Source: a virus (lineage: Duplodnaviria; Caudoviricetes). Taken from it: DNA of 46,630 bases. Where the stretch lies: IMG/VR virus record IMGVR_UViG_3300016659_000028, positions 1 to 46,630 of that record; one strand, written 5' to 3'. The notes beneath the pieces are model-generated. The model made no database searches and was not told the origin of the DNA. It saw nothing but the letters and a program-made list of their open reading frames with translations. Shown here piece by piece: positions 1 through 46,630 of this stretch (position 1 is the stretch's first letter; each line of letters begins with the position of its first letter). The translations under genes and the position numbers were made by a program.

Positions 1-360
1 CCCAAAGGACTGAGCCTTGATGCTGCTAGCTTCTCCCCTCCATCGTCCGTGAGGGCTGCAGCGCGTCGAGGCTTAGAACTACGACGAAAGTATCACAAGG
101 GAGGCTTGACCACGCAAGAGGCTGGCAAGCAAGGGATTGGTAGTGGTGTGGCACGAGCCACGAGCTTGGCCAATGGGGAAGCCCTGAGTTATGACACCAT
201 CAAGCGCATGGCCGCCTTTTTCTCGCGCCACGAAAAAAACAAAAGTGGTGGCGAGAATGATGCTGGCTACATTGCTTGGCTGCTGTGGGGCGGGGACTCG
301 GGGCGATCATGGGCCAATCGCATCATTCAGCAGCAAGAAAGCAAGCAAGGCGACCGTTAA
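1..360 (+). CDS. 3' part of a head-module protein (5'-truncated by the window edge)
   Basis: Frame 1 is open from base 1 (PKGLSLDAASFSPPSSVRAAARRGLE...). The motif GVARA..LANG..LS.DTIKRM..FFSRHE...AGYIAWLLWGGD.G..WA is a domain commonly seen in phage head morphogenesis regions. Confidence 0.7.
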   Translation, partial: PKGLSLDAASFSPPSSVRAAARRGLELRRKYHKGGLTTQEAGKQGIGSGVARATSLANGEALSYDTIKRMAAFFSRHEKNKSGGENDAGYIAWLLWGGDSGRSWANRIIQQQESKQGDR

Positions 361-384
361 GATAAGACTACTCGCTTCTTGGCC

Positions 385-699
385 ATGGATAGTGCCGACC
401 TGGACTTGTACGACGATGGCGAAGAAGAAGACTTTTCCGTTGATGATGCTCTGCGCATCCTGAGCATCAATTCCCATCGCAATACAACGCGATGGGCAGT
501 GGTCAGGAAAGAACTGTTTATCAATGGTCGCCCCACTGAAGATCAAACTTACGTGGAGCCACAGTACGAAAAGCCCGACCCGGAGTTTGAGGAGAACTAT
601 CGCATGTTATTTTTTGAAGCCATTGCAGTAGCCAAGGCGTATGTCATGGCCGGGATTGAAGCCGAGATTCAGCAGACGAGGGAATCTTCAGAGCGATGA
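385..699 (+). CDS. hypothetical acidic protein in the head module
   Basis: ATG at 385, preceded by a TAAGAT box at 358-363; co-oriented with the head genes. Confidence 0.65.
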   Translation: MDSADLDLYDDGEEEDFSVDDALRILSINSHRNTTRWAVVRKELFINGRPTEDQTYVEPQYEKPDPEFEENYRMLFFEAIAVAKAYVMAGIEAEIQQTRESSER

Positions 700-949
700 A
701 ATTGGGGTAGCCTAGGAGCCACAATACGGACATGGTGAACAGGCCGCTAAGCGTGGCAATCTGTACGGCACTAGGCTCTAAGTCTCCACTTTCCATGCGC
801 GAATAGGACGATTGGCTAATCTCAAGTCTTGCGGCTACATTGCGTTGCGAAAGACCACTATCAAGACGTGCCTGCTTAATTCGTGATGCAACAGTCATTC
901 GTCGTTGAGCATGAGGCATCTTAAGCAAATTAGCTTGATGATTCTCCAT
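644..949 (-). CDS. XRE-family helix-turn-helix transcriptional regulator
   Basis: RIKQARLDSGLSQRNVAARLEISQSSYSRMESGDLEPS is a typical HTH_3/XRE signature. Start 949 chosen because a minus-strand TAGCAT box lies 21 nt upstream. Confidence 0.85.
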   Translation of the reverse strand: MENHQANLLKMPHAQRRMTVASRIKQARLDSGLSQRNVAARLEISQSSYSRMESGDLEPSAVQIATLSGLFTMSVLWLLGYPNFIALKIPSSAESRLQSRP

Positions 950-1010
950 CGTTTGATTCACTGTTGAATCATGCTACTGGGGATGATGCTAGTTTGCATA
1001 GCATTATTAC

Positions 1011-2198
1011 ATGAGCAATACTTCTTTTCGGTACGATGTAGCGCCGATTGAGAAGTACGAGCTAACCCCCGAGGGTTATTTGCGGCTTCATGCCACAATC
1101 GCTCGTACTGGTGTTCAGCATTATTCCAATGCTGACGGTTCAATTCGTCGTGAATATCGCGCCCCTGAAGACGTGGCGCTCCCTGAAAGTCTTGCTTCGT
1201 TTGCGGGCAAGAGCGTAACTGACGAGCATCCCCCAGTCTTACTGGACAGTGCCAACACCAGAAACTATCAAAAGGGCTTCACTGGCTCTGAGATTGTTTA
1301 TGACAATGGCTTTGTCCGGGCAGTCATGACGATCACAGATCAGGACTTGATTGACAAGATTCAACGGGGTGATGCAACAGAAGTTAGCGCAGGTTATCGC
1401 GTTGCCTTTGACGCCAATCCTGGCACCACTCCCGATGGTGAACCGTATGACGGACGCCAAAAGGAAATCATTGGCAATCACGTAGCCGTGGTTAAAACCG
1501 GGCGTGCAGGCCCGCAAGTGAAATTGCATCTTGACCGTCAGGATGCCGCCGATCCTTCTCTTCTCAACTCTGGAGATTCTCCTATGACTACCGCCAAGGT
1601 GGTCTTTGATGGCGCTGACTTTGAAGTGAGCGAGGGTATTGCCCTTGCCATTGGCAAAGAACGTGCTGATGCAAAGACCTCTTACGAGGCCCTGAAAAAG
1701 CAGTACGACGAAATGTGTGGCCAAGCCTCCAAACTCAAGGAGGAAATGGACGCCATGGAAAAGACCATGAAAGGCAAATGTGATGCCGCTGATGGTCGTG
1801 CTGATGCCCTCGTTGCCGAAAACGAATCCCTCAAGGCTGATCTTGAAGCGGCTAAGGCCGTGAATGTTGACAGTCTTGTCGAAGAGCGCATTGCCCTCAT
1901 TGAAAAGGCCAAGCCTGTTCTTGACAGTGCCTATGTCTTTGCCGGCAAGTCCGCTCGTGAAATCATGGTCGATGCCGTTAAGGCTGTTCGTGGTGATTCC
2001 ATGAATCTGTCTGAACGGTCTGACGACTATGTTCAAGCCGCTTTCGACACCATTTCCGCTGACGACCGCAAGGATTCGTCTACTGGTCCGCTGCGTGATG
2101 CTGTGGCTTCGGCTGCCGTTTCTGCTGCTCCGACCAGTTACCGGCAAGCGATGGAGAAAGCCTACCTCCGTCCCCTCACCGTTTCCAAAGGAGCCTGA
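1011..2198 (+). CDS. DUF2213-like prohead maturation protein with C-terminal coiled-coil scaffold
   Basis: TPEGYL..ATIARTGVQ.Y, SLASFAGKSVTDEHP, EVSAGY and NHVAVV..GRAG motifs; acidic/basic coiled-coil C-terminal half; lies directly upstream of the decoration and capsid genes. Confidence 0.88.
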   Translation: MSNTSFRYDVAPIEKYELTPEGYLRLHATIARTGVQHYSNADGSIRREYRAPEDVALPESLASFAGKSVTDEHPPVLLDSANTRNYQKGFTGSEIVYDNGFVRAVMTITDQDLIDKIQRGDATEVSAGYRVAFDANPGTTPDGEPYDGRQKEIIGNHVAVVKTGRAGPQVKLHLDRQDAADPSLLNSGDSPMTTAKVVFDGADFEVSEGIALAIGKERADAKTSYEALKKQYDEMCGQASKLKEEMDAMEKTMKGKCDAADGRADALVAENESLKADLEAAKAVNVDSLVEERIALIEKAKPVLDSAYVFAGKSAREIMVDAVKAVRGDSMNLSERSDDYVQAAFDTISADDRKDSSTGPLRDAVASAAVSAAPTSYRQAMEKAYLRPLTVSKGA

Positions 2199-2201
2199 CC
2201 C

Positions 2202-2762
2202 ATGGCTGTTGCGTTTTCTGCGTCTGGCACTCCCACTGCGGGCGGTGTGCAGACCACCTATTCTCTGGTTCATGATGCCTTCCTTGAAGGCCAACTGGCT
2301 GATTCCCGCCCCAAAGTCATTGATTCCTACGTCAATGAAACCTCTGGCGTTGTGGCTTTCGGCAACCTGATGGTTTGGAACAGTGGCAGCACTGTTGCTG
2401 ACTCTGCCCGTACCATTTCTGGCGTTAGTGGCACTGTCGTTGGCGTGAACATTCTCACCTACGTTGATGAGACTGCTCGTGATGCCAACAATCGCCCTGG
2501 CGCCAAAGATCGTCAACTGATGAACGTTCTGCGTCGTGGCGCTTGCGTGGTGTACGTCCATGGTGCAGTAGATCCGTCTACTCCCGTGCGCGTCATCCAC
2601 GCTGCTTCTGGCGTGCAGTATGCCGGTCAATTCTCGGCATCTGCCGTTAGTGGCCGTACTGCCCTGCTGTCCAACGCTGCCTACCTGTCTCGGACCACTG
2701 GCAGTGGCTTGGCTGTTGTTGACCTGAACGGTCCCAACTTCACCCTTACCGCTAACGCCTGA
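2202..2762 (+). CDS. capsid decoration/cement protein
   Basis: 186 aa, rich in small residues and predicted beta strands; sits between the maturation protein and the major capsid gene. Confidence 0.75.
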   Translation: MAVAFSASGTPTAGGVQTTYSLVHDAFLEGQLADSRPKVIDSYVNETSGVVAFGNLMVWNSGSTVADSARTISGVSGTVVGVNILTYVDETARDANNRPGAKDRQLMNVLRRGACVVYVHGAVDPSTPVRVIHAASGVQYAGQFSASAVSGRTALLSNAAYLSRTTGSGLAVVDLNGPNFTLTANA

Positions 2763-2769
2763 GGAAACC

Positions 2770-3684
2770 ATGTCTGATTTTCGTATGGATGATGCGGGAC
2801 TGTTCCTCCAGCGCCAACTGGAGTACATTCGCCCGCAAGTGTTTGAGACGGCCTATGCCGACATCAAATATCCCACGATCCTGCCTGTCACCAGTGAGGC
2901 TGGCCCTGGCGCCCAGCAATTCACCTATCGGGTGATGGATAGCACCGGCAAGTTCGACTTCATTGCCGACAATGCTGACGATCTGCCGCGTGCTGACGTG
3001 AGCCAAGTGGAAAAGTCCATCTACTTCCGCTCCATTGCTGGCTCTTTTGGCTACACCGTGCAGGAACTGCGTGCTGCTCAAATGGCCAATGTGGCTCTTG
3101 AGTCGCGTCGTGGTACCGCTACCCGTCGTGCCTATGAGGAGAAAGTGGAAGACATTGCGATGTTTGGTGATACCACTGTCAACCTCACTGGATTCTTCAA
3201 TCATCCTGGTGTTGACATCGTGACTGCTGACAAGTGGTTTGACACTGCCAGTATCACCACTGCTGAAATGCTGGAACTGCTGAACTATGGCTCCACTGCC
3301 ATTGTCAATGCTTCCAACATGAAAGAGCAGCCCGACACTCTGCTCATGCCGTGGACTGACTATCAAAAAGTTTCGTCCACTCGCAACAGTGATTCCAGTG
3401 ACCTGACCGTTCTGGAATACTTCATGCGGACCAATCCCTACATCCGCAACATTGAGCCCATCCTGCAACTGGACAGCAGCAAGACTACGGGCAAGCTCAA
3501 CACTCGCCGGATGGTGTTCTACAAGCGCGATCCCGAGAAGCTCCAACTGCACATTCCGCAGCCTCTGGAGTTCTTCCCTCCGCAACAGCGCAATCTGCAG
3601 TTCATTGTCCCCGCTCATGCTCGCGTGGGTGGTGTGGCACTGTACTACCAGAAGAGCGTGATCTACGTGCAACGTAGCGCCTGA
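2770..3684 (+). CDS. major capsid protein (DUF2184/encapsulin-like HK97 fold)
   Basis: FL.RQLEYI.PQV.E..YAD, DDLPR.DV, FGY..QELRAA and GFFNHP motifs; GAGG ribosome-binding site upstream; synteny. Confidence 0.9.
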   Translation: MSDFRMDDAGLFLQRQLEYIRPQVFETAYADIKYPTILPVTSEAGPGAQQFTYRVMDSTGKFDFIADNADDLPRADVSQVEKSIYFRSIAGSFGYTVQELRAAQMANVALESRRGTATRRAYEEKVEDIAMFGDTTVNLTGFFNHPGVDIVTADKWFDTASITTAEMLELLNYGSTAIVNASNMKEQPDTLLMPWTDYQKVSSTRNSDSSDLTVLEYFMRTNPYIRNIEPILQLDSSKTTGKLNTRRMVFYKRDPEKLQLHIPQPLEFFPPQQRNLQFIVPAHARVGGVALYYQKSVIYVQRSA

Positions 3685-3731
3685 TTCATGCAAGGGGCGT
3701 TAAGCTAATTGGTGACTGTTTCTCCAAAACA

Positions 3732-4118
3732 ATGCTGATTGCCTATCGCCCCGAGCTTGAAAATCCTCCCCGCGAAGGTGGCTTTGGTGTCATTGTTGAT
3801 CAAGGACTGGTACAACTGGCCCCTGGTCTTAACAAAGATGTTCCTGAACAAGTGTGGCACGCGGCCCGTAATAACACAGAAGTCAAACGATTGATGCGGA
3901 TTGGGGCTATCGAAGAACTGGTAGAACAGGAAACCATCCAGGAAACCCCCAGTGACCTGAATGTTCTTTCCAATCTGCCGCAAAACGAAGCCCTGCGGAC
4001 CATTGAACTAATCCATGATGCAGAACTTCTGCTGGAATGGAAAAAGCGCGAAGGTCGTGTCAGGGTGCGTAATGCCATTGTTCGCCGTCGTACTGCCATT
4101 GCTGAAGGACGTGCCTAA
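3732..4118 (+). CDS. hypothetical head-completion/packaging accessory protein
   Basis: 128 aa immediately after the capsid gene; TAATG-coupled to the next gene. Confidence 0.6.
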   Translation: MLIAYRPELENPPREGGFGVIVDQGLVQLAPGLNKDVPEQVWHAARNNTEVKRLMRIGAIEELVEQETIQETPSDLNVLSNLPQNEALRTIELIHDAELLLEWKKREGRVRVRNAIVRRRTAIAEGRA

Positions 4119-4423
4119 TGGTCACTTACTCCGGGTTCTTGGAGCGGTTTCCTGAGTTCATTCCCCATCCATCGGGAATTGTTCTTGGAGCCATTGACGA
4201 AGCCTCAGCAGATGTAGACGAAGGTGTGTTTGGCTCTCAGTCAGACCGTGCCATCAAGCATCTTGCAGCCCATATCATTGCCCTACAACTGGTCCAAATG
4301 GGAGCCCAAATCGGCGCCACTGATGGAAAAGTCTATGGCAAGGGGCTAGAGGCCACTCAATACGGTCAAGAGTATCTACGGATGCTCAATAGTTGTTCTT
4401 CCACCATTGGTTTTGTTGTGTGA
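4118..4423 (+). CDS. head-tail adaptor (DUF4054-like)
   Basis: F..RFPEF, LAAH and T.YGQEY..M motifs. Confidence 0.8.
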   Translation: MVTYSGFLERFPEFIPHPSGIVLGAIDEASADVDEGVFGSQSDRAIKHLAAHIIALQLVQMGAQIGATDGKVYGKGLEATQYGQEYLRMLNSCSSTIGFVV

Positions 4424-4427
4424 GAGG

Positions 4428-4814
4428 ATGAACGGACTGTCGCCACTGGCAAACGCAACCCTAATTTGGGAAGTAGCTAGTGGCTATGCCTTGGATCCTT
4501 TCACTCAAAACTATCGCCCGGTTTCCAGTGGAGTGGTGTACTACGCCACTCTCAAGCAAAAGAACAATCCACGGTATGACTACCTGTTAGGGGCTGATCA
4601 TACTGCTGTGTATATGGAAGGGCGCTTGACTGGTCCATTGGCACTTTCGGGAGTTAGTGCTGGTGCATCAGCCAAAGCAACAATCAATGGGCGGGAAGGA
4701 CGATTTGAACTACTGCCAAACGAACATCTTGTTGAACACTACTGGCAGTTTCTAGGACAACCAATCAGGGGAGTGTTTAGACTGATTGGTAAAGGAAGCG
4801 TCTTGAACGCTTAA
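4428..4814 (+). CDS. putative head closure/stopper protein
   Basis: Size and position between the adaptor and the tail tube gene; function inferred from synteny only. Confidence 0.55.
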   Translation: MNGLSPLANATLIWEVASGYALDPFTQNYRPVSSGVVYYATLKQKNNPRYDYLLGADHTAVYMEGRLTGPLALSGVSAGASAKATINGREGRFELLPNEHLVEHYWQFLGQPIRGVFRLIGKGSVLNA

Positions 4815-4844
4815 CCATTTTCTTCCCCCTTTGTTTTTAAGACA

Positions 4845-5423
4845 ATGCTCTTCCATCCGACTGAACTGGTTAAGAGCCAAGACGTTATCCTGCGTGTTGG
4901 CTCCATCACTGGCACTGCCCGTCCTACCATCACTCAATCTGGCGCCACTTTCACCGTTAGTGGCGCTCCCACTCTCTACACGCTCCAGGCTGCTACCACT
5001 GCCTCCATTGCTTTCAATGATGGCAACACCGAGTTCTACCTTCTTGGCGGCGGTGGTTTCTCTGATAGCGTCATTGTTACTGCTGGCCTGACTGTTTCTG
5101 TCACTTCCTACTTCCAGAAGGATGTTGACGGCGCCACGTTCCTGCCCAATAGCTTTGATGAAGCCTTCCAAGTCATCACCACTGCTCGGTATGACAAGAA
5201 TGCCGAAGTGTACTTTGAGATGAATAAGGAACTTGGCGCTTCTGGTACCACGTTCTACTATGACCGAGTGGCTGGCATGTCGCGTGTGATGAACTACAAC
5301 GAAAGCTATCCTGCGGACAACTTGGTCGAGGTGACTTTTGATCTGGTGAGCCGTGCCCGTTATGGCATCCACCAATCTGCCACTAGCTCTGGCAGCATCA
5401 TTCCGATTGCTCCCAACTCCTGA
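4845..5423 (+). CDS. major tail (tube) protein
   Basis: 192 aa, Thr/Gly-rich; C-terminal NESYPADNLVEVTFDLVS typical of tube proteins; followed by an intrinsic terminator. Confidence 0.8.
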   Translation: MLFHPTELVKSQDVILRVGSITGTARPTITQSGATFTVSGAPTLYTLQAATTASIAFNDGNTEFYLLGGGGFSDSVIVTAGLTVSVTSYFQKDVDGATFLPNSFDEAFQVITTARYDKNAEVYFEMNKELGASGTTFYYDRVAGMSRVMNYNESYPADNLVEVTFDLVSRARYGIHQSATSSGSIIPIAPNS

Positions 5424-5448
5424 TAGTCCTTTCCATCGTTCCTTTGTT

Positions 5449-5479
5449 AGCCTCCCCATAGCGGGAGGCTTTTTATTTT
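5449..5479 (+). terminator. rho-independent terminator after the tail tube gene
   Basis: AGCCTCCC-catagc-GGGAGGCT stem-loop followed by TTTTATTTT. Confidence 0.85.
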
Positions 5480-5885
5480 GACCAATCTCCAACTACGACA
5501 AAAACTAGAGGCAATTCTTAGTTGCCCGCCTAATCTCATTGGCACTTACACGCTGCCCAATGGCCAAACCATTCCGGCCATTTACATGACTGGCACTCAA
5601 GGAGTACCAGCAGACTGGAAAGTGCAGGGGCTGGAGGTGACGATGGAGGAAATGCCAAGGCGGTCGCCAACTGCAGGAGTGGGAATTGTTGTAAGTCGTA
5701 TGGCGTGGGTGGTGATGCTGGTGAATTACAACGGTGGCACCAATGCCTTGGATCAAGCGGTGAGCCGGCTTGAGCGGGTGTTTCCCGACGCTAGCTTTTC
5801 TCCATCGCCCGAAACTGATATTGCCTATGGCCAGTATCGAATTGTCATCCCTGACACTCAAGTGAGGCCAGTGTTGCGGCCATGA
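5478..5885 (+). CDS. putative tail terminator/completion protein
   Basis: 135 aa with TTG start, in the tail module; size and LGTY....PAIY pattern are consistent with tail-completion proteins. Confidence 0.55.
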   Translation: MTNLQLRQKLEAILSCPPNLIGTYTLPNGQTIPAIYMTGTQGVPADWKVQGLEVTMEEMPRRSPTAGVGIVVSRMAWVVMLVNYNGGTNALDQAVSRLERVFPDASFSPSPETDIAYGQYRIVIPDTQVRPVLRP

Positions 5886-6103
5886 AAATGCTGACCAGCG
5901 ACTGCGGCAACGTATGGCTCTTTAATGTGACAAGAGAAGAGGAGCGATTAGTTGCGGGATTGGCATGTTTTGTCAGTAATTGCCCTGAGCAGGTGATTGT
6001 GCAATGGAAAGGCGAAAGGCTAATTATTGGTCTCCCCCATCGTGCCATTTCCAATCCCATGCCATGTCGTGTGCTGAACGCTAGACTTGCGCTGCTTAAT
6101 TGA
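5882..6103 (+). CDS. hypothetical protein
   Basis: 73 aa; ATGA overlap with the upstream gene. Confidence 0.55.
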   Translation: MKMLTSDCGNVWLFNVTREEERLVAGLACFVSNCPEQVIVQWKGERLIIGLPHRAISNPMPCRVLNARLALLN

Positions 6104-6108
6104 TTTCC

Positions 6109-6630
6109 ATGAGCCAATACAGCGAGTTTTTCTTGGTCGGCAGTCCAAAGTATGCTTCGATTGCTGGAGCCTTGCGGCTTCGCAGTTATGGCAGTTGGCT
6201 TACTGAAGAACTGTGGCTGCGGGATGCGCAAAACAAAAAGCGGGCTGAGTTTTCAATGAAGGCCATTCGCTTGGCACGACGCATTGCAGCAAAGCAAGGA
6301 ATCAGTGAAGATGATGCTTTCGACATCCTCCAAGCTGATGGCCCTGAAAGGCAGGAAGTGTTGGGAGATTTCACAGAAGAGGCAGCGGCATTGTTTGCCC
6401 TCCTCCCATCGCCCCAAGAGCAATTTGAAGAACTGGTGACAAAGTTCTTTCAGAACCGGGGAGAAGTCAAAAAGGGCGCGGAATGGACCTCCACGACCGA
6501 CTGGAGCCGGGAGGACACTGGCAAGCTCACCAAGACCATGCTTGATGCTGTGGAGGCATTCATGGCCAAGGAAGAGGGAGCCAGTGAGGCCGAGGCAGAA
6601 GAGGACGAAGCCCCAAAGGAACAAGGCTAG
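6109..6630 (+). CDS. tail assembly chaperone (gpG-like)
   Basis: Acidic helical protein between the tube and tape measure genes, with a slippery heptamer near its 3' end. Confidence 0.75.
   Translation: MSQYSEFFLVGSPKYASIAGALRLRSYGSWLTEELWLRDAQNKKRAEFSMKAIRLARRIAAKQGISEDDAFDILQADGPERQEVLGDFTEEAAALFALLPSPQEQFEELVTKFFQNRGEVKKGAEWTSTTDWSREDTGKLTKTMLDAVEAFMAKEEGASEAEAEEDEAPKEQG
6612..6618 (+). other. programmed -1 frameshift slippery site C CCA AAG
   Basis: In-frame X XXY YYZ heptamer. The -1 frame reads PKGTRLERLEKHCEATLAQSTDWAALYCRIQ... without a stop until 7034. Confidence 0.75.
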
Positions 6631-7034
6631 AGCGGCTAGAAAAGCACTGTGAAGCCACGTTAGCCCAGTCTACGGATTGGGCTGCTTTGTATTGCCGCAT
6701 TCAGGCGCTTGCCATTGCTGATCCCATGTTTCATGCGGAAAGGTTTGGCAAGGTGCCAATCCGCTTGTTGCAAATCATGCTGGAACAAGCCAGTACAGAA
6801 CAGCAAAGGCTAATCAACGCTCATAGTATGAGCACGGCTAAATTAGCAGTGACAGTTGTTGGAGCCCTAGGCGGAAAGACTGCAAGAGCAAAAGTAGATG
6901 ACTTCTTGCCGTTTGAGCAAGATAAACCAAATGGCATCAGTAGTGAAACCAAAGAAGCCCTGCAATGGGCGCTGAAAAACCATAGGCTTCCTCCTGCTAT
7001 CGTGGGACTAATTGGAGCAGAACTGGCACGATAA
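6615..7034 (+). CDS. frameshift extension of the tail assembly chaperone (gpT-like part of G-T)
   Basis: Open -1 frame containing the track ORF 6687..7034, which has only a TTG start. Confidence 0.7.
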   Translation, partial: KGTRLERLEKHCEATLAQSTDWAALYCRIQALAIADPMFHAERFGKVPIRLLQIMLEQASTEQQRLINAHSMSTAKLAVTVVGALGGKTARAKVDDFLPFEQDKPNGISSETKEALQWALKNHRLPPAIVGLIGAELAR

Positions 7035-7540
7035 TGGCATCTAAGAATTACGATTCTATGCGCATGATTGCCAAGACCATTTCGCTGCCCAGCGAAGTGT
7101 TCAAGGAACTGATGGACCGAGTGGGACTTGAGTTCCAAGGGGCGTTTGAGCTTGATTTTCCCTATAACCGTCCTGAAGGAATCAGCGTGATCAGAGAGAA
7201 TGGCGTACCAAAGATTGTCAGGGGCGTCACGGGAACATTGCGAGAGAATGGCGACCACTTATCAGCGGAAGGCAATTTGCCTTATTCGCCACGAGACATT
7301 GTTGACATGGGAGGATTGAAAGCCAGTCAGCAGCGTTTTGACATGCCCAATGCTACGTTATTTCGATGGACAGGAAATAATGAGCGGGACTATGCCTTGT
7401 TTGTGCATGATGGCTACACTCCAAAGTTATTGGGTAGAGACTGTAGGCCAGTACCAGGAAGGCCGTGGACTTTGCCGGTATTGCTTAGAATGAAAACAAC
7501 GATTGCCGAAACTAGAAAGCGGCGACTTGGGGGAGGCTGA
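7034..7540 (+). CDS. neck/tail completion protein (HK97 gp10-like)
   Basis: SPRDIVD.G.L..S, YA.FVHDG and PGRPW motifs. Confidence 0.65.
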   Translation: MASKNYDSMRMIAKTISLPSEVFKELMDRVGLEFQGAFELDFPYNRPEGISVIRENGVPKIVRGVTGTLRENGDHLSAEGNLPYSPRDIVDMGGLKASQQRFDMPNATLFRWTGNNERDYALFVHDGYTPKLLGRDCRPVPGRPWTLPVLLRMKTTIAETRKRRLGGG

Positions 7541-7542
7541 TT

Positions 7543-10500
7543 GTGCCTAACGGTGCATACGAGATTCTGTTCACAACCAATGCACCTAAGGTGCAGAGGG
7601 AGATTAAGGGCCTTCAGCAGCAAGTTAGTAGCGCAATAATTCCTCGTGTCGAGAAGGAAATTAAAAGTCTTCATCGGCAATTTGGTGCTGAAATTGTCCC
7701 GCACGTTGACCTATCTCAACTCAAGGCACTGAACGCTGAGCTTGACCTAAAGCAGCGTCACCTTCGCCAGACCATTGCATATTTTAAGCAGAATCAAATC
7801 AAGGCAAGCATGGAATTGTCCATGCCTGCCCTTACGCCAGCGGCCTTGCAAAAGGCGCTGCCGTCTACTGAAATCAAGAAAGTTGCTCAGCAGCAAGCTA
7901 AGCAGTTACATTCCGCCCTGCAAGCCGAAACAGAAAAAACAGGGCCGATTGAGGTTGAGTTTAAGGTGCTAGATCCGGCTGGAATTACAGCCGCGAAAGC
8001 ACAACTTGCTAATTTAATTCGTGGGGCAAAGACATTCCCCCGGCAGGGAGCAGAGCTAGAGCAACTTACAGGCTTGGCTCGCAGGAAAGGTATTGCCCTG
8101 CCTGGTTTGGAGGGTATTGCTAAGCCTTCAGTAGCAGCCACACGAGAAGCACTGGTCAAGGGGTTAGAGCAAGCCGGAGACCAAGCTATTGCTGGCTTTG
8201 TGAAATCTCTCACTGCTGGGAATAGTACAGCCAAAACCGCCGCAGAACGACTTGGACTGGCAACACTTAAGCAAATCAAAAATACCCTAGGCATTGCCTC
8301 GCCATCAAGGGAGTTTATGAAGATTGGCTTGTATGCCATTCAAGGACTGGTTCAGGGGATCCAGAAAGAAGGGCCAGGGGCAGTTAAAAGCATTCAAGCC
8401 CTAGGCAAGTTGATGGACAGGGCAATGAAAGATGCTATTCGCAAAGTCCAAGTAGAAAATACAATCAAACCACCAGCAGTCAATCGTTCTTTTCTTGAAC
8501 TAGGTGATCGTCTTGCCGCTACTACCATGCGGCCTGGATATTACCGTCGTGCCATTCGCCAGGCTGGTGTTGAAAATCTGCCAGTTGACATCACGGGATT
8601 GGCGAATGAGCGAGCTGGAAAGCCGACAGAAGCAATGGTTAGGCGAATTATCGGCCAAAAAGGCGAACTGGAACGAGCGTTAGATCAAGCACTTAAAGCG
8701 CCAGGTCAAGCGATTGCCAATGGTGGAGCCAAGGCTGGAAAAGACTTCTCCGAAAGGCTTGCCGATGGGATCACAAGTGGTGCTTCCAAGGCTATAGCAG
8801 CAGCGAAAAGGCTATCTGCACAACTTGGGGGCGCAATGGGAGGAGGTGGAAGGAGGCAGGGGCCTAGTAATCCTATTGGTCCACCGAGCCTGCCAAGGGC
8901 AAATCTTCCAAGGCTGTCTGATAGCGTTTTGCGTTCGTATAACCTCCGAGACAAGTTTGGGAATGTTATCGCTGAAATCAAGGGCCTTTACAATCAGGTA
9001 AATGAAATTGATGCGCTGATTAACAAGACGCCCATCAATAGTCGTCGTTTTAGGAGTTTACAAGCAAGTGCTGGTTTTCGGCAAGGCGAAATTGAACGCG
9101 CCCAAAACATTGGGCAAGTGGAACGACTGCGGGCTAGCTCTCGGTTCTTTGAGGAAGGTTCTCTTACGCGCTTAAACAAAGAGCTTCAGGCTTTGCAAAT
9201 TGAGGCATCGCAGATTAAGCCGGATACTAAAGAATGGTCTAGGTATCAAGAGCAGATTTCCCGCCTGACAATTCAGATGGGAAAGTTGGGCGAAAAGGCT
9301 GAAGCAATTAACGCTCGGGTGCGAATGGGGGCTGCAGCGCCTGGCTCTATCAATCAACTAGAGGCTCGCCTGCAGCAGTACCGAAGTGAGATACACAACG
9401 TCAGTGCAACAACAAGCGAGTATCGTAAGCTGAACCGCCAGATTCAGCGAACAGAACAACAAATGGATCGCATCACCCGCAAGCCCCTCACCATGGGCGA
9501 GCGTAGTGGCGCTGCGGCTGGCGCTGTGCTATATGGTGGTGGCTTAGCAGGAAGCCCTCTCAGCGCCATAGGCGGCCTTGCTGGAGGCTTGATGGGCGGC
9601 ATTCCAGGCTCTTTCACTGGTGCCGCTATTGGCCAAACTGGTGATCAGCTTTTGGCTGCTGCCAATGCTTCTGCCACTTATGCCGCTTCATTGTCTCGGC
9701 TCAGGATTGCATTGGCTGGTGTTAGTGGTAGTTTTGAGAACTATCAAGCCAACCTGAAGGCTATCAATAGTATCAGCAATACGTTTGGCATGAGTATTGA
9801 CAAGGTGATTCAGCCCTACACTAAACTCCAAGCCTCTGTATTGGCGGCGGGCTATAGCGCAAAAACCACAAAAGATATTTTTGAAGGCGTTACTGCTGCC
9901 TCCATCGCCACTGGAGGTAGTGCTGATGATCTTGAAGGTTCCATGCGTGCTGTTACTCAGATTTTTGCAAAAGGAACTGTACAAAGCGAAGAACTTGTTG
10001 GGCAGTTGTCTGAGCGAATCCCTGGCGCATTTGCATTGTTTGCTCGATTCAATAACATGAGCACAGCATCACTTAAAGAGGCTCTAGAACGGGGGCAAGT
10101 GGGGCTTGATAATTTCATCAGGTTCAACAAGGGACTCTTGCAGACCTATGGACAGTCGGCACGAGAAATTGCCAAAGGGCCTGAATACGCTGGACAACGA
10201 TTAGATGCTGCCCTGAAAAGGCTTCAAGGCTCTGTTGGTGGAGCACTTGCTCCGATTGGTGCTGCCTTCCAAGAGTGGGCTACAGGCGCTGTAAACGCCT
10301 TTGACCAAGTTATTAAAAAAATGCAGCAATATGGGCTGTTAAGTAATCAACTTTCATCTGGCGGAATTGTCGAACAGGTCCTATCTGGACAACGTTCCCG
10401 AAAAAGTGTGACCGAAGACATAGCATCGCTTAGAAAAGAAATTGCACAGCGGAAAAAGGAGATGCAGTCGTCATTTTTACAAAGCTCGCTCAATGCTTTT

Positions 10501-12876
10501 GATGAATCATGGTTAGCGCAAATGGCGCTAATTCCTTCCAAGAACACAGAAGGCGTAAAAAGCAAAGAACAGCGACTTGCAACGCTAAGTGCTGCTGAGG
10601 CTTCCCTGAAAAAACTAGATGACCAAATTAAAAATGGCGCCAAAGAACAAGCATTAGCAGCGGCTGAGGCTAGCAAAAAAGAGCTTGTTTCCCTTGCGGA
10701 ACGATACGGTGAATTGATGAGCAAAAGAGACGATGACCTAGCCAAGGCGCGAGAAGATTACGAGAACAATCTGCAAGACCTAAGAAAGCGCCATGCGGAC
10801 GAAATGCGGGACTTTGAGGAATCATTGACCGAGCAAAGGCGTAGTGCTGAGCTTAATATTGCACGCATTCGTCGTGATATTGTTGACACTTCAGTGGATG
10901 CGGCAGAAGCGCAGGCCATTTCATCGGCTTTGCTCAATGGCCAAGACATTAGTGCGTTACGAGAGCAGGCTCGTGTCTCCAAGGTGGCCCGCGAAAATCG
11001 TGAAGCAATCACCCGACTGGAGGAGGATAATGCAATTAAGCAAGACAAAAGACAGAAAGATCTGGATAAAATGCGCAATAAAAACGCGCAAGAAATTAAC
11101 AAACTGGCCGAAGACAATGCACTTAAGGTAAAGAAAATTGGAGAGGAGCACGCCAAGAATGTAAGAGACTTGATTGTTGATACCGCTAGGAAGCAAGGGC
11201 AGACAATGCTGTCAGCAATGCGCAGTATAAACTTGCAGCATGAAATGATACTTATTAGTACACAGCGATTGATGGTGGGCTTGCATCCTCGGTATGAAAA
11301 TGTAGACCAACGAATTGTCGCTCCACGAATTGCTGACATTGAGAAAATGCTTGGCATTCCCGCCGAAAAACGATTACCGCCAGAGTCTGAGTCGGGGCAG
11401 GGCGCAAGCAAATATACGGGGAAGGGTGGACCGGACATGCCCGACTGGGTGATGGCGCAAGCAAAGCCGAAGCCCGTTGCGACTCCAGTCGCAAAAGAAT
11501 CGGACAAGCTCTATCCCGCAGATAATAAAACCCATTTTCCTTATGGCCCCAACGGTCCCACTGTGACCAACAAAGCCGGTAAGGTTATTAGTGGCCCAAC
11601 GCCAGAAATGAAGCGGCTTCAAAACACTGAATCCAGACTGGTCACAATTACAAAAGAATCTCAACGGGCCAAAAATTATGCCGATGAACTGAAAAGGGTA
11701 TCGGACTTACTAGACGAATCATTAGGGGAAATGGATAGGAAGATAATTAGCGCCAATCAATCCTTCTCGGCCCAAGAGCAGTTGCTTGTTAATAAGATCA
11801 ATCCAGCGCTTGTTGATGAACTTGGCAATCAAGATGCAGTATTTGAGAGCTTGCGCAAGAAACTAGAAATACAAAAAGAGGGATACAAGGAGTCCAAAAG
11901 GCTCGGGGAAATTTCCTTGGAGCAGTATGAAGCATTGACAAAAGCGGGAGACGAAACGCTGAAAAAAATCAATGAGCAAGAGCCAGCACGCAGGCGCAAT
12001 CTCATTGCATCAATCGAACAAGGGGCTGCATTGAAATACAATCTTGAATTAGCCAAGGAATATGCAATGCTAGGGAAAGCGCCGGGACTTCAGCAAAAAC
12101 TTGCTGAGGTGAGGCTTGCTGGAATTGAAGACCCGCAAAAGGCATTACGGTTTGCCCAAAAGTTGCTTGACGTGGACAAGGCAAAAGCGTTTCAATCACA
12201 ATTAACAAATCTTGGCGATACGATTAGCTCCACGCTTGCTCCTGCCATTGTTAATCTTGCAACGGTTTGGTCTGATTTCAATGAAAGCACAAGAGAAAAA
12301 GGGGAAAAGCTGAAAGACTTTATCAATCGGATGGCCACCTCAATTCTTGCGCAAGCCGCCAATGCCGTCAAAGACGCTTTCAAGCAAATGGCAGCTTCGG
12401 TGATTCAGGGAGGACTAGATAGTCTTAAGAATCAAGGGCTTTCGTTCTTGTTTAATGTACTTGGCCTGAGCAAGAATGGTCCACAGTCTTCGATCGAGAG
12501 TTCGTTTAATGGCTTTTCTACCGACACTGGCATCGACACTTCACAATTTATGCTTGGCAATCAAAGGGTTTTCAAGTTCGCCAATGGCGGGATTGCCACT
12601 GGCCCCACCCTTGGACTCCTTGGCGAGGGGCGCTACAACGAAGCCATTATTCCAATGCCGAATAATCGCGCAGTGCCAGTTGACTTGAAAGGCAATGTCG
12701 GCAGCAACTACTCCACTTCCATTGCTGTCAACATCAGTAATTCCTCTGCTGGTGCCACTGCCGAATCTCAAATCACTGGTGATCAAGGCAATAAGCTCGC
12801 TGGGGTGCTTGATAAGGCCGTCAAGCAAGCTATCCTTAGCGAACAACGGCCTGGGGGACTCCTGTATCGCCAATGA
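7543..12876 (+). CDS. tail tape measure protein
   Basis: 1777 aa, Ala/Gln/Lys-rich and helical; LGIASPS motif; tape-measure domain (AVTQIFAKGTVQSEELVGQLSERIPGA); lambda gpH-like C-terminus (FANGGIATGPTLGLLGEG..EAIIP; EQRPGGLL). Confidence 0.93.
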   Translation: MPNGAYEILFTTNAPKVQREIKGLQQQVSSAIIPRVEKEIKSLHRQFGAEIVPHVDLSQLKALNAELDLKQRHLRQTIAYFKQNQIKASMELSMPALTPAALQKALPSTEIKKVAQQQAKQLHSALQAETEKTGPIEVEFKVLDPAGITAAKAQLANLIRGAKTFPRQGAELEQLTGLARRKGIALPGLEGIAKPSVAATREALVKGLEQAGDQAIAGFVKSLTAGNSTAKTAAERLGLATLKQIKNTLGIASPSREFMKIGLYAIQGLVQGIQKEGPGAVKSIQALGKLMDRAMKDAIRKVQVENTIKPPAVNRSFLELGDRLAATTMRPGYYRRAIRQAGVENLPVDITGLANERAGKPTEAMVRRIIGQKGELERALDQALKAPGQAIANGGAKAGKDFSERLADGITSGASKAIAAAKRLSAQLGGAMGGGGRRQGPSNPIGPPSLPRANLPRLSDSVLRSYNLRDKFGNVIAEIKGLYNQVNEIDALINKTPINSRRFRSLQASAGFRQGEIERAQNIGQVERLRASSRFFEEGSLTRLNKELQALQIEASQIKPDTKEWSRYQEQISRLTIQMGKLGEKAEAINARVRMGAAAPGSINQLEARLQQYRSEIHNVSATTSEYRKLNRQIQRTEQQMDRITRKPLTMGERSGAAAGAVLYGGGLAGSPLSAIGGLAGGLMGGIPGSFTGAAIGQTGDQLLAAANASATYAASLSRLRIALAGVSGSFENYQANLKAINSISNTFGMSIDKVIQPYTKLQASVLAAGYSAKTTKDIFEGVTAASIATGGSADDLEGSMRAVTQIFAKGTVQSEELVGQLSERIPGAFALFARFNNMSTASLKEALERGQVGLDNFIRFNKGLLQTYGQSAREIAKGPEYAGQRLDAALKRLQGSVGGALAPIGAAFQEWATGAVNAFDQVIKKMQQYGLLSNQLSSGGIVEQVLSGQRSRKSVTEDIASLRKEIAQRKKEMQSSFLQSSLNAFDESWLAQMALIPSKNTEGVKSKEQRLATLSAAEASLKKLDDQIKNGAKEQALAAAEASKKELVSLAERYGELMSKRDDDLAKAREDYENNLQDLRKRHADEMRDFEESLTEQRRSAELNIARIRRDIVDTSVDAAEAQAISSALLNGQDISALREQARVSKVARENREAITRLEEDNAIKQDKRQKDLDKMRNKNAQEINKLAEDNALKVKKIGEEHAKNVRDLIVDTARKQGQTMLSAMRSINLQHEMILISTQRLMVGLHPRYENVDQRIVAPRIADIEKMLGIPAEKRLPPESESGQGASKYTGKGGPDMPDWVMAQAKPKPVATPVAKESDKLYPADNKTHFPYGPNGPTVTNKAGKVISGPTPEMKRLQNTESRLVTITKESQRAKNYADELKRVSDLLDESLGEMDRKIISANQSFSAQEQLLVNKINPALVDELGNQDAVFESLRKKLEIQKEGYKESKRLGEISLEQYEALTKAGDETLKKINEQEPARRRNLIASIEQGAALKYNLELAKEYAMLGKAPGLQQKLAEVRLAGIEDPQKALRFAQKLLDVDKAKAFQSQLTNLGDTISSTLAPAIVNLATVWSDFNESTREKGEKLKDFINRMATSILAQAANAVKDAFKQMAASVIQGGLDSLKNQGLSFLFNVLGLSKNGPQSSIESSFNGFSTDTGIDTSQFMLGNQRVFKFANGGIATGPTLGLLGEGRYNEAIIPMPNNRAVPVDLKGNVGSNYSTSIAVNISNSSAGATAESQITGDQGNKLAGVLDKAVKQAILSEQRPGGLLYRQ

Positions 12877-13574
12877 CGCTGGCTCCTAGTGGCATCATCA
12901 ACGAAGCTCGAAGTCTTGTCGAGGACACTCGCCTAGACCTTTTCATCATTGATGGATCTGCCGTGTTTCCCGGCGCAGGCCCCGCTATTCAGTATCTTGT
13001 CAGTCCCGAGCAATCTGGCGGCCAGGCCATTGAATACGTGGACGATGGCGGCACACTTCGCACTTATCTTCCAGTACCAATTTCCGCCACTGGCTTTGAG
13101 CTAACTGGCAGTAACCGCCTCCCCTCTCCATCGCTCACTATCGCCAATGTTGACCGCGCTTTCACCATTCTTTCAGAAAGCTACGACGACTTGCTTGGAT
13201 TTCGTTTTGTGCGTCTTTCTACTTATGCCAAGTTTGTCCGACGCATTGGTGGTGGAACTGTGCAAGGCTCTTATGATGCGAGTGCCCATCATGCGCCAGA
13301 CGAATGGTACATCAATCGCAAGGTGGAAGAAACTAAGCTGACAATCACTTGGGAACTGGCTTCTGTGTTTGACAATGAGGGGCTAACAATTCCACGACGA
13401 CGGATTTATGCCAACTATTGCCCGTTTGTTTATCGCGGTCCAGAGTGTCAATGGGCAGGAGCAGAGCCTACTGGCGAAACCACTTGCAATAAAAGCCTAG
13501 AAGCGTGCGAGCGTAGGTTTGGCAATGCTGGGCTACGATTGCGGTTTGGGGGATTCCCTACGGCACAGGTTTGA
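12873..13574 (+). CDS. lambda gpL-like minor tail protein
   Basis: P+SATGFE, P.P.LT+AN, four C-terminal Cys (CPFVYRGPEC...CNKSLEAC) and the terminal FGGFP motif. Confidence 0.88.
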   Translation: MTLAPSGIINEARSLVEDTRLDLFIIDGSAVFPGAGPAIQYLVSPEQSGGQAIEYVDDGGTLRTYLPVPISATGFELTGSNRLPSPSLTIANVDRAFTILSESYDDLLGFRFVRLSTYAKFVRRIGGGTVQGSYDASAHHAPDEWYINRKVEETKLTITWELASVFDNEGLTIPRRRIYANYCPFVYRGPECQWAGAEPTGETTCNKSLEACERRFGNAGLRLRFGGFPTAQV

Positions 13575-13924
13575 CCATGGAGATTACACCGACCATTCTT
13601 AAAGCCATTGCAGTCCATGGGCAAGAGGCAGCACCAAATGAGGCGTGTGGCGTGTTGGCGCATGAAATGGCCATCCCATGTATTAACACTTCTCCATGGC
13701 CAACCAAGCGCTTTGAGATGGACCCAATGGTGTGGCTTGATTATGACGTGGAGGGTTTTTATCATAGTCATCCAGAGGGAGAGCAAGGCTTTAGTGAGCA
13801 GGACTTGCAAATGGCCAAGTTCCTTGGTATTCCCTCCATCGTCTACATCGTTGCCACTGATACAGTGGAGATACTTAGTGAAGACGGTAGTTTTTCACGA
13901 ATTGCCAACATTAGCCAACAATGA
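13571..13924 (+). CDS. lambda gpK-like JAB/MPN tail assembly protein (no NlpC/P60 domain)
   Basis: PNEACG and YHSHP...FSEQD JAMM motif; only 117 aa. Confidence 0.85.
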   Translation: MTMEITPTILKAIAVHGQEAAPNEACGVLAHEMAIPCINTSPWPTKRFEMDPMVWLDYDVEGFYHSHPEGEQGFSEQDLQMAKFLGIPSIVYIVATDTVEILSEDGSFSRIANISQQ

Positions 13925-16482
13925 AAATTGTCCTCAAAGGCATTGCTGGCGAACGCTTTGGAGCCGAGCACAGTCTGAGCGTTAGTACACCACAGGAAGC
14001 TCTGCAGTCACTATTTATTTTGGTACCTGGCTTTCGCAACTTTCTGACAGTAAGCCATGAGCATGGCATCTACTGGAAGGTTCTGACAAACCATTGGGAA
14101 CAAGGCATTGAATACGGCCAGTTATCAATGCAATGCGCCGAAATGGTGTTGGTGCCAATCATTAGCGGAGCAGCGCCTGGGGGCTTTTTTGGTGGTCCTG
14201 TAGGAAAGATTCTGATTGGGGCAGCCCTAGTCGCTACGTCCTTGTTTCTGGCGGCTCCAGCGGCAGGAACAGTGGCCGCCATGGTCAAGACAGGACTGTT
14301 CACCTTGGGCTCCTCCATGGTCCTTGGAGGCATTGTGCAGGCCATTACGCCTGGCATTCCACAACGTAAGTCCAGTAGTTCTGGAGAGCGCAAGGACACT
14401 GATGCAGTGGTGTTTGATCGTGCTGCTGATACCACGTCTCAAGGCGTGCCAATTCCGGTGCTTTATGGGCGGTATCTAGTGAGGAGTGCGCCTGTATTAT
14501 CGTCTTACGTTTCGGATGACAATAAGGGCTACTGGCTGGGGCTGGTATCAGAAGGGCCAATCAAAGGCTTTGTTGGCATTGGTCCGATTGCAGATAATGT
14601 TTACGTTAATGGCGCGAGGTTTTCTGGCTTTGCTGGCTATAACGCGCAATTTGTTGACGGCAATCAATCTTCCGGTGGTGACTACATCACGTTGGTCAAA
14701 AGTGCTGGTTTTCACATTCCAGTACAGCAGGACTTTGTGGCAGGTAATTATGCACCAACGGTTCGCAGTTTCACTCAAAAGTATGCAGATCGAATCAGGC
14801 TTAGATTTCGCTATGGTCCGGTGTATGCCCAAGTCACGCGAACCACTGGTATTAACACCAATAATGACGTTGTAACCAAGATTTCGTACTTGCCGATCAA
14901 TGGCAGTAGTGACATCACTTGGACACCTATTGGATGGAACGTGAAGCTACTTGCAAATGGCGTGCCATTTAGGGATGATAACTATTACGAGGCTGGACCA
15001 GCTTTAGCCACTAAGATTCGCAACATTTCGTATGATTGCACAGGCCGAGACATGCCAATCTCATTGTCGGTACAACGTATTGACACGCCAATTCCAGTGG
15101 GGCAAGAAACCAGCATCACTACTGGAAAGACAAGTAGCACTCAAGTTAACTTGACCAAAGGAGATTTTCAATGGGTAAGTGCTGATGTGGAATGGGACGA
15201 AAGGCTGCTGTATCCCACTTCTGCGCTGCTGGCATTGGAGTTCAACACAACGGACTTCACCAGTATTCCGCAAATTGGCATCTTAGCCGAAGGGCGTATT
15301 GTCCCCACCATTGACTCCTCTCTTAACGTTTCGTACGAATACAGCAACAATCCAGCTTACGTGCTGCTGGACATGCTCACCAATCCTCGCTTTGGCCTTG
15401 GCGGAAGGTCCTATACGCTTGCCGGCACTGGGACAGTAGTGAATCAGCCGGGCATCAAAATGAACAATGCGAGCCTGGCTGCGTTCAAGAAAGCCGCTGA
15501 CTATTGCGACCGCAATAACGTGCGCTTCAATGCCTATCTGGATAGTGATGCTGATTCCTATGAGGTGGTGCAGAATGTTGCGTCAATGTTCCAATCGCAG
15601 GCTTTCTATGCTGGCAATTCCATCTTCTTAACTGTTGATGATGTGGTTAGCGACGAGGACTTTAAGTTGTTCTCTGAGGCTAATGTCGTACAAGAAGAGA
15701 GCGATGGAGAAATCACAACTCCAGCATTTCGCTACGAAGGCACTGCAAGAGCGGCACGACAAACTGCCGTGCAAGTTAGTTACAATGATGAGCGCGACTT
15801 CTTCACCGAAAAGAAAGTATTGGTGGAAGATCGTGACGCTATTGCCCGCTATGGCTATCGGCTAGCCGAAATCCGAGCTTTTGGAGCCACCACCATTCAG
15901 CAGGCTGAGCGAGCGGGGAGGTATTTTCTGGCCACCAATTTAGCCAATGGTGAAACCGTATCGTTTTCGCTGTCTAGTGAAGGGGCTTTGCTGCTGCCAG
16001 GTGATCCCATCCTGATTGCCGACCCATTGAAACATGGTTCTCGTCTTGGCGGGCGAATTGTTAGCGCTGCCGCCTCTTCGATCGTTATTGATGGGGACTT
16101 ACCAAGTGGACTTACAGACTATAGCCTCTGGACTTATGGCAGCACTGGCGTAGCGCAGCGTTTGCCTATTGCGTCAATCGTTGGCCGTACGATTGCCACC
16201 GCACAGCCCTTTCCATTGCTTCCCACTTCTCAGCAGAATTGGCTCATTGCTCGTGGGCGTTCTGATTCTACGTTTAGGGCCTATAAGGTGCAGTCCGTTA
16301 AGGAAGGTGCCGATAAATCCTATGATGTTGTGGCCATTCGATACGATGAAGCCAAGTACGATTATGTCAATAATGGGCAAGGCAGTCCAGCATCAGCACA
16401 ACGGGCTGCCGTACGTCGCCACGACACGGACAATCTTGCAGTAGCGGCCAGCGACATTGGATTCACGATTAAGGCACAATGA
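13921..16482 (+). CDS. fused lambda gpI-like and gpJ-like tail tip/central fibre protein
   Basis: N-terminal ubiquitin-like gpI region ending in QGVPIPVLYG, followed by gpJ motifs VSEGPIKG, YPTSAL, SNNPAY.L.D.LTNPRFGLG and QAERAG. Confidence 0.88.
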   Translation: MKIVLKGIAGERFGAEHSLSVSTPQEALQSLFILVPGFRNFLTVSHEHGIYWKVLTNHWEQGIEYGQLSMQCAEMVLVPIISGAAPGGFFGGPVGKILIGAALVATSLFLAAPAAGTVAAMVKTGLFTLGSSMVLGGIVQAITPGIPQRKSSSSGERKDTDAVVFDRAADTTSQGVPIPVLYGRYLVRSAPVLSSYVSDDNKGYWLGLVSEGPIKGFVGIGPIADNVYVNGARFSGFAGYNAQFVDGNQSSGGDYITLVKSAGFHIPVQQDFVAGNYAPTVRSFTQKYADRIRLRFRYGPVYAQVTRTTGINTNNDVVTKISYLPINGSSDITWTPIGWNVKLLANGVPFRDDNYYEAGPALATKIRNISYDCTGRDMPISLSVQRIDTPIPVGQETSITTGKTSSTQVNLTKGDFQWVSADVEWDERLLYPTSALLALEFNTTDFTSIPQIGILAEGRIVPTIDSSLNVSYEYSNNPAYVLLDMLTNPRFGLGGRSYTLAGTGTVVNQPGIKMNNASLAAFKKAADYCDRNNVRFNAYLDSDADSYEVVQNVASMFQSQAFYAGNSIFLTVDDVVSDEDFKLFSEANVVQEESDGEITTPAFRYEGTARAARQTAVQVSYNDERDFFTEKKVLVEDRDAIARYGYRLAEIRAFGATTIQQAERAGRYFLATNLANGETVSFSLSSEGALLLPGDPILIADPLKHGSRLGGRIVSAAASSIVIDGDLPSGLTDYSLWTYGSTGVAQRLPIASIVGRTIATAQPFPLLPTSQQNWLIARGRSDSTFRAYKVQSVKEGADKSYDVVAIRYDEAKYDYVNNGQGSPASAQRAAVRRHDTDNLAVAASDIGFTIKAQ

Positions 16483-16829
16483 AAACCGTCACAATCACTT
16501 GGCAGCCTCCATCGTTTCTGCCTTATACGATCCTGTCTAACGTGCTGCCTGGTGCAGTATGGGCCGCAAGCATTGTGGATCCGAGGATTGGCAGTTACAT
16601 TGTTGAGCGTCGCTATCGCCTCACTGACGATTTTGAGCGTGTTGGCGAAGTGACCAGCCCTTCGATTGATGTGACATTAGAAGACGCTTATGAGCTACAA
16701 GTGAGAGTGCAGAGCGTATTGGTGAATGGCGACAAGACTGGCTTTGCGACGACTGGCTTGCGGCCTATCATGGGAATGGAGGCTTTGTTTAAGGAGCCCA
16801 CCAACGTTTTCCTTTTGGCCATCGTCTAA
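16479..16829 (+). CDS. FN3-like tail tip accessory protein
   Basis: VTITWQPP...Y.VE...YELQVR pattern resembles the fibronectin-III part of gpJ; coupled to the genes on both sides. Confidence 0.55.
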   Translation: MKTVTITWQPPSFLPYTILSNVLPGAVWAASIVDPRIGSYIVERRYRLTDDFERVGEVTSPSIDVTLEDAYELQVRVQSVLVNGDKTGFATTGLRPIMGMEALFKEPTNVFLLAIV

Positions 16830-17491
16830 TGACTGTTGTTCTTTCGCTAGGCGTAGAGTATGGCCTGACGGTAAGGAAGGAATATCAAGCGCGTGTTTTT
16901 ACGATTGCGCAATCGTCTGGCACCACTCCAGCGGAAGTATTCAAGGAAGGGCGTCAATACGAAATCAAAACCGTCCCCATTTCTGATGCAGCAGCGGCCA
17001 AGCTAGACGAGAAACTGGCAGGACTGAATGGTGGGCTGTTTGTGTCCCAGTTCTTCATGGATAAGGTGCCACATTATTATCGCCTTGAACCTGACGAATG
17101 GTCGTGGCAAACGATTGGTCCCAATGCCAACATTGTGTCCTTCACAGCAAAACGTTATTTTCCTGAAGCCTACGAAGCGACAGTCCAGGGTAGCGCTACG
17201 CTAAGAATAAGGCGTGCCGGATTTGGTGATGGTTATGAGCAGATCAGTAGCGATGGCATCAATCCAAGGGGGCAGGCTTATGACATCACTACGGTCCCGC
17301 TAACTGACAGCCATGCTCAAGCTCTTGATGCTGCCCTGTCCAGTCTTAATGGCTCTTATTTCTGGAGCCGGATTGGCAGCGACACTCAGCCTTACAAATA
17401 CCGTCTTGATCCTTTCACCTGGAATGCCAGCTATGAAGGTCCCAATCGCACCAGTTTCGCTTTCAAGGTGAAACGAGCTTTTGATCCATAG
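16829..17491 (+). CDS. lambda gpM-like distal tail protein with two tandem domains
   Basis: FGDGYEQ...GIN gpM motif in the second half; clear internal duplication. Confidence 0.75.
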   Translation: MTVVLSLGVEYGLTVRKEYQARVFTIAQSSGTTPAEVFKEGRQYEIKTVPISDAAAAKLDEKLAGLNGGLFVSQFFMDKVPHYYRLEPDEWSWQTIGPNANIVSFTAKRYFPEAYEATVQGSATLRIRRAGFGDGYEQISSDGINPRGQAYDITTVPLTDSHAQALDAALSSLNGSYFWSRIGSDTQPYKYRLDPFTWNASYEGPNRTSFAFKVKRAFDP

Positions 17492-17524
17492 GCTTGTTAC
17501 AATCAGCATTGATAGCGAAAGATT

Positions 17525-17929
17525 ATGCCTCCTCTCTACGGTCGTGATGCAAATGGCAATGATGCCTATATCAATGCGGCCGGGAGTGGCACTGCAGGGT
17601 CGCCGTATTCCACAGTCCATGACACTGTAGCCTTTGGGCTACTGAGCGCTCAAGTTGATGGCGCGGCCAGTGCAGACGTGGTGGCGGCCGTGAGCGGCTA
17701 CAAGGTGAGGGTGTTGGGGCTGGCCCTAACGGCTGATGCGCCATGCTCCCTGCGGTTTCAAACGGGCGCTAGTGGCAATCTGACGCCACGGTTACGGGTG
17801 CCTTCTGGTAATACCGTGACAATGGGCAACGATCTGGGTTTGTTTGATACCACGGCGGGAGACAAGCTGAACGTGGTGCTAAGTGGCACTGCTAATTACG
17901 GCGTTCTTTGCACCTATCGCTTGGTTTGA
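17525..17929 (+). CDS. putative virion structural protein
   Basis: 134 aa, Gly/Ala/Ser-rich beta protein; first gene of the accessory virion block, with its own TACAAT box. Confidence 0.65.
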   Translation: MPPLYGRDANGNDAYINAAGSGTAGSPYSTVHDTVAFGLLSAQVDGAASADVVAAVSGYKVRVLGLALTADAPCSLRFQTGASGNLTPRLRVPSGNTVTMGNDLGLFDTTAGDKLNVVLSGTANYGVLCTYRLV

Positions 17930-17931
17930 TT

Positions 17932-18636
17932 ATGGCCACTTTCCTGCCATTGCGTGACATTCCGGAAATTGACATCACGTTGTTTCAGCGTGACTACTTT
18001 GATGGCATTGGCTTTGTACTGCAAGACGACAATGGACTGCCCATTGACCTGACTAGCGCCACGATTTGTGCGTCAATTTACCAGACCACGGCATCTGGTA
18101 CAAGTGCTATCGTCACGTCATTTAACGTGCAGAAGGAGGAGCCATTCACGAATGGAGCACTAAACCTTTGGCTTTCGTCTGCTCAAACGCAAGCCGTGTG
18201 GACGGCCTATGAAGGCTATACCACGGCAGATTATCACTTGTTCGTTCCATCGGCTTACGCTAATGAGCAAAGTACAATGGAGCAAACCAATTTGACTTGG
18301 GACTTGCGTGTTGAATTGCCAGAGAAAGTGGCAGACCTTTTGGCAGTGGCTAGTGGAGTATTCACTGCTCAGTCCGCTCCGCGCATTGGCTCCACTGATC
18401 GCCTTGCTTTTAGTGGCACCACATCCTCTGGTCTGAACTGCAACTTCTCTACAGCCAGCCCGTTGTATTCTGGTGCCACCAGCATCAGTCAAGTTTCGCC
18501 CTATCGCTTTACCATTGCCTCTCTTTCTGGCACCACGAATAGTGCACTGGGAGGAGCCTTGTATAAGCTCAAGCAAGACACGGTTATAGTGGGAAAAGTA
18601 GTGGTCGCCCAGACCGTTTCTAACTGTTTTGCATAG
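17932..18636 (+). CDS. putative baseplate/fibre adaptor protein (BppU-N-like)
   Basis: ITLFQRD...LQDDNGLPIDLT.ATI.A.I...L.LS.AQT...WDL pattern of Ig-like adaptor domains. Confidence 0.55.
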   Translation: MATFLPLRDIPEIDITLFQRDYFDGIGFVLQDDNGLPIDLTSATICASIYQTTASGTSAIVTSFNVQKEEPFTNGALNLWLSSAQTQAVWTAYEGYTTADYHLFVPSAYANEQSTMEQTNLTWDLRVELPEKVADLLAVASGVFTAQSAPRIGSTDRLAFSGTTSSGLNCNFSTASPLYSGATSISQVSPYRFTIASLSGTTNSALGGALYKLKQDTVIVGKVVVAQTVSNCFA

Positions 18637-18638
18637 CC

Positions 18639-20375
18639 ATGGCTGATTTAAAGGAAGGAATTAGCGTTGTCACAGTAGGACGGACGACGCCTATTCCTCC
18701 AGGGCCTCAGCCTGCCGCTAAAAGCCTGCCAGTGGTATTGGCCACGGATACGGAAGCCGTGCCAGTGCGTGTGGCAAACCAGCAAATCACAGAAGTTTCG
18801 CTGAGCCTACTGGGTATTCCCCGTTCGGAAGTGGCACTTGGCATTTTTGCTGATGTTACCACTTATGACATCAATCAAAACGAATGGCAGAGCCGAGGTG
18901 GGCTTGGCACCATCACTAATGCAGGCACCACCACGCATGTTGCTGCTGAAAGTGCAGCGAAAGTCGCTTGTAGTTCTGCCACCACTGCGCGGAATCAACT
19001 GCTGAGCAGCAAGCGCTTTTTCCGTTATCAGCCTGGTCGTGTAAGTAGCGCCACGTTTGGCGTAAGGATGACCATTAGTGCTGATGGTGGTGACATCAAA
19101 AAATGGGGAGCATTTGACAGCAACGATGGCTATTACTTTGAGGTTCAAGGTGGTTCGCAGACTGGCACTGACAAAGAAACCAACTTTTACGTGGTGAGGC
19201 GCACAAGCGCCTTTGCATCTTATTCCACGCTGTCTCCCAATACTGCCGCTGGAGAGATTGGCACGATTGGCAGCAGTCTAGTCATTAAGCGTGATGGCCT
19301 CACCTATGTTCATGCAGGGCTCTATGACGAAAGTCTGCGAGTGGCTGGTGGAGGTGGCACTGCTATTGAAACTGGTTCGGCATTGTCCTTCTCAGTGCCT
19401 GCCGATTATCGCTACACCTATGAATACCGGGTGCCGCGTAAGTATTTCTCCTCTGACCGCATGGACGGTCTCACCAGCACTCAATACTATGCCGATGAAG
19501 TGCCCGGCAAGTCATCGTTTGGCGTAACCTTTGGCGGTACGGCCAGTGCTCCCATTCCCACTTTCACCAATGGTGATGTAGTGGAAGATGAAGATGGTAA
19601 CGTAGTGGCCGACGAATCACTCTGGGATTTGAACTTCTCACGAGTGACAATGTATAAGATTGAATACTCGTGGTACGGGGCTGTTGGTGCTAAGTTCTTG
19701 GCCTATGTGCCAGACAAGGATGATCCGTCTCAAGCGCGATGGGTGGCCATTCACCACCTTCGCGTCAGCAATCAAATCATCACTCCCAGTCTTGGCAATC
19801 CCACGCTGCCCCTGAGCTATTACGTTCAGAAGCAAGGCAGTGCCAATGAAGTGGCATTGTTCAAGTATGGGGCAAGCTATTACATTGATGGCGGTGACAA
19901 AGGCACTATCGTTGCCCGCTCCATTGCCAATTCTGCTGATCGTGCTGTCACCACGGCAGGCGAAGCGTTGATTGCCTTGCAAGTAAAGAACACCATCAAC
20001 TCTATTCGCAATCGGATGCAAGTGTATCCCACGCGATTGAGCGTAGGAGTTAACGGTCGGGCAGTGGTATCTCTAATCAAAAACCCAACACTTGTCTCCG
20101 GCACCCCCACGTTCACCAGCGCCAATGCTCTGAGCCCCATCAATACGTTCATTGGCACCAGCGTTCCAACAGTTAGTGGCGGGACAACGGTTGCGACGTT
20201 CTATGCAGGCGATGGAGGAAACGAATACGATCTGTCGCCATACTTTGCGTTCAACAAAGACTACCTGTCTTTCCCATTGGCAGCCACTTCTGGCGACACG
20301 CTTTATGTTTTCGTCCGTGGTGCTGCGGCTACCATTAGTGGCAGTGCTGCTATCACCTGGGAAGAGCAAGTGTGA
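18639..20375 (+). CDS. virion structural protein (RYQPG family), paralogue 1
   Basis: SKRFFRYQPGR, GYYF, MYKIEYSWYGAVG and YGASYYIDGGD motifs; ends in ITWEEQ. Confidence 0.7.
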   Translation: MADLKEGISVVTVGRTTPIPPGPQPAAKSLPVVLATDTEAVPVRVANQQITEVSLSLLGIPRSEVALGIFADVTTYDINQNEWQSRGGLGTITNAGTTTHVAAESAAKVACSSATTARNQLLSSKRFFRYQPGRVSSATFGVRMTISADGGDIKKWGAFDSNDGYYFEVQGGSQTGTDKETNFYVVRRTSAFASYSTLSPNTAAGEIGTIGSSLVIKRDGLTYVHAGLYDESLRVAGGGGTAIETGSALSFSVPADYRYTYEYRVPRKYFSSDRMDGLTSTQYYADEVPGKSSFGVTFGGTASAPIPTFTNGDVVEDEDGNVVADESLWDLNFSRVTMYKIEYSWYGAVGAKFLAYVPDKDDPSQARWVAIHHLRVSNQIITPSLGNPTLPLSYYVQKQGSANEVALFKYGASYYIDGGDKGTIVARSIANSADRAVTTAGEALIALQVKNTINSIRNRMQVYPTRLSVGVNGRAVVSLIKNPTLVSGTPTFTSANALSPINTFIGTSVPTVSGGTTVATFYAGDGGNEYDLSPYFAFNKDYLSFPLAATSGDTLYVFVRGAAATISGSAAITWEEQV

Positions 20376-22846
20376 CTGTTTCGGGGTACTATCAAATTGC
20401 GGAGGATCAGCAGCCAGCAGGCTATGAGCTTGTTGACTCTGAGCTGATTGATTTCGTCACTGGCGATACGCTCATTGACCTGGGCGATGGGCTACCGCTA
20501 ACTGGTGACACGCAAGAAACGGTGATTAGTGCTTCTGGAGCATTTCCAGTGGCCTTGATGAATAGTGCTGCCATTCCAGTGGAAGTGGTGAACCAATCAG
20601 CCAGTGAAGTTGAGATTGGCTTGCTGGGTATTCCTCGGGCTGAAACTGCACTTGGTCTCTTGGGACTGGTCAACACCTATGGCTTGGACTTGACTTTATG
20701 GGGGTTAGCGCCAGGCGGTTTGTCCTTATACAAGTATTTCCGAGACCCAAACACCTGGACGTTTCAAGTAAAAGATGGTGTGCAGTATGGCTGGTTTGCA
20801 AGGCATTTGCCTAAAGAAGCGGCCCTGCAAGTTTATGCACTGCCGCCTGAAAAGAGCTACGAATACTTGGAAGATGATGGCACCGGAAGGTATCCCGGAG
20901 GCTACACCGATGGTGTGATCACAAACTACATCGAAAGTAAGCGTACGTTCAGGTATCAGCCTGGCCGGATTACTGGCGTGACTATGGGCGTGAGAATGTC
21001 CACTGATAGCAATTGGCCGGGGGAGTCTATTTCGTGGGGCTGTCGCAATGCCTACGGGGATGGCTATTACTTTAGGCTGGACAAAGGCACCGACTTGTAC
21101 GTGGTCAGGGAATCACCGGGGCTGCCAACACTTGTCGTACCAAGGGAGCAATGGAATGGCGATCCTGTCACCATTGAAGCTGGTGATACTGGCTGGAACT
21201 TGGACGTGTCAAAGGTGACAATGTTCAAGATTGAGTTTGGCTGGTATGGCGCCATTGGAGCGACATTATTCGCCTATGTTCCGATTGGTCACGACAATGC
21301 ACGATGGGTGAAGTTGCATTCGTTTAGGGCAGAAAATCAAAACACTGTTCCAAGTCTGCGGAGTCCTTATCTGCGCCTCTTTATTCAAGCAACACAAACT
21401 GCAGGCGCAATCACTCCGGCATTCATCAACTTGTATGGCAGTAGCGTTTACATTGATGGTGGCGACGATGGTACGCTACAAACTGCAAGTGCTCCCACTC
21501 CAGCGGCAGTAGCCATTAGCAATCAGCCTCGTTCCATTATTGGCTTGCTGCCTGCGACTAGGATCAACAATATCACGAATCAAAAGACTCTATTCCCCAC
21601 TTCTCTATCATTTTCAGCAGATGCGGCAACAAAACTTGACTTGATGGTGGTCAATCCTGGAATTGGAAATAGCGAAAGTTATGGTTATGGCCATGGTACA
21701 ACAATCAGTCGGCCTGCCGCAAGTGGTTTTGCAGTGGTGCGGACTAATGCTACAACGCTAACTGGCGTCATTCCTACAGGGCTTCCGTTCACCCCAGCCA
21801 CTTCCCATGGCTATTTGTATTCTGGCTATCCAGTGAAAGTAGTGGCAAGCGGCCTGAACAACTACTTTGCCACCACGTTAAATGCCACGACCATTGGCAC
21901 TAATCGTAATGTGCCCGCTGGCATTTCTTCTGTGGCGCTGGCTGCCTTTAATGCCTATGCCATTAGCAGCAATGCTGAAATCGTAAGTGGCGATGGAGTG
22001 GACTTAGGGGGCTCTAGGCAATACACTGGCAAGCTCTATTTCACACGACCGAGCGGCAATACTGGCGGCATCTATTGGCGGCTTGGGCTATGGCTTAATG
22101 CCAGCGGCACTTACCTGCCTGGAGTGTCTACCGTCTCGTGGCTTGCTACGGCTTTCCCTGGTATTGACTACACGCTCTCTGGTGAAGAGATTGGAGAAGT
22201 GACATTGCCGCCAGAAACTTATCGGCAAGTTGGTTTTACGATGGTCGAAAGTGGAGGACTTGCGACTGTTCGCGGACTACTGTTTCGACAGTTGGCTGCT
22301 TCACCTCCTCCAGCAACAATCACTGGTTCGCCATTCCCGATTAAGGTTGTGGCAGAACTTTACCCTGGTGCCACTTTAAGCGACGTGGTGTTGTCCATGG
22401 CTCCCATGCCGTCTGGCTATTTGGAGCTTAGTGGTGAAGACTTTGCTAATGCCTATGATCGCTTTGCCATTGGACCGGGATCAGGGCGCACCGTAGCAAT
22501 TTCAGGCTGGACGACAAGTGGTGACATTACGCAATCCACTATTGGCGGAACCAATTATGTTGCCAATAAGTTTGAGACACCACTGAATCTCCCCCTGACT
22601 GGTGCCCTCGTGGACCTACAAGGGCGCCGCACGCCTTATAGCCTCTCCTCCATCGCATCATTCTTCGCCGCCAGTGGAGAGAGCCGTACCGTGCCACTCA
22701 CGCCTTATTTTGGGCCAGACAAAACCTTCTTAGCTGGTGGTGCTGATACCGCTTACGGCCTTGGGGCATTGTTTGTCGTGGCTTCTACGCGAGTGTCGGG
22801 CCAGACTGGTAGTGTGCTTGCATCAATCAACTGGAGCGAACAATGA
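20372..22846 (+). CDS. virion structural protein (RYQPG family), paralogue 2
   Basis: SKRTFRYQPGR, MFKIEFGWYGAIG and YGSSVYIDGGD motifs; ends in INWSEQ; collinear with the upstream paralogue. Confidence 0.7.
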   Translation: MTVSGYYQIAEDQQPAGYELVDSELIDFVTGDTLIDLGDGLPLTGDTQETVISASGAFPVALMNSAAIPVEVVNQSASEVEIGLLGIPRAETALGLLGLVNTYGLDLTLWGLAPGGLSLYKYFRDPNTWTFQVKDGVQYGWFARHLPKEAALQVYALPPEKSYEYLEDDGTGRYPGGYTDGVITNYIESKRTFRYQPGRITGVTMGVRMSTDSNWPGESISWGCRNAYGDGYYFRLDKGTDLYVVRESPGLPTLVVPREQWNGDPVTIEAGDTGWNLDVSKVTMFKIEFGWYGAIGATLFAYVPIGHDNARWVKLHSFRAENQNTVPSLRSPYLRLFIQATQTAGAITPAFINLYGSSVYIDGGDDGTLQTASAPTPAAVAISNQPRSIIGLLPATRINNITNQKTLFPTSLSFSADAATKLDLMVVNPGIGNSESYGYGHGTTISRPAASGFAVVRTNATTLTGVIPTGLPFTPATSHGYLYSGYPVKVVASGLNNYFATTLNATTIGTNRNVPAGISSVALAAFNAYAISSNAEIVSGDGVDLGGSRQYTGKLYFTRPSGNTGGIYWRLGLWLNASGTYLPGVSTVSWLATAFPGIDYTLSGEEIGEVTLPPETYRQVGFTMVESGGLATVRGLLFRQLAASPPPATITGSPFPIKVVAELYPGATLSDVVLSMAPMPSGYLELSGEDFANAYDRFAIGPGSGRTVAISGWTTSGDITQSTIGGTNYVANKFETPLNLPLTGALVDLQGRRTPYSLSSIASFFAASGESRTVPLTPYFGPDKTFLAGGADTAYGLGALFVVASTRVSGQTGSVLASINWSEQ

Positions 22847-24048
22847 CAACTCCTGGTCTGGTTAGAGCTAATAATTTGTCTGACCTCACAAATGTTAGTG
22901 AGGCATGGGACAATCTTGCTGATGAACTTGACTATTCGTACAATGCGCAACGCGCTAATTATGTGAACAACTCTGCCGTGATTCGGCAGGACGAGAAGAG
23001 CAATGTGGTGGTGACGCAAGCTAGCGGGATTCCATTGAGCTATGGCGAACAGTATGTTTATAAGATCACAGAACAGGCTGGCACTGCCATTCCTTTCCCA
23101 TTCGGTTACTTGCGTGCTGCTACCACAAGTGCAAACTATGCAAACCTTGATTGGCGCCTAAATGTAAGCAATGGGCCGGTAGTGGGATCAATTTTGCTGA
23201 AGGCAGGCACTCATAGCTTTGTTGGCATGGCATTGCGGCCTGGCAATGGTGGCAACTTCTTTAAGGACACCAATTACCCCTTCTTTGGCATTGACTTACT
23301 AACAGGCAATCGACAAGATTGTTTTGGCAACGGCAAACCCTATGAAATCATGGGAGCCGTAGAAGAAGATGATGGGTGGTGGCGAGTGTCAATGAGCAGC
23401 ATTTGCCAGCAAGCGTATGGCACTGCTTCTATTGATCTAATCTTTTTACAGCAAGGCAACTTGGGAGTGGTGCCTAATGCTTCTTCTGTTGATGGCAGCA
23501 AGTTCTTCTATGCGGCATTACCGCAAATTGAAACTGGTCACGAACCATCGCCAATCGTTATCACGGTTAGCGAGCAGCCAGTATCGCGGGCGACTGTTGC
23601 AACATCGGCTAGCGGCTTGAGTTTTGGCGGGGAGGACATTAGTGCCATTCGTGGTTTAGCGAACATTGGCACAACTAATCTCTTGCTGGCATCATCTCTA
23701 TTGAGAGCAGCGCAACCACGCATTAGCCAACTTCAAGCCTCTGGTCAGGCAGTGGTGACCTCTGGTGCTAATTGCTTGCCCATTGTCTCTCCATCGTCAA
23801 CTGGCACTTATGTCGTTAGCGGTCTTGTTGCTAGTGGCTATAGCGTTAGAGGCAATGCAGTCGGCACTGTTTCTGGTAGTCCAATTTCCGGTACAACAGC
23901 CACTGTGCCCTTGGAGATTGATGGTCTAATTCCTCAAGCTTGGAAGGCTGATGCTGCTTTCGCTTCAGGCAGTCTCACGTCACCAAGTCTTGCAATTCCT
24001 GTTGAGTATGATGGTTTCTACGTGGCCATAGTGGTGGGGCAAAGCTAA
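22843..24048 (+). CDS. fibre/spike protein with an inserted carbohydrate-binding-like domain
   Basis: N-terminal GLVRANNLSDL anchor; central DGWWRVS...PQIETG module. Confidence 0.65.
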   Translation: MTTPGLVRANNLSDLTNVSEAWDNLADELDYSYNAQRANYVNNSAVIRQDEKSNVVVTQASGIPLSYGEQYVYKITEQAGTAIPFPFGYLRAATTSANYANLDWRLNVSNGPVVGSILLKAGTHSFVGMALRPGNGGNFFKDTNYPFFGIDLLTGNRQDCFGNGKPYEIMGAVEEDDGWWRVSMSSICQQAYGTASIDLIFLQQGNLGVVPNASSVDGSKFFYAALPQIETGHEPSPIVITVSEQPVSRATVATSASGLSFGGEDISAIRGLANIGTTNLLLASSLLRAAQPRISQLQASGQAVVTSGANCLPIVSPSSTGTYVVSGLVASGYSVRGNAVGTVSGSPISGTTATVPLEIDGLIPQAWKADAAFASGSLTSPSLAIPVEYDGFYVAIVVGQS

Positions 24049-25394
24049 TGGCAAGGCGCTATGGACTCAGAGCTAGTTCTAATCTGGCAGACGTTGCAGA
24101 CAATACGCGCTGTGTTGAAAACTTAGGACTTCGCATTGCTGATTTCGTTACCATTGCTGGCATCAGTGCTACTGGCGTCAGTGCTGCAGACTTCACGGCA
24201 CTAGAAGGGCTTCGTGCGCCACTGGAAGCTCAGATCACGGGCCTTGCCCCCATTGCTGCGGCTTCCCTCTCAGGGCTTGCTCTAAAAGCCTTGCGGACGG
24301 GAGATAGCATCAGTGGCTCGCTCATCGTCAGCGGCATTGTCTCTGGCGATCGGGCCTTCATTCGTACCACTGGTAGTGGGGCTATTTATAGTGCTGCATC
24401 GGGGAGTTTCTTTTCGCCCATCAGTGGCAACACGTTCTCGGGTGGCGGCTTCTACCGTTCTGGCCCAACGCGCATTAGTGGCCTCAACACTGGTAGCGGC
24501 TTAGGCAACTACACTGGCCCCACTTTTCCGTGGCAGTCACACTACGAGGACTACAAAGTTTATCAGCGCATCAGCAATAGCTCCGACACGCTTTTTGACA
24601 TTCGCACCAAATTGCCTCCGCCGACAGTTTTTAGTGGTTGTCAACTGTGGCTTGATGCGGAGAAAAGTTCATTCTCTTACTTTGCCGCCAATCGCATTAG
24701 CCTGTGGAGCACTCTAATTAGTGGTGGGCCAAGCGCAGCGCAAACCACCAGCGGCAATGGTCCTTACTACCTTGTGTCTGGCATTGTTGATAGCGGTATT
24801 GTCAAGCCTGGCATCAACTTCACTGGTACTGACTTTTTCTCTCTTGGCTCCATTGGCGGCTACTTCCCTGATGCTGCTACGGTCGTCATCATGGCGCAAG
24901 TCGAAGATGCCGACTACTGCTTGCTGACCAACAATTCAAGCAATGCTGGACGCTGGCGGACAAGTTCAGGGAATGGCACTTGGCCATTATTTTGTGCTTC
25001 GCCCATTGACCGCTTTCCTACCACCATGCCTGCCAATGGTACGTTTGCTTTTAGTGTCAGGGCATCACAAAGCTATGGACTGGAGCTGAGACGCAATGGA
25101 AGGCGACTGGACTACCTAGATCCATCGGGCTTTGCCTATCAGGCTGGCGGCCAATACCTGCTTGCCACTGCTCCTGGTGGTGCCGGACGCTTTGGAGGGA
25201 AAGTATTTGCCGTAGTGGCATTTAACCGAATACTGCCCGATAGAGAACTGCGTACCGTAGAGGAGTATTGCCTATGGCGCTATAATTCAGTCTATAACCC
25301 TGATGCCACGCAAACTTTACAGTTGGAGGATGGTTCTTTCCTGCAACTTGAAACTGCATCTGGCGCCACTGATTTTGCCATAGATTTGGGCTAA
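24048..25394 (+). CDS. fibre protein with a C-terminal LamG/ConA-like domain
   Basis: N-terminal GLRASSNLADV; QLWLDA...W...F.G...FNR.L...E...VE.Y...Y lectin-fold pattern. Confidence 0.7.
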   Translation: MARRYGLRASSNLADVADNTRCVENLGLRIADFVTIAGISATGVSAADFTALEGLRAPLEAQITGLAPIAAASLSGLALKALRTGDSISGSLIVSGIVSGDRAFIRTTGSGAIYSAASGSFFSPISGNTFSGGGFYRSGPTRISGLNTGSGLGNYTGPTFPWQSHYEDYKVYQRISNSSDTLFDIRTKLPPPTVFSGCQLWLDAEKSSFSYFAANRISLWSTLISGGPSAAQTTSGNGPYYLVSGIVDSGIVKPGINFTGTDFFSLGSIGGYFPDAATVVIMAQVEDADYCLLTNNSSNAGRWRTSSGNGTWPLFCASPIDRFPTTMPANGTFAFSVRASQSYGLELRRNGRRLDYLDPSGFAYQAGGQYLLATAPGGAGRFGGKVFAVVAFNRILPDRELRTVEEYCLWRYNSVYNPDATQTLQLEDGSFLQLETASGATDFAIDLG

Positions 25395-25783
25395 TGACAA
25401 AACTGAGCCAACTCGCAATCATTTCTGGCTCGGCATTAGCCGACAATGATCTGTTCTATGTCAATGATGTAAGCGATGCGTCATTACCTAGCAAGGCTCT
25501 GACCGTTAGTGGTCTTAAGCAGGCGATTGCCTTGGCTTTTGTTGGCACTGATCCTGAGGACATCCCTCTTAATCAATATCTTGGCGACCTTGCATTTCTT
25601 GACACCTTCCAGCCTACAATCGTTAGCGGTCTTACCGTAAGCTCTGGTGTAGCCTCCAGTGGTGTGCGTACTGCCACATTCTCTGCCACTAATGCTCCAG
25701 GAGCTTCTAATGTAGTCGTCAAGCAATGGCTGCCTGTAGTAGTTACTGGCGTCACTCATTATTTGCCATTGTTTGCTCCATAA
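25394..25783 (+). CDS. small fibre-associated structural protein
   Basis: KLSQL...DLFYV.DVS and GTDPEDIPLNQYLGDLAF motifs seen in phage fibre proteins; translationally coupled. Confidence 0.6.
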   Translation: MTKLSQLAIISGSALADNDLFYVNDVSDASLPSKALTVSGLKQAIALAFVGTDPEDIPLNQYLGDLAFLDTFQPTIVSGLTVSSGVASSGVRTATFSATNAPGASNVVVKQWLPVVVTGVTHYLPLFAP

Positions 25784-27087
25784 TGCCTGCCGGTTATCCT
25801 ACGGTTAGGCCACTGCAAATGCTTGATTTCAGGAATCAAGCAAAGGTGGATTCGCGTTTTAACTTTACGCGCTCCACCATTGGCTCTTATGTCGATGCCT
25901 CTGGCAGCCAGCGGATTGCAGCAGCACATGAACCACGACCGTCATACGATCCCCTAACTGGAGCCTATCAAGGCTTGCTGATGGAAAGTCCTAGCACTAA
26001 CTTGCTGCCATGGAGCAATAACATTACAGCCTCAGGCTGGTATTATGCACCCCAGAATGGCGCCGTTAGCTCAGGTTATACAGGTATTGGCGGGCTGCCC
26101 ACGGCCTATCGTATTGCTGAAGGTAATGTACCCGGATCATGGTTTGTTGCCAATTCCATTGCCATTAGTGGTGGTACAGATTATGCAGTATCGGCTTTTG
26201 TAAAAAGCGATGGAGTGAATCGTGGATATTTGCAGTTTGTGGGACTTGATGCAAGCGGAGTGGTCAAAGGCAATGCTGTGGTCTACTTTGACTTACAACG
26301 GCACCTTGTATTCCCGGAAAACTATGGCATAAATACAAGGACTGCTTTGATTGAAAAGCGCAAGAATGGCTGGTTTCGCGTGGGAGCACTTGGCCCTATG
26401 GCGTCAGGAGCAGTGCTGGGAGTGCTGAATCTAGCCTTGCAGCGTGATGATGGCAGCCTTTTCTATCAAGGCGCTGGTCAAGGTTTGCTAACAGATGGAT
26501 TTCAAGTGGAAGCCAATGGAACCAATGCCTATGTGTCTTCGTTTATTCCCACTTCAGGAGTAGCCGCAACTCGGGCGTCGGACTTCATTGACAGCAAAGA
26601 TGGAGAGTTTGGCAACTGGTACGTCAATAGTGGAGTCACTCTTCAGCAAGAGCAGATGGTACTAAACGATGATTTTTACCAATCTGGGCGCAGCATCTTC
26701 TACGTCACTAGCACATCTGATCCTAGTCGCATTACTTTACGGCTTGGCGCGACCGACAATGGAATGAGGCTGACTGCAGGAGTAGTTGACTCAACAAACA
26801 CCGGAGTAAGCGTAGGATCTTTTGTTGTTGGAAACGGACTGAGCCCATGGGAAAATCCTGCATCTGGAACAGGATCTTCAAGGCCAGTCATTAGCAATTC
26901 TGCTGCTAATTTTTCTGCGTCTGGATTTTCATTGGTTACTAGCGGTCAAGTATTCACAACTTCCGGCTTTTTGCCATCAGGAATTGGCAGGGCTATTATT
27001 ACCCTCAATGCAGGCAAAATGATTTTACGTCGCGCTACCATTTATCCATTGCTCACCAATACTGAGGCACTGCTAATAACGCAATGA
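25783..27087 (+). CDS. spike/fibre receptor-binding protein (lectin-like)
   Basis: FTRS..GSY.D..G...PR..YDP.TG...GLLME...TNLL, NGWFR and S+IPT....TRASD motifs. Confidence 0.7.
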   Translation: MPAGYPTVRPLQMLDFRNQAKVDSRFNFTRSTIGSYVDASGSQRIAAAHEPRPSYDPLTGAYQGLLMESPSTNLLPWSNNITASGWYYAPQNGAVSSGYTGIGGLPTAYRIAEGNVPGSWFVANSIAISGGTDYAVSAFVKSDGVNRGYLQFVGLDASGVVKGNAVVYFDLQRHLVFPENYGINTRTALIEKRKNGWFRVGALGPMASGAVLGVLNLALQRDDGSLFYQGAGQGLLTDGFQVEANGTNAYVSSFIPTSGVAATRASDFIDSKDGEFGNWYVNSGVTLQQEQMVLNDDFYQSGRSIFYVTSTSDPSRITLRLGATDNGMRLTAGVVDSTNTGVSVGSFVVGNGLSPWENPASGTGSSRPVISNSAANFSASGFSLVTSGQVFTTSGFLPSGIGRAIITLNAGKMILRRATIYPLLTNTEALLITQ

Positions 27088-28850
27088 CCAAAGGACTCGT
27101 ACGGGCCAATAATTTTTCTGACTTGGCAGACAAGGATCAAGCCGTCGTCAATCTTGGCCTGTCTTCTGCTGATTATGCGGCATTAAAAGGACTTTATGCC
27201 ACAGCAGGTATTGACTTTGCCGTGATTGGCGAAATTGGTAATAGCCAAGGCAATTATCAAGCACAACTTGATGGCTTGACTACAACTTTTTCGGGCGTTG
27301 CATTGTCTGGATATGTGAATCGCTCTGGCAATAGCAGCATTATTGGCAACTGGACTCATGGGGGAGGGTACATTTCTGTCAATAACGGACTGCCAAGTGG
27401 CTATCCGGCCTCAACGGATAGTCTATTTTCTCTGTCCATTGAATCTGGAGAGGCAGTTATTGTTGCTTCTGGGCTTGTTGCAAGTGGACTATCGTATAAT
27501 GGAGTGAGACAATCAAACTCAACAGTTACACAAGCGTCTTTACGAAACGGCTTTAGTCCATTGCATCTGATTCCTCTACAAGTTGGTGGTCAAGCCTACT
27601 TTGCACAGGCTGGTGAAAGTCCAAGTTTTTATATTGCGCCCGGCAGGACTGGCCATGCCCTTGACCTGATCACCGGCACCGTGCTGGGTGGCGGGACGGT
27701 GAACTGTGCGTCGCCAGCGTGGGAGGTGGGGCCTGATGGGATTTTGTACCAGCCGGCGGCAAATACTCCGGTGATCGGATATGACCCGGTGACGCTGCGG
27801 CCGAGGGGGCTGCGGGTGTGGGGGGCGGTGACGAATCTGTGGCTTTATACGAGCGCGATTGGAACGGCGCCATGGTCGTCAGTTCGATCTACTTCAACCC
27901 TGAACGCTGCAATCTCTCCTGATGGAACACTGACGGCCACCCGACTGAATGAAGATACAAGTGCAAGCACAAGTCATCTTGTAAGACAAGATCCCCTCGT
28001 ATCAAGTGGGACCACCTATTGTTGGTCAGTGTTTGCCAAGGCGAGCACAAGAAGCGAGCTGATAATGGCTTTTGGCGTAGACTCTGGAGCCTTTGCGGGG
28101 GAGTACGCCACATTCAACCTGTCTACGGGCCAGATCACGGCGTCGGAAGCAACCACCACAGCAAGAATCAGCACCTTCCCGAATGGCTGGTATCGCTGTT
28201 CTGTAACTGCTACTGCATTAGCATCCACTTATGCAGTTCTGCGTCATCACATTGCAGTTAATGGATCTGCAGCGTACACAGGCGACGGAACCAGTAGCCT
28301 TTTGCTATGGGGCGCTCAACTCCAAACCGGCTCTACGGTAGGCCCCTACGTCCCTACCACCACCACCACCGCCAGCAGCACGGCGGACGTGATTTCGATC
28401 GCGGGGGCGGATGCTGCAAGGATCATTAACACCGCTCAAGGCACTCTGTACGTTGACTTTGCCACTGGCTCAGCAGTGCCGGCAAGCACCTATCCGACGA
28501 TGTTGCAGTTGCAAGGGGCAAATCGGCAGAACGAAGTACAGATCTATGCAAGCACTGGCATTGTTGCGTATTTGGTTAAAACCGGCAATGTCGTACAGGC
28601 CGAGGCGAACCTATCGGCTGCGACACAGAACGGAGTCAAGTCGGCATTTAGGTATGCCGAAAACAATTCCAGATCTTATGTCAATGGATCGCCGCTATTC
28701 CTGGATACTGTTTGCACAATGCCAGCGACGGATCGAATCTTTATCGGCAGCAGCAATGGAAGTGAATACTTCCTGAACGGCTACATCCGCGAGGCTGCAA
28801 TCCTGCGCACTGGCCGTGCTGATGCCAACCTCCAGGCGATGACCCAATGA
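27084..28850 (+). CDS. mosaic spike/fibre receptor-binding protein
   Basis: GLVRANNFSDL anchor fused to a module homologous to 25783..27087 (YDP.T...GL...TNL, NGWYR, WGAQLQ, YVPT, QGTLYV, L.AMTQ). Confidence 0.75.
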   Translation: MTKGLVRANNFSDLADKDQAVVNLGLSSADYAALKGLYATAGIDFAVIGEIGNSQGNYQAQLDGLTTTFSGVALSGYVNRSGNSSIIGNWTHGGGYISVNNGLPSGYPASTDSLFSLSIESGEAVIVASGLVASGLSYNGVRQSNSTVTQASLRNGFSPLHLIPLQVGGQAYFAQAGESPSFYIAPGRTGHALDLITGTVLGGGTVNCASPAWEVGPDGILYQPAANTPVIGYDPVTLRPRGLRVWGAVTNLWLYTSAIGTAPWSSVRSTSTLNAAISPDGTLTATRLNEDTSASTSHLVRQDPLVSSGTTYCWSVFAKASTRSELIMAFGVDSGAFAGEYATFNLSTGQITASEATTTARISTFPNGWYRCSVTATALASTYAVLRHHIAVNGSAAYTGDGTSSLLLWGAQLQTGSTVGPYVPTTTTTASSTADVISIAGADAARIINTAQGTLYVDFATGSAVPASTYPTMLQLQGANRQNEVQIYASTGIVAYLVKTGNVVQAEANLSAATQNGVKSAFRYAENNSRSYVNGSPLFLDTVCTMPATDRIFIGSSNGSEYFLNGYIREAAILRTGRADANLQAMTQ

Positions 28851-29209
28851 GCCATTATTTCACCCTCCGTTTCGACTCTGAGCAAGAGGCCCTCGCCACC
28901 GCCGAGGCCCTGCGGCTGTTGCCGCCCGAGGAGGAGGAGATGCGCGATCTGTTGGTGATCTCGCAGCCGGGACTGTTCGGCCAGGCGCAGCTCATCACTG
29001 ACGTTGTGGTGCCCGGCACCTACGACCCCGAGACTGGCGAGGAGCTGACGCCGCCCGTCCCAGTGCCCGGCGCATTCGTCAACGTCATCCTGAACCGCGT
29101 TATCCTGCCCTCGGCCCTCCGCCCCTACCGCGTGCCCTACGGCAGCGGCGGCGTCTGCTGGGCTGGCACTGAACCGGAGCCCAACGCATGGCCTCCGAGC
29201 CTGTCTTAG
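28847..29209 (+). CDS. fibre-associated assembly/partner protein
   Basis: LRF.SE.EA...GTYDPETGEELTPP...G.FVN pattern; GC-rich; coupled to the fibre gene. Confidence 0.65.
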   Translation: MSHYFTLRFDSEQEALATAEALRLLPPEEEEMRDLLVISQPGLFGQAQLITDVVVPGTYDPETGEELTPPVPVPGAFVNVILNRVILPSALRPYRVPYGSGGVCWAGTEPEPNAWPPSLS

Positions 29210-29237
29210 CTAACATAAAAGAAACAGGGCTTGCACC

Positions 29238-29753
29238 ATGCTTCGCATTAGAAACGGGGAACAACTAGAGCGTCAGCTAATGACCAGCGATGGTCAAGAG
29301 GCAAGGCTTGCCTTCAATCGCCCCGGCACTACTTTTACTTATTCTGGTAATGTCGTTGTTGGTTCCACGGCATCTGGTGTATTTGAAGTGGTGACTAGCG
29401 GCGAAACCAACATGAGCTTGTTCGTCACTAATGCTCGCGTCAAGATGGCGCGAAGTGGTGTACCGTCTGGTTATTCGGCAATGCGTGTGCATTGGTTTAA
29501 TGAAGCACCATCAGGGATTAGCGATGGAGCGGCCCTAGTGGTGAACAGTGGTGATAGTGCCAAGTACAAAGGCTATAGCGACCTCCTTGGAACAGTGGAC
29601 CTAGGGCAAACCATTGTCACTCAAGGCACTTTGCTGAACAAGCAAATCCTGCTTAAGAGCGCTTCAGTGTGGCTGGCTCTAACTCCTAGCACTGTGTTTG
29701 CTGCAGCCTCTGGCACACCTTATCAAGTTGAACTTGACTATTTTGTGGTTTGA
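29238..29753 (+). CDS. putative virion structural protein
   Basis: 171 aa beta-rich protein with its own TAACAT box and 8 Ser-Gly pairs. Confidence 0.6.
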   Translation: MLRIRNGEQLERQLMTSDGQEARLAFNRPGTTFTYSGNVVVGSTASGVFEVVTSGETNMSLFVTNARVKMARSGVPSGYSAMRVHWFNEAPSGISDGAALVVNSGDSAKYKGYSDLLGTVDLGQTIVTQGTLLNKQILLKSASVWLALTPSTVFAAASGTPYQVELDYFVV

Positions 29754-30031
29754 TGGAAGATCAATACTGGCGGTTTGCCACTGAGAAAGAAGCTATTAGC
29801 GCCTTAATTGCGGCCAAGATCATTGCCAGTGGTAGTACTGTCGCCACTATTGGAGCTTTGGACCTCGTGGGGACTATTCGCTACGGCGGAAGGTTTGACT
29901 ACGAGGCTCGTCGCTTGCTTTCCCCTCCATTGGCCTATTCTGGCTACCATGTGAATTATCGTGGACCAGTTGTAGCAAGTCTCGCTAAGTATCGCGTATT
30001 TCCCTCTAGTCCATCGCGGAAGTTTGCATGA
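29750..30031 (+). CDS. fibre-associated assembly/partner protein, paralogue of 28847..29209
   Basis: RF.TE.EA...G.FD.E...L.PP...GYHVN...P.SP.RKFA pattern. Confidence 0.6.
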   Translation: MMEDQYWRFATEKEAISALIAAKIIASGSTVATIGALDLVGTIRYGGRFDYEARRLLSPPLAYSGYHVNYRGPVVASLAKYRVFPSSPSRKFA

Positions 30032-30369
30032 TGGAACAAGCCTGTTTTCCAATTACGATCACTCAAGGTGCGACGTTTGATCTGGAAGTGGCGTGGCAAG
30101 ATTCCAATGGAGTAGGAATCAATATGTCAGGCTGGACGCTAAAGTCTGACCTTTACAATCGCCTTGGCACGCAAAAGCTCGCTTCTTTTTCTTTGCCATG
30201 GTCTAATCAGGCTAGTGGTATTTTCAGGCTCGTAATGCCAGCCAGTGTTACGAGTGGCATCACAGAGAATGGTCAATACGACATTTTTGCCACTAGCCCA
30301 TCAGGGCAAGTTTATTGCCTTTTGGAAGGCCCTGCTTCTCTCAATCCGAGTTTTTCGTTTCGGCCATGA
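30028..30369 (+). CDS. Ig-like adaptor protein (BppU-N-like)
   Basis: ITQGATF...W.D..G..I..SG.T...YD+.......LEG pattern. Confidence 0.65.
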   Translation: MMEQACFPITITQGATFDLEVAWQDSNGVGINMSGWTLKSDLYNRLGTQKLASFSLPWSNQASGIFRLVMPASVTSGITENGQYDIFATSPSGQVYCLLEGPASLNPSFSFRP

Positions 30370-30881
30370 CTGTTGTTGTTAGTTATACGGAAAACAGCGT
30401 AGTATTGCGCGAACCTGGACCTGCTGGTCCACAGGGTATTCCTGGCTCCAGCATTCGGTATCAAGGACAAATTGCTCGCTCTACTATTGGCACTGTCTCT
30501 GGCATTGTGCAGAGTTCATACACGCTAGTGGCCATTAGTGGCACGTTTGATTCCTCCATTACCAGTGGAGTAGTGATTGGCTCTGGTTTTGCCTTGCGCA
30601 ATAACACGGGACAAACACTAGTATTTGCAGCCAATGTTGCGACTGAAGCTAGTGCTGGCAATCAAGAACATCTTGGGCTGATGCTAACCAAAAACGGAAC
30701 TGTGGTGTCAGGCAGTGAAGTGAGAGGCCATACTGGCAATTCATCTTCTGCTGTTCCATTGACTATTCCAAGCTATTTCATCAGCCTTAACAATGGCGAC
30801 GAAGTGGGACTAGCAGTGGCAAACTTCTCAGCCAATGCCAATGTTTCTTTAGAGCGCACTCGCCTAACCTTGAGCGTTTAA
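30366..30881 (+). CDS. short collagen-like fibre with a C1q/BclA-like head
   Basis: PGPAGPQGIPG Gly-X-Y stretch followed by a beta domain ending ISLNNGDEVGL.V.N. Confidence 0.65.
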   Translation: MTVVVSYTENSVVLREPGPAGPQGIPGSSIRYQGQIARSTIGTVSGIVQSSYTLVAISGTFDSSITSGVVIGSGFALRNNTGQTLVFAANVATEASAGNQEHLGLMLTKNGTVVSGSEVRGHTGNSSSAVPLTIPSYFISLNNGDEVGLAVANFSANANVSLERTRLTLSV

Positions 30882-31975
30882 TAATCCCACCTGATACGAG
30901 GACGACCAGGCCTAATGCCGAGGTGGACAAAACCTTTCTGTGCGCCATAGCCAAGGCTATAAGGCCAATTCTTGTCGCACCAATCTTGCACGTCATAAAT
31001 GCTCTTGCCAGTAACGAGAAAGTCCACAGCACCAGTGTCAGGGGCATCGTAAAGGTGTTCGGACTGGCTAGCTCCTCCAACGGCCCTATTGATGGCCGGA
31101 GGGCGATACCCTGAAGTGATTTCAATGGGCGCACCAAACTGAGCCCGCACTTTCTCCAGAAATTCAGCAATCAATCGTGCAGTGGCGCATTGATGGGCAG
31201 CCACAAATCGTCGAGCCTCTTGCTGCAAGGCAAACTCACCATACGTGATGTGGGGCGTGATTTGCAGGCTAAAGGGACTGGCAGGCACAAAGGCCGCAGG
31301 AGCCGCTGGAGGAGCCGCTGGAGGCTTAGGCAAGCCTTTGCTCCATAGTGCCCCCTCTGCTGCCCTACGTCGCCTCAGACCAGCCTCTGTGGCCGTACCA
31401 GGATTAACGTAGAGCACCATGGCTGCGGGCACTTGCCCCCATGCAAACTCACCAAGTCGCCTGGTGATGGTCTCAAATCCAGCTTGGCCATAAAAGTTCC
31501 AGCCCACGTTATAGGCGAAGCTCATCAAAGCTCCCTTTTGCCCATCGCTCATCTTGTCCCAGCCTGGAATTGTGCGCTTCAAAGTGGGCAGCACAAAGTT
31601 TTCTAACGTATTGGCCAACATGGCATCAGCCGCGCTTTGCGTGATGCGATCCCCTTTCTTGACCGGAGTACCATTAAAATGCTTAGTGTTGCCCCAGCCA
31701 ATCGTCCACACTCCCACTCCATCGTCATAAGCCTCAAGCTCACAACCTTCAAACTCTTTTACTAGCGCCAGCCCTTCAGCCGGAACCATGGAAGGGACAG
31801 GATTGGGCACTACTTGTTTGCCGGCACTAGACCACGTAGCAAACCACGGCTGGCTCTTGGCCATGGGATCGGGAATGAGCTTAGACAATGCCTCGTCAAG
31901 CTCTACAAGGGCCGCATCCTGATGGGGCAGCCCTTTGTAGAAGCGGACAATATCACGCACCAGTACGCGAGACAT
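30878..31975 (-). CDS. endolysin: GH24 lysozyme plus M15A-type Zn peptidase
   Basis: The protein reads on the minus strand (CAT at 31973-31975, TTA at 30878-30880), although the track labels it +. EFEG..L.AY.DGVGVWTIGWG indicates GH24; SGYRPP..N..VGGAS.S.H, AVDF and GFVHLG indicate M15A. Confidence 0.9.
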   Translation of the reverse strand: MSRVLVRDIVRFYKGLPHQDAALVELDEALSKLIPDPMAKSQPWFATWSSAGKQVVPNPVPSMVPAEGLALVKEFEGCELEAYDDGVGVWTIGWGNTKHFNGTPVKKGDRITQSAADAMLANTLENFVLPTLKRTIPGWDKMSDGQKGALMSFAYNVGWNFYGQAGFETITRRLGEFAWGQVPAAMVLYVNPGTATEAGLRRRRAAEGALWSKGLPKPPAAPPAAPAAFVPASPFSLQITPHITYGEFALQQEARRFVAAHQCATARLIAEFLEKVRAQFGAPIEITSGYRPPAINRAVGGASQSEHLYDAPDTGAVDFLVTGKSIYDVQDWCDKNWPYSLGYGAQKGFVHLGIRPGRPRIRWDY

Positions 31976-32121
31976 CAGCGGCGATACGGAGCGAACAGAG
32001 CCTTGGCAATGGCAATGATCAGTTCCACTTGCGAATTGGGCTTGATCGGCAGCATTGCAATGATGGTTTCAATGGCGCCAACAATCACGGCGCCAATGGC
32101 CATGTACTCAAGAGCAGTCAT
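31975..32121 (-). CDS. putative holin (48 aa, not in the ORF track)
   Basis: MTALEYMAIGAVIVGAIETIIAMLPIKPNSQVELIIAIAKALFAPYRR: hydrophobic with a basic C-terminus; TGATG-coupled to the endolysin. Confidence 0.7.
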   Translation of the reverse strand: MTALEYMAIGAVIVGAIETIIAMLPIKPNSQVELIIAIAKALFAPYRR

Positions 32122-32145
32122 TAGAGCAAAGCAACTACGAATAGC

Positions 32146-32397
32146 TTAGCGTTTAATCTCCAAGATTCTTACTCGATCCATCAAGTTATCCACGTCTGCA
32201 GAATCGGCCTTGCCATCCACCTTGCTGGTCAGAGCATCGACGAGCTTTGTGATGGTCTCAATTTGAGTATTGATTCTTACTTGCTGTTGTCCCACGGCAA
32301 TCAAAGTGCCACCACTGGCCAGCAAAATAGCCGCCGTTACCGTGCTCGTTAGAGAGCCCAGCCATTCCTGCCAAGGTTTGTCGCTTGGTTCTGCCAT
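32146..32397 (-). CDS. single-TM coiled-coil protein of the lysis cassette
   Basis: Hydrophobic segment LTSTVTAAILLASGGTLIAV followed by a heptad pattern ending RVRILE. Confidence 0.6.
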   Translation of the reverse strand: MAEPSDKPWQEWLGSLTSTVTAAILLASGGTLIAVGQQQVRINTQIETITKLVDALTSKVDGKADSADVDNLMDRVRILEIKR

Positions 32398-32477
32398 TGC
32401 TTCATTTCCATTCCTCCATTTTATAGGAAAGTTGCTTTTCAACTTTGCCTTAGGCTATAGGCAGTGGCGACGATTGC

Positions 32478-32927
32478 ATGGAAGTGGCCTACCATCCTGA
32501 CGATCTGCTCAATAACTTAATTGAACTTCGCCCTGGTGATGCTCGCAAACGTTTTCGTAAGGCCATTTTCGATGACTACCCCCTGCGCGGTCCATTGGGT
32601 CATTGCTGTTGCGCTTATTGCGGCAAATGGAATGAAAGGCTAACGCTGGATCACGTTATTCCCAAAAGCAAAGGCGGCCCGCACTATTCTCGCTACAACT
32701 TAGTGCCAGCCTGTAATCGTTGCAATGTAATCAAGGCCAGTGATGACCTATTGGAGTTCTGGCGCCCTCAAGAATGGTGGTCAGAAGAACGCGAGGTAAT
32801 TCTGTTTCGATGGGTGATGGTTAATTCATGGATGGCAGGAAGATTAGCGGAGGCAGACAGTCTGCCTCCAGCGCAGCCACTAATTATTCCATTCCCTGAT
32901 CTGTCATTTGATCAATCAAGCGGTTAA
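32478..32927 (+). CDS. HNH endonuclease
   Basis: CAYCG...LTLDHVIPKSKGG....NLVPACNRCN.K motif. Confidence 0.9.
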   Translation: MEVAYHPDDLLNNLIELRPGDARKRFRKAIFDDYPLRGPLGHCCCAYCGKWNERLTLDHVIPKSKGGPHYSRYNLVPACNRCNVIKASDDLLEFWRPQEWWSEEREVILFRWVMVNSWMAGRLAEADSLPPAQPLIIPFPDLSFDQSSG

Positions 32928-33132
32928 GGTACCATCGTGCTTTTTCTGCATCTTGCTTCGGCTTGCCTTTATACCAAAGCCTTAGCAAGTACTTCAGCGC
33001 TTGGCCATGGAGGAAAGCCAAGTTTGGGAGAGGCGCAACTTTAATTGCATCTTCGATTGTGATGATGGCCTCTTGTGAACCCTGCTTGTAGTGACTGGGA
33101 TGATTGACAGGATCGTTCATGGAATCAGACAT
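32884..33132 (-). CDS. DUF3310 / T7 gp1.7-like nucleotide kinase domain protein
   Basis: DPVNHPSHY, G.ALKYL.R...KG...D..KA.WYL.RLI motifs; start at MSDS overlaps the thyX stop. Confidence 0.85.
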   Translation of the reverse strand: MSDSMNDPVNHPSHYKQGSQEAIITIEDAIKVAPLPNLAFLHGQALKYLLRLWYKGKPKQDAEKARWYLNRLIDQMTDQGME

Positions 33133-33838
33133 TGACGGCACCATTTTCCAGAAGGGCAAAAACGTGGGGGAACCGAGAAGAGGCAAGATCGGCAAGGGCT
33201 TTGGCATACTGGCGAATTTCGTATTGAGCACCATCCTCTTGACGCAAGGCAATAAAGTGCAAAAGAGCTTGCAATGAGCAGGTCCAAGTGAAGCTCGTAT
33301 AAAGACACGCTGGCAAAATAGCACGAGCTTGTTCTTTCGCTACCCCCATTTCAATGAGACTAACGTAGCTTTCAACAGCAACACCAACGGCACGACTATA
33401 AATAGCACTAGCTTCACTTTGCTCTGCGATTTCACCATTGCTTGCTTGCTTGTTGCTTGTAGATTGAGCACGAAACAATGAAGGATAGTAGTATTCATTA
33501 TCTTTTGCTTGGCAATAGCGAAAGCTCTTTTCGTTCCAGCCAAGCTGATCATCAACGTAAGTGCAAGCAACAACATGCTTGAACCACTGGCGAGCAATGA
33601 ATAGTGGCGCCTTAACGTGAAAGCGTAAAATACTCCCTCGCAATGGAGAGGTGTGGTTATTGGAAAGCAGGAAGCTCAAAAGCCCCTGCTCTTTCTCGCC
33701 AAATTGTTGTGAATAACGATCATAGCTTTGCTTGGCATCATTCACGATGGCCAAGTCATCGCCCATGGCATCAAGCAATACAACTTTGCCAATCCCGTCG
33801 TCAAGCGGAAACCGCTGATTTAGCCCTTCACTAGCCAT
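33125..33838 (-). CDS. thyX: flavin-dependent thymidylate synthase
   Basis: MGDDL.IVN.A, H.SP, KAPLF+ARQW.KH, WNEKS.RY, GVAKEQAR..LP and LR....AQ.EIR.YA motifs. Confidence 0.92.
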   Translation of the reverse strand: MASEGLNQRFPLDDGIGKVVLLDAMGDDLAIVNDAKQSYDRYSQQFGEKEQGLLSFLLSNNHTSPLRGSILRFHVKAPLFIARQWFKHVVACTYVDDQLGWNEKSFRYCQAKDNEYYYPSLFRAQSTSNKQASNGEIAEQSEASAIYSRAVGVAVESYVSLIEMGVAKEQARAILPACLYTSFTWTCSLQALLHFIALRQEDGAQYEIRQYAKALADLASSRFPHVFALLENGAVNV

Positions 33839-34173
33839 AGAGGCCGAATGCGTTGCAATGGCACGATAGCACTAATCCGCCCTCCGTTGTCCCATTTGAC
33901 TTTGGCGCAAAGCCTATTGCCTTGCTTCTCCAGCCTTTCCAGGGTGCCTTCAATGGCAGTGGCTAGCCATCCTGCTGCTGTCCATTTCACCATCACTACA
34001 GCCTCTCCTGTCGTCCATTGGTAGCCCTTGGGTGAAGGGGGCAGGTAGTGGCGGCGGGCAATCCACCCATCTGGTTTCGGTCTCCCCGCCTCCTCCACAT
34101 GCTCAATTCTGTAGCAATAACGTGCTCTCTTATCTAGCCTAGTCGTATAGACCAAGCGTTTCTCAATCATCAT
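33820..34173 (-). CDS. hypothetical protein
   Basis: 117 aa basic ORF co-oriented with and overlapping the thyX start; SH3-like beta pattern in the C-terminal half. Confidence 0.5.
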   Translation of the reverse strand: MMIEKRLVYTTRLDKRARYCYRIEHVEEAGRPKPDGWIARRHYLPPSPKGYQWTTGEAVVMVKWTAAGWLATAIEGTLERLEKQGNRLCAKVKWDNGGRISAIVPLQRIRPLWLVKG

Positions 34174-34525
34174 GGCCTTTACCCTTCCTGTGATGGCTAG
34201 TTACAATGGCCGCAAGTTTCTTATCACCATGGGTCCTTTTGATCACACTGCTGAGCGTGAGTTTTCGCTAATTGCAGCAAAGACTGCCGTTGACCACTGC
34301 ACTGACCTAGAAGCCCTCAAGGGAAACACCAAAAACCTTGTTGATGCCTATGGCGCCTTGCAAACTGCCTTCCAAGGACTGATGATTGAAAACATCAGGC
34401 TCCGGCAGACGGTTGACGCGCAGGCGTCAGATCTAGTGGCGGCAGATGCTCTACTCCAGGAATGTGCTTCCCGGTACGACTCCGGATGGTGGCGGCGATT
34501 ACTTCGTACCATCTTTGCTCCCTGA
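34172..34525 (+). CDS. hypothetical helical protein, possibly NblA-like
   Basis: E..F.L......V.....E..K....L pattern followed by a coiled coil; TAGCCT box upstream. Confidence 0.55.
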   Translation: MAFTLPVMASYNGRKFLITMGPFDHTAEREFSLIAAKTAVDHCTDLEALKGNTKNLVDAYGALQTAFQGLMIENIRLRQTVDAQASDLVAADALLQECASRYDSGWWRRLLRTIFAP

Positions 34526-34880
34526 CCATTTGTGGAGTAATCAAAAAGATCACCCAACCATCAGCAAAAGCTAAGTTGTACTTAATGGCATCACGTTCAT
34601 AGCCCATGCCTTGCACATGGCGCCCGCCAGTGTAAATGCCACCTTGAATTTCAATGCCCACTTTGCTTTCCTCGTGAGCAAAGTCCAGCCGATAGCGCCG
34701 ACTGCGCTTGCTTTTCCTTAGCCTTTGCGCATAGTCATCTTCCCATGTTGGAATGTCATCAAACTCGCTATAAAGAGGCAGGTTAGGGAAATTGTAAACC
34801 CAAGTGCCCCAAAACTTACGCTCTAGGGAACTGGCATTTTTGTGCAGTGTGGGGGAGTTCTGACGGTGCACAAGCAGCAA
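34395..34880 (-). CDS. Vsr/DUF559-like PD-(D/E)XK endonuclease
   Basis: YRLDFA...VGIEIQGG....GRH....GY..D..KYN.A...GW motif; start uncertain (TTG 34880 or GTG 34871). Confidence 0.8.
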   Translation of the reverse strand: MLLVHRQNSPTLHKNASSLERKFWGTWVYNFPNLPLYSEFDDIPTWEDDYAQRLRKSKRSRRYRLDFAHEESKVGIEIQGGIYTGGRHVQGMGYERDAIKYNLAFADGWVIFLITPQMVREQRWYEVIAATIRSRTGKHIPGVEHLPPLDLTPARQPSAGA

Positions 34881-34902
34881 TTAACTGCCTGACAGTCTAA
34901 AC

Positions 34903-34924
34903 AAAAAGAGGGCCAGTGGCCCTC
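34903..34924 (-). terminator. intrinsic terminator after dcd
   Basis: GAGGGCC-3 nt loop-GGCCCTC stem followed by a T-run on the minus strand. Confidence 0.7.
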
Positions 34925-34930
34925 CTTTAC

Positions 34931-35515
34931 TCAAACCGTCGCCAGCATCGGCACTGTTGCTGCATTCTGGTAAGCCCCTTCGTATGGCTTTTCCACTTCT
35001 CCGCAGTCGGCCAGTACAATCTGCGCAATGCCTTCATTGGCCCAAATCCGGGCAAACATTGGCGTTGGATTGACAATCGAAATCGTTAAGTGGCCGCACC
35101 ATCCAGGTTCAATGGGCGTGATATTAGCAATAATACCAAGACGGGCATAAGTGGACTTACCAAAACCAAACCCCATGACGTGATTGGGCATGGTGAATAG
35201 CTCCACTGATGCCCCCAAAGCTGAACAATGGGGAGGCAGCCAGAAAAAGCTTCCTTCATCAGTGGTTTGTAGTTCTGCCGTGACTGGTTCAATCACTTGA
35301 CTGAGTTTGGGGCACAAAAACACTGGATGATCTTCTGGTGGTGTAAAGACTAGGAATCGCTCAGGTGACAATGTAATGTCATAACCTGCTTGGCTCAAGC
35401 CGAAAGACACTGCTTTCCGCCCATTGTCATTCAAGCGACACTTTTTGCCATGGTAAGGAAAGAAAACTTCCTTGCCGTCTTGCAGGACTTGCAGGGCTTT
35501 GTCGTTGTAGATCAT
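34931..35515 (-). CDS. dcd: dCTP deaminase
   Basis: SFGLS..GYD+, GKSTYARLG+, TP+EPGW.G.LT and ANEGIAQ motifs; start MIYND at 35515. Confidence 0.92.
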   Translation of the reverse strand: MIYNDKALQVLQDGKEVFFPYHGKKCRLNDNGRKAVSFGLSQAGYDITLSPERFLVFTPPEDHPVFLCPKLSQVIEPVTAELQTTDEGSFFWLPPHCSALGASVELFTMPNHVMGFGFGKSTYARLGIIANITPIEPGWCGHLTISIVNPTPMFARIWANEGIAQIVLADCGEVEKPYEGAYQNAATVPMLATV

Positions 35516-35525
35516 AGTAGGAGAA

Positions 35526-35936
35526 TCAGAGAGCTTGAACTTTGCGCTTGAAATCGGACCATTCATCATGGTGGTAGTAACAACTACCCTTTCGGTTCTC
35601 GTCGTCCACAACATAGTCTTTGACTTCCTGTAAAGACGAAAACCAACGAATCTGATTTTCAAGTTCGTTGATCAGTTCATCCACTTCGGCGTACGTGCTG
35701 CAAGACTGCAGAGAATCACAGACAGAGCACGATCCGTAGGCGAACGTCAAAAAACCAAAACCCTTGTCATCGTTTTGAAGAACTGCAACTGTATCACCTT
35801 GATACCAGCCAAGATCTTCTTGCGCCAAAACCATGCCGAAACTCTGAATGATTGGACTGTAATCACCTGCATGGGGAAACTTGCCGCGACTATCAAGAGG
35901 GTACAGAACTTGCGCTGGACTGATGATTTCTGTCAT
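35526..35936 (-). CDS. hypothetical phage protein with GSCSxCD motif
   Basis: YQGD...FGF...YGSCSVCD; acidic; likely start MTEII. Confidence 0.65.
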   Translation of the reverse strand: MTEIISPAQVLYPLDSRGKFPHAGDYSPIIQSFGMVLAQEDLGWYQGDTVAVLQNDDKGFGFLTFAYGSCSVCDSLQSCSTYAEVDELINELENQIRWFSSLQEVKDYVVDDENRKGSCYYHHDEWSDFKRKVQAL

Positions 35937-36017
35937 GGTGAAGGAATAGGAGAAAGGAGGGCTGCTCCGATGCACAATGCAAGAAACAGCCCTCCAACTG
36001 CAAAACGGGCAATCAGA

Positions 36018-36263
36018 TCAAAAAGCGTCGCTTTCGTCATTCACCCACATGGAGGCATAGCCTTTGCCTTGAGTGCCATCACGATCACCCTTCACCTTGA
36101 CGCTGCCAGTGTGAGTGGGAGACCTGTCAGAACGACGTTCACGCGCTTCCCAGCACGCAAAGTCAAGGCTGTAGTTACCACGCTCGTTCGGGCCTTTGGC
36201 TTTGAGCGCATTCAGCAGTTCGGGCGTCAGGTCGATTGCGCCACTAAACGGAGGACGGGCCAT
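36018..36263 (-). CDS. small single-stranded DNA-binding-like protein
   Basis: 81 aa beta protein with acidic-aromatic tail DESDAF, next to the exonuclease and annealase genes. Confidence 0.6.
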   Translation of the reverse strand: MARPPFSGAIDLTPELLNALKAKGPNERGNYSLDFACWEARERRSDRSPTHTGSVKVKGDRDGTQGKGYASMWVNDESDAF

Positions 36264-36307
36264 TGTCAGATCAGTAGGAAAATGCCTTTCGGCTTGCTAA
36301 TCGTAGC

Positions 36308-37066
36308 TCAGCCCCTGTCCATTGTCAACGTGAAGGGCCTGCTGCCAGGGTAGTGGTTAATAAAATACTGTACGGTACGTTGCCGTACAAGTGCGCCCAA
36401 GGCCACTAGCTCTCCTCCATCGGCTTCAATGATTTGCCGTGATGGCTTGCTTTCAGGATCTTCTGGGTCATAAACGGCAATTACGCATAGCGCACGATCA
36501 ATTTCAATACCATACATTTGCTCAATCGCTTGTGCATAGCCACCAAGTTGTTGACGATAATCAGCAAGTTGGTAGTCTGGCTTTTCCTTGTAAGACGTTT
36601 TCCAATCAATCAACACGTATTGCCCTCCAATAATGGCAAGCTGATCGAACGTGCCAGTGTAGCCAAAGCCAGGATCAAAACCATAGGCAATAGCACTTTC
36701 GGCCAATACGCATTGATCAATGGTCAAGAGAAAGTCGCAAATAGCGTCAAAGTATGGGCGATACTTAGGGCTTAATTCAAGGGCAGTTTCAATGTCCTGT
36801 TCATTGAAGAAGTCTTCAATTATTTTGTGCATCCAAGTGCCACGATCTGCTGCCATTCTGGTGCGACGATTTGCCTCCTCTACCCCCACTCGCTTGCGCC
36901 AATTCATTAGCGCCATGATCTTGCCCACTGGAGCAGTGGCAGACAAAACTGTTGTCATACTGGGCAAGACTAAGCCTTCTTGCACAAAAGGAAGTCCAGA
37001 TGGCACAATGTAATGTCGCTTGCCATTGAGACTTATTCGAGCTGGAGGAAAATGCTGAAAAGTCAT
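36308..37066 (-). CDS. PD-(D/E)XK exonuclease
   Basis: PS.TTVL, WR.RVG..EA, RGT..H, Y.GT.D, IDWKTS and QL..YA motifs; TAATG-coupled to the upstream gene. Confidence 0.88.
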   Translation of the reverse strand: MTFQHFPPARISLNGKRHYIVPSGLPFVQEGLVLPSMTTVLSATAPVGKIMALMNWRKRVGVEEANRRTRMAADRGTWMHKIIEDFFNEQDIETALELSPKYRPYFDAICDFLLTIDQCVLAESAIAYGFDPGFGYTGTFDQLAIIGGQYVLIDWKTSYKEKPDYQLADYRQQLGGYAQAIEQMYGIEIDRALCVIAVYDPEDPESKPSRQIIEADGGELVALGALVRQRTVQYFINHYPGSRPFTLTMDRG

Positions 37067-37542
37067 TAGGAGGGAATCAGGCGGGCATAACGACCGGCGC
37101 AAGATCTTGTCGCCCATTTTCCATCAAAAGTTTTAACAATGTTGCTTACCATGGACTTTAGGTGACGTTTTTGCACGCTCCAGCTTAGGCCAACCCAGTA
37201 TTCTCGCTTGGGAAGCTTGGACACATTGTAATCATCATGCAATAGCCAGTGAGTCACCATGGAATCAATGATGAACAATGAGCCTGGCTTAAGAGATTCC
37301 TCGTTCGGCAGATGGCGCACATCAGAAACAAAATGCTGGCCGCATTCAATCGTCATGATGACAAAGTATTGGCTACCTATATGCGAATCATCGTGCGGTG
37401 GGCAACTGTAACAGCCTATAAGGTCTGGTATAACGGAATTGATTTTCAGCCTACGCTGAACATAGCCAAAGCTAACTTCAGTTCTGCGTGGAGGGTATTG
37501 ATGTTTAGGAATTATGGGAGGCTTGCAATGAGCAATTAGCAT
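37066..37542 (-). CDS. cupin/2OG-Fe(II) dioxygenase-like protein, paralogue B
   Basis: PPHDD...LKPGSLFIID...HWL: HxD..H triad in a DSBH-like pattern. Confidence 0.55.
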   Translation of the reverse strand: MLIAHCKPPIIPKHQYPPRRTEVSFGYVQRRLKINSVIPDLIGCYSCPPHDDSHIGSQYFVIMTIECGQHFVSDVRHLPNEESLKPGSLFIIDSMVTHWLLHDDYNVSKLPKREYWVGLSWSVQKRHLKSMVSNIVKTFDGKWATRSCAGRYARLIPS

Positions 37543-37555
37543 TGTTCCGTGGGGA

Positions 37556-38047
37556 TCAGGTGGGAAGTAGGTGGGCATAGTTACCGGCATCATATCGACC
37601 TTTCCATTTGCCGTGAAATTGTGCCACTACTGCAGACACAAAGCGTTTTAAGTTGTCGTCACTGTTTTCTTTGGGTACTTCCCATTGAATACCGAGCCAA
37701 TATCCTCGGCGTCCAAAATGTAATGGTGACAATGGAGCTTGATATAGCCAATGTAATTCCATGGGATTGATAATGACTAAATCTCCCTTTTTAAGGATGT
37801 ATTGTCGTGGATACATAGAAGCATCTGAAAGTACGTGGCGATAGCTTTGGGTCACGAGTATTACAAAATGGACGTCTGGATAAGCGTCATCAATGTGCGG
37901 AAATGCCTGATAGCATCCGAGAGCGAACGCTTGTGTGTCATTTACTGTAAATTGGCCGGGTAATGGACCAACTTCAATTTCTTCTTTGTTTTGAAAAGGC
38001 ATCCAAGACGGATCTATTCGTGGCGCTTTGCAGTTGGCAATTAACAT
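37556..38047 (-). CDS. cupin/2OG-Fe(II) dioxygenase-like protein, paralogue A
   Basis: FPHID...LKKGDLVIIN...HWL; collinear with paralogue B. Confidence 0.55.
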   Translation of the reverse strand: MLIANCKAPRIDPSWMPFQNKEEIEVGPLPGQFTVNDTQAFALGCYQAFPHIDDAYPDVHFVILVTQSYRHVLSDASMYPRQYILKKGDLVIINPMELHWLYQAPLSPLHFGRRGYWLGIQWEVPKENSDDNLKRFVSAVVAQFHGKWKGRYDAGNYAHLLPT

Positions 38048-38108
38048 TGTTCCTCGGGGATGATGATGGTTCCGGCAAAGGCCCGCGCAAGGCGGGCCGC
38101 TGCCACTA

Positions 38109-38963
38109 TTACTTTTTTTCCTCAACAAACTTTGCAATGAATGCAATAGCTTGTTCTGCGCCTTTCTCTGCTTCCACTTGCAAGGCTTCCATTTCTTTGG
38201 CCATTGCAGGCTTGGTAATCTTGATGCCATTGTCTTTAGTCCAAGCCGCCATCATGGTTTGACACAAAAGGCCAAACTGCTGAGGAGACTTGAGGTCCGC
38301 AGAAGCCTTGAGGCCCATGGTTTCTAGGGCATTCTTGGCCAAAGTGATCACTGCCTGCCGATCTAGGCCAAACACTCCAGCATTAGCCAAGGCCAAGCCT
38401 GCTGCCCGCCCGTCAAAAGCGGCATCAGGCGACTGCTCTGGCGCAGAAGGGGAAGACGATGGAGGAGAGGCAGGAGCAGAGGCAGACGACGCTGAATCGT
38501 CCCTTGGAATGTCCTCGCCGGAATAGAGTTTCAGTCCTAGGCCAGTGAAAGTGGCAATGGTTTTGACCGTAGCTCGCTGGCAGTTGTCACTAATGGCCCT
38601 AGCATCTAGAGCTTGAATTGAATTGTGCTTGTTATCCATGATTGGAAACACAAGCGCCGTTGTCCGCCTCACTCCATCGGTGATAAAAGGCCGGAGAATA
38701 TAGGCGCCAGGCTCACCAAACACGGGCCAGCCATTCCTGCTTTCCTCAAACTGGACGTAAAGGCCAGGGAAATGCTCGTAGAAGTAGCGGAATGCAAAAG
38801 GCCACGACAAGTAGGACAAGCCTTTGTAGTTCTTTTCAACATGCTCCCCAATGGGAAGCTCATAGGCGGCCTTGAACTTCTCGTAACTAATTTCCAAAGG
38901 GGCAAACAGTCCCAGTGTTCGATCGGTCAAAGCAGCCAAAGCGGCATTTTGTTCTTCAGTCAT
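38109..38963 (-). CDS. Sak3/DUF1071-like single-strand annealing protein
   Basis: VEK...LSYLSW..A, PIMD.K, QR..VK.IA..GLGL.LY.GEDIP motifs, then an S/P/A linker. Confidence 0.8.
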   Translation of the reverse strand: MTEEQNAALAALTDRTLGLFAPLEISYEKFKAAYELPIGEHVEKNYKGLSYLSWPFAFRYFYEHFPGLYVQFEESRNGWPVFGEPGAYILRPFITDGVRRTTALVFPIMDNKHNSIQALDARAISDNCQRATVKTIATFTGLGLKLYSGEDIPRDDSASSASAPASPPSSSPSAPEQSPDAAFDGRAAGLALANAGVFGLDRQAVITLAKNALETMGLKASADLKSPQQFGLLCQTMMAAWTKDNGIKITKPAMAKEMEALQVEAEKGAEQAIAFIAKFVEEKK

Positions 38964-39138
38964 TGTTCCAGTTTTCATTGCAAAGGACAAGCCCTTCATG
39001 GGCAGGAGTGGAGCGTAACAGCCGCTCTAAGGTTTCACTAAGGCTTAGCTCAGCGTTAGCTGATAATTCCTTAAGACGACTTAGGGCCGTGGGCGTGAGC
39101 GCAAAGTGGATTTTGCGTTTGGGCTGGTCGTACAGCAT
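38956..39138 (-). CDS. ribbon-helix-helix (CopG-like) regulator
   Basis: KRKIHFALT..A...L.......LS.SE.LERLLR pattern; first gene of the leftward recombination operon. Confidence 0.7.
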   Translation of the reverse strand: MLYDQPKRKIHFALTPTALSRLKELSANAELSLSETLERLLRSTPAHEGLVLCNENWNND

Positions 39139-39280
39139 TAGGGCATTGGCAGCGGAGAATGGAACTGAACCACCATAGGCCCACTAGCCCCACCTTTCCC
39201 TGTTTTGCCCCATAAGGCTTGCTTATCAGGCTGTTTCTGACGGTCGGAAACTTGGGTGCCACAATGGCAAGGCGCGATCC

Positions 39281-41263
39281 ATGGCCATGTCTTTCTCAAT
39301 CCTGGACTACTTAGACTCATTGGTTCCAGCCAAGGAAAGCGGTAAGTTCATCTGCCCTGCCTGCCAAGGCAACAACTTGTCCATCAACAAAACCACTGGT
39401 GCTTACACTTGTTTTCAGGACCCATCCCCCAAGCATCGCGCTGAAATCCGCAATACTCTAGCCCCAATGGAACGATGGGAAAAGCCTAGACGACAAGAGG
39501 CATTTCATCAATTCCATTACCAAAACGAGCAGGGTGAAACCATTGTTGTCGTCAATAGAAAGGACGATGGTGAAAGTGACAGTAAGCGCATCTGGCAAGA
39601 TTTCCCCACCATTGACACCAATTCTCCATCGGCAAAGCTCCAACTGCAGGAGGCTAAGGCCACAATCCTGCCATATCGTTATCACGAAGCCATAAAAGCT
39701 AGCAACGAAAACGGCCTTCCAATTTTCATTGTCGAAGGAGAGCTAAAAGCTGATGCAATATGGAACATTGGCCTACCAGCCATTAGCTTTCTTGGCGGCA
39801 GCAAACAATATCGCAGCAATGGTGATTATTCCACCATCTTTCGTGATTATCGCCTAGTCCTTTGCCCTGATCGTGATGAGCCTGGAGTGGCCTTCATGAA
39901 GGAAGTTGAGGCTGATAATCCTGGCGCACAATGGCTTTATGCTGATGGTGATTCTTGGGAATGGGATAATCTTCCCAGCAAGAATGGCTATGACATTGGC
40001 GATTGGATTCAAGGCGAAGGTGCCACAAAAGACGATTTGCTTTCTGCCATTGTTTCCAAAGGGCGCCATCAGAACGCTGATGGCAAGCCAGGTTATGACG
40101 AAATCATTTCCTCCATCGAAGACTTTGTTGGCCTATTTGGCAACAATGATGCTCGCATTTACTACGAAACTGCATCGTGGTTGGAACGCAAAGGCATCAA
40201 AATGCCACAGCAGAACATTGATAAGCTCGTAGACGAAGCCAAGGGGCGAGTGCATGGCCGTGAAACCATTGAAACCATTGATGCTTTGACCATTGCCAAT
40301 AGCGATCAATGTAGGGAATGGCTCATTGCAGGCATTGTGCCGCAAGGAACAGTGATGCTATTGGCGGCTCAAGGCGGATGTGGGAAAAGCAGTTTGCTCT
40401 ATAACTGGGCTTTGTCCATTGCCCTAGGTAAGCCATGGAGCAATAGACGATGCGCAAAAGGCAAAGTGCTAATCATTCAGAGTGATGAGCCACTTGTGGA
40501 TACTACAGAGAAATTGGCCGTTATTGGTTATGCCGATGCTGGGCTAGAGCCTGGCATGATTAGCTTTTGGGAGAATTGGCGCTTTGCTCATATTAAGCAA
40601 CTGGAGGAGTTCATCCGTAAGCATCGCCCTAGTTTTGTTGTCATTGATAGCCTTACTTCGTGCCTGTCTGGCATGAACATTGACTTAACGAAAAGCTCTA
40701 GTGGTGATGTTATTTATGGTTTGCGAGATTTGGCCAATCAGTATCAATGCAGTATTGTCATCCTTCACCACTTGAATAAGACTGGAGGATTGCGTGACAG
40801 TAGTGCTTTTGTAGACAACGTGAGCGAAGTGATTAAGTTTAATCGAATGGAGGGCGGTTATGACAATAACCAGTTCACGCTTGAATGGCTCAAGAGTCGG
40901 GCGGGACTAAGCGGCAAACACGTCCTGACTCGGGAGCCAATGAACTATGGCTGGCGCTATGGAGGCCCGCTAGGAGGCAGCCTGGACGAGCTAGAGGCAG
41001 TTGTGACAGCACTAGGAGCAAGGCGGAACGAAAGGCTGTCCTGCAGGCAAGTGGCAGCCATTGTTGGCTCTTGGGACGTTGGTGGCACTCGCAAGATGCT
41101 GGAAGTGGCACGACGCCAAGGGCTGATCACTAGCTCCTGGCAGACTGGTCCGAATGGCGAAAGGGATAGGCTTTATCACGATTGGAACTATTCGGCAGTT
41201 ATCGAGAATCCAACTAAAGAGGGCAATGCCGATGCTGAGGCAGAAGATGATGACTTCTTTTAA
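39281..41263 (+). CDS. primase-helicase (Zn finger, Toprim, RecA-like AAA_25 helicase)
   Basis: CPAC...C Zn finger; IVEGE.KA and PDRD.PG Toprim motifs; Walker A AQGGCGKS; Walker B VVIDS; LHH.NK. Confidence 0.9.
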   Translation: MAMSFSILDYLDSLVPAKESGKFICPACQGNNLSINKTTGAYTCFQDPSPKHRAEIRNTLAPMERWEKPRRQEAFHQFHYQNEQGETIVVVNRKDDGESDSKRIWQDFPTIDTNSPSAKLQLQEAKATILPYRYHEAIKASNENGLPIFIVEGELKADAIWNIGLPAISFLGGSKQYRSNGDYSTIFRDYRLVLCPDRDEPGVAFMKEVEADNPGAQWLYADGDSWEWDNLPSKNGYDIGDWIQGEGATKDDLLSAIVSKGRHQNADGKPGYDEIISSIEDFVGLFGNNDARIYYETASWLERKGIKMPQQNIDKLVDEAKGRVHGRETIETIDALTIANSDQCREWLIAGIVPQGTVMLLAAQGGCGKSSLLYNWALSIALGKPWSNRRCAKGKVLIIQSDEPLVDTTEKLAVIGYADAGLEPGMISFWENWRFAHIKQLEEFIRKHRPSFVVIDSLTSCLSGMNIDLTKSSSGDVIYGLRDLANQYQCSIVILHHLNKTGGLRDSSAFVDNVSEVIKFNRMEGGYDNNQFTLEWLKSRAGLSGKHVLTREPMNYGWRYGGPLGGSLDELEAVVTALGARRNERLSCRQVAAIVGSWDVGGTRKMLEVARRQGLITSSWQTGPNGERDRLYHDWNYSAVIENPTKEGNADAEAEDDDFF

Positions 41264-41298
41264 GGACTAAGCAATGCGCCTTTTGCCGCTCAGCCAAT

Positions 41299-41323
41299 GC
41301 CCCTTTTGCAGGGGCTTTATTAT
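41299..41323 (+). terminator. intrinsic terminator after the primase-helicase gene
   Basis: GCCCCT-tttgc-AGGGGC stem-loop followed by TTTATTAT. Confidence 0.65.
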
Positions 41324-41384
41324 TGGAAAGAACTTGCTCATTTGACTAGGTATGGCCATCATCTACAACAACGGCTTTGGCAAC

Positions 41385-41412
41385 AAAAAAGCCGAGGATC
41401 AAACCCCGGCTC
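41385..41412 (-). terminator. intrinsic terminator of the leftward early operon
   Basis: Minus strand reads AGCCGGGG-tttgat-CCTCGGCT-TTTTT. Confidence 0.7.
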
Positions 41413-41555
41413 AAGAAAGCAATGGAGAGAAAGCTAGTTCCAGCAATCAGCTAGAAAAGGCTGCAGGAGGATTGTACGCTCAATCAACGAAAGTGGTAGG
41501 GACAAAAGCTGAGTGAGATACTGGCGTTTGCGAATAGCAAATGCTTTGGCAGAGA

Positions 41556-42068
41556 TCATGATTGTTGTGTTAGAAGAGGAATGATACGGCATTCGGCAAT
41601 GTAGGACACGGAATAGCGCGGATTTAACCGAAGGCGTTGTTTAAGTGCAGCCTCAAGAGTTGCTCCTTCTGGCATCGGTGTTTCCCATACAAGTTTTTCG
41701 CCATCGTCGGGATCAATGGCCACTACTACGTAAAATGGTGTATCGCCATTAACAATGGACTGAGGGAGGAGAAATTCAGCGGAGTTGGGCATAATGATGG
41801 GGGCGGGAGTCGGCTCTTTCTCGGGCTTGTCAATGGCAATAACAGGCTTCACCAAGGAGACCAGATCGTCTTCATGGTCGCCATTACCAAAGCAGCTATT
41901 TCCATTTAAGTCGTACCAGGCCTTCCAAGATGGGCCATAAAGATCAGTCGCAATAGGATACTCACAATGGTTGGCTATCTGCGTAATTGCGCAAGTGTCG
42001 CCTTTTCTTGTGCGCCAAGTCTGGCCCACTTCAAACTTAGGCAGAATCGTGGATTTGGAATCAGTCAT
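41556..42068 (-). CDS. hypothetical protein with an N-terminal SH3-like module
   Basis: FEVGQTWRTRKG...I...YP+...Y..NG......DLV pattern. Confidence 0.65.
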   Translation of the reverse strand: MTDSKSTILPKFEVGQTWRTRKGDTCAITQIANHCEYPIATDLYGPSWKAWYDLNGNSCFGNGDHEDDLVSLVKPVIAIDKPEKEPTPAPIIMPNSAEFLLPQSIVNGDTPFYVVVAIDPDDGEKLVWETPMPEGATLEAALKQRLRLNPRYSVSYIAECRIIPLLTQQS

Positions 42069-42219
42069 GAGGGACAAAATAGTCACAAGAGCTTGAGGAG
42101 GGGTGTCGCATGGTGGCCGCTTGGCTATTTCCATCGGCTCGTTGTCGCCAGCGAGCGCAGTTTTGATGCCATGGACAAGAATGGTCTTGACATCGTGTCC
42201 AATCAGAGAGTAGCTTCAT
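42061..42219 (-). CDS. small Cys-rich protein (52 aa)
   Basis: MKLLSDWTRCQDHSCPWHQNCARW...CDYF: C-x4-C-x5-C..C pattern; overlaps both neighbours in operon fashion. Confidence 0.55.
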   Translation of the reverse strand: MKLLSDWTRCQDHSCPWHQNCARWRQRADGNSQAATMRHPSSSSCDYFVPHD

Positions 42220-42943
42220 AGCATCGCGCCTTAAAGAAACCATTACTCCAAGCAATGCGTGAAATGCGGTGGACATGCGCTTCTTGGTCCTCGCCTTTCT
42301 CGGGAGCCATTCCACTCCCTTCAAGATCCCACCAACGATTAAAAGAAAGGAGATCTAGTTCGTCATTGATTAAGCTTTTTTCGTTGTACCATTCCGCTGG
42401 AATGGTCTTTTGAGCCTGCCTATACCTTTCAATAGCTTTGTTGATTTCTTTTATTCGTTCTTCTAACACAACGAAACGTGGACGAAGGCCAAGTGGAGGC
42501 TTAAGCAATGGAGCAGTCAAGCAGCAATTATTAGGCTGCAGAAGTTTGACCAAGTTGACGCATAGGCCTGGCCTATGCCATTCGACAGAGGCAGCAAAAG
42601 GTTCGTCCTCATCGTCTTCTGGATTCACAAAATATGCACGTAAGCCGTCTTGACTCTTGCGCAAACGGAGTTGCGCCCCATCGGCCCTCAACCATAGTTG
42701 ACCAGCCTCAAACAACGGGCCAGTTTCTATCAGCTCAACAAGATCCATTTCGCCATCTAGGCCGAACATTTCGTGGCCTTGATAGTCATAGATGTGATTT
42801 AAGTGGCCGTTTCGTTTTCCAATAAAGTATTTGGTGGAACAGTTGTAGTCAAGTAGTTCTACGATTTTGCCAGTTTTGTCTTTCCATCGTTGCCCCACCA
42901 TGAGGGGCGCCTGGCCTGCTTTTAAGACTGTGGAAGTGCTCAT
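42203..42943 (-). CDS. hypothetical multi-module protein
   Basis: Two GQxW modules plus a PPLGL.P....ER..EI..AI.RY...IP.EW..E segment; ATGA-coupled to the pentapeptide gene. Confidence 0.6.
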   Translation of the reverse strand: MSTSTVLKAGQAPLMVGQRWKDKTGKIVELLDYNCSTKYFIGKRNGHLNHIYDYQGHEMFGLDGEMDLVELIETGPLFEAGQLWLRADGAQLRLRKSQDGLRAYFVNPEDDEDEPFAASVEWHRPGLCVNLVKLLQPNNCCLTAPLLKPPLGLRPRFVVLEERIKEINKAIERYRQAQKTIPAEWYNEKSLINDELDLLSFNRWWDLEGSGMAPEKGEDQEAHVHRISRIAWSNGFFKARCYEATL

Positions 42944-43713
42944 GCCCCCACCTCCCCCGCCTCAGCAGCGTCCAGCACCGACTGCAGCCAGGCGCGGGCG
43001 TCGTCGTTGCTGTCGTGGAAATGCATGGCCGCATCGTGGCCGAGCAGCATCCGCCCGGCGACCTCTGGGCCGTGAGTCTCCTCCAGCAGCCGGCCTGGCT
43101 CGCCAGCCTGATGGATCGCCCAACCGGCAATGCAGTGAGTGGTCTTGCATGTGTGCCATTCGTCCATTTGCAGAGCTGAGTCTGTGGCCAGCGCGGCACG
43201 TGCTACGGCCAGCAGCCGTTGCGGGGCATCAGCGGCGATGGTGAGGCCAATAGCACCGATCAGGTTGGCACCGATCAGGTCGGCATCGCTGGGGTTGGCC
43301 CCGCTCAGGTTGGCCCCGCTCAGGTCGGCGTTGTGCAGGCTGGCACCGCTCAGGTTGGCCCCGCTCAGGTCGGCATCGCTGAGGTTGGCACCGATCAGGT
43401 TGGCACCGATCAGGTCGGCACCGATTAGGCCGGTGCCGCTCAGATTGGCTCCTCGCAGGTTGGCACCGCGCAGGTCGGCACCGCTCAGATCGGCACCGCT
43501 CAGGTCGGCACCGCTCAGATTGGCTCCTCGCAGGTTGGCACCGATCAGATCGGCCGCGCGAAGGTCGGCCCCGCGCAGGATGACCCCGCTTAGGTCGACC
43601 CCGCGCAGGTTGGCCCCGCGCAGGTCGGCCCCGCTCAGATCGGCCCGGCGCCCCTCGCGCCCGCTCGTTACCAGCCAAAGACGGTGCTGTTCTAAGACAT
43701 CAGTCAAGTCCAT
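42940..43713 (-). CDS. pentapeptide-repeat protein with a C-terminal His/Cys domain
   Basis: L..H..WL N-cap; about 27 A(D/N)L(S/R/I)(G/D) repeats; C-terminal WHTC.TTHCIAGW domain. Confidence 0.9.
   Translation of the reverse strand: MDLTDVLEQHRLWLVTSGREGRRADLSGADLRGANLRGVDLSGVILRGADLRAADLIGANLRGANLSGADLSGADLSGADLRGANLRGANLSGTGLIGADLIGANLIGANLSDADLSGANLSGASLHNADLSGANLSGANPSDADLIGANLIGAIGLTIAADAPQRLLAVARAALATDSALQMDEWHTCKTTHCIAGWAIHQAGEPGRLLEETHGPEVAGRMLLGHDAAMHFHDSNDDARAWLQSVLDAAEAGEVGA
43255..43645. repeat. degenerate 15-bp coding tandem repeat
   Basis: Units such as caggttggcaccgat and caggtcggcaccgct encode the pentapeptide repeats. Confidence 0.9.
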
Positions 43714-43739
43714 AGCTCAGTGGGGCAAACAACTCTCAG

Positions 43740-43768
43740 ACGATAGCCCCACCGTTTCCCGCTGTCAA
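43740..43768 (-). promoter_or_regulatory. sigma70-type leftward promoter
   Basis: Minus strand TTGACA-17 nt-TATCGT, 26 nt upstream of the pentapeptide ATG. Confidence 0.7.
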
Positions 43769-43946
43769 GCCCTGCCCGAAACAGTGGCCCTATTGACACG
43801 CGATATATGCTGGGAACGGAACCGAGTGCTGTCCTGCAGGCTCCTTCCGCCTAGGTTCCTCTGGCTTAGGCTCCTTTGGCTAGCCCGTTTCGGCCATCGC
43901 CGTTAGGCGAACCTGCCAACGGGCTTCACTGTCTCTGCTAATTCTC

Positions 43947-43975
43947 TTGACTCCTCTTACTCTGTCTTGTAGATT
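43947..43975 (+). promoter_or_regulatory. sigma70-type rightward promoter
   Basis: TTGACT-17 nt-TAGATT upstream of 43988. Confidence 0.65.
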
Positions 43976-43987
43976 TGGTTCGCCTCA

Positions 43988-44230
43988 GTGATTTCTCGCC
44001 CTCGTCAGCCCGATCACCTTCCCTCTCTTGCTCACAATGGGCAAGAAATTAGCGTGATTCGCCACTATGGCTTTTCAAGCAATGGAGTGGCTCGTATGCT
44101 CTATGCCACTAAGGACAACAATGGCGAAAGGCATTGGAGGGGGAGCTATGAGGAAATTGTCCACTTCATCAACAAGAACAATGAACCAAGAGCAAGCGCA
44201 GGATCTGGAGCTTCTAATCAAGGAGCTTAA
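43988..44230 (+). CDS. hypothetical protein
   Basis: 80 aa with GTG start directly after the promoter. Confidence 0.55.
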   Translation: MISRPRQPDHLPSLAHNGQEISVIRHYGFSSNGVARMLYATKDNNGERHWRGSYEEIVHFINKNNEPRASAGSGASNQGA

Positions 44231-44519
44231 AGGCATTAAGGCCAAACAAAAAGCAATGGAGCAGCAAGAAGCTCTCTGCAAGGCCAACATTCAAGAAGTG
44301 CTAGAAGCAATGAGGGAGACCGGGTGGACCACTGGCAAAGGCTCAGTGCGCCTAGAAACTCGAACCACCAAAACCTATGGCCCAGCAGTCAATGAAGCAG
44401 AGGCTGCCTATAAGCGCCTTAAAGCTCTTGCTGATGACTTGGGTGACTACGAGCAAAAACCAGGTAAAACCAGCGTGGTGTTTAATTTCCCTAAAAACCA
44501 AGAAGAGGAGGCTTTCTAG
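44181..44519 (+). CDS. hypothetical coiled-coil protein (Gam/Gp157-like architecture)
   Basis: Likely start MNQEQ at 44181; helical coiled coil followed by short beta segments. Confidence 0.55.
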   Translation: MNQEQAQDLELLIKELKGIKAKQKAMEQQEALCKANIQEVLEAMRETGWTTGKGSVRLETRTTKTYGPAVNEAEAAYKRLKALADDLGDYEQKPGKTSVVFNFPKNQEEEAF

Positions 44520-44554
44520 TTTCCTGCTATTATGGTGCCAAACAATTAAGCACC

Positions 44555-45283
44555 ATGCACCGTCGTCAGTACGATCCCGGAGAGCCAGTTCTTGAGCAAG
44601 CCGTAGAAGTCCTGAAGAGGAATGGCTTTACAGAACAAGAAATCCAGGAAATCCGGGATCTTCCCCATCGCAATAGCCGTCTTAATTATGGTCCATTAAA
44701 CATTCACAAAAGACGGCTCATGGTGAATCAACTTGTTGCTGCATCATTCAGCAATGAGCAGATTAGCCAAATCTTGATTATGAGCAAAGAAACTGTTAAT
44801 AAAGATAGGGAGTATGCACGCAACTTATACACTCAAAACATTCTGCAAACCGCTGACCTCCATCGTGCTAGGCTTCTCCAGGAAAGCATTGATCTAAAGA
44901 ATCAAGCATTAGCGGCTTTCCATGAAAGCAAGAAAAAGACAAAGACAACTACCAAGAGCTTGGGCAATGGAGAAGAAAGTGAGGAAGTAACAGTCACGGT
45001 AGAGGAAAGCGCTGGTGATGTTGGTTTCCTTAATGTGGCCAAAAACCTCATTGCCGAACAAGCCAAAATTGTTGGTCTCAATAACTTGCCAACGGCAGCA
45101 AAAGAAGAGAAAAGCTACCATGATTTTCTCAAAGACTTGTCTGCCACTTTGGCTAAAGCTGATGCTGAAGCCGAGGAACAAAAAGCAAAGGAATTGGCCA
45201 TTGAAATTCAATTCGCAGAAGCTGAAAACATTGGCCCTAAAGGCACGCAACTATTGCCCAGCACGATTGACGAAAAGCTCTAA
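44555..45283 (+). CDS. HTH protein, possible terminase small subunit
   Basis: SNEQISQILIMSKETVNKD HTH, then helices ending AGD..FL......EQAKIVGL and an acidic tail. Confidence 0.5.
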   Translation: MHRRQYDPGEPVLEQAVEVLKRNGFTEQEIQEIRDLPHRNSRLNYGPLNIHKRRLMVNQLVAASFSNEQISQILIMSKETVNKDREYARNLYTQNILQTADLHRARLLQESIDLKNQALAAFHESKKKTKTTTKSLGNGEESEEVTVTVEESAGDVGFLNVAKNLIAEQAKIVGLNNLPTAAKEEKSYHDFLKDLSATLAKADAEAEEQKAKELAIEIQFAEAENIGPKGTQLLPSTIDEKL

Positions 45284-45295
45284 AAGGCTTACGAT
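45267..45295 (+). promoter_or_regulatory. sigma70-type promoter
   Basis: TTGACG-17 nt-TACGAT, 21 nt before ATG 45317. Confidence 0.65.
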
Positions 45296-45316
45296 GCCTG
45301 GGCACCACTAGCAACA

Positions 45317-45721
45317 ATGAACCACCCTGCCCCTTCCATCGCTTCCTATTTCCCTGCTGAATACAACGAAAAGCAGCAAACGGTGGTGGTGCCACGAGCT
45401 TTGCACGGCGATGCGAAAGAGATTGGCCAAGAAGAGCCATTGCCTCATCCAGCATGGGGGAAGATTCGCTCTCGTGGGGAGCAACTCATTTTGGTCACGT
45501 CTGATTTAAGCGATGTGGAAGAATTGGCAGATTTTGCGCTAGTGGAATTACATGAACCAAGACGCCAACCCAATAAGCTCCGAAAGGACGCCTGTAAAGC
45601 CCTCCTAGATCGCTGCCATCGCATTGCTGAACTAGAAATCATTGGCGATTATCACGTTATGGCTAAGGCTTGGAGGTCATCCCCGCTAGTGGGAGCCAAG
45701 TTTGCCTATAAGGATGCCTAA
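45317..45721 (+). CDS. hypothetical protein
   Basis: 134 aa ORF with an upstream promoter. Confidence 0.6.
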   Translation: MNHPAPSIASYFPAEYNEKQQTVVVPRALHGDAKEIGQEEPLPHPAWGKIRSRGEQLILVTSDLSDVEELADFALVELHEPRRQPNKLRKDACKALLDRCHRIAELEIIGDYHVMAKAWRSSPLVGAKFAYKDA

Positions 45722-45743
45722 TGGTCTCTTCGCTCCTCCCTTG

Positions 45744-45772
45744 TTGACACCAGCGCAAAATGGGGCCACAAT
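45744..45772 (+). promoter_or_regulatory. sigma70-type promoter
   Basis: TTGACA-17 nt-CACAAT; shares TGGGGC before the -10 box with the promoter at 43740-43768. Confidence 0.7.
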
Positions 45773-45835
45773 GGGCGCAGGTCTGGGGGACAGCCTCGTC
45801 CTCAGCCTGTGCTCAACTTTCTTGGACTACTAGCA

Positions 45836-46249
45836 ATGATCATCAACGGCAACAACTTCGCTAACAGCATCCAAGGCTCTGCCCAATCCGACATCATTAA
45901 CGGTGGTGCTGGTAATGATGAACTCCTTGGAGGCGGTGCTGCTGACACTTTCTTGTTCAGCCACTCCGGCCAGAAACATGCTGATTTCATTCTGGACTAT
46001 CAGGCCGGCATTGACCGCATCGCCATTGATGCTGCCGCATTCGGCCTGACCGCCGGCCAGGCGTTCAGCTACGTCGAAGGTGCCAAGGCGCCTGCTGCCC
46101 TGCCGACATTCCTCCGCCAAGGCAGTGCCGGCACTGCGCAGAGGATCCTGTTTGATCCCGATGGCACCGGCCCTGCGAGGGCTGGCATGATCTGCCATTT
46201 CAATCCCTTCGCCGGCCGTACGACCGCCGCTGACTTCGCAATCCTCTGA
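45836..46249 (+). CDS. small RTX (hemolysin-type Ca-binding) repeat protein
   Basis: DIINGGAGNDELLGGGAADTFLF, D.I.DY..G.D.I and LFDPDGTG...DF C-terminus. Confidence 0.8.
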   Translation: MIINGNNFANSIQGSAQSDIINGGAGNDELLGGGAADTFLFSHSGQKHADFILDYQAGIDRIAIDAAAFGLTAGQAFSYVEGAKAPAALPTFLRQGSAGTAQRILFDPDGTGPARAGMICHFNPFAGRTTAADFAIL

Positions 46250-46302
46250 GGACCAGGCCCGCCCGGAGCCTATCCGGGGCAACATTCAACAGTGATATCA
46301 CC

Positions 46303-46593
46303 ATGGAAACAATCACTCTCAACGGAATTGAATACATGCCTGTCGCACGGGCAGGCAATCGCGCTGTGGTCGTCATTGATCGCGGCTGGATTTACGCGGG
46401 AGACGTAACCCGCAAAGATGGACGCATCTACCTGTCGCGTTGCGTATGGGTATTCAAGTGGGCCTCCTGCGGTTTTGGCGCAGTCATTGACGACCCCAGC
46501 AAAGCCGACATTCGGCCTCACGCAGACATTGACATCCCCGCTGGGGCTGAAATCTTCAGCGTGCCGGTCTCTGATGACTGGGGGCTGAAATGA
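46303..46593 (+). CDS. hypothetical phage protein (DUF6948-like Sm/SH3 fold)
   Basis: ITLNG+EY.P, VV.DRGW+YAG and +.KW....G motifs. Confidence 0.65.
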   Translation: METITLNGIEYMPVARAGNRAVVVIDRGWIYAGDVTRKDGRIYLSRCVWVFKWASCGFGAVIDDPSKADIRPHADIDIPAGAEIFSVPVSDDWGLK

Positions 46594-46630
46594 TCGTCGG
46601 CTACGGCTATGGCAATGGCTATGGCTATGG
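46590..46630 (+). CDS. Gly-rich GYGxG repeat protein (3'-truncated)
   Basis: ATGA overlap with the upstream gene; reads MIVGYGYGNGYGYG to the window end. Confidence 0.6.
   Translation, partial: MIVGYGYGNGYGY

Follow-up and report, generated by a model that had tools for sequence, protein, structure and literature searches.

Does the frequent succession of serine by glycine in the presumably outer virion proteins of an uncultured phage mark sites at which the particle is modified after translation? The window (the whole stretch of 46,630 nt that was analyzed) is a 46.6-kb piece of an S-CBS4-like siphovirus genome of about 75 kb, and the virus is, judged by its genes, cyanophage-like. Core genes and synteny are shared with Synechococcus phage S-CBS4, the closest cultured relative, in which the gene order is the same and 28 of the called window proteins find a match, with identities of 74% for the capsid, 55% for the primase and 52% for the putative tail tube (gp28); the glycosyltransferase GT4 discussed below (gp14 in S-CBS4) is 56% identical.

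The preliminary description had counted the Ser-Gly dipeptide (SG) by hand. All 15 of the quoted counts were reproduced, namely those of the twelve proteins given with a length in the list below and those of the major capsid (0 in 304 aa), the tape measure (about 7 in 1777 aa) and the primase-helicase (4 in 660 aa). The proteins of interest, with observed and expected SG, are as follows, where [TVIA]xSG denotes the context [Thr/Val/Ile/Ala]-x-Ser-Gly.

2202..2762, + strand: capsid cement (decoration) protein, Pam3 gp6-like (PF22758; AF2 model matches 8hdt_G, E 2e-9); 186 aa, 8 SG against 1.9
4407..4814, + strand: putative head-tail joining protein, a role assigned from gene position; 3 SG against 0.8, all [TVIA]xSG
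4845..5423, + strand: putative tail tube, likewise assigned from gene position; 192 aa, 4 SG against 1.6
17525..17929, + strand: accessory tail protein, S-CBS4 gp41 homologue; 134 aa, 5 SG against 1.3 (gp41, 8 against 2.0)
17932..18636, + strand: accessory protein (phrog_1084); 234 aa, 6 SG against 1.6
20372..22846, + strand: virion structural protein (phrog_1645); 824 aa, 17 SG against 7.8, with 15 of the 17 in the C-terminal half, as had been claimed
22843..24048, + strand: accessory protein; 401 aa, 9 SG against 4.5
24048..25394, + strand: accessory protein; 448 aa, 19 SG against 5.9
25394..25783, + strand: accessory protein; 129 aa, 5 SG against 1.0, all [TVIA]xSG
25783..27087, + strand: tail protein (phrog_5939); 434 aa, 14 SG against 5.5
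27084..28850, + strand: tail protein (phrog_5939); 9 SG against 6.7 (not significant), [TVIA]xSG 7 against 2.4
29238..29753, + strand: accessory protein whose unnamed family is dominated by viruses; 171 aa, 8 SG against 1.8, all 8 [TVIA]xSG
30028..30369, + strand: LtfC-like protein; 113 aa, 4 SG against 1.2
30366..30881, + strand: tail fibre protein (phrog_24754); 171 aa, 5 SG against 2.8, all [TVIA]xSG (5 against 1.0)

The protein at 4407..4814 was absent from the earlier SG list. When all 32 genes of the structural block were taken, unselected, SG was the top dipeptide (141 against 78.8 expected, z 7.0), and the reverse pair GS stood at 76 against 78.8. A generic [S/T]-G enrichment was ruled out in the window (TG, 78 against 66.5); TG is enriched in the S-EIV1 clade. 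By block, SG reaches 108 against 46.8 in the accessory genes from 17525 to 30881, 33 against 32.0 in the head and core tail genes and 15 against 19.8 in 23 non-structural proteins. Composition alone is insufficient, as had been held: the excess outlasts composition correction, leaving the decoration and tail-accessory proteins at about twice chance, and shuffling inside windows of 10–40 residues yields only 47–52 SG (maximum 71) for the 108 of the accessory block, in which S and G spaced by gaps of 2–4 occur 34–43 times. Of the 12 proteins originally listed as enriched, 10 are so individually (p<0.05), and the tail tube (p 0.057) and the fibre protein at 30366 (p 0.125) are not. A dense cover of SG over the whole outer surface, as first proposed, is not what the counts describe: the excess is patchy, and several presumably outer proteins lack a significant one, among them the central fibre J (5 against 6.5 expected), the protein at 18639 (4 against 5.4), that at 27084 and the major capsid.

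The plain wording "SG" also needed refinement. In the unselected structural block the whole excess sits in [TVIA]xSG (85 against 24.1 expected), with all other SG at 56 against 54.6. In the alignments, 239 of 332 cells retain Ser ahead of a conserved Gly, compared with 508 of 912 ahead of other conserved residues, and retention ahead of conserved Gly is lower for Thr (52/122) and Ala (48/111). The Ser of the motif is thus selectively retained.

The modifying enzyme had been expected elsewhere in the genome or from the host, and glycosyltransferases were indeed located just upstream of the window through a near-identical contig, L001, of which positions 7028–14598 correspond to window positions 1–7571 at 99.987% identity (7,571 nt overlap).

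L001 2893–6795, 0.2–4.1 kb upstream of the left end of the window (1..48, + strand): glycosyltransferase cassette, between portal and head protease

By Pfam, the cassette encodes GT4, a GT32-like DXD enzyme, a DUF4422-like protein (a label that rests on a 37% homologue), a 2OG-Fe(II) oxygenase and a SAM methyltransferase; the GT4 and GT32-like Pfam scores lie below the curated cut-offs, and the phrog_2170 match has E 1e-44. Phage-encoded glycosyltransferases are therefore present in L001 in the form of GT4 and the GT32-like gene. No 19-mer in any of the cassette proteins exceeds a hydrophobicity of 1.32. Among 19 loci fetched by their capsid gene and spanning portal to protease, GT4 was found in all 19, a methyltransferase in 16, the GT32-like gene in 15 and a GT2 gene in 2. 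The GT32-like protein had no match in cultured phages and no significant match in the PDB. S-CBS4 has a GT2 gene and a methyltransferase where L001 has the GT32-like, DUF4422-like and oxygenase genes; in its subclade, where GT2 replaces GT32, the cement moves from SG to TG (1 SG and 6 TG in S-CBS4 itself). The SG excess of S-CBS4 is weaker, at 85 against 60.8 expected, an observed-to-expected ratio (O/E) of 1.40, with [TVIA]xSG at 1.62.

GT4 has a GT-B fold with full-length homology to the chlorovirus protein B736L, which is both its best PDB match (3OY2, profile E 1.5e-29 over 390 positions) and first in Foldseek (TM 0.78); the remaining fold neighbours, among the matches listed, are small-molecule GT4 enzymes such as BshA and MshA. 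A search of the genomes of 185,579 prokaryote species yielded 8 loci of the family, whereas viral contigs yielded about 920 stretches, and the best 80 of these viral loci are all clade-like in appearance. None of five cellular homologues had a strongly SG-rich neighbour within 10 kb.

That SG should track glycosyltransferase genes was upheld for this one GT4 family, with which the motif co-occurs over unrelated phages, and some controls without GT4 are also high in SG. Inside the clade the association counts as a single event, because GT4 never varies there. The clade nevertheless extends the observation to proteins after the tape measure that have no BLAST match to the window, with SG at 84 against 59, 124 against 83 and 85 against 52 expected in three relatives (G002, G003 and G005). 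Outside it, SG is the first-ranked dipeptide in 9 of 13 GT4-family phages; these 13 and the S-CBS4 clade form nine lineages that share 0–5 proteins, and SG ranks first in five of the nine. The median O/E of [TVIA]xSG is 3.04 in the GT4 lineages and 1.45 in 16 controls without GT4 (p 5e-4). Cultured carriers have SG O/E values of 2.15 (S-EIV1), 1.83 (TJE1) and 1.40 (S-CBS4), and the four carriers in which SG is not first have 0.98 (G037), 1.30 (G042), 1.46 (Mae-JY09) and 1.66 (G022). In a GT4 tree of 22 rows, SG-positive and SG-negative carriers are intermingled, G037 adjoining the S-CBS4/S-EIV1 group and G042 adjoining G023/G024.

Three other explanations have to be weighed. That DNA composition, repeats or a selection of proteins made post hoc created the excess is very improbable: palindromes are strongly avoided, a T-over-C codon bias precedes Gly, and the proteins were picked after their counts had been seen, yet the excess persists in the unselected block. 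SG-coding hexamers number 108, 7 and 49 in the three frames and the serines use both codon families (58 TCN, 50 AGY), so the signal is at the protein level, as originally argued, and a DNA-level cause is ruled out. Local low complexity is likewise ruled out by the windowed shuffles and by 8-residue contexts that are unique at 117 of 117 sites. More weight is due to a purely structural preference, which we still consider unlikely: S/T/G-rich beta-fibre proteins would favour an unmodified Ser-Gly as the turn at the end of a strand, some aquatic lineages would have amplified this preference, and the cassette would act on another target (host surface, DNA). SG O/E in the 16 controls without GT4 ranges from 1.02 to 1.85 (median 1.29), and three of them stand at 1.6–1.85, so generic turn preference accounts for part of the signal. 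The SG of the predicted cement model lie in loops adjoining strands, although the secondary structure does not discriminate: in a model that is 62% coil, seven of the eight SG serines are in coil and one in a bridge, compared with 8 of 11 other serines in coil. DG is depleted in the clade cements (3 against 16.8 expected), as though SG took its place, and homologues of the 25783 domain in four phages without the GT4 family keep SG at 0, 0, 3 and 2 of 7–8 aligned sites, the T5-like one at 3 of 7. The fold-matched comparison argues the other way: SG stands at 34 against 42.1 expected (0.81) in 39 Pam3/RHEph04-like cement representatives and at 103 against 37.0 (2.78) in 21 clade representatives of the same fold, and GT4 was found in 0 of the 33 larger control contigs of this comparison (positive control 3/3). 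The generic turn preference named as an alternative at the outset does not show on the matched folds, while S/T/G-rich phage proteins do have a baseline SG of about 1.3. The context, too, speaks against a turn: [TVIA]xNG/DG in the window is not enriched (14 against 14.5 expected), a pool of 12 low controls reveals no influence of context ([TVIA]xSG 1.30, other SG 1.24), and the effect is strong in the GT4 lineages G023/G024 (3.93 vs 1.13) and G031/G034 (3.71 vs 1.53).

Alternatively, the motif may be a real acceptor with a different initiator or modification, be it the GT32-like or GT2 enzyme, a cytoplasmic transferase of the host or, in place of a sugar, a group of, for example, phospho type; we regard this as quite improbable. 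It would accommodate the high controls HTVC010P (1.85), DC31 (1.71) and S-CAM4 (1.46), in all of which SG ranks first, and Cr-LKS4 (1.63), none of which has a match to the GT4 family, as well as the change from SG to TG in the S-CBS4 subclade. GT4, however, is the one cassette gene common to the SG-rich lineages, the S-EIV1 record annotates a single glycosyltransferase despite its high O/E, and the window, from which about 27 kb of the genome is missing, yielded no kinase.

We therefore favour, with a probability of roughly 60%, the reading that the phage's own soluble glycosyltransferases use [Thr/Val/Ile/Ala]-x-Ser-Gly on the decoration and tail-accessory proteins as an O-glycosylation sequon. 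The SG serines are likely attachment sites of a phage-made sugar coat because SG is at about twice chance and a sugar-transferase cassette lies upstream. The B736L-like GT4, the sole cassette gene present in all lineages examined and for this reason the presumed initiating enzyme, would act in the host cytoplasm while virions assemble, adding the first sugar to Ser; elongation of the glycan would then fall to an interchangeable GT32-like or GT2 enzyme, and its tailoring to the methyltransferase or oxygenase. The outcome would be a multi-site glycan coat over cement trimers and tail appendages that might, speculatively, alter protease resistance, stickiness or attachment. Extended to the whole family, the proposal becomes tentative, in our judgement a little short of an even bet: the widespread, virus-enriched, B736L-related GT4 family may be a protein O-glycosyltransferase that reads the motif, and unrelated aquatic phages that acquired it, with hosts among the cyanobacteria and in one case an actinobacterium, may each have studded their non-homologous decoration and tail proteins with the motif independently, building a glycan coat.

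Virion glycosylation has been demonstrated in few phages. If the family does read [T/V/I/A]-x-S-G, phage virion glycosylation would gain a defined sequon at internal sites, and B736L a candidate type of acceptor. Many environmental virions would then be glycoproteins, since common aquatic phages would glycosylate many sites under the direction of a sequon, with a bearing on adsorption, decay, grazing and the interpretation of virion proteomics, and the soluble enzyme–motif pair might serve glyco-engineering. In the literature searched, which took in few subscription papers, no paper on Ser-Gly or an internal sequon in phage virions was found, and the accessible portions of PMC12494034, PMC8557907, PMC12801897 and PMC13419713 added nothing on acceptors. 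New here are the linkage of SG excess and cassette within one clade and the cultured carriers S-EIV1, TJE1 and S-CBS4. Since three cultured phages carry the GT4 family, two with a clear SG excess, the idea is directly testable.

Among known systems, virion glycosylation in the mycobacteriophages Che8 and Corndog was reportedly described by Freeman et al. in 2023, and the site is said to be a C-terminal Ser. The accessible text of two papers (PMC11256854, PMC10877033) describes phage-encoded glycosyltransferases that modify virion proteins in these phages. Capsid and tail tube are the reported targets, and the sequences of these proteins end in Gly-Ser or Asp-Ser. In Corndog, a methyltransferase gene and three glycosyltransferase genes separate the portal from the head protease, as the cassette does in L001, giving the gene order portal, methyltransferase/glycosyltransferase, protease and capsid found in L001 and the window. 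The GT4 profile matched neither genome (0/2), the L001 cassette had no BLAST match to Corndog gp35–38, and the motif is not in excess in Che8 or Corndog ([TVIA]xSG 13 against 13.0 and 7 against 9.5 expected). In the window phage the two mycobacteriophage-type acceptors, major capsid and tail tube, hold 0 and 4 SG, a count from which acceptors are not readable, and its candidate sites are, unlike those of Che8 and Corndog, many, internal and on accessory proteins.

Xylosylation of eukaryotic proteoglycans, the analogy first offered, shares the Ser-Gly dipeptide with the window motif; its sites, modified in the secretory pathway, have acidic flanks. The analogy finds no further support, as Asp is depleted around the SG serine (2 against 5.5 expected at −1, 1 against 5.5 at −3 and 1 against 5.5 at +3) and the cassette has no xylosyltransferase-type Pfam match. 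With chlorovirus B736L/A546L (PDB 3OY2), GT4 shares a soluble, virus-encoded GT-B architecture at 21% structural identity, and the source viruses glycosylate their own capsid, with a glycan that is N-linked, in contrast to the O-linkage proposed for the window phage. According to the accessible parts of two papers, B736L binds GDP-mannose best and the NY-2A capsid glycan is without mannose (PMC9614988, PMC4691112); the former describes its activity and acceptor as uncharacterized and the acceptor as possibly not the capsid. No TibC-type enzyme was found among the three GT4 profile matches, the fold matches listed or the Pfam matches of the cassette. The closest mechanistic analogy is nevertheless offered by the TibC/AAH autotransporter heptosyltransferases, for which the accessible text of PMC4358343 describes a dedicated partner enzyme acting at many sites on a beta-rich substrate.

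By its sequence, the window covers 46.6 kb of the genome of a siphovirus with Synechococcus phage S-CBS4 as a relative: the capsid is 74% identical, the gene order matches, and Pfam and PHROGs identified a protease, cement (the capsid decoration protein), capsid, tape measure, lambda-like tail tip and accessory tail genes (17525-30881). Its alignment to a 77-kb relative (G001) spans positions 27.5-74 kb, which leaves approximately 27-30 kb, including the terminase and portal, outside the window. A picocyanobacterium can be inferred as the host. The tail-tip order (12873-17491) is unlike that of S-CBS4, with gpI and J fused and a gpM-like gene (16829), apparently containing two M-like domains, located after J. 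Palindromic hexamers are strongly avoided across the window (observed vs expected: CAATTG 2 vs 40, AAGCTT 8 vs 44, GAGCTC 0 vs 26, GAATTC 0 vs 17) and the set avoided in S-CBS4 (CAGCTG, GAGCTC, ACGCGT, GACGTC) is partly different, which suggests that the two phages face different host restriction systems. C-ending codons are strongly avoided ahead of Gly codons in the structural genes (e.g. GAC 7 vs GAT 44, ACC 7 vs ACT 51). Further features are:

30878-31975, minus strand (opposite to the structural genes): endolysin, a fusion of phage lysozyme and M15 peptidase domains
37066-38230, minus strand: a tandem pair of related, possibly oxygenase-like proteins that match no family, each with an HxD-like motif recognized by eye
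42940-43713, minus strand: pentapeptide-repeat protein with 11 Ser-Gly (SG)
45809-46249, plus strand: small protein that combines RTX calcium-binding repeats with a serralysin C-terminal-like region

All SG counts per protein in the preliminary description were reproduced. Over all 32 structural-block genes, taken without selection, SG is the top dipeptide (141 observed vs 78.8 expected; Gly-Ser 76; Thr-Gly 78 vs 66.5). The proposed enrichment across outer virion proteins holds for the accessory block (108 vs 46.8) but is not uniform: the head and core tail contain 33 vs 32.0, the tail tube and protein 30366 show no individually significant excess, and there is none in J, 18639, 27084 or the major capsid. 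The 23 nonstructural proteins contain 15 vs 19.8, a set that excludes two doubtful ORFs and the pentapeptide-repeat protein, whose SG are explained by its repeat unit and are unrelated to the virion-protein finding. Composition alone is indeed insufficient, as windowed shuffles of the accessory block yield 47-52 and spaced S..G pairs 34-43, and the signal lies at the protein rather than the DNA level (SG-coding hexamers 108/7/49 by frame, Ser from both codon families). An artefact is thus a very improbable explanation; the signal is real and specific, and the motif is a plausible candidate glycosylation sequon.

The residues flanking SG are rich in Thr and Val at -2 and in Ala at -1; depletion is seen for Gly at -2, for Asp in the vicinity and for Pro directly after the Gly. 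In the unselected structural block, [T/V/I/A]-x-S-G ([TVIA]xSG) accounts for 85 vs 24.1, a partly circular figure since the class was derived from the window itself, and the remaining SG for 56 vs 54.6. The context effect recurs in two independent lineages (G023/G024, 319 vs 81 and other SG 171 vs 152; G031/G034, 93 vs 25 and 78 vs 51) and is absent when the 12 low controls are pooled (336 vs 258 and 705 vs 568). In orthologue alignments at ≥30% identity, Ser ahead of a conserved Gly was kept in 239/332 cells (non-independent) compared with 508/912 elsewhere, and Thr and Ala were retained less ahead of Gly.

A purely structural preference of SG for turns is an unlikely alternative. The cement AF2 model (pLDDT 82) matches the Pam3 cement and places the SG serines in loops, as it does most residues. 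Cements of the S-CBS4-like clade contain 103 vs 37.0 SG (21 representatives of 120 listed, from 253 found) and Pam3/RHEph04-like cements 34 vs 42.1 (39 representatives reduced from 77/80 loci), effectively a comparison of one clade with another. A match to GT4, the glycosyltransferase family discussed below, was absent from the 33 larger of the 80 control contigs, in a search whose positive control worked. Four cultured phages that lack GT4 retain SG at 0, 0, 3 and 2 of 7-8 sites in the 25783 domain.

The enzyme had been expected elsewhere in the genome or from the host, and candidates do lie upstream of the window: none of the 58 window proteins is a glycosyltransferase (Pfam, PHROGs), and the overlapping IMG/VR contig L001, identical to window 1-7571 at 99.987% and extending 7 kb further upstream, encodes a cassette between portal and protease. 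It comprises GT4 (phrog_2170 E 1e-44; a Pfam match of E 2e-4 falls below cut-off), a GT32-like protein with a DXD motif (E 3e-4), a protein that shares 37% identity with a DUF4422 protein, a SAM methyltransferase and a 2OG-Fe(II) oxygenase; no cassette protein has membrane-like segments. Among the 19 of 48 clade loci (L001-L048) that cover portal to protease, GT4 is present in 19/19, a methyltransferase in 16, the GT32-like gene in 15, the DUF4422-like gene in 11, GT2 in 2 and the oxygenase in 1. The distal genes (L001 4119-6795 and relatives) vary greatly from one close relative to another: they encode DUF4422-like proteins, 2OG oxygenase, methyltransferases of several types (a C-methyltransferase among them) and a 435-aa protein without a name. 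This variability suggests that glycan tailoring is diversifying. The top PDB match of GT4 is chlorovirus B736L (profile E 1.5e-29; fold rank 1, TM 0.78), whose acceptor is not established in the available portions of PMC9614988 and PMC4691112. GT4 motif patterns match ~920 viral stretches, and similar patterns occur at only 8 loci in 185,579 prokaryote species genomes. One of these (L488) is clearly a phage of the clade and two more, at 57-58%, probably are; L488-L490 were binned, probably wrongly, into Methylacidiphilales and Polynucleobacter MAGs.

Within the clade, SG ranks first in the post-tape-measure blocks of 9/17 genomes or fragments (observed/expected, O/E, 1.56-2.07), second in G006, fourth in S-CBS4 (1.31) and tenth in G008; five incomplete blocks are non-significant. 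The excess persists in proteins without a BLAST match to the window in G002, G003 and G005 (39 vs 31.5 in the partial block of G007). In the S-CBS4 subclade (L022, L048) the cement has 6-7 Thr-Gly and 1 SG, the second glycosyltransferase is GT2 rather than GT32-like, and proteins other than cement are still SG-rich.

Thirteen GT4 genomes outside the clade were compared: 10 of 20 large contigs, chosen mostly for completeness, the cultured phages S-EIV1 and TJE1, and Mae-JY09. Genes were called by a simple codon model, and proteins rich in S/T/G and poor in charge served as a proxy for the appendages. SG is top-ranked in 9/13 (O/E 1.83-2.50), the others being G037 (0.98), G042 (1.30, 62% complete), Mae-JY09 (1.46, Gly-Thr top) and G022 (1.66). 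Together with the clade they form nine lineages with 0-5 proteins in common, and SG is first in 5/9. Eight of 24 control sets had <10 expected SG and were excluded (seven of them had data, with O/E 0.55-1.65); the remaining 16, hand-picked, partly related to one another and some partial, have O/E 1.02-1.85 (median 1.29), with SG first in three (S-CAM4, DC31, HTVC010P). Median [TVIA]xSG O/E is 1.45 in controls (maximum 2.10), 3.04 in non-clade GT4 genomes and 2.85 in the clade; the difference between non-clade GT4 genomes and controls has p 5e-4, uncorrected for phylogeny. A threshold of 2.2, chosen post hoc just over the control maximum, is exceeded by 0/16, 8/13 and 7/8, respectively. A search restricted to GT4 profiles found no match in the four high controls (DC31, HTVC010P, Cr-LKS4, S-CAM4). 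The S-EIV1 structural block (L131) is strongly depleted in Asn-Gly (15 vs 34.5) and Asp-Gly (16 vs 35.1). The Mae-JY09 GT4 homologue (L133 9787-10971) lies within the head operon, and the virion proteins of this phage prefer Gly-Thr (66 vs 43.5), one being S-G-T-rich.

Beyond the motif, the selection on its Ser, the cassette and the motif-GT4 co-occurrence, which are established here, a mechanism can be proposed with a probability of roughly 0.6: in the cytoplasm, GT4 would attach the first sugar to the motif Ser, and the glycan would then be extended by the variable second glycosyltransferase and capped by the methyltransferase. That a different enzyme or modification acts on the motif is less probable still than a turn preference; GT4 is the one cassette gene common to all 19 loci that cover portal to protease.

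No report of a Ser-Gly-type phage virion sequon was found in the literature searched, which covered few subscription journals, and the likeness to TibC (PMC4358343, available portion) would be an analogy only. No enzyme homology to the virion glycosylation system of mycobacteriophages Che8 and Corndog was encountered with GT4 profiles against both genomes or with BLAST of the L001 cassette against Corndog gp35-38 and, unlike the window phage, both lack a motif excess. Their capsid and tube proteins all terminate in Gly-Ser or Asp-Ser (L496 5051-8422; L497 10548-15132); the window tail tube also terminates in Ser, and the S-CBS4 tube does not. The Corndog cassette occupies the same genomic position as that of the window phage, whose proposed system would work in a manner similar to the mycobacteriophage virion glycosylation described in the available portions of PMC11256854 and PMC10877033.
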